Assembly (NCBI GenBank): GCA_051362555.1 | Contig: CM120646.1 | Location: 18,414,001-18,478,000 of the forward strand | DNA: 64,000 bases | Origin: Lingula anatina | Lineage: Eukaryota; Animalia; Brachiopoda | Direction: 5' to 3' | Shown here: positions 1 through 64,000 of the stretch, in pieces | Numbering within the stretch: position 1 is the stretch's first letter | Layout: every line of letters begins with the position of its first letter | Notes under the pieces: generated by a model | Seen by the model: the letters and a program-made list of their open reading frames with translations, nothing else | Database searches by the model: none | Told to the model about the DNA's origin: nothing | Translations under genes and position numbers: made by a program

Positions 1-216
1 TTCGCTGAGTACCTGTACTGAGATGCAGCAATTATTATATTACGATCAAAGCAAGCCAGAAAGTGAAATTGATTCATGAACAGGCATGTGTATACTCTCT
101 CTCTCTCTCTCTTACCCTCTCTCTCTATCTCATATGTTTCCGGTCTGTCATTGACTTTCTAGTCTATACTCTGTTCCATAGCACTTATACCATATATTCT
201 TCTTTCTCGACACAAG

Positions 217-1595
217 GGGCTGGAATAGCGCTTCTTGTTCTGCAAGCTATTCAGAACTTAATAATGTCCTTGTTAAGTGGACACGCCCTGTTCTTCATGT
301 TTGACTCCTTGTCGTCTCCTTACCCGTGGTCAACGTGTGACAACCCTTGGAATACGGAATGTTGTGGACAGCCAACTCCGCAACCCAACAGGTAAGTGAA
401 TATCTGCAGCCAGCCAGGACCTACCCTAGGTTCTAGATTCCCGTATTGCCAGCTCGATCTTGATTTCATATATAACCCATATCAGCAATACCGGGTAGTA
501 AGTAAAATTGACTCCAAGGTATATTTAATATTTACAAGCTAATTTTTACGTTGCTCTGACACTCAGGGTAGCCAGGACCCTAACTTTCGACCTTTATATA
601 GCATACATGTTTAAATTCTGGTTTTCCTCACTTTAGGTTAAACAACGAGTTTAAGTTAAAAAAAAAAAAACGTTCACAGAGTTACGATACATTCGTTTGG
701 TTTTGAGATGTAAGTTTCTAGTTTCTTAAAGAAGATAGTAAGGCCCTACCGGTTAATATCACTCGTGATGGAAAAATGTATTATTCTTGACTCGAATTAG
801 GGTTTGCTGAGCCATTAAAGGAGCCCTTTACTAAGCCATTAAAGCATTTTTTGTCATATTTAAATATGCACATTGTAAGATTTTCCCGTCACAAACTCAT
901 ACTTGACAAATTTTCCTGAGATAAACTGTAGTTTTCTCCGGCTAAACAAGCTTTGATACTTCTTTACTGACACTCGTCATAACTCTAACACTCCTTAAAA
1001 ATTAAAAAAGGTGTAACCCCAAGTGGGTTTTTCAAATTCCACCATGACTTCGAGAACGGACTTGCGTGTTGTGCGTTTCAACCTATGTCAAGATGGATGA
1101 CAAGTGGCTAGGTTCGCCAGGAGGTGATAAATTAGATCAATTTTGGCCACGTGATTCATGGTATTCGTCTGCTAAAAATGATCAAGAAATATAACTTGCC
1201 TCTAAGATATAATATGTTCCACAGAAAGTGGTTTTATATATTCAATGCGTGTTAAAAATCTTACACTTTGTCCCTTAAAGCGTTTAAAATTTTGATGGAA
1301 ATCATTTTTGTATCCGTGTCACACTATTAAAGTAAGCCCTTTGTACGAGTCAGTATATATTTAATTAAGTCATTAATTTGGTTTTCCAGGGACTTCAGTT
1401 CTGTAGATAGTTTCAACTTCACTACCGTGCACTGTAGTCCAGGCCAAGAATCAAGCATGTATTTCAGGTACGTCTTTCGAATTTACCAAAAATGACTATA
1501 TAAATATGTAGGTCTTGAGCAATTAAATTAAAAAATGGAGAAAATATATGAATTTCACAAAAAAAAAAAAAGAAAAAATTTACTGTGCACACTTA

Positions 1596-1645
<50 letters not shown>

Positions 1646-4391
1646 GACTTATATAATTTTGTCCCACTTTTTTGTTTAATTGCTCAAGATACATATACAT
1701 GTATTTGCAGTCATCGTATATTGCAAAGCAATAGTGATGGGGGTGTGCCATGGACGACGGCGTTACCGACACTAGGTGTCTGGGTGTGCGTTTTCTTTGG
1801 AAGCATGGGCGGAGCGGGAGTTTTTGGTGTGGTAAGCGACACTCCATATTCCTGGGTTATTACGTCAATTATGGGTTTTACGGTTTAATCTGTTTTTAAA
1901 CGTGTAATCTTTTAGAACACGTTGAATGTCTATGCTTTTTTTTAGAAATTTTATTATGAGAAAATTTAGTTACAATTAGTAGTTAATTCTCAATACACTT
2001 TCTATGAATATGCATACACTATACAGTATGTCTACAATGTTTTAAAATAAAACAGTAATTGCCTGAAAGTTTCCATCCAAAACAAAGGCCTTATTCAACT
2101 ATTGCTATTCACATATTCTTAAATATGTAAAAAAACGTATATTTTCATGAAACTTTCTTCTTTGCTGTCTTGAAAATCGTATTTCTTTTATCTAAATACA
2201 GTACGTACAAAGTAATTTAATTTTAAAATTTTAGAAATGTAATCACATGATTAAAACGTGACACTATAATTTTAATCATTATTAATATTATCATATTTAT
2301 CTGGATGAGAGCTTTTTCCTCCCTTCTAGATAATGTATGTGGTGGCTCCCTTGTATGCGTTATTCTACTTCATTGTGCTGATCTATGGTCGTACGGTGGC
2401 CGTCCCCGAGGAGGTCACATCCACAGCTATGGAATACTTTTACGTGCTAAGACCAGAGGTGCGAATGGACGTGGAGGTACGTAAGTCTTAATCAATTGTA
2501 TAGTTTGAACGATTGTGTGTGAAAGTTCAAAAGAATATGATAAGGATGTTCTGACGCATTGCACTGGAAATAGATTTTCCTTTTCATAATGGCCCAAGGT
2601 TTGCCATTTTTTCTAACCCACTGTTCTCCAAATCCCGCAAGATATCGCTTAAATTTAAACCACGTGGGGAGCCTTGAGGCTTTCTCTGATGAGTCCCATG
2701 AGAGTGCTCTTTTGACAAATTTGAAGTTATGAATGTTAACTTTGGCAAATAACGTGTCACTTCGTATTTATTCCAGGAGGCTCTGCGTGTTTTTACGTAT
2801 TTGATTTATTCTCTTGGCCTCTTCTCCGGGATTTTACCCACGCTGGGGAAATATACAGGTAGAAGATGTCGCCAGTATAAATGGCTTTATTATTGGTTAG
2901 TATATGTCATTAAATCGTACTTTGGTGCAATAGACTGTAAAAAATATGCGTAGATAATTTTTGTCAAGTTTTATTCGTTGCCGCATCGTATTCGCTAGTC
3001 GTCGTTGTTTCTGATCTCACTCTCCTCCCACGGAATCTCGCTCGATTTTAAGTTAAGTCGCAAGACCGAAGGCTATTAATGTAATCAATGTGTACTTTAA
3101 AAATTCTTATTATACCGGAAGGTTATGTGCCGACAACTCAAGTTACTCTACAAAACACTCCCTGCTCCTTATTCATTCGTGGCTGTCAATTACTAACATT
3201 ACAGTTATATAATTACAAGGCCTTGTTTAAAATTTGTGAGACCTGTTCTTTGAATTTATTTAATATTATCCTATATAGCAGGACAGGGTATTCGGGTGTT
3301 GGTGTGCAGACATAATGCTTACAACAAAAAATTAAACCATTTAATTTAAAATCCTTGACAATGCAATTTACTTACTTATGGCTATTGTCTCTCTTGATGA
3401 ACGGGTCATCAACAGGATTTATCCCTCCCTATTATGGGTCCTCAGACTGTCTCTAGATTGTTAATTCGGTAAAACCGCTTGTTAGAGTAATGCTGAATTT
3501 GTCATTTTAGTTATGAATAAAATGTTGATAAATGCGTTAAATATAAATCAAGTATTCATTTTTCAGTTTCTGGATTTTCCCGTTTATTTTCGTGTTGGTT
3601 GCCCCCCATATATCCGTGGGTAAGTAATCTCATTATTGATTCCGCCAAGGAGGTTATGCCGTCGGTTCTGTTTGTCTGTCTGTTTGTTTGACTGTTTGCA
3701 AGATGTAATAGAGTTATTAAAGTTGTGAACGAATTTTCATTTAAAAGTTTTCAAAAAGTGCCTGGAGGAGACCAAGAAAGTAACGTTCATACTTTGCTGG
3801 TTGTCTGTTTATTAATTAAAGGCTAATAAATAGTAAATTAATTTTCTGTGTGTTTACCACATTGTGCAAAAGTTATGGGGGGGGGGGGTCAAATGTTCAG
3901 GATAGGTCAAAAAAAGGATAGATTTTGGTGTTGGTTTATTTATTTATCATTTTATTTTTTTAGTTAATTATTCACTTTATTAATTAACTAAGATAGTTAT
4001 GATAATCGAGTTAATTAATTGATAGGTGAGAATTGAGCTGCCTTGGTCGAGGTCTGCACTCTGAGTGGATGTCTAGTTACTTATCGGAATAGAATAAACC
4101 AGCCACAGTATATTACGTTTTCTGACGGAACTCGAGATACTATTTGATAACAGATTTATTGCAGCTGTGCCGCTCTAGTTGACTCTTGAACTATTGCATT
4201 AATCTAATTGTATTCTATTATAAGAAATGAAACGTAACTACGACATTGTCGTAAAATACTTGCAAGTAGTTGCGCTCTCCTCTTTATTCATTAAGGACTG
4301 GTTGCACCATACGTTGGAGGTCTAGCGTACAAGAAGCAAGTGTCGTTAGATGAAGTCATGGTTTCAGGAACAGGTATGTTACTCCATACTC

Positions 4392-4437
<46 letters not shown>

Positions 4438-6878
4438 ACTTTGAACTTCAAGCTTTTGCAAAAGATCCTTCAGCTATTGGTCGTCTTCTAAAAACCTGAC
4501 CACTGGAAGTGAAGAAATGAGTTAATGAAAGCACCCCGTCACTGTATCTCCGAGAATATTATCATAAAACGAAAAAAGTATTGATTGTTTTTTTCTTTTT
4601 GAACTTTTTTTCATTGTCATAGGTCAATAGTAAGATATCAGGATTGCATTCAGGAGTCATAATGCAGGTTAAAACATCTACACCAGTTTTGTTGCACCTT
4701 CCTGTTTTGTTTAGTGTTCTCACCTTACACAATTGGAAGCACTTGAGTTGTCATCATTTCTTTCGACTATCTTCAGTGCTCCTGTTTCAAGCTTTGCCAG
4801 ATGCTGTTGCCGAGTTAGATGTGCCAAATGGTATTGCATTTTTACTGTTTGCAACTATATTTTTAGCCAGTATCATTCCTTTGGTAAGTGCTTACTTTAG
4901 TTTGGTTCTGAATTCGCTAATTCCCATATGGTGCTAATGACTGTCTCTGGACGTTGCGCTTTTCTCGAATTCTAATAGTGCTTGTGAAGCTGCTAAACTA
5001 CATGTACTTACATTGTACAAGTATATCTTTCTCAAATCAAGCAGATCCATTGCATTGCTCATCCCAGTATGATTAGAGCCACCATATTTTGAAATAAAAA
5101 ATTATGTTTTAGGGATTCCTTGAATCCGATGGAAACACGAGAGGCATGCCAAGAGTTGAGTGGCCAGTTTTCAAGAATCTTTTGGCAATGAAGCAATATT
5201 CTTTATTTCTTATTAATTTTTTTGTAGACTTTGACAACCGTCGTTATACTTGACAATATTCAAGAAGGGCTGGGACAGAGGATGGAGAACCGGCCATGGC
5301 TGTGGCGACTGGGTTCTTCCTTTGTTTTCTGCACCGTCAGCTTTCTGTTTTCACTGATATTTTGCTCCAGGGTGAGTTTTTACCTTTTATTCTGACGATG
5401 TTAACGGGACAACATACGGACAATAGCTTGAAAAATGATATGTGTTCTCTCTCTCTTTCTCTTAATTGATTACTGGCTTGACCATTTGTTCATTTTATCA
5501 CATACTGACATATGCATGTGAAAGACTACGTAAATTTACACTAAAAAATTACCTTCCAGGGGGGTTACAGCGGCCTCTTTGAAGTACTTGACGTTGCAGT
5601 TGTTCATCTGTTCTTTCTGTTCACGTTGACATGTGGCATTGCAGTGGCCATCTCCTTTTGTAAGTACTAATAGGAATGAGTAGTTTTACCGAAAACGAGG
5701 TATCTGTGTGGAGGAATGTTTCTGGCTTTATACTTCAATAACGTTCCGAAGAGTTTACGTAATTGTCCGTTCACTGATATGTTGTTGATTTGTTCCGTGC
5801 CATGACTTTGGTGGTAGTTGTTTTCTTGTTATGCATATTTCAGAACTCCACTTATATTCAGACGAAAATTAGATCTATGTTTATCCAAACTTTCTGGATT
5901 TTCTTTTAAATGTTAAATTCTCGGTCTAATTTCAGTTCGCCTGAAGTATCACTTGGTCATAAAGATATGTCTTGGTATCTGGTTTCTTCTTGCTATTTTA
6001 ATTACGACAGTAAGTGACCAACAATATAATTTCAATTTAATTTTAAAAATTCACAATATAATACTGTCCTTCCAAGTTAGAACATAAAATGAGAATAAAA
6101 CACTAATACGCTTGTTGAACGATGAAATTTGTGATAGTTGTACCTTAGTGAAATCACATGTTATGTTCTGTTGGAATATTCATTCTTTTTTAACAAGAGT
6201 GTAATTTCTTAAAGCCGGATTATTTCTAAACGTAACATTGTCAGTCATAATGCTTAAAAGATTCTTGAGATCATATTCGTGTTTGTCTTTTCAAAAACTC
6301 AACTCTTTATTGTTGTGCCTTGGTTTAGTGTTTTCAGATTATCTACATGATAACCAATGTAAGTTTTTTGGAATTTCTGGACGAAAAATTTGGGAACTAT
6401 GCCTCGGCGGTTTCATGGGCTCTTGGTATCATAGTCTGGTTGATATGCATGTATGCGGGGGCTTTCCATACAATCTGCACATCTGGAAGCTTCAGTCTTT
6501 CCAAGGTGGGTCAGTTATGTGCCACACCACCTACGACTAAACAAGGAGTCTAGTTCATCTTCTGTTACAAAGACTGGTTAGCATATACCCCATATCACAA
6601 CAGTCAATCCTTTTTTACTAAAAGTATTTCGTTAATTAATAAGTTTATATTATTGTTAATTGTGTTTATGTCAGATGTTTGATCGAACTGTTAATCTTTT
6701 TTGCCCATTCATTACAATACTAAATTATTATTTTGTTCATTTATTTCTCTCAATATTGTTTTATAACAAGATCTGCTGCCCAGCTGTTCAGGATGCATAT
6801 GAAGTGGAGTCTCCTCACGTAGAAATGGCACCTTTAACGCCAGAACCAGATGAAACCCCGGATAAAACTGGAGTGTAA
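217..6878 (+). CDS. Divergent SLC6 (sodium:neurotransmitter symporter family) transporter-like gene, 5'-partial, 13 exons in window
   Basis: GT-AG exons in continuous frame: 217-391, 1390-1467, 1711-1831, 2330-2476, 2777-2895, 3567-3619, 4296-4373, 4777-4883, 5228-5371, 5560-5659, 5936-6009, 6338-6505, 6771-6878 (TAA). SLC6 hallmarks: EL2 'SPYPWSTCDNPWNTECC', 'YFSHRIL', TM6 'IYSLGLFSGILPTLGKY', EL4 'SGTVLLFQALPDAV', TM9/10 'FCSRGGY'. The TM1-2 exons lie upstream of the window. Confidence 0.85.
1599..1642. repeat. (TA)n microsatellite
   Basis: Pure TA run in an SLC6 intron; it produces the spurious YIYI ORFs. Confidence 0.95.
3641..4078 (+). mobile_element. Non-autonomous Helitron/Helentron-like element remnant
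   Basis: Short inverted motif TCCGCCAAGG (3641) / CCTTGGTCGA (4041), an internal (TGTY)n tract near 3670-3695, a 3' hairpin CACTC-T-GAGTG and a CTAGT terminus. This layout is typical of non-autonomous rolling-circle elements. Confidence 0.5.
4397..4435. repeat. (CT)n microsatellite
   Basis: Pure CT run in an intron. Confidence 0.95.
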
Positions 6879-7073
6879 ATAGAAGCTGACGAGCCGTGAG
6901 GGAAATATGACGTCAAAGTATCAAGGGACATGTGACGTCACTAAAAGGTGACATTTGTTGATGACGTATCACAATCATTTGTGGGGTCATAAGTACATGT
7001 ATCTAGTTCATATGAATAACCCTAGGAATTAATTACGTAAATCAACATCTCATTATCATGTAGTTTATACTTA

Positions 7074-7159
7074 GGTTTTTTATTTTAATATTATCTTAAA
7101 AGAGAGGATATCAGAACAGGTTTTTTTATTTTAATATTATCTTAAAAGAGAGGATATCA
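7074..7159. repeat. ~40-bp direct tandem duplication in the SLC6 3' region
   Basis: GGTTTTTT(T)ATTTTAATATTATCTTAAAAGAGAGGATATCA occurs twice (~7074 and ~7119). Confidence 0.85.
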
Positions 7160-8647
7160 TATAGATAATACCAGTTTTTTTTTTTTTTTAATTTTATTTT
7201 ATTATTTAGCGTAAGTATACAAATTAATCTTTATTGCCAAGTGTGGCCAATCTACGAACGCTCTTTGGTCGTCTTAGAGGTTGTTCTTTACTATTTGTTT
7301 ACGCTCAACTATCAGATTTAAATTACGATGACTTTGATAGAAAGTCAAATAAACCAATATTAACCAATACCTAGAAAGAATGAAACACGGCTAATAATAT
7401 AGCTGTTTGATTCAGTACATAAAGTCACGTACATGTTAACGGTATGGGCATTGGCTTGACTTTGAACACGCAATTTTTTCTCTCCTTTTCTACAAGAGCT
7501 CGAACTTTCGCACAAAAAATCCCGAATGCAATTAACAATCATGAATGTTAATCTTTTATTTATGTTCAGAACAGAAGGCGAGCTTGTCTATGTGGGCGTG
7601 CACTAAAAAGGCAGAATACTGTTATACATCTTTTATATCAATAGGATGTATTATATACTTAGATTTTAACACAAGTGGAATGTGTTATGGAAATCCTTGT
7701 AGTAATTTTATTCTCATTTCATTGGACCTTTCTTCGTTTTCATAACGCGTTCACGTTATGTTTTGCCAAAACATAATCATTTTGTTATGATACTTAAAAT
7801 TAATGTAGTTAAGAACAACACATCAACAGTAGGCCTATAATGTACACTACAATTGTTTGGCTTTACACTTACTAGCTTTTGCGTCTTGCGTGCCAGGTTT
7901 TTTGTAGGACTTAAATGTACAAAGTGGTGTACATTCAAATTAGTAAGTGCTTTTAAAACCAAGACGTAGGGCTCTACATCGTTTTTTAATGACCTGATAC
8001 CAAACAATGTTAACAAAGGAGAATGTAATCGATACTGTTTGTAAAAGGACTTGGATTTTGCATCTAGATTAACTTTTAGATTTTTAGAATTTACATATGT
8101 AGGCCTAGATATGAATAAATTTTAGCATTGAATCAATGTTTTTGGAGTTTTGGCTTTGATATGAATCTGACATCAATCCCCCTTCTTTTTACTCGTGAGT
8201 TGTGGCATATTTATTGACCAGAAAAGGGGATAAATTTTGCCCCGTTTCAAATAGTCAAACTTCGGTTTTAGCTAAGATTAGGCCTACAACTGATCGTATC
8301 TGACTTAGGCCTAGTGGCGTTTTTAAGAGAATCTTGCAGTAGGCCTATATATATATTTTTCGGTTTTAGAAGTAAAGGTACAATCCATAGTCCTATGGTC
8401 TTGATACTGTGGAACAATAAACAAAGAATAGCGTTTGACCGAATTATCATGAAAATAAAGCACATGTACCTTTGACAAGAAATTGGAGATCTTGTAGATC
8501 TAAAGGCCTACCATTCCTCATTATTCCTCATTATCGTTATTTCACTATTGTAGTCTCGCATCTTAAGCATTCAAGTGCTTTTCCCATCAAATTTATGGCA
8601 GTCAACTCTTTCCTCTATTCGTTTACTCCTATATAATTAAACACTGT

Positions 8648-10600
8648 TCATACCCCTCGCTGACATTTATTTCCGCATCCGGTGCTACAGCAAATTAGAC
8701 CACAGGGGCAGTCGTCGTCTGCTCGACATTCATTCTTGTCGGCGCATGCGCTACCTTTAAACGCTTTCGTGTCCGGACATCTAAGAGCCCTTTGACAGAC
8801 TTTCGTTGAACAACCCAGTGAAGCTGGACAGCATTTTTCCTTTCCGTCGGAACAGTCACTGTTGCTGTCGCAGGGTGTATTCTGTTTGATGACCAGTGGA
8901 TCACAAAGCTCTGAGGAACATGGCCGTGGGCATCGAATATCTAGCAAGCAATAACAGAATAACGTGTAGGTCGTGTATGTGTGTTGTGAAGCCTCTTCGA
9001 AATTAGACTTGGTGGACAACTAAAATATAATTTGATTCTACAAAACAGTGAAGATATTAATTGGTGGCGCTTGAAAAAGAATGATTTATTGGTCCGAAGT
9101 TTCGATAGTCCGAAATAATGCATGAATAAAATGCATTGTATATTGCCATAAAGTCAAGTCCATCTGAGACACGTGCATACGATTTTTGGACCAAGAACCC
9201 TCGGACCAATGAACCTTCCAAATATCGAGACGCCCCCTGCTATTAGAACTACACATGCCATATGCATTTACAATAGCTTTCACATCCGAGAGTTGGCCTA
9301 ATGCCACCGATGGTGGCCAGTAGGCCTAATATATTTTACTAAACATATTCCTAATCATATAGGCCTACCTGGACAATCTGATTGCCTTATGCATTTGTCG
9401 CCTTGTAACACCGGAGTCTCTGGAGGACAGACGCACCTAGAGACACATATGTCTGTGTCACAGTGGCTGGTACAGTAGGGGTCTTGCTGGACACAGGTGC
9501 GCGCGCATCGCCCTCCGCATTTTTTCCAAATCTGCCCCGGTGGACAAACTGGACTCATGGAAACAACGAAATCAAAATTATTATTAAAGAAAATAATTGT
9601 AATTAAGAAAATAGAAAACGTGTACCTTTTATGTCGCATTCTATCAGAATCTTCAAACCTCAGAACTTTGTTTTGCCTTATATAGACTAGGAAATTATAG
9701 GTTGAAAAAAATCCTATACAGAAGGGGTATTTTTGTATTATTGTTTTTTTTTTTTTTTGGGGGTGGGGGTGGGGGGGGGGTTATAGCAAAGACAAGGCAT
9801 CTTCGTCATTATTATCTTAACGGACAATTTCAAACCAATCTTAAGAAGTAGGCCAACTGCAAAGGAAATGATCTAGTGTTCCGAGCAGGGTATCCCCCTA
9901 ACGAACCGCACACACATACCCATAGCTTCTTATTAAGGGACCTTTCTCAAAACGTCACGCGATTTGCCCAACTTTAACATATAGCTCTGTGGTAAACCTT
10001 GTGTGGCTTTGAGAGCGCCTCTTAAGATGCAAGAAAACTAGTTACGGTATAAAATGTTCGGCAGATATAGCAGGCAAATTGGCTGTTTCAACTTGAAGTG
10101 AGTTTTGAACTAGTTCCACGACGTGTGTAAAACTTAGGCCTACGTAAACATAATGGATTGCCAAAAGAGTATACGGAGGCTGCAAACAATTCCTGTGGGA
10201 TCGTTGACTTTTAAACAGATTTGATAAACATAATTGTATAGAGTGGATTGAATTTGGTAAATGTGACGTTTGGATTGTTTTTCTCCTTCCAAAATACGTC
10301 TACTTTGCCTTAAATCCATGCTACAATTAATCTTACCAGTTTGAACCGCGCTTGACTCCACATATGCCTGCAATAGAAGATTTTGAAACCATCATCTGCT
10401 AAGATAATAAATTTTAATCGCTCATCCTTGATAAAAGTTAATACATCAATTCTGTATTCAGTAACATTAAGGTCTTGGCATCATTCCTTTTATTTATAAT
10501 GATTTTTAAATACAAAATTGCTGTTCTTATATGAATCGACAAATCAACTCACCGAAAAAGCGACGACTAGCAGAGAAAAACTGTAAACGTTAAGGCCCAT
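8648..10600 (-). CDS. Secreted Cys-rich protease-inhibitor-like protein, signal peptide + TIL + 2 WAP (four-disulfide core) domains, ~183 aa
   Basis: Exons 10600-10553 (MGLNVYSFSLLVVAFS), 10367-10337 (AYVESSAVQT), 9548-9369 (TIL: CPPGQIWKKCGGRCARTC...CVC...KCIRQSDC) and 8940-8648 (WAP: CDSNSDC...KCC...GC...C and CRADDDCPCGLICCSTGCGNKC, TGA). All junctions are GT-AG with matching phases; total 552 nt. Confidence 0.85.
9088..9237. mobile_element. Degenerate MITE copy (same family as 57003-57177)
   Basis: Shares the TCGGACCAATGAACCTTC subterminal repeats and the TATCGAGACGCCCCC end with the element at 57.0-57.2 kb; inverted GGTCCGAAG/ATAGTCCGAA units lie on the left. Confidence 0.7.
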
Positions 10601-12608
10601 TTCTTCTTTCTCGTTTTCTTTAATGCCACGTCTTGTTTTCACGTACAAAGTATATAACTAAGTTATAGCGTCAGAATAGTCTTTTCATTTATCACAGGCT
10701 ATGAATAACATAGACATGGGAATAAGCCCAGTGACCGCATTAAGACAGGGCGGCCTAGGCGCTTGTTGTGTTGAACTTAGGAATGAATAATTGAGGTCAT
10801 TTCGGTTTCAAAACACTTACAGGACAACTAGCCACCTTTGTGCATATGTAATAAGTTTCGGTGTGAAAAATGAACATTTTATTCAATGAACAGTTTATAC
10901 CACATAGTAAATTGATAGGCACAAAAACACACATAGGCCTACAAGAGGGGGGGGGGAGTGAAAAGAAAGGTAGGTTTAACATTTGTTAAAATAAGCTTTT
11001 TTATTGTCAATAGAAAATTGTCATTTAATACGCGGTATTCTCTTCATAACGTCATTTCACTGCGACCCTAAAGAGTTGCTCCATATGACAGACAGTCCAA
11101 TACATATATACAGTGACCGCGTAACCATGGTGACGGACTTGTCTCAACATATGTTCAAGGAAGTCATTGTCAGGTCCCATCTCTGCGAGATACCTAACAT
11201 TTAAACTACGCTCTTTACAAGGTACTCTCTAACAAATGAAAATTATACTTTTAAATGCGTTTTACGATAATTTATGTTTCCGTGCTACAAACGCAGCCAA
11301 GAGCCTCTTACGATTTACAAATTATATGTTTTAAGAGGCAAATGTTTACCGAACACTCGAACCGATTTGGTCGTGTCTGATTATTAGTATAGAGAAAGAT
11401 GAATTTACACCGAGAGATTTTATTCCTCGTGGATTTAGAATCCCAGTGCAGCGTTCATTCGTAAACGACATACTGTTAGTCTACCAGCAAGTAATCATTA
11501 ATTTAAGGAAAAATAAATATAGCTTGCAGTATTTGTAAACGCATGACACAAGCTGAAATACGTGGCAACTTGTACTACAATACCAAACGACCGAGAAAAA
11601 AAACGCTAATGTAAAATTTAGGTACGTTTATTGCTCGTTTTATGTATATATATACTGTACACAATACTTACAGCCACTTTCTTAAATACAACTCTATTTA
11701 CATGGGATTTATAAACTATTTACAATTTCTGTATTTGAGCAAATATCAGATATTCCTCGGCATAACACAGAAATTTAAATCTCGTTATGCTAAAAACAAC
11801 ATAATGGAGGGATAAGAATACACTGAAATAGGCTACATTTCTGAAAAATATTTCTTATTAAGTAAATATGTATAGCTTTCGATATTTGATACTTAAATAA
11901 CTTAGTAAAGGCACTGGTTCTTAAACAAAAACAAATATATATATATATATATATATGGTGATATCTATGGATCCACAAAAAGTTTACAAAGGCAACACAT
12001 TTAGAAACCGATGACTAAAAGCCCATTAATACTTTTGTCCAAAAAATATCATTACAGATACGAGAAGACGGTCGTAGCGTAAAAGGGCAGAGGCAATTAA
12101 TCATACAGTTCTTTAACTGCGTACACACGCTTTTAACTATCAAACCACCCATCGCTGCTTAAACAAAGGCGTACGCCCCTTCATGCAGTGTTACCGATCA
12201 TAAATCCAATGTTACATTTTACAGGCATATTCAGAATACATCGAGTAAAGACGTTTCTATTACAAGTACTTGCCACTAAAGTGAAAATATAGTCATAATA
12301 ACGAACGCAAATGTAGCTGTCGTACATATTCTATTGTAACGCTATTTATGATGCCTCATAATAAATCAAAAATAAGTAACTCTATAGGGAGAAGAGATGT
12401 TGATTCTTTTCACGATCATCTCCTCCCTACGCACACTAGGTCGAGAAAGGTCATTTGTACTTTAAATAGATTCATTGGGCAAGTTCACGTCAAAAGGATT
12501 TCTTAACTCTTTTTGTCTTGGTGATATAGGGTATTCCTTTGTCTAATAATCTTTCGTGTCGATAATCCTCGTTTCACAACTCTCGCCGACGTTTATCTTT
12601 ACATGGAT

Positions 12609-13586
12609 ATTTACAGAGAACACCCGCGTCACTCGGGGACTTTAAACGAGGGCGTACGGGGGTTTTCTGTGCGTTAACATGAAGTAGGCGCATACTGCTT
12701 TAAATAAGCTACCATTTCAGCTTTTTTCTTACCCACTTTTTCTTGGAAACAAGCATTTACAGAGAACACCAGCGTCACTCGAGGACTTTAAACAACCCCC
12801 GTCCTACTTTGTATGCCAAGTGGCAGAACGACGGCGTACGGGAGTTTTCCATACTTTTTGCATGAAGGAAAGTAGGCGCATGCTGCTTTAAATTTCAGCT
12901 TTTTTCTTACCCACTCTTCCTTAAAAACTGACATTTACAGAGAACACCCGCGTCACTCGAGGACTTTAAACAAACCCCGTCCTACTTTGTATGCAAATTG
13001 CTCGAACGAGGGCGTACGGGGGTTTTCTGTGCGTTAACATGAAGTAGGAGCATACTGCTTTAAATAAGCTACCATTTCAGCTTTTTTCTTACCCACTCTT
13101 CCTTCAAAACATTATTTACAGAGAACACCCGCGTCACTTCAGGACTTTAAACAACCCCGTCTTTCTTTGTATGCAAAGTGCTCGAACGAGGGCGTACGGG
13201 AGTTTTCCGCGCTTTTTGCATAAAGGAAAGTAGGCGCATACTGCTTTAAATAAGCTACCATTTCAGCTTTTTTCTTACCCACTCATTCTTGAAAACGAGC
13301 ATTTACAGAGAACACCCGCGTCACTCGAGGACTTTAAACAACCCCCGTCCTACTTTGTATGCAAAGTGCTTGAACGAGGGCGTACGGGAGTTTTCCGCGC
13401 TTTTTGCATAAAGGAAAGTAGGCGCATACTGCTTTAAATAAGCTACCATTTCAGCTTTTTTCTTACCCACTCATTCTTGAAAACAAGCATTTACAGAGAA
13501 CACCCGCGTCACTCGAGGACTTTAAACAAACCCCCGTCCTTCTTTTTATGCCAAGTTGCAGAACGAGGGCGTACGGGAGTTTTCTG
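12609..13586. repeat. Tandem repeat, ~180-bp unit, 5 units plus one partial
   Basis: Unit start ATTTACAGAGAACACC at 12609, 12755, 12933, 13114, 13301 and 13489 (periods 146, 178, 181, 187, 188). The first unit carries an internal deletion. Confidence 0.95.
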
Positions 13587-14332
13587 AACCTCTACAGTCG
13601 GTGACCGCAGATATACAGCAGGCTTCGAGAGATATCATGGCCGTTATACCATCTCTCTCTCATACTCCATAGCCTGCATCCCTAAATATAACAACACCTT
13701 AAATATCTTTTCAAATTGACCCACTGTCTTATCCCCTATGGTAAACATGTGATAACACTGATATTCTTATACATATTTTCATTTATCAATTCCCTACACC
13801 AGGACTTGTAAAAAGAGAGCTGTGTGACAATCTTCATGACTTTAACACTTTACCATGTAATTTGAACATGTGCAATCAACTGCATTAGTGGCTGTAGATT
13901 TACAATATTATGCAGTATATTTATTTCAGTGCCCTCACATGGTAGTCTTAAATGCTGTTCTTGAACTTTTTTCTATTAACCTTAATAATATCAATCCTAA
14001 CTGTATGCCTATTCATAAAGAACTATTTTTCAATTTCAATTCATGCAAAATAAATATGTAATTAAATAAATGAAAATAATAAATAAATCATTAAATTGTA
14101 GCTGCCTTGCCTGTATGATTTGTCATATTTAAGCTTAACCAGTGCCTTGTATAACATTAGGAGAATATTGTCTACTAAGTGAAAGCCAAATATAAAACTG
14201 TACTAAAGTTAACATTAAATTCACAAATAAAATAATAATTATAATAATAATAATAATAATAATAATAAGTAAAATGACTTAAATTTGTAGTATTGAGTGT
14301 ACAAGTGTATCTTAGCGACAATAACTTACTAC

Positions 14333-17300
14333 CTAATAGTGTCTAACCATTAGTGAATTAGCATCGTCCAGTTCAAATTTGAACCGCCCAGCAGCTGCAG
14401 CAGCAGCGGCCAGTGAGGCCGAAGTAGCGTGTGGACTACTGAGACCGGGTGTTGTAGTGGACAGTGGAGCCATGGGGGCGCCACTGGTCAAGGGAGCGTG
14501 GGTGGAGGTGGCGACGCTGGCGGCACGCAGTGGATGTTTCAGTTCGTATTCCCTGAGCCATGCCTTGCTCTCCGCCAGTTGCTCCTGTACTGGTCTGTGG
14601 GGAGGAAACACGGAGCTGTTATTGTTGAGGAGTTTTGACCCCATTTGTTGGCGGATCAACTCACTGTAAATAAATGTATAAATGAATAAATAATGAATGA
14701 AGAAATACATGAAATGAAATAAATAGATTTATTTTACAGAAATAAAAAAAACAGTAGTGGTGTATATAAATGTTACAGTACAAGTTCACTGAAAGTTTTA
14801 ATCAATTTCAAATCCATATCTCAGACTCTAATCTGAATTAAATAAGCCTGGTCTTAAAATTAGATATGTAATGCATAACAGATTTTGGATTAGAACAAGA
14901 AATTATGCCAGTCTGACACTAATTTCTGAAATGCCCAATCTTAAATCATCCCTTAAATCAAATACAGTTTATTGTGACTGTCCCTTTGTGCATAACTTCA
15001 CAAGTTAAAACAAGGCATCACTTCTAGGTTAGTTGCCAAATAATTGAATTAAGACGTATCTGAATAGGTATAAATTAGCCATGACTAACATGATAAACAA
15101 GTGGTCATGACCCTCAAGTGCCCATATATTTACAAGTGCAAAATTTGATTCACTGCAAGCCTGGTCAGTAGGAACATTTACAATTTAAATCATGTGGTCC
15201 TTAAGGTGAGTGAAGACTGAAGAGAACGGCCAGCATAAAAGAACTGACTCACCTAGCCGGTGTATAATCGAGGCTGAAAGTGGTGGCACGGTGGTTGTTT
15301 TGAGATGGAAGTGGAAGAGGCGGGCGTGAATCTGCAATCAAATTATAAAAAAATTAATTATCATCTTAATCATTGTGCTTTTTAAAATAATATTATCAAT
15401 AGCTGATAATGTGTATAATCAAACATGCCATTAATCAATTCATAATAAGTCTATCACAAATGGACTGATGCAAAACGTCTAATTCATCTAGATTTAAAAC
15501 TTCAGCATATTTCAGCAAATGAAGATGACCTAAAAAAGTACTCAACTGTAAGTAACAAATAAAAACATGCTAATTTTAATAGATAACTATTGGTTTATCC
15601 TGAATTGAAGTAGACAAAAAAATAAAAAAAAAAAAGATCAGCTTTCAGTCTTAGTCTCCTTTGTGATATCAGCCCCTGGGTGGTCTTTTAACTTCACAGA
15701 GCAGTTGTGAAAATTGTGAAAAAAAATAAATAAATAAAATAAACAGAAAATGAAGCTGTTCATAAATGTTTGTGCAGTTGAACATTTCATTCCTATTGAA
15801 TTGATAGGGGTAATGCACTCACCTCCAAAATACTTCCGCCATTTCTTCTGTAGAAACTCATCAGCTGTTTCTCTTGGAGGAATCTCACCACTGACAGCTG
15901 CTCTGTTGGCTCTACTACAATTGTGAGGGTGAACATTATGTCAAGTGATCATATACATACAAAATGACAACAACAACATAGAAAATGCATCTTTCCATCT
16001 CACCTCACTGATTATTTCAAATATAAGCACAAAGTTTCACAAAGAAATGTTTAAAAGTATTTTAAAAGAAACATATAACACAAGCACCTTTACACATTAC
16101 TGTGACAGCACCTCATGTATAAGCATGATGAGGACAAGCCAAGAAACCTCCAATACAGCACAGCAAAACATAGATAATAGATATCAGGTCTTAAGTTCCA
16201 CATTCACATCAGGACCAACTTGAATACAAATTGACCAAATGATGTCAGCAAATGACCAGATTTCCTAGGAACCCGTGTGCCCTGGGATATGCATATAACT
16301 CCCAAGATCAACAGATTTACACGCCTCCTCTTGTATCCAATGGACTGGTATAACCACCAGCTTTTTCTGTATTCTTCTCAGCACCAGGAGGTGTGTTGAT
16401 CTAATAATCTGTTTGCATTCAGGGAGAGTCCCCACTGAGTTGGCTCATTCTATGTAGAATGATAGTTTCAATGGGAATGAACCCTTAAACAGCCTGATCA
16501 TCTAGTGATGTCAACTAGCTTTAAACTGGTGTAAGTTAATTCTGATGTGAACATGCCTCAAGGCTTGATATAATGTAGAGAAATGCAGAGGGACAAGATG
16601 ATGGGAAGCATACTCACAAGCAGGCTAAGCAAGAGTTGAAGTGAGGCCAGCTAGTATAGGCGGGGCAAGTGTGATACACGCTAAGGTAAAGAAAATAAAT
16701 TAAAAGAAAATAAAAAATAACTGAAGAGATATGTGAAAATGGAAAAAGAAAAGAAAATAGCAGAAGAGGTAGAATAAAAGAAACTTATATTTCAAAAATA
16801 ATGATTCTGAGAGAGAGAGAGAGAATAAAATTCAAAAGACAGCAGTTCAAGTAGTACTAAATGCAAACAGCAAAATAACAAATGAAATAATTTTGCAGTG
16901 TGAAACAATAGCAGAGGAAGAACAAAATCTAATATTTCATTTATTTTTACAGCCAAGATAAGACTTACTTGTATGGGTTGTCTGGGTTGGTAGAGACCTG
17001 AGGGTAAGGCCCACGTGTATGTGGTAGGCGCTCTGAGGTGCTAGGCCCTGAAAAAAAGAGAAATAAAAATTAATAATTTTGAATAAAATGATTATGAAGT
17101 AAAAGACACTAAATAGCAATTTACTGATACAGAATAAATGCCTCCACTTTATTTTCATCTCTCTGCAAAATATGCAAAAATTCTCATTTGTCATTAAGTT
17201 AAAAATAACTGTTCACATTAATTTTTTTACAAATTCATTTCATCTGAGTTTAAAATGCACAAATAATGTGGCGAAACTTGTTTCTTAAACTATGTTAAAA

Positions 17301-19146
17301 TGATTCAATGCAATAATACCCAACGCTCAATACTATTAAATGATGATTGATAAACCAAACATCTTCTCCACTCAAACTTCAAAAATGAGTTCAACCCTTC
17401 CCCGGTTTATTTGCATCTCTTAACTCTTACCATAAGAGCCCTCTGTTGCTCCACCAGAGTTATTGTAGCCATTAGACTTCATGAAGTTGATGACATCTTC
17501 CATCTTCTGGTTCAGTCTTCTTAACTCAGCACCAAAGATTGAGTCAGCACCGTCGCTGCCAGTGGTTGGCTTGCGTCTCCAGGAGGTAGGTCTGTAAGAA
17601 GGCTTGGAGGGAACACCTGGAGAAAAAAAAAAGATACAAAGTTATAATGTATTTCATTTCCTTTCTTTCTTTCTTTCAGTGGGCAAATGAAAATAGAGAA
17701 TTCCCCCTTTTTTGTCTTACAGTGATTCGAAGAACACAAAGCTTGCAATAGTTTTCTCTGCCTAATACAGTTCTTGTGATTCTTCTTCTTTTCTTTTTTT
17801 TTTTTATCTAATTAGTATTTATTTAATGACTTATACTTCTTCATCAAAACATTTACATACATTCATACATCAAAACTGTAGTCATGAATGTTTAGTTTTG
17901 TATGAATTAAGACGTTAACTGCCTTTTATCTCCTTGTTTTTTCTTGTCAAATATCAAATATTTATAATGTCCAAGCTACATCCAAATTATAAATGGACAA
18001 CTGACCCGCTGCCAGATCATCCAAGTTGAGGTCACTGCTACTAATACCACTGCTCTCCTCATCTGAGTCAGTCAATAATAAGTCAGCATGGTCAGTCGGT
18101 GGACGTTTTGGATGGTCAAATATTTGGAATGTATCAGAGTCAGACTCAGACTAAAAAGAAAAATAAAAAGTAAATAAATGTAAAATGAGGAAACAGAAAA
18201 AGGCTATAACAATGACATTTACATGTACTAACCCCCCTGCCCCTCACCAAAAAGGAGAAAAAACTATAAATAAAGAGAGAAGAGTTTCATTAGCTCTGTA
18301 TGTATCAATTTAAATTATTGTTTTTCTTTTAGTCACAGAAATATTGGAGGTAAAACCTACATATTTTATAAGCTCTTGATAAAAAGAAAAACAATAATTT
18401 AAATATAAATAAAGACATTAAAGGAATGCCCTAAGCTACCTACGGCAGTAAACTTTTTTCTCCCTCTATAGTTTTTTCTATTTAAGTTTTACAATTTAAC
18501 CTACAGCTATAAATCTTGATCTCAATCCCATGCTAGTGTCAGATCTCCTACTATAAAGTGGGTAACAAGTGTTAAATGATCCATCCAAACATGCCTACAT
18601 CTCTTTCCTCTAGGACTAAAAGAAATAAAAATTATTTGGATCATAATAATAAAAATTTTAATACACCCCGACTCACCTCCAGCAGTGAAGCCTCCCACTC
18701 CTTGATCTTCTTCTCCTTCTCCTTGACCAGCCTGGACCCCGTGGACACATTACTGGTCAGTGCGTCCAGGTCCTGGGCCTCTTTGTCCAGTCTGGCCTTG
18801 GTGAAGGTCAGCGCTGCCTTACCAGCCGGGGACAGACCCTGGGATTACAAACACAGTGTTTAAATAAGAGAATGAAAATCTATATGGAATTAACTCAATA
18901 TAATCTCACAAGGAGTGGAATGAAAACCACCCTATGCTCTGAGCTAAGTTCAGATCTGTAGGTGGAGGACTTATGAAATCTATGATTCAACAATTTATCA
19001 GAGAGGGTAAAAAAATCAGCTGGTCTTAAGCACAGGCTAGAATCAAGATATGCATTTAGGCAAAGGAGTCCAAAAGTTTTTTTTTCTAGTATTGTTAACG
19101 TTTTGTAAAAATGAGAAAAGTACAGACAAGTTATTATTTTTTAAAG

Positions 19147-19236
<90 letters not shown>

Positions 19237-19456
19237 AAATGTAACTTGCAGGTATTGTACAACAAAACAGTGAGCCACCTCTTTATAGAATCTTTCCATG
19301 TCTCTCTCATACTCTCTGGTGGCAGCTTTGAATTCAGCCTGGCGACGCCGTATGTCCTGGCGCTGCTTGCGGAAGAATTCCTCAGCCACACTTATGCTGT
19401 TTCTCTCCAGTGACATGCGGTTTTTGAATTCTCTGCAAAAAAATAAATAATTTTTA

Positions 19457-19491
<35 letters not shown>

Positions 19492-22400
19492 AAATTGACA
19501 CTTTAGATAAAACTCAGTCTATATCTGCTCACTGCTATATCTAATGCCATAAGGACAACCTTAGAGTAAACAAACTTAAAGTACTCGTTATTATTAGATG
19601 AGATGAAAAGATGTCACAACCAAAAACTCTCCAATGTAAAACCAAAAGCATTGTCTTTGTCTAAGTATCAACATAAAAATCTAGCACATGACTAAAACAG
19701 AAATTTAAACAACACCATCACAAATCAAAAAATGCCCTATAGATATATACAATAGTCTACGTTTAACTCACTTGGACCGCAACAATCTCTTCATTTTATC
19801 AGAGTGAACGAAGTCAAAGAATTCATCTGCAGTAGGTATGGATATTTCTTCCTTCCAGGCAGTTCTGGGGCGTGACTTTCCAGGTGACCAAGTTTTCCCA
19901 GAGGTTCTCTTGGTTGATCTCTTAGGAGTGACCTCAACCTCCTTCTCTACCTCCGATTCTGAAGACAGGCTAATGTCTTCTTCTTCCTCAGACTCATGTT
20001 TTCTTCGACGCACTGAAATCAATTTAAAAATTCTCATAGAAGTCATTTATGAGTTAAGAACATATTCAAAATGTTGGACAGAGTTTCTAAAATATTTGAG
20101 CAAAAGTCCTGTATAATTACTATGTGGAAAACAAAATGAAGCTTAAAGTTTTTTTTTTTTACTTTCAACAACAATGAATGACCAAAAGCAATGCATTAGC
20201 CTACACATGCAAACTTATAATCCCTAACTTGTACACATAAAGATCTTTAAAGCATTGCTTTAAAAATGTGGTACTAAAGCATTTACTACTAAATGAATGT
20301 AACAATAAGTTTTGAGTATGCAGTACTACTGGTAGGGACTAGGAGATACGCACCTGACTTCTTCTTAGGGGTGGTCTCATCTCTATCACTGTCAGATCCT
20401 AAGTCTCCATTTTCAACAATTTTAACTTTCTTGGCTGCTTTTGGTTTCTTTCTGGTCGTCTCTTTCTTTTCCTGATAAAAAAGTTTAACATTCACATCTG
20501 ATGTAATAAAAGTTAGTCAGCATAAATAAATGGACATTAAGTTACATAGATTTAAGTAAATTTGTATTTAAGACACTGAGTCTCTCTCTCACTAGCAAAC
20601 AGGCATGCACACACAGACACACACACAAAAAGTATAATTAGCCTACTAGTCTAGAAGAAATCTCACCTCAACTGACAGTTCAGTCTCTGATGGCTCTGCA
20701 GCCATTTCTGCTTGTAATTTTTCTTCTTTTTGCTTTTGAATTTCTGCAGCCTTCTTTCTGATCTTGTCCTCCTGTATATAACAAAAGGTTCACATTAATA
20801 TACGCCACTTTTGATGGAATGATCTGCCTCATTGCACTAGCATGCAATACACACACATGGGGAAACAACATATACAATATCAGATCTTCCAAATTTTAAC
20901 AATGATATTTTTAAATACAGAATTCTTGATAAGTTTTCCATTCTGCACACACACTGCAAATTTTTGGTCTTTCTCTGCTTCATCATCTCAATCTATCCTA
21001 AATAAGAGCGACCTATTACCTTTTGTTTTAGCTCTTCCTTCAGCTGCTGTTTGGTTCCTTCATACTCTTTCTTCATCTGCTCAAGATCCTTGGCCAGTTG
21101 TTCTTTCAAGGTGGCCAACTCATTCTCAAATTCTTTCTTGGCCAATTCCTGTTCCTCTTGAGCCTGTAAAAATAAAATATAACAATTTTTAAGACAGCTG
21201 GATTATATGATTATGATAAACTGTGGTCAATATTGTGGATCCTTGTCTTATAAAGCACATCTTAAACAGTGGAACTTTAGAAAAAAATTTTCACCAACCA
21301 CTTCATAATGACAGCAAATACAGACTGAGAAAAAATGTTTCTGATACTTCTCCTGGTTGTTACCTACCTTTTCTTTTTGTTCCTCCAGCCATTCCTTGTT
21401 TTGTTGTTCCAATTCAGCTTTCATCTTCTTCAGCTGTTTCTCGTTGTCTTCCTTCTGCTTCCTGGACTGTTTCTCAAAATCAGCCTTGATCTTGTTCAAC
21501 TCTTTCTCATTCTCTGCTCTGAGATCAGTCTTCTTTTTCTTTTCCTTTTGAACATCGTCAAGCTTCAAGGAGAATAAAAATATGACAAGTTATTCTACTG
21601 ATTCCAACTTCCTTAATTGCCACAATGTTATTATTCCAAAACTGCAATCTATGCTACAATAGTCTCATATTTCATGACAGAATAAAATCGGTGTTCATGA
21701 AATGGGTTTATCATCATCAAAACCTCAATTTGGAAAAATTCACGCTAATGTTTGACATTTAATAATGAAGTTGTAGTGCATGTTTGATTTCAGTACCTGT
21801 TTTCTCCCTCTGTATAACCTAACTTTGTAAAGGGAATTTTACACCCCAACCCACCTACCTCTTCCCACCCCTGTCCCCACCCTACCTCTCAATATGTCAT
21901 GTTGCTCACCTCTTGCTGCAGATCTGCTCTTAGAGTTTTCTTTATATCATCAAATTCTTCTCTAACTTCCTCCAGTTCCTCTTGTTGTTTCTGCTTCAGT
22001 TCTTTCTTCAACGTCTCAAGCTGCTGGTCCACTTTTTCTTTCTCTTTCTTTTCCTGAAATGAAAATAACCTTGTTTTTTTAATTTTACTGTTTTATTTTT
22101 TTACCAAAATCACAGAACCTTTGTCTGGGAATTTATTGAAAATTTTTATAGAGGAAAAATTACTTCACAGAAATAAACAAACAAACAAATAATTAATCAC
22201 CTTCTGCTTGTATTCTTCTTGCATTTTCTTCACAGTTTTCTCAAAGTCGGCTTTCATATCAGCCAGGACCTTGTTCTGCTCTGCCTTGATCTCATCTTTC
22301 TTCTCTTTCAGGACATCGTCCAGGCCTCTTTCTAGATCATCAACGGCCTTCTGTCTCTCTCTGGCCGCCTTGACCTCCTGTTCTTTTCTATCCAGTTCGT

Positions 22401-25400
22401 TCTGTTGCAAAGTCTTCAGCTCTGTCTCTAGATCTTTCATGTCCTGGATTTGATGAAATTTATATCATTAAAAGAAAAACATTTGAAAAAAAAAATAATA
22501 ACTATGAAGTATTACCCATCAAAACTTTACTTGATTTTCTCTTTTTAGAACCTATACTCACCTCTCCTCTATGTTTGTTTCACAGTGATTAATTTGAGGA
22601 AAAAATCATGTGTGATGTCTGCTAAGAGTTGTCATATGCAATTTAAATCAAAGCAAAAACACTGCAAACTTCACTCTCATTATCAGCTGTACATTTTTCT
22701 AGGCCTGTTTAGAGCACTAATTATTTAGTCGCTACCTTTTCTAAGCCCCATTTCACACATCACTATGCTCAGCTCTTTAAAAATCAAACACTGATGATAG
22801 TCCTTCCCATGAACTCTTTGAGTTTAACAATATCCAGTATAATTTCTATTTCTACAACTGTCAATTTTTTACACAAGTAATAACCATTAGAATTACAATT
22901 GGGATATTCCTGTAATAATGTATCTTAAAACATCACCATGCCAAGTACAAATTCTGTATGCCTAAAATGACATGTCCCCACAACATATCAATACACAAAT
23001 ATAAATCTTCATTAAATTCACATATTAACTGTATGTGAGTTGTAAGCACCTGCTCATGTTTCATGATGATTTTTTTCCTGCTTTCCTGGACATTAGCATT
23101 GTGCTCCTTCTGCAGCTGTTTTGTCATCTCCTCGATTTCTTTCTCATACTGCTCGTTGATCTCGTCCACCCTCTCCTGCTTCTCTTCCTCAAGCTTTTCT
23201 TTCTCCTCTGAGAGATATTCTTCAATCTGAAGCAAAAGCAGTTAGCTACTGTTCACGCAATGTTGTAAGAAGCTGAAGCATTTCATTAAGTAACTGCCTT
23301 AGAATGAACATTGGACAAAATATGTATATAATTTTTCTTGGAGTTTTTTTTCCTTAAAACTGATGTTAAAATGACAATCTATAAATCCATAAAAAGGCAA
23401 TCTAAAAACCTCAAAGGTTTCTGATATTTGAGTCCCTCTTATCATGGAGATGGAGAGAAATCAAGAACACCTTTAGCGAGCATGATTTTCTCAACAGTTT
23501 CAGGTAGGATATATGTAAATTTCCAAGAAAATTTAATATGGTTTGTAAATTTATAAATTTTATAATGTTCCAATATCCATTGCTTGCCTTTACAGCCTGC
23601 CCAATCTAACTGTTTACTACTACAGAATCCTGCTCTAATGTACCTGTAGGTTTTTAGCTGTCAGTCTCTTGAACAGAATGCCAGGCACACTTTATCCTCT
23701 ACTAAAGCTGTCACAGCTACAACACACTGATATTAAAATGCCCCAATCACATAACCACTACATTAATGCAAGCTTCTGCTAATAAATCTATGTCACCCAA
23801 AAGAATTCACCTCTTTCTTTATCTCCTCTCTGGCTTTTTTCCTCTCTTCCTGAATGTTTCCTCTCTCTCTGTTCCGGACCTCAGCAAGCTCCGCTTTGAT
23901 CTTTTCTAGCTCTTTGGCATGCTCTTCCCTTCAGAGACAGAACAAAATGGAGATTGCTTTTGCCAGTAATTGAATTTGGATATCAAGTTTACCAGGGTTG
24001 TAGTAGTCCCAGAAATAATATGACTAAAAACATTTGGAAAGCATATTCATTTTTTAAAAATTATAATTCATATTGGGAATTTGATGAAATCTACAAAGAA
24101 CGTATTATACTTGTCATCTGTTGGTTAACTTTATCACCTTTCACCATAATCAAAACACATCTTAACAGTATTACAAACATCTAGAGGAAGAACAAAGTAC
24201 CTCATTTTCTTGGTCTCCTCCTCAGTGTCTACCTTCATTTCTCTTCTTATTTTAGCCAGGGAGTCCAGCTTGCCTTGCATTAGTTTGGTCTCTTCATCCT
24301 CTGTCTCTTCATTGATCTCATCTCTGAGGATTCTGAGAAATGAAATGTGATACAAGTGGTAATTAGGCAGATCATTTATAATTGAATAAGAAAAAGAAGA
24401 AAAGAAAATTAAAAAATAATAACAAAAATAGATAACATTATAATATAGCACGATAAAGTCTAGGTTAAATTCTTTGATCTTAAATGCATGATGCACACCT
24501 CACCTCACCTGATATGTAAAATATATAACATACAATTTCACAAAGTATTCCAAAAGATGTCAACACAAAATTCAACAAACCTGAGCTTGTTCTCTTTAGT
24601 TTGTCTCAGATCTCTCTCAGCTGCCTCTGTCTCCCTCTGGATATCTTTCCTCAGCTGAGACAGCCTCTCTTCTTTCTCCTACAATCATATCAAAAGTCAA
24701 CAGTAGGGGATTAAGAAAAAAAGATGTCAAAAGACTTCCTGACACGTTTTTAAGATGATAGGTGAAAAGTTAGCACCTGTTGTACAAATAATTTTATCTA
24801 AGTATTCAGTCCTTGACCCCAAACACCAGCACTAATCTCAAGAAAACAACTTCCATCAAATCTTCAAGTTTAAGCAGTATAACTGGGTCAGCACCTACCT
24901 CCAACATTTCAAGCTTGGCGTTTTCTTCCTCCTCTTGTAACTTTTTACGCAGCTCGTCCAGGGCCTTCTCATTGGCTGCTTTCAACTTTTCCTCCTCAGC
25001 CTTGAGCTGTCTGTCACTCTCAGCCCTTCTGTAATTGCAATTTGCTACTGTTAAGTGTATGCACTGATAAAACACTTTTTTAAAATTATTTATTAGATTC
25101 TATAGAGATAATGATGCCAAACATATTCTGCACTTCATACAAATGCGGTGTTAGATAATGTGTAGAACTATGAGTAAAAAAGTAATAACAATCTTATATT
25201 CACTACTTGTTGCTAACAAGCACCAATCTTTATGGCAAAAGAAAATTGAAAATGCAAGAGAGAAGAGTTATATGTACAGACATACATGCATGTGCGGACA
25301 CACAAGCACACACACACATGCACGTACACACACTTACTTCTCTGCTGCCAGAGCTGCCATTTCAGCCTTTCTTTTCCTCTCATCCTCCATGGAGGTGCCA

Positions 25401-28400
25401 CTGGCAGAGGGGGAAGGTAGGGTAACCTTGGTGGCTGGTTCAAAATCCTAATATAATACAGATAACGAATGAGTAAATACATGACCTTACTTTTATGTTA
25501 TGAAATCATAACAAAAGCTTAGTAACAGATATAAAATAGGATTTTAAATGATTGAGCTTTGTCCTGATTTGATGAAATATAGTGTGTTAACCCACTTAAA
25601 AGTTTACTAAAAATGACCTTATTTGTCCCAATCTTTACATGACATGCTGAGTTCTCTCCAAATGAATTAACATTTAAGCTGAATAGCTGGGTAAGTTTAA
25701 CCCAACTTAAATCAATATTTTCAAGTATTTAAATGTAAAATTTAGCTATAAACACTAACAAATTTTACATTTTCCACAGTCAAATAAGAATGTATTCACC
25801 ATTTGTTTTTTTTTTAACCATTTGGTTAAGCTCTACTATGCCAAATTTAGCAAAAACATATTTGACAAATGTTTAAAATAAATAAATGAAAATTTCTGCA
25901 TGTTATGCCAAACATGTGACATACCAATTGCAGCTGTCTCTCATGCTCCCTGACATTTCTACTTTGCATATTGAGTGCTGCTTTCAGAGAGGAGTCGGAC
26001 TCAGAGTCAGAATCTATGTCACTCTACACAGAGATACACAGACACAGAGGAAGGAAAAAAAAGAGAAAGAAAAAAGAATGCTAAAATTTGCAACTTACAA
26101 AAGCAGCAAATCAATAAAGGAACACATTAAGAGCATTAAATCAAGATTGCAAGGAAAGCAAAAGAAAGAGTAGGAAAGAATTTCTCTCTTAGAAACAGGG
26201 ACTAAATCACAGCAAATGAAGGGAATTTTTCAATCATTTAACTTTGAAACAAACAGTAATAAAAGTCCTATACAAAAATGGTAAAATAAGGTGTAAAAGG
26301 AAAAACATCCAGATGAGAGATAACACAGATAAAAATAAAAACCATAAAGGATCCAAGTTTAATCATCTTTTTCTTTTCTAGTTGGACAAAAACAAAACTG
26401 GCAAGTACTCTACATCACATACCAAGTGCAAGTCATCATCAAATGTTTTCTTTGGGGGCTGTGTCTGGGGGACAATTCCTGATGGAATCTATGACATAAG
26501 AGAGACAAGACATAAAGCAAGGTGTTGGACATTATCAGGACTACAGTTATATAAATGGGGTTAAAAATATACTCAGTTAGTGTGCATATGGCCATTTTAA
26601 GCATAAAATGTGGAACTATAAGCTTGAATGTCATATATCACTGAACAAACCCTTGACTATTCTCTCAGTGCTAAGGATGAAGATGAGAACATCTTCAACT
26701 AGTAATAATTGCACTCAACTCCAATAATTACAAGACACTGGAAAGGAATTATTTTAGATGTAATGTTGAAAGAAAGAAAGAAAGAAAGACAATATCACAT
26801 AAGCAAGTGATCATACAGAATGACAATCAAGCTAAAGAAAGAAATTAAAGTATTTGAAACGAAGAAAGAGAAAGATATAGTGTACATCCAATGAAAAAGT
26901 AGCAGGAAGCAACATCTCACTTTTCTCGGTACCTCCAAAGACCAGATGTCATAAGAAAGAAGAATTTATATGAAACATAAAGCATAGAGTAAGAAAATGC
27001 ACATAACCAGCACCATAAAACAGATATACATACAAAAATTACATGAAGCAAACTAAAAAGGAAATTGTCACAAAGGGTGATCATTGCCTTCAGTCTTCTA
27101 TTGCAAAAAATTAATAACACAAGCACACATGGACAAAAAATCAGTAGTAATTATAAGCACACAAAGCACTAAAGCACCAAGTGGAGAAATCTATTTCTAC
27201 TGGAATAAGTTCTTATTAAACCTGTACCCTTTTCTGAGGGGTTGGCTCCTTCTTCCTCCCTGACATACGGAGGGCTTCCTGCGTTGACTCTTCATCATCA
27301 TCGCTGAGATTTAATGCTATCTTTTCATCTAAATTCCTATCAATTCCAAAATCCTGAAATTTCAAGAAATCTTACTGTATATCTTTTAAATAAAACAATT
27401 AATTTTTTCAAATCTTGACCAACTCCATATTTCTGAAATCTCATTAAAACATTATTAATTTGAAATAGCTTTTCTCTGTGCCGATAATGAAAGAAGTGAA
27501 TTGCACATCTATTGGTGTATTGTAGTCTGAAAGTGATCAGTTAAATTAGATTACATGGAGACGATACCACAGCTACATGGAGACCACACCACAACTTGCT
27601 TCCACCTGTATGGTATTGTCTGTAGTAAAATTGTAACACATAAACAGTGTATCATAAATAATCAAATAACTTCAGATCAGAGCAAGTTTGCAACATATAT
27701 ACTGTACAATGGACTTCATGTCTATTGCTAAAATGCAATAACTTTGTAAACTTTGTGTAAGAAAAATTCTCATGAAATTACAAGTAACATTATTGTTTCC
27801 ATGTGAATTTGACAAATATTTGATATTTCAAAGTGCAATGCTGTTACCTGATTACGTCCAAACAGAAAAGAAGATTGCTATTATTAAAACAGCCTTCATG
27901 TTGCAGACCACTCAAATTTCATGTTCTTGACTTTTCTAATAACTTAAACTCTAATATCTTTTTTATTACTTACAATATCTTTTCCATAATCCTCACTGTC
28001 ACTCTCAGATTGTGCAGGCTTGGCAGGTTTATCACTGGCCTCAGATGTCTGCAGGGAAATAAATACACATCATATCAACATAGGTGTCTTCTTAACATGT
28101 CTGAACAAGTTCACTAACCACAATCTAGTACTAGTACATATCCAGAATTGCTTTCTGATCTGTATTAACAGGCAAACATAATAACATAATAAAAGCATCT
28201 ACACAATGATTATCTGAGTGTACATAAAGATTGCATTACAAAGAATATGTAATAAAACATTTTAGATTGTCCAGGTTTTGAGGTTGGGTGGGGGTGGGGG
28301 GGGGGAGACTGGGAAATTGGGAGGGGAGAAGGCAGTATATTTCTATTATTACTACGCAGTACAATAAACACCTCATAGCCAAACTCTGTAGCCTTCTCCA

Positions 28401-28925
28401 TCTCTGCCAAATCAAAACGGATGTTCTTCAGGTTGTTCCTGTCATTGTCAGACTGAAATGGACATTCAAAAATGTCACTTTGTTTCACAAACTTAAGGCA
28501 ATAAGTCTTATCTAGGGAAATATACTACTAAAAGAATTAATTCAGCAAAATACTTGGATACTTGTCAAATCAAAACTAAACCAATGATTATTAAAGGAAA
28601 AAAATATTTTAGATTTTCTTTAAGCAAACAAGAATACGTCCAGCCATTTGCCAAACATATACAAATGCCAACAACCACCCAGCAACTCACATCACTGTCT
28701 GACATTCCCCCCAAGTCCAGCTTCTCCTCATGCTTGGACATCATGGAGGAAGGGGCGTCCTTGGTGCGGTTGGACTTGAGGAACTTCTTGCCTCCACCAC
28801 CTTCTCCCAGAGCCAGTCCATCAGAGCTACTCCCCAGCCTGACACCTGTTGACCCCATGGACCCCAGGGTGCTGCCCATTGTGTTCATGGGCTGAAGTAA
28901 ATAATAATAATAATAACAAAAATAG

Positions 28926-28973
<48 letters not shown>

Positions 28974-31900
28974 TTTGAGTGTAATATCTGAATTTGTTAA
29001 AAAGACTTTACAATAAAACATGAAAAAAAAGAAGGCTAGAAAAAAATTGATGAAAACAGGAAAATTGATTAAAACAAATAATGTAGAAATTAAAATGAAA
29101 CTTGATCACTCACTTTTAAAAATCATTCATGAAAAGAGGTCATTCAGGTTATACAAATACTAATCACAGGCAAATACATCAGTGAAGCTGTGACTTAATG
29201 CCATAATTATCTATATCACATTACATATACCATATATATATATGTTTTTTACCCTAGTCTGAGAAAGGAAAAGAGAGAATCACCTGAATAGAAGGGAGAG
29301 CAGGTTTGCTGAAAGCATCAGGTTGGTTTTGGGTATTCAGAGGAGGCAGAGGAGGTTTTGAAGAAGGTACACCCTGGAAGTTAACATGCAAACAAACATG
29401 CAGGTGACAGTGTGAGAATTGGGTTGGTTAGCATAGAAGACATAAAGCAAAAGTAAGTGATTAGTGCACATTAAATAAAGAGAAATAGAGGGGTGGGTAT
29501 ATCTTAAAGTGTAGGTTACTGTGCATGTAGAAAAGAGAAAAGAAACTGAAAACTGATAGCACAATAGACAGTAAAATGGGCCAAAAAGATTAAGCATTTT
29601 GTAACATGCAAGCAGTGGTAAGTTTGGGCAAAAAAGTCCATCTCCTGAGCATAGGTCAGCCTCTTACCTCCATGCTTCCCACTGGCCTGAGTGGTCCGAG
29701 AGATCCGTGTTTGCCCAGAGAACTGCCCATGGTGCTGCCCCCTAGAGTGTTCATGGGGCTCCCCAGGGTGTTCATGGGGCTCCCTAAGGGGGTCTCACCT
29801 CCCTTCAGTAGACCAAGTCCTTGTGGCTGAAACATAATTAGTTATATATTCAGTAAATATAGGCCTTTGTGTTCAATGTCCTTTTCACAAACCCATGTCA
29901 GGATGCTAACTGGGACAACACACATATGGGTACTTGCTCTGTATGACCTTTACTTACTTTATATTATAAAATACAATATAAAAGGAGATGAAACTAAATT
30001 TTAGACCCCTAACATATAAACATGATATGGAATAAACAGCTTTTGCTGAAAGATAATGGTACACATGGAAAAGATGTCATCCTACAGTTTACAAATGTAA
30101 CTGAAATCATGGGGTTATGTTGAATGAACTTCTGACAAATAAAAATGATGGAGAAGATGCTAATATTTATTTTTAACTGTAAGTTCACACCAAGACAGTT
30201 AACAGTCAAGGCAGTCAAGCACATTCAAATATATCCATCTGCTAAAGGTTAGTGTTACATAAAAACTTTCCCAGCTACTTTTATTGAACTGCTAAATAAA
30301 TGAAATGAAAATACAAAATTAGTGCTCTTACGATTCCTCACAAATATATTTATATGTAGCAAAGAAGCTGTACTAGAAGTTATCAAAAAGAATAAAATTT
30401 CAGAAATGTGAGCACGATGACATGGCTTTAAAGAGGCATCACAGCATTCAATTTTAGTTAATTGTATTTTATGGAAGCAATGTGGCAATAACATAACACA
30501 GTCTAAGTTTTGTGCAACTATCAACTTATATACAATCTAATTTCAACTAAGCCGAAATCGTCTTCAACACTAAGCTACAGTAGAAACAGCCATTCGTTTT
30601 TAAAAAATTGAGTTTTATTACAACAAAAATTAAAAAGCTGTTCCAAAGCTTTCAGATTTACCAAAGAAAAAATACATCTTTTTGGCCAGGGTTAATTTTT
30701 TTACAACTATGTTGCTTCACAATTAACACACAACAGTGCACAGAAACATAACACATGTACGGAAACATCAAGATGGTGCAATGAATAAAAGCAACGATAA
30801 GCAGTGTGCATTTACAGCCAAAATACAAACATTTATAAATAGCAATTTCCATTTTTCAGCCTACGCACATTTTCTAATAGAACAGGGTAAGTGAACATTG
30901 ATTGCATTGGACTAAATATCTAAACATCAATCAACTAATCACAGCACGTGCAATGCATTCTGGGAAGCCACACAGTGATCACCTGACTTATAGGACCCAA
31001 GGGCATTCTGGGAGAAGTGAGGGTTGCCTGGGGGGACCTCATTGTGGACACAGGTTGCAGGTCCTATAAATGTGTTATCAAACAGCACTGTATGGGACAT
31101 GTAAGCACTACACGATGAGTTTTCATACATTTTCACCAAAAATAATGGCCACTGTTTCCATTATATAACATGTTAATGGATGCATATGTTAATAGATAAA
31201 TCTTTTCATAACAGTCATGTATTCCATAATCATTGTCATTAGATACACTTTCAGTTAGAAGTACTTACCATACACAGCAAAAATTCACTATCAGGATTCA
31301 ATTTCTAACAAGTGCTAATTAGCAAATAATTTTGATAAAATTCTAACATCCATAAAAGCTTCACCTTACCTCATCCTTTTTGCCTTTCTTCTTTTTCTTG
31401 GCTGTGTCCTTCTTCTTTTTGCCAGCAGCTGCAAAAAGAAGATACCTTTTAAAATACTTTGTTACTGCTTTATCCCAAAAGACTATAGAGAACAAGGATT
31501 TCTTGTCAAATGGCGATGTCAAAAACCTAGGTCATTTTATGGTCTAAGTTAGTTCAGATATGAACATCTTAAGACAAGATTTTTGTAATAATTTATTCGT
31601 TCCTGTCTTAACATTAAAACAAAACATAAGTCAGTGTGAAAAAAAGGCAGAGTTTCTTGGTAAAAATGAGATGTTCATTAAAAATAATCCAGTAAAATGT
31701 GAGTCTAAAATAACTGATATCAGCAAGGACAATGTGTAAAAGTCTTTGATGAAGGGAAAGACATGTTAACATTCAAGTTAAGTGGACACTCCTAGGAGCG
31801 ACCCCAATCTATTACTACTTATAACCCTATCAGGCTAGGTTCACCAAAGACTAAAACTTCCATAGGGGAGGAGAGGGATTCATTGACCGAATGTGCAGAG

Positions 31901-32949
31901 CTTATCAACTTAATCAAGAGGCCATCAAAACTGGACAACAAGAACAAGAGTTAACCCAACATGGGTGTAAGTGTGTCTCACGGTATAAGATAAGAAGTGA
32001 CTGTGTTATCTGAATGCACCAGCACTGACCATTTCCAGCCCTGGGTCCCTGCATGACCTGCCTGCGCCTCTCATCCTCCACCATCTTTCTGTAGTAGTTG
32101 TCGCAGGGGTGGTCCCAGATGCTCTCCCCTGTGGAGAAGTTGAAGTAGTAGATGTCTCCATTGACGTCTTGACTGAAAGAGAGAAAAAGAATGATAAGAA
32201 AATGATAATAAGTATAATTATGCACAATTTTTAATGATTTTTAATGATTTTTTTAAAATGATTTTAAATGATTTACAGGCTTTCAGCAGATTGTCACTAG
32301 TATCATAGTTGGTGAAATAACAAAATTATGCTACTGCAAAGAGCTGGTGAGTGTCCTTACTCAAACTTATGTCATTATCCACTAACAGAAAAGTGCTGCT
32401 GTGGATTTTTTACCAGAAATAGATTAAGCCGGGGGTGATACATGAATATGTGTGTCGTATATGTGTGGGTGTTCATACATGTGTTGTTGTAAAATCATAT
32501 ATTCACCATGGTTTCCAGTCAGCTGGTAGTGGAGCGTTGATGCCTTCACGGGCAACATACATCAAATGAGGCTCTCTGTCCACATCAATCCCGATGATTT
32601 GAGCATATTCACGGATTTCTGAAATTTACATTTTACAACAAATGAGCGACACATAGATCTTCATATAGGTAAAATTTTGCACTTCTTACTAAAAAAATAA
32701 CGATAAATTATTTAAATGAACAAACTTAAACATGTATAAATTACAACAAGCAGTATCTACTTTTAATACCTTTTTACTGTAATAATTTGCTTATACATGT
32801 TAGATAAATAATATACCACATATTTCACATAAATACTTGTACAAATACAAAACTGACATATCACATTTTCTTTAAAAATCACCTTCTTCTGTGGGTTCAT
32901 AGCTCTCATCATAGTCTTCCTCTAATATCATCTGATCATTAATCATCAT
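14333..32949 (-). CDS. CEP164: Centrosomal protein of 164 kDa (centriole distal appendage protein), multi-exon
   Basis: The N-terminus spliced from exons 32949-32883, 32618-32507 and 32172-32030 reads [95 protein letters not shown], the diagnostic CEP164 N-terminal/WW region. A Lys-rich exon (~31428-31370), low-complexity exons (29.8-25.3 kb) and many E/K-rich coiled-coil exons (25.0-18.7 kb) follow. '[10 protein letters not shown]' (~15.85 kb) and the terminal '[16 protein letters not shown]' (14333) resemble the vertebrate CEP164 C-terminus as I recall it. Some internal exon boundaries are approximate. Confidence 0.93.
19148..19235. repeat. (CT)n(CA)n compound microsatellite
   Basis: Lies just downstream of a CEP164 splice donor; source of the spurious ERER/SLSL ORFs. 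Confidence 0.95.
28930..28972. repeat. (AAT)n microsatellite
   Basis: AAT run; similar runs occur near 14240, 19460 and 36870. Confidence 0.9.
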
Positions 32950-33357
32950 GTAGCCTTGGCAGCATTTTTCCTCATCTAAAGCACCTGGTGTACAGAGAAA
33001 TGAACAATCAAAATCTCATATCAAACTATTTGAGGTGGATTACTGAAGTGCATGCTTGCAACACAAAAAGCAACTGAGTTAAAAGAGAAGCTACATCTAG
33101 ACAGGAAAGCAATCGGAAGAATGTTAACAAGCTAGGTACAGCAAGAATTTCAATTCTAACTCAAGAAAAATATGAAAGCTCTACAACTAAAAAGGATTTA
33201 ACAAGTAAAGCAAATAGTTGAAATAGCAGAGCTCTGTTAGAGAAAAGGACAAGAAGTTGTTGTTATGAGTTGTTTGTTTCTCCAGCTCCCTTAAGGAGAA
33301 CAATTTAAGGCAAGGATATGATAGCATGACCCTGTCTCCCACCCTTTGCCTGCTAAC

Positions 33358-34360
33358 CTGCAAGACCCGACGCTCTTGCTATGTGTGTTAACCTCCAACG
33401 TGGCGGTCTCACCACTTGGCCCTCAGGGAGTGGCCGAGGATGGCGAATTTTACGCGGATGTGGCAGCTTATCCGAGGTCATCCCATGGAACAGATGTATG
33501 GGATGGTGGAACTCTGGATCCAGCACTCTCAACTCGTAGGACCCGCTAATGGTCTCATCCGAGAATGCTTTACGATACATGACAGGCAGCACGGGGCGTA
33601 CATACAGCAGCTTCTCAACGAAACCTGCAAGGTCAAGGTCTTTCCACCAGGCTCGAGGGGGCATGGTCCCAGCCCTGGGGAAGCGAGGAGGAACTCTGAT
33701 GCCAGTCCCCAGGGGTATATCAGCACCCAGCGGGTTATCAGGATGAAGAACCGGGTCAAACTCATCTTGCCAACTTGGGGTAACATACTCCAGATAAGAT
33801 CGGAGTTCTCCAAGGTAGTACATGGGATCATCTTCTTCAATGATTCTGTCTTCAAATATGCTCTCAGGTCTCCGAGTTGGCTGCATGTCATCTGGTGTCA
33901 TCTGTCCACTCCTAGCAGCAGGAATGACCCGTCTCTGTGGCTTCGGGACAGAGGCTTTATCTTTGTTCTTCTTCCTAGGACGAAGTCGTCCAACTTGGAT
34001 TTCCTCCCCATCCAATAAACTACGATTCTGCTGTCCTCTAGAGGCTTGTGGCAGTGTTGCTAGGGCACCAGGTTGTGGACCCAGCCCGTTCCTGCCTTGC
34101 TGTTCTCTGCCCAGAGAGAGAGGCTGTAGGGTGCCTGGTTTTGGGCGCTGTAAAGGGCCAGGGGCAAGTGCAGATGACCTCAAGCTTTGATCTGCAGGTG
34201 GCTGGGAGTTTTGAGCTGAGGATAGCCTTGGGTTTTGGCCACCTCCTGGTGGTGGCGCTGGTGGTTCTGCATTCCTACCTGTTTTACGACCAACAGGTGG
34301 CAGGTGCTCCTCTCCAAGAAGAACTAGAGTGCTAGCTCTGCCTATTGGAGGGAGGGGCAT
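33358..34360 (-). CDS. Pro/Gly/Gln-rich ~334-aa coding exon, putative alternative N-terminus of CEP164 (or a nested single-exon gene, 335 aa)
   Basis: A 1-kb, relatively GC-rich ORF in an AT-rich context. It ends GCA G|GTTAG (phase-1 donor at 33357), in frame with the acceptor at 32984, which reads (G)[17 protein letters not shown]. Confidence 0.65.
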
Positions 34361-35973
34361 ACTTCTTTATATAAAGCTGCAGTTGCAGTCTTTTATGCAA
34401 GTTAATTTATACCGTGGAGGTTTAACTCCAGTGCAAATTAAATTTGGTGAGAGTTATTGAGTAGTTTAATAGAGAGTTTTTAAACTCGTCTCGGCACAGA
34501 AGACGCAAGACGGGTTTTGGAAGGTTCAGTCAAATAGGGTTAGTCCTCCAGTAGAAACTGGATAAAATGGAAAAAACTGAAGAAAGAAAAAGTGAGGCAG
34601 AGATGAAAGAGCAGAGAACTAAAAGCCACAGAGCAAGCAAAGTCAGTCTGAATAAACATCTGCAAGTACCAGTACTAATAATAATAACATTCGACAAAAT
34701 GAGTTATAGTAAAAAGATATATTTTTTGAGGTACCATAGCTGTAATAAAACAAACTTTTTTACAATATTTCATATACAATTTACTATATTGATGCTTTTA
34801 AAAATTTTGTTGATAAAACAAATTTTGAGTCCAATATGAGTTAAGATCATGTTGATCAAAAGCATTATATTGGTAAAAATAATTTAACAAAATATATATG
34901 TTTTTTTTTTCAAAAATGTGGTGTATGGCTTAGATGACTGTCTCAAAGTGGTATGTGTGCCTGATAATGCTTAGGCTTACATGACAGTTTATTCAGGCTG
35001 ATAAAAAAAGTTCTAGACAGTAGAAACAGGTAGTTCAAAAACAAGCTGGCAACAAGATGGTAAATTCTGAGCAACATACAACATTTAATACATATTGATT
35101 ATAAAGGCTTACATCATTAAGTTTTAACCCTTTAGTAAACAAAAAACATTTTAAATCTAAAATCTAGTCAGTAGATGTATATCTTAGTGACTGGATAGCA
35201 TACTTATATATCAGATTTAGAGATTGGAAACACATAGGAAAGTTAACTTAGTACATCACATTGTTCAACTTTTCAGACATATTCAGGAAGTTCACTTTAA
35301 ACACTACCACCATCAATCTTCATTTTTACATCATGCAGGCTTTTGACACTAAATGTTGACATGCTTACCTTAATGTAATAGACACAGATGGTCTTCAACT
35401 TTAATTAACTAATAGTGATATTTAGTGCCTGACCAGTGTTGTTCACTATACTCTGAAATGAAGGAGTTGATTCATCAGATTAAAGAGATGGGGAAAAAAT
35501 CAACTACTGCTGACACAGTAGGTTTATTACCTTTGCATATCTGCAACTTGCAATACTGACAAACAATAACTAATGCAAATTGCCTTTGCTGTTTAAAATG
35601 CACTTTCAAACTTAGTCTAAGGAAAATGTTTTGGTAAATAACAGAGACGGGATGACAAATTACATTAAGTGAAATTAAAAAAATATATATCAAAATAGTT
35701 GTGAAAATTGGAAGGTATGTCCCAATTTATGATACTTTCAGCTGTTGTTACGTGACAATATGGCTTCCCGTTGTCTTAATAAGTTAACGCTTTGGGCGGA
35801 AATTACATCACAACTTCTAAAATTCAGGAAAACAGTCAATGTTCCGATTGGTTCAGCTATTAAAAAATACCAAATAACTCCAAGTACGCCAGTCTAACGT
35901 AAGCTGGACGAACGAAGTTTTAAGCATGCATTTTGCAACAGATTGGTGAGGTGAAATAAAAAATGTGACTTAC

Positions 35974-36145
35974 CCAGTCAAGACTTGAGCAAGGAATAGA
36001 TTCCCGTTGTCACACAAACATATGACGTAAAAATAACGTCAGAAACGTCAAAATACGCAACGAAAAAAACGTAAACAATCGTGCAACAATCAATCGGTAG
36101 CCATTTTGAATCTCCGTGACGCGCTGTTGCATGATGGGAATGGGC
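35974..36145 (-). promoter_or_regulatory. Probable CEP164 non-coding first exon and promoter
   Basis: Minus-strand donor TGG|GTAAGT at 35973; CpG-rich stretch with several TGACGT/ACGTCA motifs; YY1-like CAAAATGGC (36108-36100); Staf/ZNF143-like TTCCCATCATGCAAC (36140-36126). Confidence 0.6.
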
Positions 36146-36337
36146 TCTCCAAGAGAAACAATCAAGTTATTTTAATACAGCTTGTTTATGCAGCTGTATG
36201 AATGATTGGTGTAGATATGGGCATGATGCCAAATATGTATTTTGATAAAACAATTAACCACCCTTTCCCCCCTTTTGCTACTTACTGCTTCGATTCAGCA
36301 AATTGAGAACAAGCCTTTCTTTAATTTGAACGAAGTT

Positions 36338-36354
36338 GGGCCACCTAGCGGTTA
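36338..36354 (-). promoter_or_regulatory. CTCF-like motif
   Basis: Minus strand reads TAACCGCTAGGTGGCCC, matching the CCNCNAGRKGGC core. Motif match only. Confidence 0.4.
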
Positions 36355-36866
36355 AGATCAATACTACTGATGAATTATACTCGTAGAGTACTCCTATCCG
36401 AGTAAGTGTACAACCAACACGTACAACGCCCTTAACCATATTTCTTTTAGTTCAAAGGTTTAATTTTTCAACTACAAATGTGCCCAATAATGGACTCTGA
36501 CCTACAAGACAAAGTTGGGCTACTCCCGTTAAAACTGATAGAAAGGCGACTGGAATAAATTATGTGGCTCATCACAGACACATGCAGACCTTCCAACGCT
36601 CACGGATTTGCCGTAAAATTCATGCATTTAACGTATATCTCACGGATTGTTCAATAATTCTCAAGACAAATTCCAAGCAAATGTCTGAGTAAATAACGAA
36701 ATTGCATATTTATACCTGCTTGATCATTCAGTCATTCAGTCGCTTATTCATTCAACAGGCCTACTAGTAGACCCTACGTGACTAGGCCTACCGGTTATTT
36801 AGACCTACATGCAAGGCCTGGCTATCTAAGATTTTTTAAATTTTCAATAAACTTAAGCCTCTGTGC

Positions 36867-36914
<48 letters not shown>

Positions 36915-36962
36915 CTTTAGTTGGCAGATAGGCCTATTTAATTTCACTGAATGTGCTGCACG

Positions 36963-37880
36963 TTAACCAAAAAGAGCACTAAGACCAAAACTGCTGCCCT
37001 TAGCACATTTAGGATTGTACAGCTTCACAACTTGGTTGTAGGCAAACGAATACACGTTGCAACATATTGTCCACGGCTGGGGGAAAACGTAAGTTGAACT
37101 CGTGACGGATCGGCATTCAGGCGCAGTTTTAAAGAAGGCTAAAATTCGTCGACCAGGGGGTGGAAATGTTTTCTCTGCGTTCTCGCACATGACTTGCCCC
37201 CGGGGTTTCTTCATGCCTCCGCTGGACACTAAATCACCGAGGGTCGACGCGTTCGATCCAAGCGCTAGCCTTGCCAAGCGTTCACAGTCCGTGGGGCACT
37301 GTTGTAATACACTGACGCACACATCCGTCGTGCTGGGACTGGCCTTGTTCATCTGACGCCGCTTTTTAGTTTGGAAGAACTGTGGATAGACATCCGTAAC
37401 TCTAACGATTTTGTTGCCGTCATCGAGAGAGAGGTCATTTTGACGTTGCCCATAAAGGAGGTCCGGGAGCTGAAGAAGCAGTGGCCCCGGTGTGGTGCCT
37501 CGGTCTTCAGCATGAAGACTACATTGGCACCTGTAAGTAAAAGTAAAATTAAGAGAACTGAGCGAAGAAAAAATGGCTTCTCTAGTAAAGTAAAGTAGAA
37601 ATTTATCATCTTCCTTGTACCAGTAACATGTTTTTTTCCACATAGTTATATATATTCTGTATATACATGTAATTTTACTTCGATTTTTTATTTGCATATT
37701 TTAGCAGAGCAACATTGCCTCCAGCAATAAATGTATTCACAGGATTTCATGTTTTTATGGTGCTGATATACCACTTCAGTACAGAAAATATATAAATGAT
37801 GCGCTTTAGTTGGCGTTGGCAGGGGCGGATCCAGGATTATTTGAAGGGCCCCAAAAACTTTGGTATTTTTATGGGGCGAA

Positions 37881-37921
<41 letters not shown>

Positions 37922-39847
37922 CAGGACCCCTTTCATCCCCCCTCAAAATCCGCCAATGCGTTAAGATACAAATTGAAAATTTGTGAATGTCCCCTTTATC
38001 CTGTAATAATGTTCAGTAGACTACATTCATAGTTCGTTGTCAATGAACTAAGCATATTCTGCTTTATATAAGAAAGACAAGCGTGCAAAGTTTATATAAT
38101 TAGCTCATATATCACCGGTAGTTGTTTATATTTTCATCACCGCTGTTAATGAAATATGCTTACCGTTCAGAAGTCTTTTCAGTCCCAGCGCCTTGAACAA
38201 ATTTAAACACAGAAATTGAGAAAACATGTATGAATTAATATCTGTACATTTAGATTTAATTTATAAACAAATAAAGAAGGAACTTCAGCTTGTATATATA
38301 TATAGTGAGTCGTAAGTTGTCTGTATAAAACATAAGAAATAAATTGCAAAATTTTTTTAAAAAATATTTACTCAGTATACGCACCTACACCTCCGTAGCA
38401 TTCCAGCGACTTCACCAGCAGATACACCTCCTCACCATCTTCGTCCAGGTCCCTTATTGGCACCTGCATCACCGGCAGGTAGCGCTTATCATCAAGATAT
38501 CCCTCGTCCACTACCCATGAAGAGGTAGTCATGTAGCTGTTACAGTTCCCCCTATAAGAGAAGATAAAGATATCAACTCGAATTTTTCCGTTTTCTTTAA
38601 AGATTAATTAAAATCATGCTTATTATGAACTCCGGTCAATTTCCCGGACGCCCTTGTTTATGTAGCAGTTGTGTTGCGACTAGCACAAAAAATGATTTGA
38701 ACACTCGAGTAGTACTCATTTCCAAAGGTAGGCTACTGTACATGTAAGTCCCTTCTACCAAAATGCCATTTTGATATAAAAATGATCTTGGAATATTAAA
38801 GAGTAGGGGCCTAAGTAGAAAAAAATCTCCCACTGTGGCAAATAATAGATAGTAAAAGAGCAATAAAAGTACGAGTTGTTTGACTGTGATGCAGATTCAA
38901 AACAAACTTATGCGGGCGTAGATGAGTATACATATACCAGGATGCAGTGTACATCCCCAAAAATGTACAGAAATTGTCATATTTGTTTCATATTTGATAT
39001 CGCAAGATACAACAATACAAAATCCCACGTGCACATGTCATATTTATGTACACATAAACTTGTCGATCAAGGTAATGTAATACAATTAACATTTTATTTT
39101 CTCGGAAACATAAACAAATTAAATATGTTATGTCTCACCATTGATAGTCACAGCTGTTCTGCATCGCGCATGCGCATTTAGAGCTATTGGTCGGGGCACC
39201 TCCCCAGTTGGTCATGCCCCATCCTTGTCGGGAAACCCACCAAGGACTGCTGTGAAAATTGAATGAGAGGTGAGACTGGAATCGAACGAACTGTCGACAT
39301 TTGCCTGATATACGGGTTAGACTTTCAAGTTGCTCTTCCGTTAGTCTGTACTTAAATGACGCGTATCGTGTATAATTTCCTGGACCTTTATAATGCTGTT
39401 GGTTTGTACCATCTTCGGGTGGTAGTAAAGTGACGCCACGGCCAGGTAAGTCATCTCTAGTTGTACAGATGACCTGGAAGGAGTCCACACCCCCTGCACC
39501 GTCAGGGTCGATGGTGTATACACCTTCCCTGAATACGGTCCCGGCATAATGGCTTAAAACATCCTCGCAGGATCTGGGCACTATAAAGAATAATGGCAAG
39601 ACACTTTGTACCAGAAAACAGAAGTGAATGGAAATTAAAGTACCGGCTTTTGGCGGCGTGCCTCAGAGATTAATTCACAATTATTGGATGAAAACATAAC
39701 ATCTACTTCATTGCTCGATTCTATTTTTTTAATTTGTGTTGCATGAATTTTGTAAAAAGTGCAAGCCTTCTAATTACCTCCTTTACAGCCCACATCTTGA
39801 ATTGAGAGAAGACAGAAAATCGTGAATGCAATCTGCAAACAAGTCAT
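36963..39847 (-). CDS. Array unit A: secreted Caspr-type fibrinogen-like domain + Cys-rich C-terminal domain protein, ~422 aa
   Basis: Exons 39847-39778 (signal MTCLQIAFTIFCLLSIQDVGCKG), 39580-39139 (VPRSCED..YTIDPDGAGG..WWVSRQG..NWGGAP..KCAC), 38551-38391 (CNS..DEGYLDDKRYLPV..LECYG), 38191-38164 (28-nt linker) and 37530-36963 (CQCSLHAE..CPTDCERLA..GQVMCEN..ICC..KC). Phases are consistent. Confidence 0.85.
37820..37958. mobile_element. MITE-like element with GGCGGAT...ATCCGCC inverted ends and an internal poly-G
   Basis: CAGGGGCGGATCCAG at 37820 and AATCCGCCAATG at ~37947-37958; G-run at 37882-37920. Confidence 0.6.
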
Positions 39848-41003
39848 ATCGCGATCTCCAGTCTTTATCGCTTGGCTAATAGGAATCAAGTGCGCTATTT
39901 GTGAACTAGTCTTAAAATACAGGTGCAATTCATACGCCTACGCACTAAGAAGGGCACGCGCGTCTTATGACCTGTTTGCTGGGGTTATCGGGGGGGGGGG
40001 GTAGGAAACTAGACGTAATAAATAAATAACCCATTCAATTATAATGATACTGTTATTCATTGAGATAAATATCCATTGACCAGTTTATATAGTATATTTA
40101 ATTAACTTACTTATCAGCTTAGTCATTGGTTTAAAAAGGTAGGTTCTTAGTGAAATAAAAAAAAATAGTCCATATTTGTCTGTTATTGGATTCCAAAAAA
40201 GTGCAGCTTTTAATGATAAAAAAATACAGAATTGACAGATGCCCATTTTGCTTTGGAATCTACATATAGAAGAAAGCGACACGGCCAGATAATGTGATCG
40301 ACTCTACTCCAGCGCCATCAAATACTGGTACTGTGACCGTAAGACTAGAAGACCGCAGTACAAGATCTTAATTTGTAGAATTGGCGTCCTTAATGCATTG
40401 CAGAAGATGATATTTAACATGGATAAAAGTGTATAAATTGATTGACTACAAAGTGCGAACAGCGCCACGTGTTTTCCGACCTCGTGACCTTGCTATGGAG
40501 GTGAGGCGATCACGAACTTAGAATATCACCAAAGGATTTCAGCACACTATAAAATAAGTATGCTATCACGAATTTGCCTGCTTAGTCGAATTCCCTCAAA
40601 AATAAGCATTTAATTTTTTGAGATCATAATTCAAGACGGCCCTGCACTTAGATTTGATATTTTACACCTTTTTTGATGGAATAATTTAGTCCTAAATGGT
40701 TGGTCAGTCATCGTGTTGTCTTTTCGTACAATCCCTGTGCAGTTAAGGAGGAAATATCGACATCAGGATTTTTGTTTGAGGGTTCTTACTCTTAAAAAAA
40801 ATCTAAATTGGAACACATGAGAACCGGTGGCACCGCAGGATGAGTAAACATAGAAAATACGATTATTGAAAAAACACAAGTCATTGTCTTTGATAAATAA
40901 CACAAATAGCGCTATAAATTTTGCAAGAACTTTACTATTTCAACTGTGAACATTACAGCGATTTCACAAATACCTTACACAAGGCATTAGTTTCCCGTTT
41001 TTC

Positions 41004-44000
41004 TCAACCAAAGATGGTGCTAATGTCCATGTTGGGGCTACATTTCTCATTGAACACATTGTACGCCTGGTTGGTGAAAGGTAAGGTGAACTTTTTGCAA
41101 CAAATGGTGGTATTATCTGGGAAAATATGCGTGGAACTGCCTGAGAAACCATAGGCAGGTGCCGTCTTGTAGAAGGCCACAATCCGGCTTCCAGGGGGAG
41201 GAATGGTCACCCCGGCGTTCTCACACATGACTTGGCCCAAGGGTTTCAGCACACCACCATTGCTTATTTTGGTGGTCAGGGGCATGGACGAAAGTTTTAA
41301 CTTGGCCAGTCGTTCACAGTCCACTGGACATCTCTGTAGCACGTTGAAGCACTCGGGTGAGGTGCCAGGGGTCACACTGATTGAAGGCAATATCTGGCGG
41401 CGTTTCTTGGTAGTAAAGAACTGTGGATACAAGTCCGTGACCTTCTTTTTCTGGTTCCCTTCATCTACCCATACGTCGTAGTAGCCTCGTCCGTAGATGA
41501 GGTCTGGAAGTTGATAGAGCAACGGTCCTGCTTTGGTAGATCCTTTCACTTCAGCATGGAGACTGCAGAGGCATCTTAAAAGAAATGAAAAATAATGCAA
41601 TGTTAATCACCCTCAATTTCCCCTAGTGCATGTTATAAATGCCAAGAAAAAGCCGTTTAGCCGTATTCAGCTAGTTACATGCCAGTGCGTAGTAGAATAT
41701 GCATTGTTCTGTACCTACTCCCTTGCTGTAAATGGTGATCTCTGCAAACGACCATAATTTAGAATTTTTCATGAAAGGGACTGTTATACAGTTACATCTA
41801 TAAAGCACAATACTGATGCGAGCAGCCGTTGTGAAAATTCCAGCTTTTCATTTCTCAGATCCAAAAGAGAAACGAAGAAATTTAAAGCTTAGGAGTTTGA
41901 AAAATGGAAAACCAAGTTAAAACCTCTATTACGCACGAAGTCCAAAAAAGGGACGGAATTAATAGTTTTATTTACGACGATTGGAAAATCGGACGTTCTC
42001 TCTCTGTGCAGCGCAAAAATTCGGAAATGACAACAGAATCGAATTAGATTTTTCTAATCAATTTCATAAATTCATTCAATCAAATACTTTTTGCTCTTCA
42101 ATCCTGTATTTTATAGCCACATGGACAATCTTTAGGATGGTTTATCCTCAGAAAAAATATATCGCCATGTGGTGCTGGTGTATATTCTAGCTGTGTTTCA
42201 ATCACCCCTCATTGATAACAATACAGATTGGGATATTCAATGTACATGTAATAGATCGTGAATTGTTTCTAAATTTCATCCCTGTAGTGCAAGGCTTGGC
42301 TATCTAATATCTGTTTAATTTCTATTAAACTTAAGCCTCTGTGAAATAATAATAATAATAATCTTCAGGTTGCAGATATTTAATTTGCAGATATTTAGTA
42401 ATTAGGTAAAAGCTTTTATACTTTTACTGTTAGTAAGCAGTCACGGCCAAAGAGATAGCAACGAAATTATAACCATAACAATAACAAGACTCGCTTTCAA
42501 AAAGTTTTGTGACTCATTGATGTTCACAATTAAAAAAATATATTTAAAATTGTTTGAACAAATTATACCTTATTGTACCGTGTTCGTTCAGTAATTGAAC
42601 GTGATCAGAAATCGCGGACACTTCCCTTTTGCAAACCATTTTTAAAATAAAAAAAAAACTAGATGAAAATTGTTCCTTTACTTACTTTTCAGTAGGCATT
42701 CCGCTCGCCAGAGCTACAATAAATGAACAGATTAATGAAAGAACTAACCCATCAATTAATTTATTAATCAAAAGATAAAATGAAAAAGATAATACAATTT
42801 TTCCAAAAATATACCCGTCAAAATATACAGCTACGAAAACAAAAAAAAAATGATTATGATATTAAAAGTGAATTAAAAATGTTTTTTCAAAGATATATTC
42901 AACAGGACACTAAGAATTAACTGTTTACTACATTAAAACAAACATTGGTTAAAGATATCAAAGTCACGTGAACAATTTTAATTTTGCTTTACAACAGAAT
43001 GCCTGGGGAATACCAGTATAAGGATCATGGTTTTCACAAATGCATTTTCTAATTAATGCCTGTTTCAACACAAGAAAGGGCTGGATGTTTTTTTTTTTTT
43101 TCGACATATAACACATGACACTTAATTAAATAAAGAAATAAATGAATAAAAAGAGTGTAACTGTTGTAGTGGAATACAAAACACCTCGAAGAGCATTGAA
43201 ATATTGAAAACGCAAGGTAAAACTACATATTCTTTTTTTCGTGTGTTGCTAATCAAAATGATTTAAACTCAAGTACGCGTGTGCATATAATCTACTTTGC
43301 CATACCTCCATAACATTCCATTGGTTTTACAATTAAATATACATCTTCATTCGTTTCATCTAGATCATAAATCTGCACCCTCTTCACCGGTAGGTAGCGC
43401 TTATCGTCAAGATATCCTTCGTCATTTCGCCACACGCGGTCATTCATTCGACAATTACAGGTACTGTATGTAAAACGTAAAGAAATATAAAATAGTATTA
43501 CCTGTGAGATAAGATGATTATATGTCTGTCAGTTATAAGACTTATTAACTGACAAACAAAAAAGAACTCAGTCGAATTACCATTTAAAATGACTAATATG
43601 AATTACGAGAAAAATCGCCGTAAAGACTACATTCATGGACTTTGTACATATAGCAGCAACTAGATGGGTTCTACAAAAATCATCAAAAATCATCAAAAAT
43701 TATAAATATATTTCCCGAAGTCGCCATGAAATCAATGTGCCGTTTACCTTGAACCGTCACAGGAATTTTGCATTGCGCATGCGCATTTAGAGCTATTTGT
43801 CGGGGCACCTCCCCAGTTGGTCATGTTCCATCCTTGTCGGGAAACCCACCAAGTTCTCGAGTAGAAAGTTTCAGCCCCAAAACATGAAAACCGAACGAAC
43901 TGTCGACACTTGCCAGATATACGAGTTAGACTTTCAAGTTGCTGAACCGTGGGTCTGTAATCAAATGAAACGTATCGTAAAAGTTCACCTGGACCTTGAT

Positions 44001-45633
44001 AATGCTGCGTCTGTGGTACAATACCACCTGCGTGAGGCACTAAAGTGACGCCGTGGCCAGGTAAGTCATCTCTGGTTGTACAGGTAACTTGAAAGGCGTC
44101 GACTCCCCCTGCACCGTCAGGGTCAATGGTATATACACCTTCCCCGAATACGGTACCGGCATAATGGCTCAAAACGTCTTCGCAGGATTTGGGAACTAGA
44201 AGAAAATTAACGTAGCGCTTAGCAGTAACCGGAAGACAATCAGTGAGAAAAAGTAGATATCTGATTTATGAAATGATAGATACTTCAAATTACAATTTGA
44301 ATCACCAATGAAAAAGTGCCAATGCGCAAGGTTTTTTTGGTCACATTTACTGAAACAATAGACCAAACCCTACAGTGTTATCACAATAGTTATCTTTGAA
44401 TGTTCTTCTTGATTAAAATATTTTAAGTTCTCTTTTGAACAGTTTGTATTAAATGCTTGAAGGCCTATCAATACTCACTCCCGTTAGCTGCCTCGTGCTG
44501 CACTGAAATTTAAAAGAAAAACATGTTTGTAATGTTCTAACTAGTTCGATGCTTTCTGAATGGCGATGACAACGCAAGGAGGTTTATGACTATTTGCTGC
44601 CTATTTATATTGGGTTGTATGTCCACGACTAAGAACGACGCCACACAGTAAGGATTGACTAAGGCAAAACAAAACAGCTGTGAAGTTAATTAAAAGAACA
44701 CGGAAAAAAATGACGATATCATTTTCTCCAAAAATATAGCCGCCAGAATGTAGGCATACAGTTACAAACAAATAAAATAAAAAAAAAAAATTAAAAAACA
44801 AAGAAAATAAAAAAAACACACACACAAAAAAAAAAAACATTTTCAAAGATATGTTCAATAGGACAGTAAAACTGATTATTTACTTCAGCAGTACGAAAAC
44901 GTTATTTAAGAACTAATCAAGTGGGCATTTTTACTCTACAACAGGTATTTAAGGTTCGCCTTAGTTGTACATGTATTCACAGGTGCGTTTGCTAATTCAT
45001 GACTTTTTCAACATATAAAAGGGATGGGTATTTTTCTCGACATGTAACACATGATACTTTAATAAATAAATAAATAAATGAAAAGAGTCGTGGAATACAA
45101 AACATCTCGAAGAGCAATGAAATATTGAAGTCACAAGCTTATACTCGGGCGGATTGAAGCCGTCTTCTAGGTCTTCCGGACGACGGTCAGGTTTTCAAGT
45201 TTACATGACGGGTATTTAATGTCTTCTGTCAAAAGACGGTCAAAATGGATCTCTGGATCCGCCCTTGAAGAAACATATCCTTTTTTGAGTGTTTCTTAAC
45301 AAAATGATTACTAAAGTTTGTGCGTGCATATAATCTACTTTGTCATACCTCCATAACATTCCATTGGCTTCACCATCAAATAAATCTCTTCATTACTACC
45401 ATCTAGATCAATAATCTGCACCTTTTTCACCGGTAGAAAGCGCTTATCATCAAGATATCCTTCGTCATTTCGCCACACGTAGTCATTGATTTGGCAATTA
45501 CAGTTACTGCATATAGAACAAACAAAATATCAAATAGTTTTACATGAAAATTATAAGTTGTGCTTTCACATTCACTGATGATTTGCTTCCTTAATACAAT
45601 CTCAATGTGAAACAACGTAATTAAGGTGAATTA

Positions 45634-45669
<36 letters not shown>

Positions 45670-46427
45670 GTAAGCAACTACATATAAGCATCTTTTATAA
45701 GTACCATATAAGTACCAAATCCTCAAAATTGTAAGTGCGTTTCTCAGATACATCCACAAACCAAATGGTCACTTACGTGTACTTATTTGATCTGTCACAA
45801 TTATTTTGCATTCCGCATGCGCACTTAGAGCTGTTAGTCGGAGCACCTCCCCAGTTGGTCATGTCCCATCCTTGCCGGGAAACCCACCAAGATGGCGAGT
45901 CGAAATTATGAGCTTCATAACATGAAAATCGAACGAACTGTCGACATTTGCCAGATATACCCGTTAGACTTTCAAGTTGCTCTTCTGTTACTTTGTAATC
46001 AAATGAAGTGTACCGGGTATAATTTCCTGGGCCTTCATAATGCCGCGGCTGTGGCACGGTACCACCCTCATGAGGTACTAAGGTGACACCGTGGCCAGGT
46101 AAGTCATCTCTAGTAGTACAGGTGACCTGGAAGGAGTCCACTCCCCCTGCACCGTCAGGGTCGATGGTGTATACACCTTCCTTGAATACAGTACCGGAAT
46201 AATGGCTCAAAACATCCTCACAGGATCTTGGCACTACAAAAAAATTAATAACAGTTACTGTAGGGATTGCAGGTTATTCAAGATGGTATTGCATTAATTA
46301 ATGAAGTTGTTTTATTCATTGTTTGTACCAAATGCCCGCAGGCGTCTCAGTACTCACCTCCGTTACCTGCCGCGTAGTGCATAGGAATAAGAAAGAAAAT
46401 CGTGAGCAATATGTTCAAACTAGCCAT
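41004..46427 (-). CDS. Array units C+B: probable fused gene, signal-FBG-FBG-linker-Cys-rich domain, ~629 aa
   Basis: Unit C exons 46427-46358 (MASLNILLTIFFLIPMHYAAGNG), 46233-45777 and 45506-45349 have no linker or C-domain of their own. Unit B exons 44195-43748, 43463-43306, 42713-42686 and 41574-41004 are intact but lack a functional signal exon. The phase-1 donor after 45349 fits the phase-1 acceptor at 44195; total 1890 nt, open throughout. The individual exons are well supported; the fusion is inferred. Confidence 0.65.
44479..44550 (-). pseudogene. Disabled signal-peptide exon of unit B
   Basis: Aligns with the signal exons of C and E (..ISVQHEAANG). The ATG is lost (TCGAACTA[ATGGC..] in E versus TCGAACTAGTTAG in B) and two in-frame stops (TAG, TAA) are present. 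Confidence 0.8.
45144..45267. mobile_element. Short MITE-like insertion (GGGCGGAT...ATCCGCCC)
   Basis: Inverted ends. The insertion is absent from the paralogous intron position in unit B (~43210-43230), which serves as an empty site. Confidence 0.65.
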
Positions 46428-47129
46428 AAATCCAATGAGTAGCTAAATGGCGTTGGCTATGCAATGGAAATTAACTCCATTAACTGAGTTGATTACTGCT
46501 GCCCTTGATAAAGGGGTGCATATATATGCTCACGACTGAGAACGATGCCATGTGTTTTTTTTTTTTTTTCACATCAGGTGGGCTGTCTTATCGAAAAAGA
46601 AGACTGTTAAGACTGACTTAGACAACAGCAAAACAGATATGCAAACCAAGACCATTTCCACAAATAAAATAGAAGCACAACCAACTTTTTGAAGCAACCT
46701 TTAATTATTAATTACACTCCAATAAATCTTACGAACAATGACGATTTTTGCTTGGTAGAAGGCAGGGGCATTCTAAAATTGTTGCGTTTAATTTATCAAT
46801 TAATTAATTTTTGAGAGTTGCATGGCTCTGCTGTGCTATTTCATTTATGTCCAAAGTCAGAGAATGTGGCATCTAGAAGTGCTAAGTATCCCAATACTTA
46901 ATTCAGCAGTTGACAGTCACAAACTTATGTGTTCCGCCCCGCTTAATTGATATTTCGAAAAGAACTTATTTTAGGCTCTTAAAAGAAAAAAGTTTATAAA
47001 ACCGTTATTTATTTTCTTTGAAAACAACACAGTCAGACAGCTTGACTGAAAACCATGTAGAAATTGAAATCAATCGCTTATTTTGCAGTTGTCTCCCATA
47101 TTATGAACTTCATTGTCTCGTATTGTTTT

Positions 47130-47173
<44 letters not shown>

Positions 47174-48167
47174 TGAAATCTTTATGCGAACATAAAACTG
47201 TCCATAGGACGGCAACCCAAAATTTAAATCTGTATATTTGACATCATAATTCAAGTATGTAGGCTCAGACGATGATATATACATTGATTAAAGTGTAAAA
47301 CCTAAGTAATAAAGAGTGCGAAAAGCGCCACGTGTTTTCTGACCTAGTAAACTTGCAATTGGTATCGAGGAGAGGCGATCACGTTTTTGAAATATCACCA
47401 ACGGCCTGAAAAAGATTTCTGTACGCTATAAAGTAAACACTTAGAAGTTTTCTATCAGCTGTTTTCCAGCCAAATCGAATTGTCTTCCAACAAACGCGAC
47501 TTTCTTTTCTACTGCCCACGAAACAATAATCCACGGGCCTTGCACTTAGATTCGATGTTTATTCCATATCTGATCGAATAATTTAGTTTTTAATGACTGG
47601 TCTGACCGTCAGTCACATAAACCGTGATGTCTTCCTGTGCGTTAAGGAGGAAATATTAACATCAGGTACTTTTTTAGGGTTCTTACTGTATTTTAAGCCT
47701 GGAATGTAACATAAGTACTGGTAACGTTGCAGGATTATGAGGCAGAAAGTTTTGTTTTGACATTCAAACGCGTACAGTGTACCTTTGGATAATCATGGTG
47801 AATTCTTTTCGTGTTAATATCACCTTAGTTAATAAGTCATGCAAATAAATTTATAAGGGTTATAAATTAAGTTGTTGAGCTTGTACACGGAGCGTAATAT
47901 TAAAACGCTTTCAGGCTCTGAAGAAAAATTCATTTACACATCAATAAGTGCGAGATGGTACACTTTTTTTTGTCTAGTCAGTCAGTTTGTCAGTTTAGTG
48001 CACGTTAGACGTACATGTGCGATCATTCATAAAAATGCAAGAAAACTTTGGTACGAGAAAGTAACACAAACACCAATATATAATTTAAGAGCAATTTCAT
48101 ATTGCAACTGTAAACATTGCAGTTATTTCCAAATAGCATAGTCAAAATTATTCATTTCCAGTTTTTC

Positions 48168-51149
48168 TCAACCAAAGATGGTGCTGATGTCCACATTGGG
48201 GCTACATTTTTCATTGAACACGTTGAACGGCTGTCTGCTGAAAGGCAAGATGAACTCTTTGCAGCAAATGCTCGTATCATCTGGGTGGAAATACGTGGAA
48301 CTGCCAGAGGAATCACAGCCAGGCGCAGTCTTGTAGAAGGCCACAATCCGGCTTCCAGGGGGAGGAATGGTCACCCCGGCGTTCTCACACATCACTTGAC
48401 CCAAGGCCTTTTGGACGCCAGCATTCGTTATATTTGTGGACAAGGACATGGAGGCAAATTTCAATTTGGCAAGTCGTTCACAGTCCACTGGACAGTTTTG
48501 TAACACGCGGACACAGTCCGGTGATTTGTTGTGAGCCACACTGGAAGGCAATATTTGGCGGCGTATCCTGGTTTTAAAGAACTGTGGATACACGTCGGTG
48601 ACCTTCTTTTTCTGGTTGCCGTCATCTATCCATACGTCGTTGTGGCCTTGTCCATAGATGAGATCTGGGAGTTGATAGAGTAATGGACCCGCTTTTGTAG
48701 ACCCTTTCACTTCGGCGTGGAGACTGCAGAAGCACCTTAAAGAAAATATGGAAGCGCCATATTTATTACTATATCAATTCTTAACCCCATATCAAAGGGA
48801 TGTCTCACTGTACATGTACACTGTGTGTAGCTAACGCCAATGAGAAAGCTGCGAAGCCAGCATATGCCGCAAGCTAGATTATGATGAAAAAAATGACGAA
48901 TTTAAAAGTCTTGTTTATGATGGATGGGACTGTCGATGTCTTTCCCTCTGTACATCTTTGAAATTTATAATTGTAAGAGAAAATAAAAACAAACGATATC
49001 ATTAATTGACATTTGTAGTATTTTTCTTGAAATTGATGCTCTGATTTGAAATGTATAACCATATGAACAATATTTAGAGCGCTGATCAAGACGTTTCATC
49101 AGCGGAGGATATTAATAAATAAAATTACTAATTTCTTAGTGTTTTGTATTAAATTTAGAAAGTGATTGAAGGTTTTGCCGTAGTTTAGTGTATGTTATCA
49201 GGCTTGAAGCGTTTAATAAAAACATGTAGGCTGCAAATAGTTCCATTGTATCAAATGATTCTCAATCGCTAACTATCCAATGCAGGAGCGATAAATACTC
49301 CTACATTCTGCGTAAAAAAGTAAATGCAATTTATGTAAGTTAAACGTTCTTACTTTTCGGTAGGCTGTCCGCTCGTCACAACTAAAAATAAATGAATGAC
49401 TTTATTAAAAAAAATAAAATAAAAGGGAGAGAAATGATACGAAAAACAACTCTTTACAAATACCTTCGTCAGTACCTTCAAAATGGCTAATTGTCAAGGT
49501 TAAAGTACATATCCTATTTTAAAGTGTAGCTGACATGTTTAACCAACGATAGCGCACGGAATTTTGTACTTTGTGATACCTCCGTAACATTCCATCGGCT
49601 TCACCGTTAAGTATACTTCTTCATGACTGTTATCTACATCACGAACCGGTACCTGCTTCACCGGTAGATAGCGCTTATCGTCAAGATATCCCGCGTCCAC
49701 TCTCCACATTCCATCATCTCGGTGGCAGTTACACTGGTCACTGAAAGAAAGAAAACAATTCAGCTCGCCACACCGCGTCATTGATTTTGCAGTCACGTGT
49801 ACCGAATGTTGAACAAACTATAATATACAACTGACTTTGGCTGAACCCGCGCATTCTACGTGAAATTCAAGGCTGAAAATAGTTCAAACGGTCTTCTCAG
49901 TAGACCGCCTGAAATCTCCGAGCGGTTAACGCAACGTGGTCAACTATATCTTAGAAAAAAAATTATTATTCGTCTGTAACCAGATGAATCGTAAGTACGG
50001 TACTAGATTGAAAAAAAAAAATACACTAATGTGAAACGCTCCTTAATGACTAACATACGAAATATTATTGTTCCTTAGCAATGTAATCTTTTCACATTTT
50101 TGGTTAAAACCCTAGATATCTTGTCCATCAGGCATAATAACAACTGAATGAGAAAAACCAAATGAAAAACTATTTGAGATGGTGGACTACTACAAGTTTA
50201 GTAATTAGAAAACAGGACGAGGCCGTCAGTTGCGAAAATGCCAAATTCACCGCTTCTTTTGACAATTGACATTAATTTCAAACAAATAAATGGCCTGTGA
50301 AACAAGTCAAACCTGTCCCTCATTCATGCTTTGTTTCACAATTGTCTTATCAATTGTTTTATCATAATAAATAACCAATGTGTGCGTCATATTTATTAAC
50401 AAATCAATGTGTCACTTTAGGAGCATCTTACTTTGACATGTCACAGCGATTCTGTATTGCGCACCCGCATTTAGAGCTGTTAGTCGGGGCACCTCCCCAG
50501 TTGGCCATGTTCCATCCTTGTCGGGAAACCCACCAAGGGTTCGTGTGGAAATTCCAAGCATCATGACATGAAAGTTGAACGAATTGGCGACATTTACCAG
50601 ATATACGAGTTAGACTGTCAAGCTGATCTTTTGTGAGTCCGTAATCAAATGAAGCGTATTGTTGGAAAAGTCCTGGACCTTGGTAACGCTTCGGCTGTGA
50701 CACGATACCACCTGCGTGAGGCACTAAAGTGACGCCGTGGCCAGGTAAGTCGTCTCTAGTTGTACAGGTGACCTGAAACGCGTCCACTCCCCCTGCACCG
50801 TCAGGGTCGATGGTGTGCACCCCTTCCTTAAATACAGTACCTCTGTACTGACGCACAACGTCCTCGCAGGATCTGGGAACTGGAAGAAGAATGCAAGACA
50901 CTGAACCACCAAGCAGAAATTAATCGACAAAAAATCGCCGGTGAACTCTGTGACATTATTCAAACTTAAAATAACAAATTGTTTGTATTTGTAGATATTG
51001 TGAAAAAGTTGAATTTCTTTATAGATGCAATTATTTTGTGTTGCGTAAAATTTGTGCGGAATAGAATAGGCCTACATACCTCCCGTACCCACTACTGCGT
51101 TAACTGAAAGAAAACAGAAAAACAAGACCGAAATCTTCAAGCAAGCCAT
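48168..51149 (-). CDS. Array unit D: secreted FBG-like + Cys-rich domain protein, ~424 aa
   Basis: Exons 51149-51080 (MACLKISVLFFCFLSVNAVVGTG), 50879-50432, 49740-49580, 49381-49354 and 48735-48168; GT-AG junctions, open frame of 1275 nt. Confidence 0.87.
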
Positions 51150-51452
51150 ATTGACAGCGCTGGACGCTGGCTTAATCGTTACGGTAACGAGGGTTATAAA
51201 ATGCGCTATTTATGAACTAGTATTCAAATAAAGGTGCAATGCGTACACCCACAAATTGAGAACGACACATGCGTTTTATGACCCGACTGTGCAAGGTTAT
51301 CGGCAGGAAAAAAGCACCTGCAGGAAACAGACGCAGAAAATAAAAATAATCATTTAATCATTTATAAAACCGTTGTTCATTGAAATGTAATTTCAGTGAT
51401 CAGTCTTTGCAAGATACCTTATTAACCTATTAATCAACTTAATCAGTATTCT

Positions 51453-51491
<39 letters not shown>

Positions 51492-51632
51492 AAATCCCAG
51501 AGAGGTACGGCCATCGTTTCATATTTAAAAAAAAAAAAAAGATATTTGATGGGATATTTTTTACTTTCTTTCTCTAATAAAAATATCCATCGGTAGGCTC
51601 ATTTGGATAAGTAAGCAATTGTGCGTGCAGCC

Positions 51633-51915
51633 ACATGCAATGGACAATAGAAGTGTCATCCCTACTGGACCAATACTTTGGGGGAGATAAATGACTGTGG
51701 AATTAAATACTCATGGTATCATTTTATTAACATCAAATTTTACCAAAAAAAAAAAAAAAAAAAATACAATTTCATAAAAAAATAATTAAAAAATTAAAAA
51801 AAAAAACAATTCCATGGTACAGCGGTTTTACATTATAAGTAGACCAGGCATTATAACTACTCAAGATCTGCCTACTTTAATTACTCGGGTGACACTTCTA
51901 TTGTCCATTGCGTGT
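51633..51915. mobile_element. MITE-like element with ~28-bp terminal inverted repeats
   Basis: TGCAATGGACAATAGAAGTGTCATCC (51636-51661) is inverted against GGGTGACACTTCTATTGTCCATTGCG (51887-51912); the interior is AT-rich and non-coding. Confidence 0.7.
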
Positions 51916-52934
51916 ATACAATGGGAATGACATTGATGCTTATACAATGCGTGCGCATTACTGCGTCATTTATGGAAATGGAGGGACGGATAAATAGATC
52001 AATTTACGGCCAAAAATTTGAAGAATTTGGTTTATGAATTGGTATGTTGACTTTATTTTAAGAAACTTATGGTAGTGGTTGATATTTGTAAATGGGAATC
52101 CACGCTCCCTTTGTTTGTCTTTAAACCATGGAAAAGATTTATTTAACCAAGTGGACGATTAATTAAATCAATGTAATGGTAAATGGAAAGGAAGGATCAA
52201 TTATTCAATCGTGAAAACTATTTATTTATTTATTAAATCGATGGTACGATTTATAAATCGTGCCGACAGATTAAAATTATTTTTATAGGTGGACTTTTTG
52301 GGCCACCATATCATCAAGTGCTGCTTACTATAAGAGGAATGCGATGCACGTTTTGAACCTGTACATTCGATTTCCACAAAACAAATGTGTACAGGAAATA
52401 GAATTCAAGCCAAAAAGTACTGATATACACTGGTAAGTGTGCGTAAAATCCATGATGTACTACAAAGTGAGAAAGGCACCTCGTGTTTTTTGACCTCGTA
52501 ACCTAGCTATCAAGGTGAGACGTTCACGCGTGATTTAAGGGCTTGGGTTTTATGAACGTTTTGAAAAAGATCTAGACACTTAAAGAAACACTCTTGAATA
52601 AATTCTTTCTACGTTAAAAATCATAAATTCAAGTCATAAATAACTGATATTAGTATCCTATGTACGTTACATGTAATGGTATTTTTGTCAACACTGGAGA
52701 ATGATACGTTGTTTTGTCATTCTCTGAAGAAACATTTTGTTGGCAGAATAATGCGTGCAAGACCAAATTTTCCCCCGTTGTTTAGTAGATTGTGCGATTT
52801 ATGCAAAAAGATAAAGGTCAGCGCCTTTAAAAAGTAACACAAACACGGATATAAATTTTGCAAGAACTTTACTATTACAACTGTGAACATTACAGTAATT
52901 TCACAAATACCTTACACAAGGCATTTATTTCCAG

Positions 52935-55900
52935 TTATCCTGAAGCCAAGATCGTGTTGAGGTCAACATTGTAGACACATTTCTCATTGAAATAGTTGTA
53001 CGGCTGGTTGGTGAAAGGCAAGGTGAACACGTTGCAGCAAATCGTTGTATTACCTGCGAAGAGGTGCGTGGAACTGCCAGAGAAACCACAGGCAGGCGCA
53101 GTCTTGTAGAAGACCACAATACGGCTTCCAGGGGGAGGTATTGTCACCCCGGCATTCTCACACATCATTTGACCCAAGGGTTTTTGGACGGTCATCTGGG
53201 TGGACAGGCGCATGGGCGAAAGTCTCAACTTGGCCAGTCGTTCACAGTCCACTGGACAGCTCTGTAACGCGTGAAAGCACTCTGGTGAGATGCCAGTGGC
53301 CACACTGATGGAAGGCAATAACTGGCGGCGCTTCCTGGTATTAAAGAACTGTGGATATACTTCGATGACCTTCTTTTTCTGGTTGCCGTCTTCTATCCAT
53401 ACATCGTTATGGCCTTGTCCATAGATGAGATCTGGGAGTTCATAGAGTAATGGACCCGCTTTGGTAGAGCCTTTCACTTCGGCGTGGAGACTGCAGAGGC
53501 ATCTTAAAAGAGAAAACGCAATGTTATTCACTCGATTTTTACCTCCACCTTGAATGAAAAGAATCATTTAATATTTTTCCGGCGGTTGGATGAGCAGATT
53601 TCCTCCCCAGCATGCAACTCCAAACTTAATTCAGAAATGTACAACGGAATATAAACAACAACTTTCAGCACGCAGTCACTTAAAAAAGTGAAACCATGGC
53701 AACAGAGCGTTCAGGTTATTTTGTTTGGGGACATGTTTCCATACCAAACTTATGTGATAAATTTCATATCGTACGGAACCTTTTAAGAACAGGTAAAGCA
53801 AATGCAGTATAAACATGTATATATGTGTGTGTTATACGCAATACGCAGTCAGGTTTGCATCTTTGAAATTCATATACATGTACTAGTGCACATGCAAGTA
53901 AAATGCACTTACTTTTCAGTAGGTGGTCCGCTCACCATATCTACACAGACACATAGAAAAAATACACAATGAATGAAGTAAAGAATAACAAATTATTTGA
54001 AAAAGAGCGGCATGAAATTTGTGGAAATATCAATCAAAACCTTTAAACTACATCATACTATGGTACATGTAATATGGTAAATATATGTAGAACCGATTTC
54101 TAACACAATATTACATTTACTACATTGTGGTTCCAACTTTTAGTTCAAGTCGAAAACCTAGAAAAGATTGCTCGAAGGTAAGAAGTCTAAAAGACCATTA
54201 TTGAGGTCTTTCAATACAATAAAATACCTGCCTCTCAACTTGAAAGACAAAACTTCCCTGAGAACAGCTAAGTTCGCAGCGCAATGAATGATGGATTCTC
54301 AAATTTAACGCATTACAAATTGTTGCCAAAAAGTTTAACCTAGTTTGTGTGTGCATTGTATCTTTTGTGATACCTCCGTAACATTCCATCGGCTTCACCA
54401 TTAAAAATGTCTCTTCACCATCATCATCAAGATCATCCATCGGTACTTGCTTCACCGGTAGATAGCGCTTATCGTCAAGATATCCTTCGTCATTTCGCAG
54501 TAGGTAGTCATTCAATTTGGAATTACAGTCCCTGTATATAGAACAAACAAAATAATTAACCACTACTAACTGTTAAATAAAACATGTTTATCATATGACA
54601 TATATTGACGATACGTTTAGATATTTGTCAACTATTTATTATTATTATTATTATTAACTAGACACCAAAGATAGGAAGTTAACAGCAAATTAACAGCAAA
54701 AAAGTTGCGACAATTTTAATAACAAAGAGTAAAAAATGTCAATAACTTTTTTAATTTATTAAAATTAATTCTATCAACCTGGTTTCCTAAAGAAACCTAC
54801 AAAGTCACTCAATAAATTTGAAGTGTAGCATTTGAGCGAGCGTCGTCAAAATACATGATGAAAAGAATAAGAAAAAAGATAAGATAATCAATAACGTTCA
54901 TAAAAATAATTCGATCATGCTTACTTTCGAAATAAATTGGTATTATGGACATACAAAGCCAGTCGGCAAATTTGAAGTAAAACAGAAATACGGTTTGGCA
55001 CCTATTGGGCTAACATCGCCAAAATACATGAAAAAAAAATCCCGTAAAAATCAATAACGTTTAAAAAATACACTGTTACAACAGCAACGGTCGATCTTGG
55101 GAAGCACAGAAAATTCACGCGCCCTAGCTTAGAAGATAATCCGCCTTCTCTACACTCCTATCCCCAAAAAGAACATAATGATAAAACAGCAAATAAAAAC
55201 AGTAAAAATAAAGCAAAACCAAACTATTTTCCTTGCTATACCTATACGTTATGATTAAAAAAATGTCCAGAGAACAAATCTTGGATACGTCAGTTCACTG
55301 CACTGTATATATACAAAAAACTGTGTGAAACTTGCCAACATTATTCCCAACTTAAAGTTATTAGAACATCAAGAACTGTTAAATAAATGCACTTTTCAGA
55401 TACATCAACAAATCGGCAAGCCACATGGGTCTGAGCGTTATCTTACATGTTCTCTCCATCACATCGATCCTGCATCGCGCATGCACATTTAGAGCTGTTT
55501 GTAGGGGCACCTCCCCAATTGGTCATGTTCCATCCTTGCCGGGAAACCCACCAAGGACTTTTTAAGAAATTCTCTGAATGAATTGTTGAAAGTCGAACAT
55601 ATTGGCGGCATTTGCCAGAAATACGGGTTAGACTGTCAAGCTGCTCTTCGGTGGGTTTGTAATAAAAAAAAGCGTATCGTGAACGTTCACCTGGACCTTG
55701 ATAATGCTGTGGCAGTGGCTCAACACCAAATTGGTGAGGAACTAAGGTGACACCGTGCCCAGGTATATCATCTCTGGTTGTACAGGTGACCTGGAAGGGG
55801 TCCACTCCTCCTGCGCCGTCAGGGTCGATGGTGTATACACCTTCTTTGAACACGGTGCCGGCATAATGGCCCAAAACATCCTCGCAGGACCTGGGAACTA

Positions 55901-56248
55901 AGAGTTTAGACAAATTTTAGCAGTAACCGGACAGCACTAAGAAAATTCTTTCCCGTTTTAACAAATGATGTAGCTTTTTTGAATCACAAATCAGACAGCT
56001 ATTGTAAATATTTACATTGGCCACATGTACTGATGCAATTGACAAACTGATTCATTGTGAAAAAAATTATATATTATTATATTTTGAAATATTTTAAAAA
56101 TGCGGATTCGCTACTCAGTTTTAAAACTTTAAAGTTGCATTGCACAAGTTTTTACTGAAAGCTTGTACACCTACGTACCTTCATTAGCCGCCACGTATTG
56201 CACTGAAACAAGAAAGAAAACCCCGTGCAAAATGTTTAGATTTGCCAT
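52935..56248 (-). CDS. Array unit E: secreted FBG-like + Cys-rich domain protein, ~424 aa
   Basis: Exons 56248-56179 (MANLNILHGVFFLVSVQYVAANE), 55897-55447, 54531-54374, 53940-53913 and 53502-52935; GT-AG junctions, open frame of 1275 nt. Confidence 0.87.
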
Positions 56249-57002
56249 TAGTTCGACGCTGTCTGAATGGCGGCGGCTATGCAACGGAAATGAACCGAGC
56301 TGGTTCTTTGCTGTCCTTCATGTGGTGCTGCATATGCCCACAAACTGAGAACGAAACCATGTGTTTTATCAACTCGATGCCCTGTGTTATCGAAAGAAGA
56401 AACAATCTGCACGGAACATCTACGCAACGCAAGGGCACACCAGTGACATAGAGTTACAACCAACTTGAAGGAAACGATCTTTTTAAAATTGTCGATATAC
56501 CCAAAATAAATGTATCGAAAAAAATCGACCTGTGCTGTAGTAAACAAGGCAAAGGAGATCTAAACACGCTACATTTTATTAATTGATTAATTAAGTCATT
56601 TCTGTCCAAAGTCAAACAAGGTGGCACCAACAAGTGTCAAGTACTCTTATACTTTATTTACTATTTGACATCCAAAGGCTTCTAGAAAAGGTCCGCTTAG
56701 GTAATAATTCGAAAACAGTATATTTTAAGGTCTTGAAAGAAAAAAGGTCATTTTAATTCTTATTTATTTTCTTTTTCGAAAGGAGGTAAAGATTAACAGA
56801 TAAAGGCATATGTAGCTTTGTTGAAAATCGCATAGAAATTAAAAACGGTTGCTTGGCAGTGGTGTGCACTTCATTGCCTCAGATATGTGTTTTTCAATAC
56901 TTTAATTAACGAATTCGGTTTTCATAAGGTGTACATATCATGCGAAGCATGCCATCCCTCCCAATTCACAAGTTAAAAAACGTCAAAACCCCACCAATAA
57001 AA

Positions 57003-57177
57003 GGGGGCCGTAGCGATAGTCCGAAGGTTCAATAGTCCGAAGGTTCATTGGTCCGAAAGTTCACTATAGAACCTTCGGACCAATGAACCCTTGATTAAAA
57101 AATCGATGAAAATGTTACCACTTTTCGGACCAATGAACCTTCGGACCAATGAACCTTCGGACTATCGAGACGCCCCC
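57003..57177. mobile_element. MITE with long repeat-built TIRs and a 7-9 bp target-site duplication
   Basis: The left arm of ATAGTCCGAAGGTTCA-type repeats is inverted against the right arm of TGAACCTTCGGACCAA/CTAT repeats. CCAATAAAA flanks both sides (56994-57002 and 57176-57184). A 9-bp TSD would be Mutator-like (inference). Confidence 0.8.
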
Positions 57178-58547
57178 AATAAAAGTAGGGCCTACCTGAT
57201 GTTGATATTTCCTTTCTAAAATGTACAGGAGGACATGATGGCGAAATTATCGGGTCCAAGCACAGGAAACGTTTTTTTAAGAAGAGAAAAAAACCGGATT
57301 GTTGGGGAAAACCCGGATTGAATACTCGCGACCTTTGCTGACCACTTAAAGTTACATATGAAGTCAAATCTTTCCAGCTAAACCCCGCTTAATACCAAAT
57401 AACGTAACTGAAAGGAATACTTATAAGGGTATCGTCTCATTCTTCCCGAAAAATGGTATTTGAACAGACATGAACTGCTTTCTTGTTGTGTTAAATACAT
57501 GTTTAACGCTCGGTCATTTTCGCCAGCCTTCGTTTTAAAACATGTCTTCATGCCATTGTTAGCGCAACGATGCGTCATACATGAAGTTCTACATCATTTG
57601 GCGGACTTCACGAACTGGCAGCGCGAATAAATTCCAGTAGGCCAAATTTACGACCACTAATAAATACAATAGGCCAAGTTTACGAGCAGTCGTTGCAGTT
57701 TTACAGCTATTTTTTGCTGACTGAGTGACTCATTTGGCTTGTTCTTCGGTATGTCGACTTCCTTCGAGTCGTAAAATAACTAGTTGAAGTGGTTGATATG
57801 CTTTACAGGGAATGTTCACTAGCGCCAAATGTACCTTAAAACCCTTAAAACCTTTACTCCAGGTAGAACAAAAGTTCCGTTATAAGGGACGCAGTTATAG
57901 TTTTCAATGGTCTCATTGAGTATCCATGTTTAAATGACCTACTTTTAAAACCGTGATGTGAATTGATTTTAGTGCATTATTTACGCAGCAGACGGGGGGC
58001 CGGAGGTGAAAAGTTAGGGGTGCTAAAACTGATAGAGAAGAAATTAAATGTCAGCAAGCCTTACAACTTTAAATCATATGCTTAATCAAGCTGAAAAAAT
58101 CTCAATCAACTTCAAATGTAGGAAACGTCTCGCAGACCCTGTTAGCCCTGTACTTGATAGCAGAGTGAAGAGGTTCAAGGTTAAAAAACATGAAATTAGG
58201 TCATTTTGTCAAATGGTCTTGTTAATCTTGTGTTTTGATGGCCTACTTTTATAATCGAGGAGTAATTTACAGAAGACTAGTCCATTATGCACTCAGCAGA
58301 AGGCAAAAGGTTTACATGTTTTTTAAAGGAGCCCAGGGATACACCCCGCGACCGTCCGACCGGTGTGCATAGAAGGAAGTACCAAGCCTTCGAACGTTCT
58401 ACAAAGTGGAAAATTGTAAGTTAACCTGAAATGGATGACCATTCTTGGAAATACACTGTACTGTCTGTCCTACGTTTGAGCCACTAGCTGCATTCAATAG
58501 GCCTTATATCTGTGACAGTAAACCGAACGAGTTATCAACGATCAAAC

Positions 58548-60598
58548 ATGTCTTCGTTGAGAGTAGCCGTAGTTGTATACTTTCACGCTGTTCTTATTGT
58601 CGGTTTGTATCTGAAACGCTATGAGAAAGTAAATGTGGTCTCTGCTGGCGAAACCGACTACAGACAACGTCTTCCCGCATTTCTCCATTCTTTTCCCTCA
58701 TTACTCCGACCAACCATTTGCGTCGTATTGTCCCTGTGGACTGTCCTCAAGATTGTGTCCCCACCCAGGGACACGCTCATGGGCTGCATAGCGCAGTTTT
58801 TTCCAAAGGAACTTCGGGTGTTTGTTATACCATACATGGCTTGGTTTCTTAGCACTATAGAACCCCAACTGAATTTGGAACAGTATTCGCGCTATATTAA
58901 AAAACTGGATCAACAAATACCAGAGTTCTCTTGGGTACAGACAGTAGGGTATTATTTTGTGAAAAGTTCCTATTTGCCGATCTTCTACTACGGCGTCGTT
59001 ATCACAGGAACAATCATGTCAAATTGCAAAATAATGCAAAACCAGAGAACTTGGTTAAGAACCGCAGGGCTGCTGACACTGACTTTTGCAGATATTTTTC
59101 TCGTATATTGGTTTTTCTTCGAAAGTGCACACCCAGAAATTATAGGAACATTATCGATTTTCGTGTTCATTTCTGCCACCCCAGTCGTCGTCTATCAAAT
59201 GCAGGTCACACAGCAAATGCGCGTTTTCCTACTCGGTGGCCTTTTCACATTGTCAAGCATGATGTATCAAGAAATTTGGAGGTATCGTCTGCTCGAGCCG
59301 AACCTAAACCTGGTATCATCCGGGCACTTAGTCATTTTGTTGTACATATGTGAGCACATGAACAAGGACGGATTAGACCTATATTTGCAAACTTACAAGC
59401 GCCTTCCCAAATATCTCCCGGCTCCAAACAGAATTGCAAGCATCATTGTTCTGCTAACAATTTCAAAACTCAGACTTGCATACAATATCGTGGAACTACT
59501 TCTCGAACCCCTCATTTACTGGACCCACTTGGCCCCCAAAACGTTCGTGACAACAGTTGGGTTTTTCCAAACTTCCATCAATTTTCTTTCTTTCCATTAT
59601 AAATATATCATCCCACATGTAGCTGTTTTAGTAGATTTGCTATTCATTTATCAAGTTTTTGAGATATCCAGCATCTTTTCACCATTTTATCGGCTTTTTC
59701 GGGACAACTACGACGATTGGTATGTGTTTGAGTCCTGGAAGACGCAGACAGAATGGAAAATTATGAGAGCCTGGCTCATGACAATTTGCTACACGATCGT
59801 TTCATTCGGCCTGCATCTCGGTGTGAATTTTATACTTTTAGACTTCGTGACACTGGAGGTATGCTTAATAGCAATTCGCCATGGACTAACGAAACCCGAT
59901 TTCGAAGAAGATGAAGAAGAAGAGGATGCTCTCACTTCAACAGCTCTTGCAACCGAAACGGAAGACCCGACCACAGGTGATACAGCCGACGAAGAAGACG
60001 CGATTCCTGTAGATGATGACGAAGACAAGACCACTATAGAAGAAATAGACCAGCTTTCAGAAAAACAGTTCTCTGACAAAGCGGTTCAAACGAGAAGTGA
60101 GTTAACATATTAATGACATACGGGCAGTGTTTGTCCCACGAATGCGGAAACTTATTTTGTTTAAGTAATAATTTGCTGAGTGTGTTTGTTTGGTAACACA
60201 AGTTAGATTCCTTCAGAAAACAGCAAGATCAGATTACATTTGTTTAGTTATACCGGTAGTTTACTAGAGAATTGTTGCCTAGTATAATAGTAATGTTGCT
60301 GCTGAATAAGAAAATGTCCAAATGAGTGTCTCCGATCCTACGGTTCGTGTGTACAAATTTGAGAGGTAAAGGCGCTTTAAGCTGTAGCCACTGTCCTCAT
60401 GTTCAAAATTTCATTTCAGCCAGGAGACGAAGACGAACATCGCAGCACAGTCGAAAAAAGGGAAACGAACTGTCACCAAGAGTTAAAATTAACAACGTGT
60501 TTGGTTACTTCTTCCGCGGCGGTAACATCCAAGTTGGTAATCAGAACCGCATGGAGGTGTATCACACTGAAGAAGATGAGGAGAATGCACGTGCGTGA
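58548..60598 (+). CDS. Multi-pass membrane protein with an acidic cytoplasmic-type tail and a spliced C-terminal RHIM-like motif, ~575 aa (521 aa if unspliced)
   Basis: The first ATG at 58548 (AAACATGT) opens a long exon with many hydrophobic segments followed by a D/E-rich tail. A consensus donor A|GTGAGT (60096/60097) and an acceptor TTTCATTTCAG| (60419/60420) join in frame to TRRRRRTSQHSRKKGNELSPRVKINNVFGYFFRGGNIQVGNQNRMEVYHTEEDEENARA*. Family not recognised. Confidence 0.75.
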
Positions 60599-62341
60599 CG
60601 TCACAGGGCATTGAACGTGACGTCATCTAAGTCAATTTACTGATGCTGCTGAGTTTAGTTAACGAATGATTTTAGATTTTTGTTACATATTGGGGTGGGG
60701 GGAGGGGTGCAGCAATATTCATAACTAGAAGCAAATTTCGTCGGTAGTGATGTAGTGATTCATGAATTCATGTATTTTACTATTTAGGATTATTATTGTC
60801 CATACTTGTCAGTGATCAATTTTTCAGCAAGTATTACCGTTTTTTTCCAAATAAGAAATATTTCCCGGTATGATATACATAAAACACAAATTTATTTTAA
60901 AATTAAAAAAAAAAAAAACTTTGCACGAAAACTTGCCACATATAAAATGCAATATTGATATATAGGACGTTCAAAACGAATTATCGACCTATATAAATAT
61001 ATTTGAATAAAATAAAACATAATTTGGACATAATCGCATTAGTTTACTCCATGCCTTGGATTTTTCTAAGAAAGAACCACTCTGATCAATTATAGATAAA
61101 TACATAAAGTATCATGTTTGCCAGGAAAAATGTAAATATAATCCTGCGAATGGATTTTATAAATAGAAACAAATCAGTTGAAATAAGAAGCTTCTGTTAT
61201 TTCAGTCCTTATCTGCAGATGTAGCGTTTCATTATTGATTTATTTTCTCTTGGTATAACCGGTTGTATGGAGAGAGAGGTTGATTTTCTCGCTTCAATAC
61301 ATGTCCCTTACCGCTCCTTTACGCTCCTTGCCCCCCCCTCCCGAATGCGAGAAATTAAAGGGCAACTCCATGGGTTTACACACTAAAATGGATCTTCCCT
61401 GGGAAATAAGCAAATTTCTCACGCATCATTCATTTTCCCATTCTGTACTTGGATTCGACATTTTATTAAATTAATAAAGGTTGAGTTAGTTGTAAATGAC
61501 TGGCCAGTCATTATAACCAGCTACCATCTTTCTAGGCTTCGATGGAAATATCCACATCAGAAAAAATATTTAATGGGTTATTGTTTTTAAGGTGTATGCA
61601 AGGTTTTATAAGAAGCTGTGGATGGCGAAAATAAGTATTTTGGGGTTTTTTAAACCCATGGAGTGTACCTTTACCTGATGAATTATTTTAAGTCAAATTG
61701 TCAAGATGTTGTATTTTGAATGCATTTATATTTAACGACATATGCCCGATTCAATTATTCTTTATAAATGCTTTATCTACATCAGCACAAAACAATCTGG
61801 TACAGTTTCAATAGCTACCAGAGAAGCATATATAAATGTACACCCCCCCTTTCGTAGGGAATAGCTTCTGAACAATTGTGCAGTTTGAAAAGTGCACTAG
61901 CTAAACAGGATGTTATGTGCCTTAGTGTATCTTGTCTCGTATATTGGGTAAGGTGGGGTGTAGATTCACCATTATTTATTATTTTCTTGATGGGTCCTAC
62001 CAATCGTTTTAATATATTAAAATCGGTGTTTGCAAATGTAACCAGGAATAGTCGTTATTTTACTAATGGCACATTATATACACGGAGCTCACGATATCAT
62101 GACAACTTCTAAGTAAAATGTTTTGAATGCACATATATTATTCTACCCATATATCATTCGCCCTTTGCAAAAGGGGATAAATTATTGTAATATTATGAAT
62201 AAGGTTCCAATTATACAAAACAAAAACAAAATAATTTTTCTTAAGATCATTTACTCAAGTATTGATCACTTAACAGTGGTGCAGGTGATGGCCGGCACAT
62301 TTGCCAAACTCAAACAGACAGAAACCACGGTAACATGGTAA

Positions 62342-62962
62342 TTAGCCACTCAAAACCGTGTTGAGGTCCAGCGTACGGGAGCATTTCTCATTGAACACGT
62401 TGTACACCTGATTGGTGTATGGTAGCCGGAACACAGCGCAGCAAATGGTCGTGTCATCAGAGAAGACGTGCGTGGAACTGTGACCGGAACCGCATGTTGG
62501 TACGGTCTTATAAAAGGCCACGATACGACGCCCAGGGGGAGGCAAGGTCACCTTAGCGTTCTCGCACATGACTTGACCCAGCGGTTTCTGAACTCCTCCC
62601 ACCGATATCTTTGTAGCCAGGGACTTGGATGCAAGATTAAACTTTGCCAGGCGTTCGCAATCCACAGGGCATCTTTGTAACACGTGGGCGCACTCGGAGG
62701 AAGTACCCGGATGGACATTGGTAGATGAGGATGCGTGGCGCCGCTTTTTAGTGCTGAAGAAATTAGCATACACATCGGTGACTCTTCTAGTCCTGATGCC
62801 GTCGTCAATCCATACGTCATTCTTTCCTTGTCCGTAGATAAGGTCGGGAAGCTGGAGAAGCAATGGTCCGGCCGTGGTCTTACTTTTCTCTTCTGCATGA
62901 AGACTGCATTGGCACCTATGGGAAACGTGAAATGGGAAGTACCGGAAAGCATAATTTACTTG

Positions 62963-62998
<36 letters not shown>

Positions 62999-63077
62999 GC
63001 GTGTTGTTTTATATTAAATGTATTAATGAATAAATAAATTTTAATTTACCTTTCTTTTTGCTTTCCGTTAAACGTGG
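62342..63077 (-). CDS. Array unit F, 5'-partial: 28-nt linker exon + Cys-rich C-terminal domain exon
   Basis: Exons 63077-63050 (ATFNGKQKER) and 62915-62342 (CQCSLHAEEKSKTTAGPLLLQLPDLIYGQG...CPVDCERLA...GQVMCEN...ICC...NEKC). The upstream exons presumably lie beyond the window end. Confidence 0.8.
62966..62993. repeat. (CT)n microsatellite
   Basis: Pure CT run in a unit F intron. Confidence 0.95.
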
Positions 63078-64000
63078 CTGCAAATAATGAAATATTATGA
63101 TTATTAACTTGTGTTACAGTTAATTCAGTTTAAGTGATTGATTAAAATGCTTAATATTTGGGCTATGCTATGGGTATACTACTAGTGCAAACACAGAAAG
63201 ATATACTATAGGAGATGGGTGACATATGCAGATTTAAAGGATTTAGGGATATTGTATCCTCTGATATCAGGGGTCTCTAAAATAGTAAAAAGAATTCAAG
63301 TTTCCATGCAATAATTTTGAATAGAAGACTAGCGGTTTTCAGAGGGTAGAGATGTCGCATATGGCACTTACAATGCACGCTGCTATTTGTAGAAAAAATC
63401 AACCTTTGAAATAGTTCATATATTTTCAAATCATTGGATATGGGGGCAAACTAGATTCTTTTGCACCCCCCCCCCCACCACCTGCATTTTAGGTCGTTGG
63501 ATTACAATGCTTTTCTAATTTTAAATTAACATTAAATGAAATTACTTTGGGACAATGTTTGTGCTTTCAAACATATTAAGCTTTAAGAGTTAAGCTTTAT
63601 ACGAACTACAATGTAATTTTTCGGTGTTTTTTTTCAATAAATTTCAGGCCCATTAAATTAATATGGAAACTTATTTATTTCTGAACAAGGTTTATTCAAG
63701 AAAAAGAAAAGGAATATGCCCCCCATAAGAGAAAAAAAAAATATATATATATAGGCCTATATATATATATATATGTCAGTATAATATGAAGCTATCGCAA
63801 GGGTGAACGTTGTCCAATAAGCTTGAAACTTCATTGTAAAAAAATTCAAAGAATTCTTTAGTATATTTCCAACTCAATATATTTGAATAATGCGCAGAGA
63901 CATTGCTTAAGCCACCACATTATACTGAAATCGAGAAACACGAAGATCTGCACTACGTAGGCCTACCTGTAGGTGCGTGTGTGTGTGTGTGTGGGGGGGG

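What the first reader, a model, noticed from the sequence alone, without database searches (positions are those of the whole stretch)
36963..63077. Tandem family of secreted 'Caspr-type fibrinogen-like + 10-Cys domain' proteins
Seen: at least six same-strand units share an exon plan of a 70-nt signal exon, two FBG exons, a 28-nt linker and a ~570-nt final exon. There is no TM segment. Established: the YTIDPDGxGG...WGG...CAC...CNC...DxGYL pattern is that of the fibrinogen-like domain embedded in contactin-associated proteins/neurexin IV, normally flanked by LamG and EGF domains. Here it is stand-alone, secreted and joined to a different Cys-rich module. Inference: a lineage-specific expanded family that automatic pipelines would probably mislabel as 'contactin-associated protein-like'. 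Candidate roles are pattern recognition, adhesion/matrix or gamete recognition.
Basis: partly seen in the sequence, partly recalled or inferred. Interest (0 to 1): 0.8.

Follow-up and report, generated by a model that had tools for sequence, protein, structure and literature searches.

The report
Brachiopod secreted proteins with chitin-binding tail
A lamp-shell (Lingula) gene cluster encodes signal-peptide proteins that join a domain predicted to fold like the end-piece of fibrillar collagen to a ten-cysteine domain that appears to be the crustacean/insect cuticle and eggshell domain Clf/FCP3, until now described essentially only in arthropods, so they are likely components of a chitin-based outer layer.

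The parts
39778..39847 (-). Unit A signal-peptide exon (70 nt, ATG)
   Evidence: 96% to RefSeq XP_013415270
39139..39580 (-). Unit A head exon 1 (COLFI/Caspr-type domain, D-P-D-x5-D loop)
38391..38551 (-). Unit A head exon 2 (RefSeq allele implies a donor 6 nt further on)
   Evidence: reads in run X8
38164..38191 (-). Unit A 28-nt linker exon
36963..37530 (-). Unit A last exon: Clf/FCP3-like 10-Cys domain with basic site
   Evidence: reads in run X8
46358..46427 (-). Unit B' signal exon (probable start of fused B'+B gene)
45777..46233 (-). Unit B' head exon 1
45349..45506 (-). Unit B' head exon 2; no linker or last exon follows
44479..44544 (-). Unit B decayed signal exon; 44479-44502 has a polypyrimidine/AG acceptor and GT donor and could serve as an in-frame 24-nt micro-exon
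   Evidence: use not shown
43748..44195 (-). Unit B head exon 1
43306..43463 (-). Unit B head exon 2
42686..42713 (-). Unit B linker exon
41004..41574 (-). Unit B last exon, Clf/FCP3-like domain with nine cysteines
51080..51149 (-). Unit C signal exon
50432..50879 (-). Unit C head exon 1
   Evidence: 98% to XP_013415247
49580..49740 (-). Unit C head exon 2
49354..49381 (-). Unit C linker exon
48168..48735 (-). Unit C last exon, Clf/FCP3-like domain (the one folded)
56179..56248 (-). Unit D signal exon
55447..55897 (-). Unit D head exon 1
54374..54531 (-). Unit D head exon 2
53913..53940 (-). Unit D linker exon
52935..53502 (-). Unit D last exon, Clf/FCP3-like domain
63050..63077 (-). Unit E linker exon (5' exons presumably beyond the window)
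62342..62915 (-). Unit E last exon, Clf/FCP3-like domain; transcribed in run X6

Best explanation
The cluster encodes signal-peptide proteins, likely secreted into a chitin-containing outer layer (shell or periostracum, setae, larval or egg coat, or gut lining), in which a head predicted to fold like the collagen C-propeptide and likely to bind calcium is joined to a tail that is likely a Clf/FCP3-type chitin-binding domain. Shown: exon structure, signal peptides, no transmembrane segment, purifying selection, transcripts of A and E in some RNA runs, and the tail as the last domain of 18 of 18 related proteins with quite different N-terminal parts. Predicted: the COLFI fold of the head. Inferred: (1) the tail is homologous to Clf/FCP3 and anchors the protein to chitin; (2) the D-x-D-x5-D loop binds calcium and lets heads associate with each other or with a partner, so the protein cross-links or decorates the scaffold and may modulate mineral deposition; (3) a proprotein convertase nicks the loop inserted in the Lingula tail, and the pieces stay joined by disulfides because two of the ten cysteines lie before the site; (4) the paralogues differ in variable head loops and are used in different tissues or stages; (5) B'+B is one gene with two heads.
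Against: The Clf/FCP3 link has no profile E-value: it is a comparison by eye plus a pattern whose loops I widened with these proteins in view. Both Atlas hits are below the tool's bar for naming a family and count as one source. Spacings differ (C2-C3 64-75 here against about 20-27; CC-to-last-C 16-18 against 7). Chitosan binding was shown for one acidic Clf, whereas the Lingula tails are basic (pI 8.1-9.2; Owenia 4.5-4.9), so electrostatic binding to chitosan may not carry over. No entry annotated contactin or fibrinogen is in the Lingula genome paper's supplement, which lists the shell proteome (search of the whole supplement; part 9 read; gene IDs could not be matched). The full-length model is mediocre (pLDDT 59, pTM 0.45). 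The head loop has no cysteine and the coiled-coil stalk before COLFI is absent, so collagen-like trimers are doubtful. RefSeq P0001 and P0002 lack the third Asp. No read crosses B' to B. The tissues of the RNA runs are unknown.
Confidence: 0.5

Rival explanations
1. The proteins are secreted immune or mucus recognition molecules: variable heads bind microbes or glycans, and the tail oligomerises them or ties them into mucus.
For: Tandem expansion with variable head loops (variability profile). The tail also ends SRCR, D8C and IgGFc-binding-domain proteins, domain types common in mucosal defence (recalled). Sample-specific expression of different paralogues.
Against: No Pfam Fibrinogen_C hit; fold much closer to COLFI than to ficolin or fibrinogen; all measured dN/dS are below 0.52 (whole-exon values can hide a few selected sites).
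Confidence: 0.25
2. The proteins are egg-coat or gamete-recognition components, like insect Fcp3C; the tail is a coat-assembly module activated by convertase cleavage, placed where ZP domains sit in D8C/EGF proteins.
For: Fcp3C is needed for chorion formation; FCP3 domains are basic, as the Lingula tails are; P0007 has D8C-EGF-tail, an order like uromodulin-type proteins (the analogy is recalled); a basic site is conserved in 5 of 5 window tails.
Against: Owenia tails lack the site and are acidic; no ovary data; no sign of positive selection at exon level.
Confidence: 0.15
3. The proteins are precursors whose convertase cut releases a free eight-cysteine C-terminal peptide as a signal or antimicrobial.
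For: A K/R-x-K/R-R site at the same position in 5 of 5 window tails and 10 of 13 Lingula-type database proteins, in a low-confidence loop of the model.
Against: The site lies inside a domain that is continuous in Owenia and in Clf; the CxC before the site is invariant in all 21 aligned rows and probably bonds with cysteines after it.
Confidence: 0.07
4. B' and B are two decaying half-genes rather than one two-head gene.
For: RefSeq P0001 has a B'-like signal peptide with a single head; B has lost one tail cysteine; no junction read was seen; B' could read through to a 232-aa head-only protein.
Against: Disabling changes are confined to the signal relic; both halves keep open frames, splice sites and dN/dS of about 0.3 at dS 0.4-0.5.
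Confidence: 0.3

Closest known systems
Crustacean larval factor (Clf) / insect follicle cell protein 3C (FCP3) domain (PMC6391395; PMC5493777)
   Same: Secreted; ten cysteines in the same order (CxC, C-x5-7-C-x3-C, GQxxC, C, CC, C); shared short motifs; multi-copy families.
   Different: Clf/FCP3 are mostly small stand-alone proteins of arthropods. Here the domain is the C-terminal module of multi-domain proteins in a brachiopod and an annelid, with a longer last loop and, in Lingula, an insert of about 35 residues carrying a basic site. The paper found no similar sequence in annelid, mollusc, echinoderm or hemichordate TSA data, and its supplement has no Lingula or Owenia entry.
Fibrillar procollagen C-propeptide (COLFI, PF01410; PDB 5k31, 4aej)
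   Same: Best fold match over about 196 residues; calcium-loop spacing kept.
   Different: No Gly-X-Y helix, no coiled-coil stalk, no cysteine in the loop; N-terminal instead of C-terminal; 14-18% identity; below the Pfam cut-off.
Caspr / neurexin IV (CNTNAP) 'fibrinogen-like' domain
   Same: RefSeq names two family members contactin-associated protein-like 5; the motifs are as recalled for that domain.
   Different: No discoidin, LamG, EGF, transmembrane or cytoplasmic part; secreted.
FREPs / ficolins (FReD lectins)
   Different: No Fibrinogen_C Pfam hit; fold clearly closer to COLFI; head is N-terminal and has no collagen or Ig stalk.
Lingula 'SCUBE2-like' XP_013393559 / XP_013396241 (P0015, P0009)
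   Same: Same head and same tail in one secreted protein.
   Different: EGF repeats lie between them; the window's family may have lost, or never gained, this spacer (direction not tested).

Membership tests
Caspr/neurexin IV | Discoidin, LamG and EGF domains around the fibrinogen-like domain (feature list recalled) | tested here: not met
   0 such Pfam hits in 63 minus-strand ORFs of 55+ aa in 36000-64000; none in RefSeq models P0001-P0004
Caspr/neurexin IV | Transmembrane segment and cytoplasmic tail | tested here: not met
   Hydropathy scan of A, C, D: only the signal peptide; the last exon ends in a stop
Caspr/neurexin IV | Caspr-type 'fibrinogen-like' domain | tested here: inconclusive
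   RefSeq names imply it; no Caspr sequence was held, and PDB sequence searches gave no Caspr hit
FReD/FREP lectins | Fibrinogen_C domain | tested here: not met
Fibrillar collagens | COLFI fold | tested here: met
   (predicted model; whole-model pLDDT 59)
Fibrillar collagens | Calcium ligands at positions 59/61/67 | tested here: met
   Spacing only: Asp at 0, +2, +8 in 5 of 5 window heads; binding not measured
Fibrillar collagens | Triple-helical Gly-X-Y domain | tested here: not met
   Absent from the spliced models
Clf/FCP3 domain | Ten cysteines in the order CxC, Cx5-7Cx3C, C, C, CC, C | tested here: met
   4 of 5 window copies and 16 of 18 database proteins; order compared by eye with the supplement
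Clf/FCP3 domain | Significant profile or structure similarity to Clf/FCP3 sequences | tested here: inconclusive
   Atlas leads to an unnamed arthropod cluster (PF28850, under the tool's bar); no Clf sequence was available as a query; the Pfam copy gave no such family
Clf/FCP3 domain | Secreted (signal peptide) | tested here: met
   Hydrophobic N-terminal exon in A, B', C, D by inspection; SignalP not run
Clf/FCP3 domain | Chitin/chitosan binding and effect on mineral growth (shown for Sv-Clf1) | not testable with these tools
   Needs recombinant protein
Clf (crustacean branch) | Net acidic charge | tested here: not met
   Lingula tails pI 8.1-9.2, Owenia tails pI 4.5-4.9

The most novel reading that the evidence does not exclude
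The supposedly arthropod-specific Clf/FCP3 domain is an ancient protostome chitin-anchoring module. In brachiopods and annelids it was shuffled onto the C-terminus of many recognition domains, gaining in Lingula a convertase-switch loop, and this cluster couples it to a collagen-C-propeptide-type calcium head, making a new class of linker between chitin and phosphate mineral or collagen in the lingulid shell.
Probability: 0.3. Interest if true: 0.7.

Novelty: new variant of a known kind. Interest (0 to 1): 0.5.

Why it matters
If right, a cuticle/eggshell domain thought to be an arthropod invention goes back to the protostome ancestor and is a reusable chitin-matrix anchor. That gives a name and a simple assay (chitin pull-down, calcium-phosphate precipitation) to dozens of 'uncharacterised', 'Caspr-like', 'SCUBE-like' and 'MEGF6-like' spiralian proteins. 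It also suggests that the Caspr-type 'fibrinogen-like' domain is better read as a COLFI-fold calcium domain, which changes how stand-alone 'contactin-associated protein-like' entries in invertebrate proteomes should be interpreted. The proteins themselves already sit in RefSeq, so the gain is interpretive.

Full report
What is in the sequence. Six minus-strand units lie between 36963 and 63077. A, C and D have five exons each (70-nt signal exon, two head exons, 28-nt linker, 568-nt last exon) with canonical splice sites and give open frames of 422-424 aa. E shows only its linker and last exon before the window ends. B' has the signal and both head exons but no linker or last exon, and blastn at word size 7 finds no relic of them in the 800 bp that follow. 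B has the two head exons, linker and last exon, but its signal exon has lost the ATG, is about 4 nt short and carries an in-frame TAA. tblastn finds five copies of each large exon and no more. A + strand membrane-protein gene lies between D and E.

B' and B probably form one gene. Splicing B' exon 3 to B head exon 1 keeps the frame (629 aa). The dead signal exon contains a T-rich AG acceptor 24 nt before its old donor, which would add an in-frame micro-exon (637 aa). The halves are old duplicates (dS 0.39-0.50) with dN/dS 0.24-0.33, and disabling changes are confined to the relic. No RNA read tests the joint, so this is inference; two decaying half-genes remain possible.

Source and expression. 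All proteins with this head+tail layout that the searches returned are from Lingula anatina. A and C match RefSeq XP_013415270 and XP_013415247 at 96-100% in the large exons. D is nearest LOC106177168 (87-92%). B/B' match XP_013415259 at only 78-86%, so the cluster probably differs between haplotypes. Two of these entries are named contactin-associated protein-like 5. In four RNA runs of the same species label no family exon was covered (no control in the stretch). In four others a neighbouring WW-domain gene was spliced at seven CT..AC joints as a control. Run X8 had 6-7 reads on unit A exons. Run X6 had 13 reads whose loose ends match unit E exactly, 9 reads from a head exon not in the window, and 2 reads that join a head exon 1 match to a head exon 2 match. 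Tissues are unknown.

The tail. A full HMMER scan of 1.84 billion representatives gave 11 hits; one was a repetitive false hit. With cluster members and other searches, 18 database proteins carry the domain, and in all 18 it is the last domain (one is truncated, one is the domain alone). N-terminal partners are this head, EGF repeats, SRCR, D8C, and in the annelid Owenia fusiformis IgGFc-binding and CUB domains. Lingula-type copies have an extra 30-40 residues between the second and third cysteines with a K/R-x-K/R-R site (5 of 5 window copies, 10 of 13 database copies, 0 of 5 Owenia). The model (pLDDT 77.5) puts the site just before a low-confidence loop and has no match among solved or viral structures. 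Both Atlas look-ups pointed to a small unnamed arthropod cluster, which led, by recall, to follicle cell protein 3C. PMC6391395 (main text parts 1-4 of 5 read; supplement parts 1 and 11 read and the file searched) defines a ten-cysteine Clf/FCP3 domain. Its sequences show the same cysteine order, the GQxxC motif, a similar hydrophobic strand before the seventh cysteine, and in a remipede the same six-residue motif as the window after the CxC. The authors found nothing similar in annelid, mollusc, echinoderm or hemichordate transcript sets; their few non-arthropod hits are two Trichinella entries, one goat TSA entry and a lancelet hit at E 6. I put the homology at about 0.85, but it was not scored by a profile. 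Sv-Clf1 bound chitosan and disturbed calcite growth; planthopper Fcp3C is needed for chorion formation (PMC5493777, passages).

How it most likely works. A secreted protein anchors by its tail to chitin and presents a calcium-binding COLFI-type head, which cross-links or decorates the matrix; a convertase nick matures the tail without releasing it. Lingula makes much chitin (PMC4595640 passages). Against: the tails are basic, unlike acidic Clf; no family member is recognisable in the published shell proteome by annotation; nothing was assayed. [quoted passage not shown] Confidence 0.5; immune or mucus recognition 0.25; egg coat 0.15; released peptide 0.07.

Novelty. The proteins are in RefSeq, and both domains have known relatives. 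New, as far as ten searches of the held library reach, are the architecture, the COLFI reading of the head, the presence of a Clf/FCP3-like domain in brachiopods and annelids as a mobile C-terminal module with a convertase loop, and the probable two-head fusion gene. Verdict: new variant of a known kind, interest 0.5.

Noticed in passing
window 58551-60113 (+), with 60420-60598 (+): Single 520-aa ORF with six hydrophobic segments and an acidic tail, no Pfam family above cut-off. GT donors just before its stop could splice in frame to a downstream exon carrying an IQVG core in a RHIM-like context (573-574 aa). Pfam RHIM was not hit and the RHIM reading is recalled; no RNA was laid there.
   Followed up: partly
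window 33353-34366 (-): A 337-codon proline-rich ORF lies inside an intron (32982-35367) that reads skip; no reads over 33512-34839 in four runs and no Pfam hit. Possibly a rare alternative exon or a mobile-element relic.
   Followed up: partly
window about 14000-36200 (-): Multi-exon gene with a WW domain and long coiled coils, probably CEP164 (name recalled); spliced in runs X6, X8, X9.
   Followed up: partly
window 9-395 (+) and 8648-9780 (-): Exon of a sodium:neurotransmitter symporter (PF00209); WAP and TIL protease-inhibitor exons.
   Followed up: no
window 45147-45206 and 51641-51886: Short interspersed repeats on which many partly matching RNA reads pile up; likely SINE/MITE pieces common in transcripts.
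   Followed up: no
window 57010-57180: Short repeated units in both orientations, seen in the sequence; not analysed.
   Followed up: no
P0011-P0013, P0016, P0017 (Owenia fusiformis): Owenia has its own expanded family: IgGFc-binding domain + Pro/Thr linker + this tail, with an eleventh, odd cysteine in 5 of 5 that could form inter-chain bonds.
   Followed up: partly
RefSeq P0001 versus window B'/B: P0001 combines a B'-like signal peptide with one head and a B-like tail at only 78-86% identity, suggesting structural variation of the cluster between haplotypes.
   Followed up: partly

What the first reader, a model, noticed from the sequence alone, without database searches (positions are those of the whole stretch)
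58548..60598. Hidden second exon gives a polytopic membrane protein a C-terminal RHIM-like motif
Seen: the 533-aa ORF looks single-exon, but a consensus donor (A|GTGAGT, 60097) sits 17 nt before its end. A pyrimidine-rich acceptor at 60419/60420 continues in frame into ...VKINNVFGYFFRGGN-IQVG-NQNRMEV... (IQVG at 60527-60538). Established: the RHIM core is (I/V)Q(I/V/L)G, typically followed by xxNx(M/L), as in RIPK1 IQIGAYNYM and RIPK3 VQVGDNNYL. RHIMs nucleate amyloid signalling complexes, and insect PGRP-LC/Imd use cryptic RHIMs. Inference: this may be a multi-TM receptor or effector that presents a RHIM on a long acidic-then-basic disordered tether. I do not recognise that architecture. Intron retention would give a RHIM-less isoform, a possible on/off switch.
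Basis: partly seen in the sequence, partly recalled or inferred. Interest (0 to 1): 0.85.

Follow-up and report, generated by a model that had tools for sequence, protein, structure and literature searches.

The report
Orphan membrane protein with RHIM-like tail
A gene that likely belongs to a lamp shell (Lingula) is spliced onto a second exon that gives an otherwise unrecognised, predicted multi-pass membrane protein a tail resembling the amyloid-forming RHIM motif of immune signalling, so it likely feeds a membrane signal into an amyloid-type immune or cell-death switch, although no relative was found to test this.

Summary
The hidden exon is real. RNA reads join 60096 to 60420 (7 reads, in 2 of 6 runs laid), giving a 575-aa protein; the unspliced ORF is 521 aa, not 533. 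The intron has no read depth, so the proposed intron-retention switch is unsupported. Read differences show purifying selection (pN/pS 0.25) and favour the IQVG frame. The motif matches RIPK1/RIPK3 RHIMs at the core, at Asn +6, Met +8, Val +10 and a hydrophobic -6. It lacks the -4 Asn and has no Pfam hit. About 1-13 such matches are expected by chance per proteome, so I put a working RHIM-type motif at about 0.7. The roughly 11-helix membrane part has no relative in 1.84 billion representatives, so conservation could not be tested. Membrane proteins carrying RHIM or cRHIM motifs are known (insect STING, shrimp SRB2, PGRP-LC, Owenia connexin-like proteins); this membrane domain is not among them. 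New here: the acidic linker holds a DEED/AIPV caspase-plus-IAP-binding-type site, as in Imd (2-4% by chance, noticed post hoc). Most likely a Lingula-specific immune membrane sensor or scaffold; function untested.

The parts
58017..58547 (+). Transcribed region upstream of the ATG (probable 5' leader); 10 upstream ATGs from 58048 on; in-frame stop at 58485
   Evidence: read depth from bin 58017 on, no upstream joint listed; ATG scan
58548..60096 (+). Coding exon 1 (residues 1-516 plus one base)
   Evidence: ORF; reads across it; 12 synonymous and 12 non-synonymous of the 24 listed differences
58557..59888 (+). Predicted multi-pass membrane domain, residues 4-447, about 11 hydrophobic segments, ending in a probable helical hairpin (409-447); no known family
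   Evidence: hydropathy and insertion-energy scans with recalled scales; no family or relative
59889..60077 (+). Acidic, low-complexity linker (residues 448-510), predicted disordered
   Evidence: charge profile
59988..60011 (+). DEED/AIPV: caspase-type site (P1 = D484) followed by a tetrapeptide that fits a published IAP-binding-motif pattern
   Evidence: pattern from PMC12152192
60097..60419 (+). Phase-1 GT-AG intron, 323 nt
   Evidence: 7 junction reads in 2 of 6 runs; depth 0 inside
60420..60598 (+). Coding exon 2 (to residue 575 and stop)
   Evidence: reads; 3 of 3 listed differences synonymous in this frame
60422..60460 (+). Basic Arg/Lys patch (residues 518-530)
   Evidence: 9 K+R and no D/E in residues 516-530
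60509..60559 (+). RHIM-like motif, residues 547-563; core IQVG at 60527-60538 (553-556), N559, M561, V563, F547
   Evidence: against positions printed
60599..61060 (+). 3' UTR; polyadenylation-type hexamers at 60902 and 61006
   Evidence: read depth to about 61060 and 5 of 5 listed indels here; hexamers

Best explanation
This is an expressed, spliced two-exon gene under purifying selection for a 575-residue protein predicted to cross the membrane about eleven times, whose predicted cytosolic, disordered tail ends in a RHIM-like motif that likely nucleates amyloid-type signalling fibrils. Most likely it works as a lineage-specific immune sensor or scaffold. A signal at the membrane domain would cluster the protein (inferred). 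The tethered motifs would then stack in register (inferred from RIPK1/RIPK3, PGRP-LC and SRB2) and recruit a RHIM partner such as the RIPK1-like protein reported in Lingula (inferred), leading to NF-kB activation or cell death. Shown: gene structure, expression, reading frame, motif positions. Predicted: helix count, cytosolic tail. Untested: amyloid formation, partner, ligand.
For: Junction reads and empty intron. 15 synonymous against 12 non-synonymous among 27 listed coding differences, pN/pS 0.25, p=0.0004; no indel listed in the coding part, 5 of 5 in the 3' UTR. In the expressed haplotype the +4 acceptor frame would carry a stop while the IQVG frame has only silent changes. The motif fits the published core (V/I)Q(V/I/L/C)G, the Asn-x-apolar extension, and mouse RIPK1 I522, M536 and V538 by spacing. 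The extended pattern occurs once in 127,996 six-frame codons of the window; chance 6e-4 per 575-aa protein, 6e-5 with the two further positions. It sits in a charged low-complexity tail, as RHIMs do. RIPK1-like proteins with a conserved RHIM are reported in Lingula (PMC12119088). Membrane receptors that signal through a cRHIM are known.
Against: No Pfam family, RHIM included, for exon 2 or 4 further pieces of it, and no PDB sequence match. The Asn at -4 that stabilises RIPK1/RIPK3 fibrils (N535/N454; mouse N524) is Arg549 here. Over a proteome of 1.3e7 residues (assumed size), 13 matches to the first extended pattern and 1.4 to the fuller one are expected by chance, and the fuller pattern was fitted after seeing the sequence. 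No homologue, so no conservation test. Topology rests on rough scales; the second helix of the last hairpin scores weakly (3.5), and a single helix there would put the tail outside. No immune induction data. Reads are mostly 90-99% alike to the window.
Confidence: 0.45

Rival explanations
1. The protein is the executor rather than the sensor: a channel- or pore-type membrane domain that is switched on when an upstream RHIM protein templates its C-terminal motif, like HET-S, HELLP or Bell proteins.
For: In fungal and bacterial systems the executor carries the amyloid motif at its C-terminus behind a membrane-acting domain (PMC7889193). The motif here ends 12 residues before the C-terminus. Connexin-like channels with a RHIM are reported in Owenia. 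No large ectodomain is predicted: the longest loop is 74 aa and there is no N-glycosylation sequon.
Against: Those executors are soluble until activated (recalled), whereas this protein is predicted to be integral. No channel family matched by sequence. SRB2 shows that a C-terminal motif also suits a receptor.
Confidence: 0.2
2. The motif is a chance look-alike in the disordered tail of a fast-evolving, lineage-specific membrane protein (for example a transporter-like or chemosensory protein) with no amyloid role.
For: No Pfam RHIM hit; -4 Asn missing; 1-13 chance matches per proteome; the scan reads very many genes and selects such matches; no homologue.
Against: Five spaced features agree with RIPK1. 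The motif lies in the only strongly beta-prone stretch of exon 2 (residues 537-557 on a recalled Chou-Fasman scale). None of the listed read differences falls in 60485-60594, where X8 depth is about 8 (93 of 133 rows hidden).
Confidence: 0.28
3. The protein is a membrane-anchored decoy that damps RHIM signalling by capturing partners, like Pirk.
For: Pirk uses a cRHIM to inhibit PGRP-LC/Imd fibrils. Arg at -4 and +7 would stack badly in a homo-fibril (charge argument). The protein has no other signalling domain.
Against: Known decoys named in the papers read are soluble or viral; a 450-residue membrane domain under selection is more than a decoy needs.
Confidence: 0.07

Closest known systems
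RHIM of RIPK1/RIPK3/TRIF/ZBP1 (Pfam RHIM family)
   Same: Core tetrad, Asn-x-apolar extension, hydrophobic -6 and disordered flanks.
   Different: Arg in place of the -4 Asn; no Pfam hit; carried by a polytopic membrane protein, not a soluble kinase, adaptor or sensor.
Shrimp SRB2 (PMC10268257, passages), insect STING (review PMC13506858, passages) and Drosophila PGRP-LC (PMC9496462, passages)
   Same: Membrane protein that presents an amyloid motif on a cytosolic part; SRB2 does so on its C-terminal tail.
   Different: Those carry cryptic cores (ARNG, VxxG) and known ligand-binding domains. Here the core is canonical, about 11 helices are predicted and no known domain is present.
Connexin-like (CxL) proteins of Owenia with RHIM, and CxL proteins of Lingula (bioRxiv 10.64898/2026.06.13.731801, section 5 and passages)
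   Same: Multi-pass membrane domain joined to a RHIM in a spiralian; membrane domain often on one exon.
   Different: No connexin match by Pfam or PDB sequence; many more hydrophobic segments than a connexin (four, recalled); 6 scattered Cys. The preprint's Supplementary Table 6 could not be seen.
Insect Imd (PMC6626034 and PMC9496462, passages)
   Same: A caspase-type D/A site that would expose an IAP-binding-type N-terminus upstream of an amyloid motif, with lysines behind it (6).
   Different: Imd is soluble, has the site at its N-terminus (LEKD/A), a cryptic core and a death domain; here there is a DEED site behind a membrane domain and no death domain.

Membership tests
RHIM | Core tetrad (V/I)-Q-(V/I/L/C)-G | tested here: met
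   IQVG 553-556; definition in PMC9444067
RHIM | C-terminal extension Asn-x-apolar | tested here: met
   N559, M561, V563; PMC4262963; mouse RIPK1 M536, V538
RHIM | Hydrophobic first strand, apolar residue at -6 | tested here: met
   F547 against mouse RIPK1 I522
RHIM | Asn at -4 (human RIPK1 N535, RIPK3 N454, mouse RIPK1 N524) | tested here: not met
   R549; numbering. Whether every RHIM needs it was not checked.
RHIM | Match to the Pfam RHIM profile | tested here: not met
   0 families for 5 of 5 exon-2 pieces at E<=10; HMMER filters drop weak matches and no invertebrate RHIM was run as a positive control
RHIM | Flanked by unstructured regions | tested here: met
   acidic 448-510, basic 516-530 and acidic end by composition; disorder is inferred
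RHIM | Motif conserved in orthologues | tested here: inconclusive
   no homologue; one diverged expressed haplotype shows no listed difference in the motif (93 of 133 rows hidden)
RHIM | Cytosolic location of the motif | tested here: inconclusive
   a 37-residue hydrophobic stretch with basic flanks fits a hairpin and an inside tail, on rough scales only
RHIM | Core-dependent amyloid formation and partner binding | not testable with these tools
   needs bench assays
Connexin-like (CxL) domain | Detectable similarity to connexins, with paired Cys in the extracellular loops | tested here: inconclusive
   no Pfam or PDB sequence match, helix count and Cys pattern do not fit; the CxL profile of the preprint could not be run
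Imd-type adaptor | Caspase site followed by an IAP-binding motif | tested here: met
   DEED/AIPV fits the pattern of PMC12152192; chance 2-4% with DxxD, 20-21% with any Asp
Imd-type adaptor | Soluble protein with C-terminal death domain | tested here: not met
   no death domain by Pfam; only 12 residues follow the motif; predicted integral membrane protein

The most novel reading that the evidence does not exclude
A receptor with an Imd built into its tail: a new family of about 11-helix membrane sensors in brachiopods whose tail nucleates RHIM amyloid and is cut by a caspase at DEED/AIPV, releasing a 91-residue fragment that starts with an IAP-binding motif, carries lysines for ubiquitin chains and ends in the RHIM. 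It would supply Imd-type NF-kB signalling in a phylum reported to lack Imd and RHIM-bearing PGRPs.
Probability: 0.12. Interest if true: 0.85.

Novelty: new variant of a known kind. Interest (0 to 1): 0.52.

Why it matters
Molluscs and brachiopods are reported to have the downstream parts of the Imd pathway but neither Imd nor RHIM-bearing PGRP receptors (PMC9835746), while Lingula has a RIPK1-like protein with a RHIM (PMC12119088). What seeds RHIM fibrils in these animals is therefore open. A membrane protein of unknown fold with a canonical-core RHIM-like tail is a direct, cheaply testable candidate. The case also shows that gene callers can cut such motifs off: the ORF looks complete without the exon that carries it.

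Tried and rejected
Intron-retention switch: depth 0 in 60123-60356 in 4 of 4 runs. By my arithmetic, a summed depth of about 10 on the exon-1 side would put some 25 reads there if the intron were kept, so retention is below roughly a tenth in these samples; other tissues or infection were not tested. Alternative acceptor at +4: no joint listed, and a stop in the expressed haplotype. No RNA holder was listed by the index; raw-read runs were laid instead. Homology searches, all blank: word-index search of the ORF, 0 of 7,992 candidates; of exon 2 among longer proteins, 0 of 5; phmmer against 1.84 billion representatives, 0 at E<=0.001; metagenome contigs, 0 of 580 stretches; PDB sequences; Pfam gave only ApoM (E 0.045-0.077) and a primase domain (E 0.2), both below cut-off. 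ESM Atlas gave no answer. Single-sequence AlphaFold2 models had pLDDT 42 and 40, so the fold searches (no match at E<=0.001, best Z 9.5 to unrelated helical repeats) are uninformative. A four-copy complex prediction of the motif gave 'no answer' and is used neither for nor against. An apparent internal repeat in the membrane domain did not beat shuffles (32-93 of 100 shuffles reached the score). No paralogue in the window. A GAS-type site at 58442 is changed in the reads and lies in transcribed sequence, so it was dropped. No whole genome was held, so partners and paralogues elsewhere could not be searched. Earlier notes on this genome hold no 'RHIM', and sequence look-ups found nothing. Not held: Paquette 2010, Kleino 2017, Kleino 2019, Gerdol 2018; Gerdol 2018, the Lingula immune survey, may already list this gene.

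Full report
Observation. The plus-strand ORF 58548-60113 is 521 aa, not 533. A GTGAGT donor starts at 60097, in phase 1, 17 nt before the ORF end, and a pyrimidine-rich acceptor ends at 60419. Joining them gives 575 aa with IQVG at residues 553-556 (60527-60538) and a stop at 60596-60598. An in-frame stop at 58485 bounds the start.

Splicing and expression. Nine RNA runs with the same species label were listed and six were laid. The joint 60096>60420 (GT..AG) is listed in 2 of 6: four reads with four starts in X8 and three reads with three starts in X9. X1 has no depth on the gene; X4, X5 and X7 have depth 0-5 and no listed joint. Depth over 60123-60356 is 0 in 4 of 4 runs, so no retained-intron form is seen. 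No joint to the AG four bases downstream and no upstream exon is listed. Reads run from about 58017 to about 61060. Expression is low (depth under about 10 in 6-30% of each run). None of the 189 reads is 99% alike to the window, so they stem from a diverged allele, population or close paralogue. The window's own splice sites are intact.

Coding signal. One search shows 40 of 133 differences; 27 of those lie in the coding part. Fifteen are silent and twelve are not, against 24% silent sites (pN/pS 0.25, binomial p 0.0004). All three in exon 2 are silent in the IQVG frame. In the +4 frame all three hit second codon positions and one makes a stop. Five of five listed indels are in the 3' UTR. The gene is real and exon 2 is read in the frame claimed.

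Organism and setting. Earlier AI notes on this genome call it Lingula (unchecked). A neighbouring exon finds two RefSeq Lingula anatina proteins among 673 candidates (74% and 54%), and the best copy in the window is 84% identical, which agrees at genus level. The gene lies between two copies of a minus-strand tandem array of those genes (exons at 52944-55898 and 62348-62923).

Protein anatomy. Rough scales with recalled values give about 11 hydrophobic segments in residues 4-447, loops of at most 74 aa, 6 Cys and no N-glycosylation sequon. The last stretch (408-444) is long enough for a hairpin and has basic residues on both sides, which favours a cytosolic tail; the second helix scores weakly. 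The tail is acidic (448-510), then basic (516-530), then beta-prone (537-557), then acidic. The membrane domain has no relative: 0 of 7,992 candidates, 0 among 1.84 billion representatives, 0 of 580 metagenome stretches, none in PDB sequences, and only sub-threshold Pfam rows. The collection searched does hold Lingula RefSeq proteins, so the gene is probably unannotated there or missing from that assembly. Structure models were too poor to use.

The motif. The published core is (V/I)-Q-(V/I/L/C)-G (PMC9444067, passages). Kajava et al. add a conserved Asn, a variable residue and an apolar residue after it, and unstructured flanks (PMC4262963, parts 1-2 of 4 and figure legend). Mouse RIPK1 has I522, N524, I528-Q529-I530, M536 and V538 (PMC11325021, passages). 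Here the matching places are F547, R549, I553-Q554-V555-G556, N559, M561 and V563: all agree but the -4 Asn, which helps to stabilise the human fibril (N535/N454). The core alone occurs 8 times in the window's six frames, the extended pattern once. With recalled background frequencies the extended pattern has a chance of 6e-4 per protein and 13 per assumed proteome of 1.3e7 residues; with the two further positions, chosen after the fact, 6e-5 and 1.4. Pfam gives no RHIM hit on five pieces of exon 2, and PDB sequences none; no positive control was available. I therefore call it RHIM-like, not a family member, and put a working RHIM-type motif at about 0.7.

A second feature. The acidic linker holds DEED/AIPV (residues 481-488, 59988-60011), the only DxxD/[AGS] site of the protein. 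The four residues after the Asp fit a published IAP-binding pattern (PMC12152192, passages). In insect Imd a caspase cut at such a D/A junction exposes an IAP-binding motif, draws DIAP2 and K63 chains, and Imd also carries a cRHIM (PMC6626034 and PMC9496462, passages). In 100,000 shuffles of the tail or of the acidic part, any Asp plus the pattern arises in 20-21%, DxxD plus the pattern in 2-4%, and with Pro at position 3 in 0.2-0.8%. I noticed the site after reading the sequence, so this is a lead only. A cut would free 91 residues with 6 lysines, the basic patch and the motif.

Mechanism. Best supported (0.45): a sensor or scaffold whose clustering stacks the tethered motifs and recruits a RHIM partner. 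A RIPK1-like protein with a conserved RHIM is reported in Lingula (PMC12119088, passages; its supplements were searched only in part, 19 of 31 files not searched, no hit). Rivals: an executor channel switched by templating (0.2; PMC7889193, passages), a chance motif (0.28), a decoy (0.07). Shown: exons, expression, frame, selection, motif positions. Inferred: topology, fibrils, partner, pathway.

Comparison and novelty. Membrane proteins with such motifs are in print: PGRP-LC, shrimp SRB2 with a C-terminal cRHIM, insect STING (review PMC13506858, passages; PMC13241575, one passage) and Owenia connexin-like proteins with a RHIM (preprint, section 5; supplements closed). Spiralian PGRPs with RHIM and, in molluscs and brachiopods, Imd were reported as not found (PMC9835746, passages); sea-cucumber RIPKs lack a RHIM (PMC11507063, passages). 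Ten searches (listings only, except the papers named) showed no protein with this many helices and a canonical core. The Lingula immune survey (Gerdol 2018) was not held. The principle is known and this carrier is not: new variant of a known kind. Interest 0.52, held down by the lack of any homologue or functional evidence and raised by the confirmed hidden exon, the orphan membrane domain and the Imd-like site.

Noticed in passing
window 36966-55916 and 62348-62923, minus strand: Tandem array of about six to seven copies (one partial) of a multi-exon gene like Lingula anatina LOC106177114 (P0001, 425 aa, signal-peptide-like start, no Pfam family); copies 52-84% identical to P0001 per exon. 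The RHIM-like gene sits inside the array on the opposite strand.
   Followed up: partly
window 57004-57177: MITE-like element: 55-nt inverted arms, 91% complementary, with internal 16-nt-period repeats; reads from many other genomic places pile on it.
   Followed up: partly
window 58017-58547: The transcribed region before the start codon holds 10 upstream ATGs with ORFs of 1-68 codons, which could damp translation if it is all 5' leader.
   Followed up: no
window about 14300-34400, minus strand: Multi-exon coiled-coil gene with a WW-domain-like exon near 31914-32240, resembling CEP164 (name recalled, not tested), with a 337-codon Pro-rich open frame at 33353-34366.
   Followed up: no
window 8648-9780, minus strand: Cys-rich exons that look like WAP and TIL-type protease-inhibitor modules (labels recalled, not tested).
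   Followed up: no
window 1-6540, plus strand: Hydrophobic exons resembling a sodium:neurotransmitter symporter (label recalled, not tested).
   Followed up: no
window 58548-60598: RNA reads with the same species label differ from the window at fixed places (0 of 189 reads 99% alike), and the best RefSeq match of a neighbour is only 84%: the window may come from a different lineage of the species complex.
   Followed up: partly
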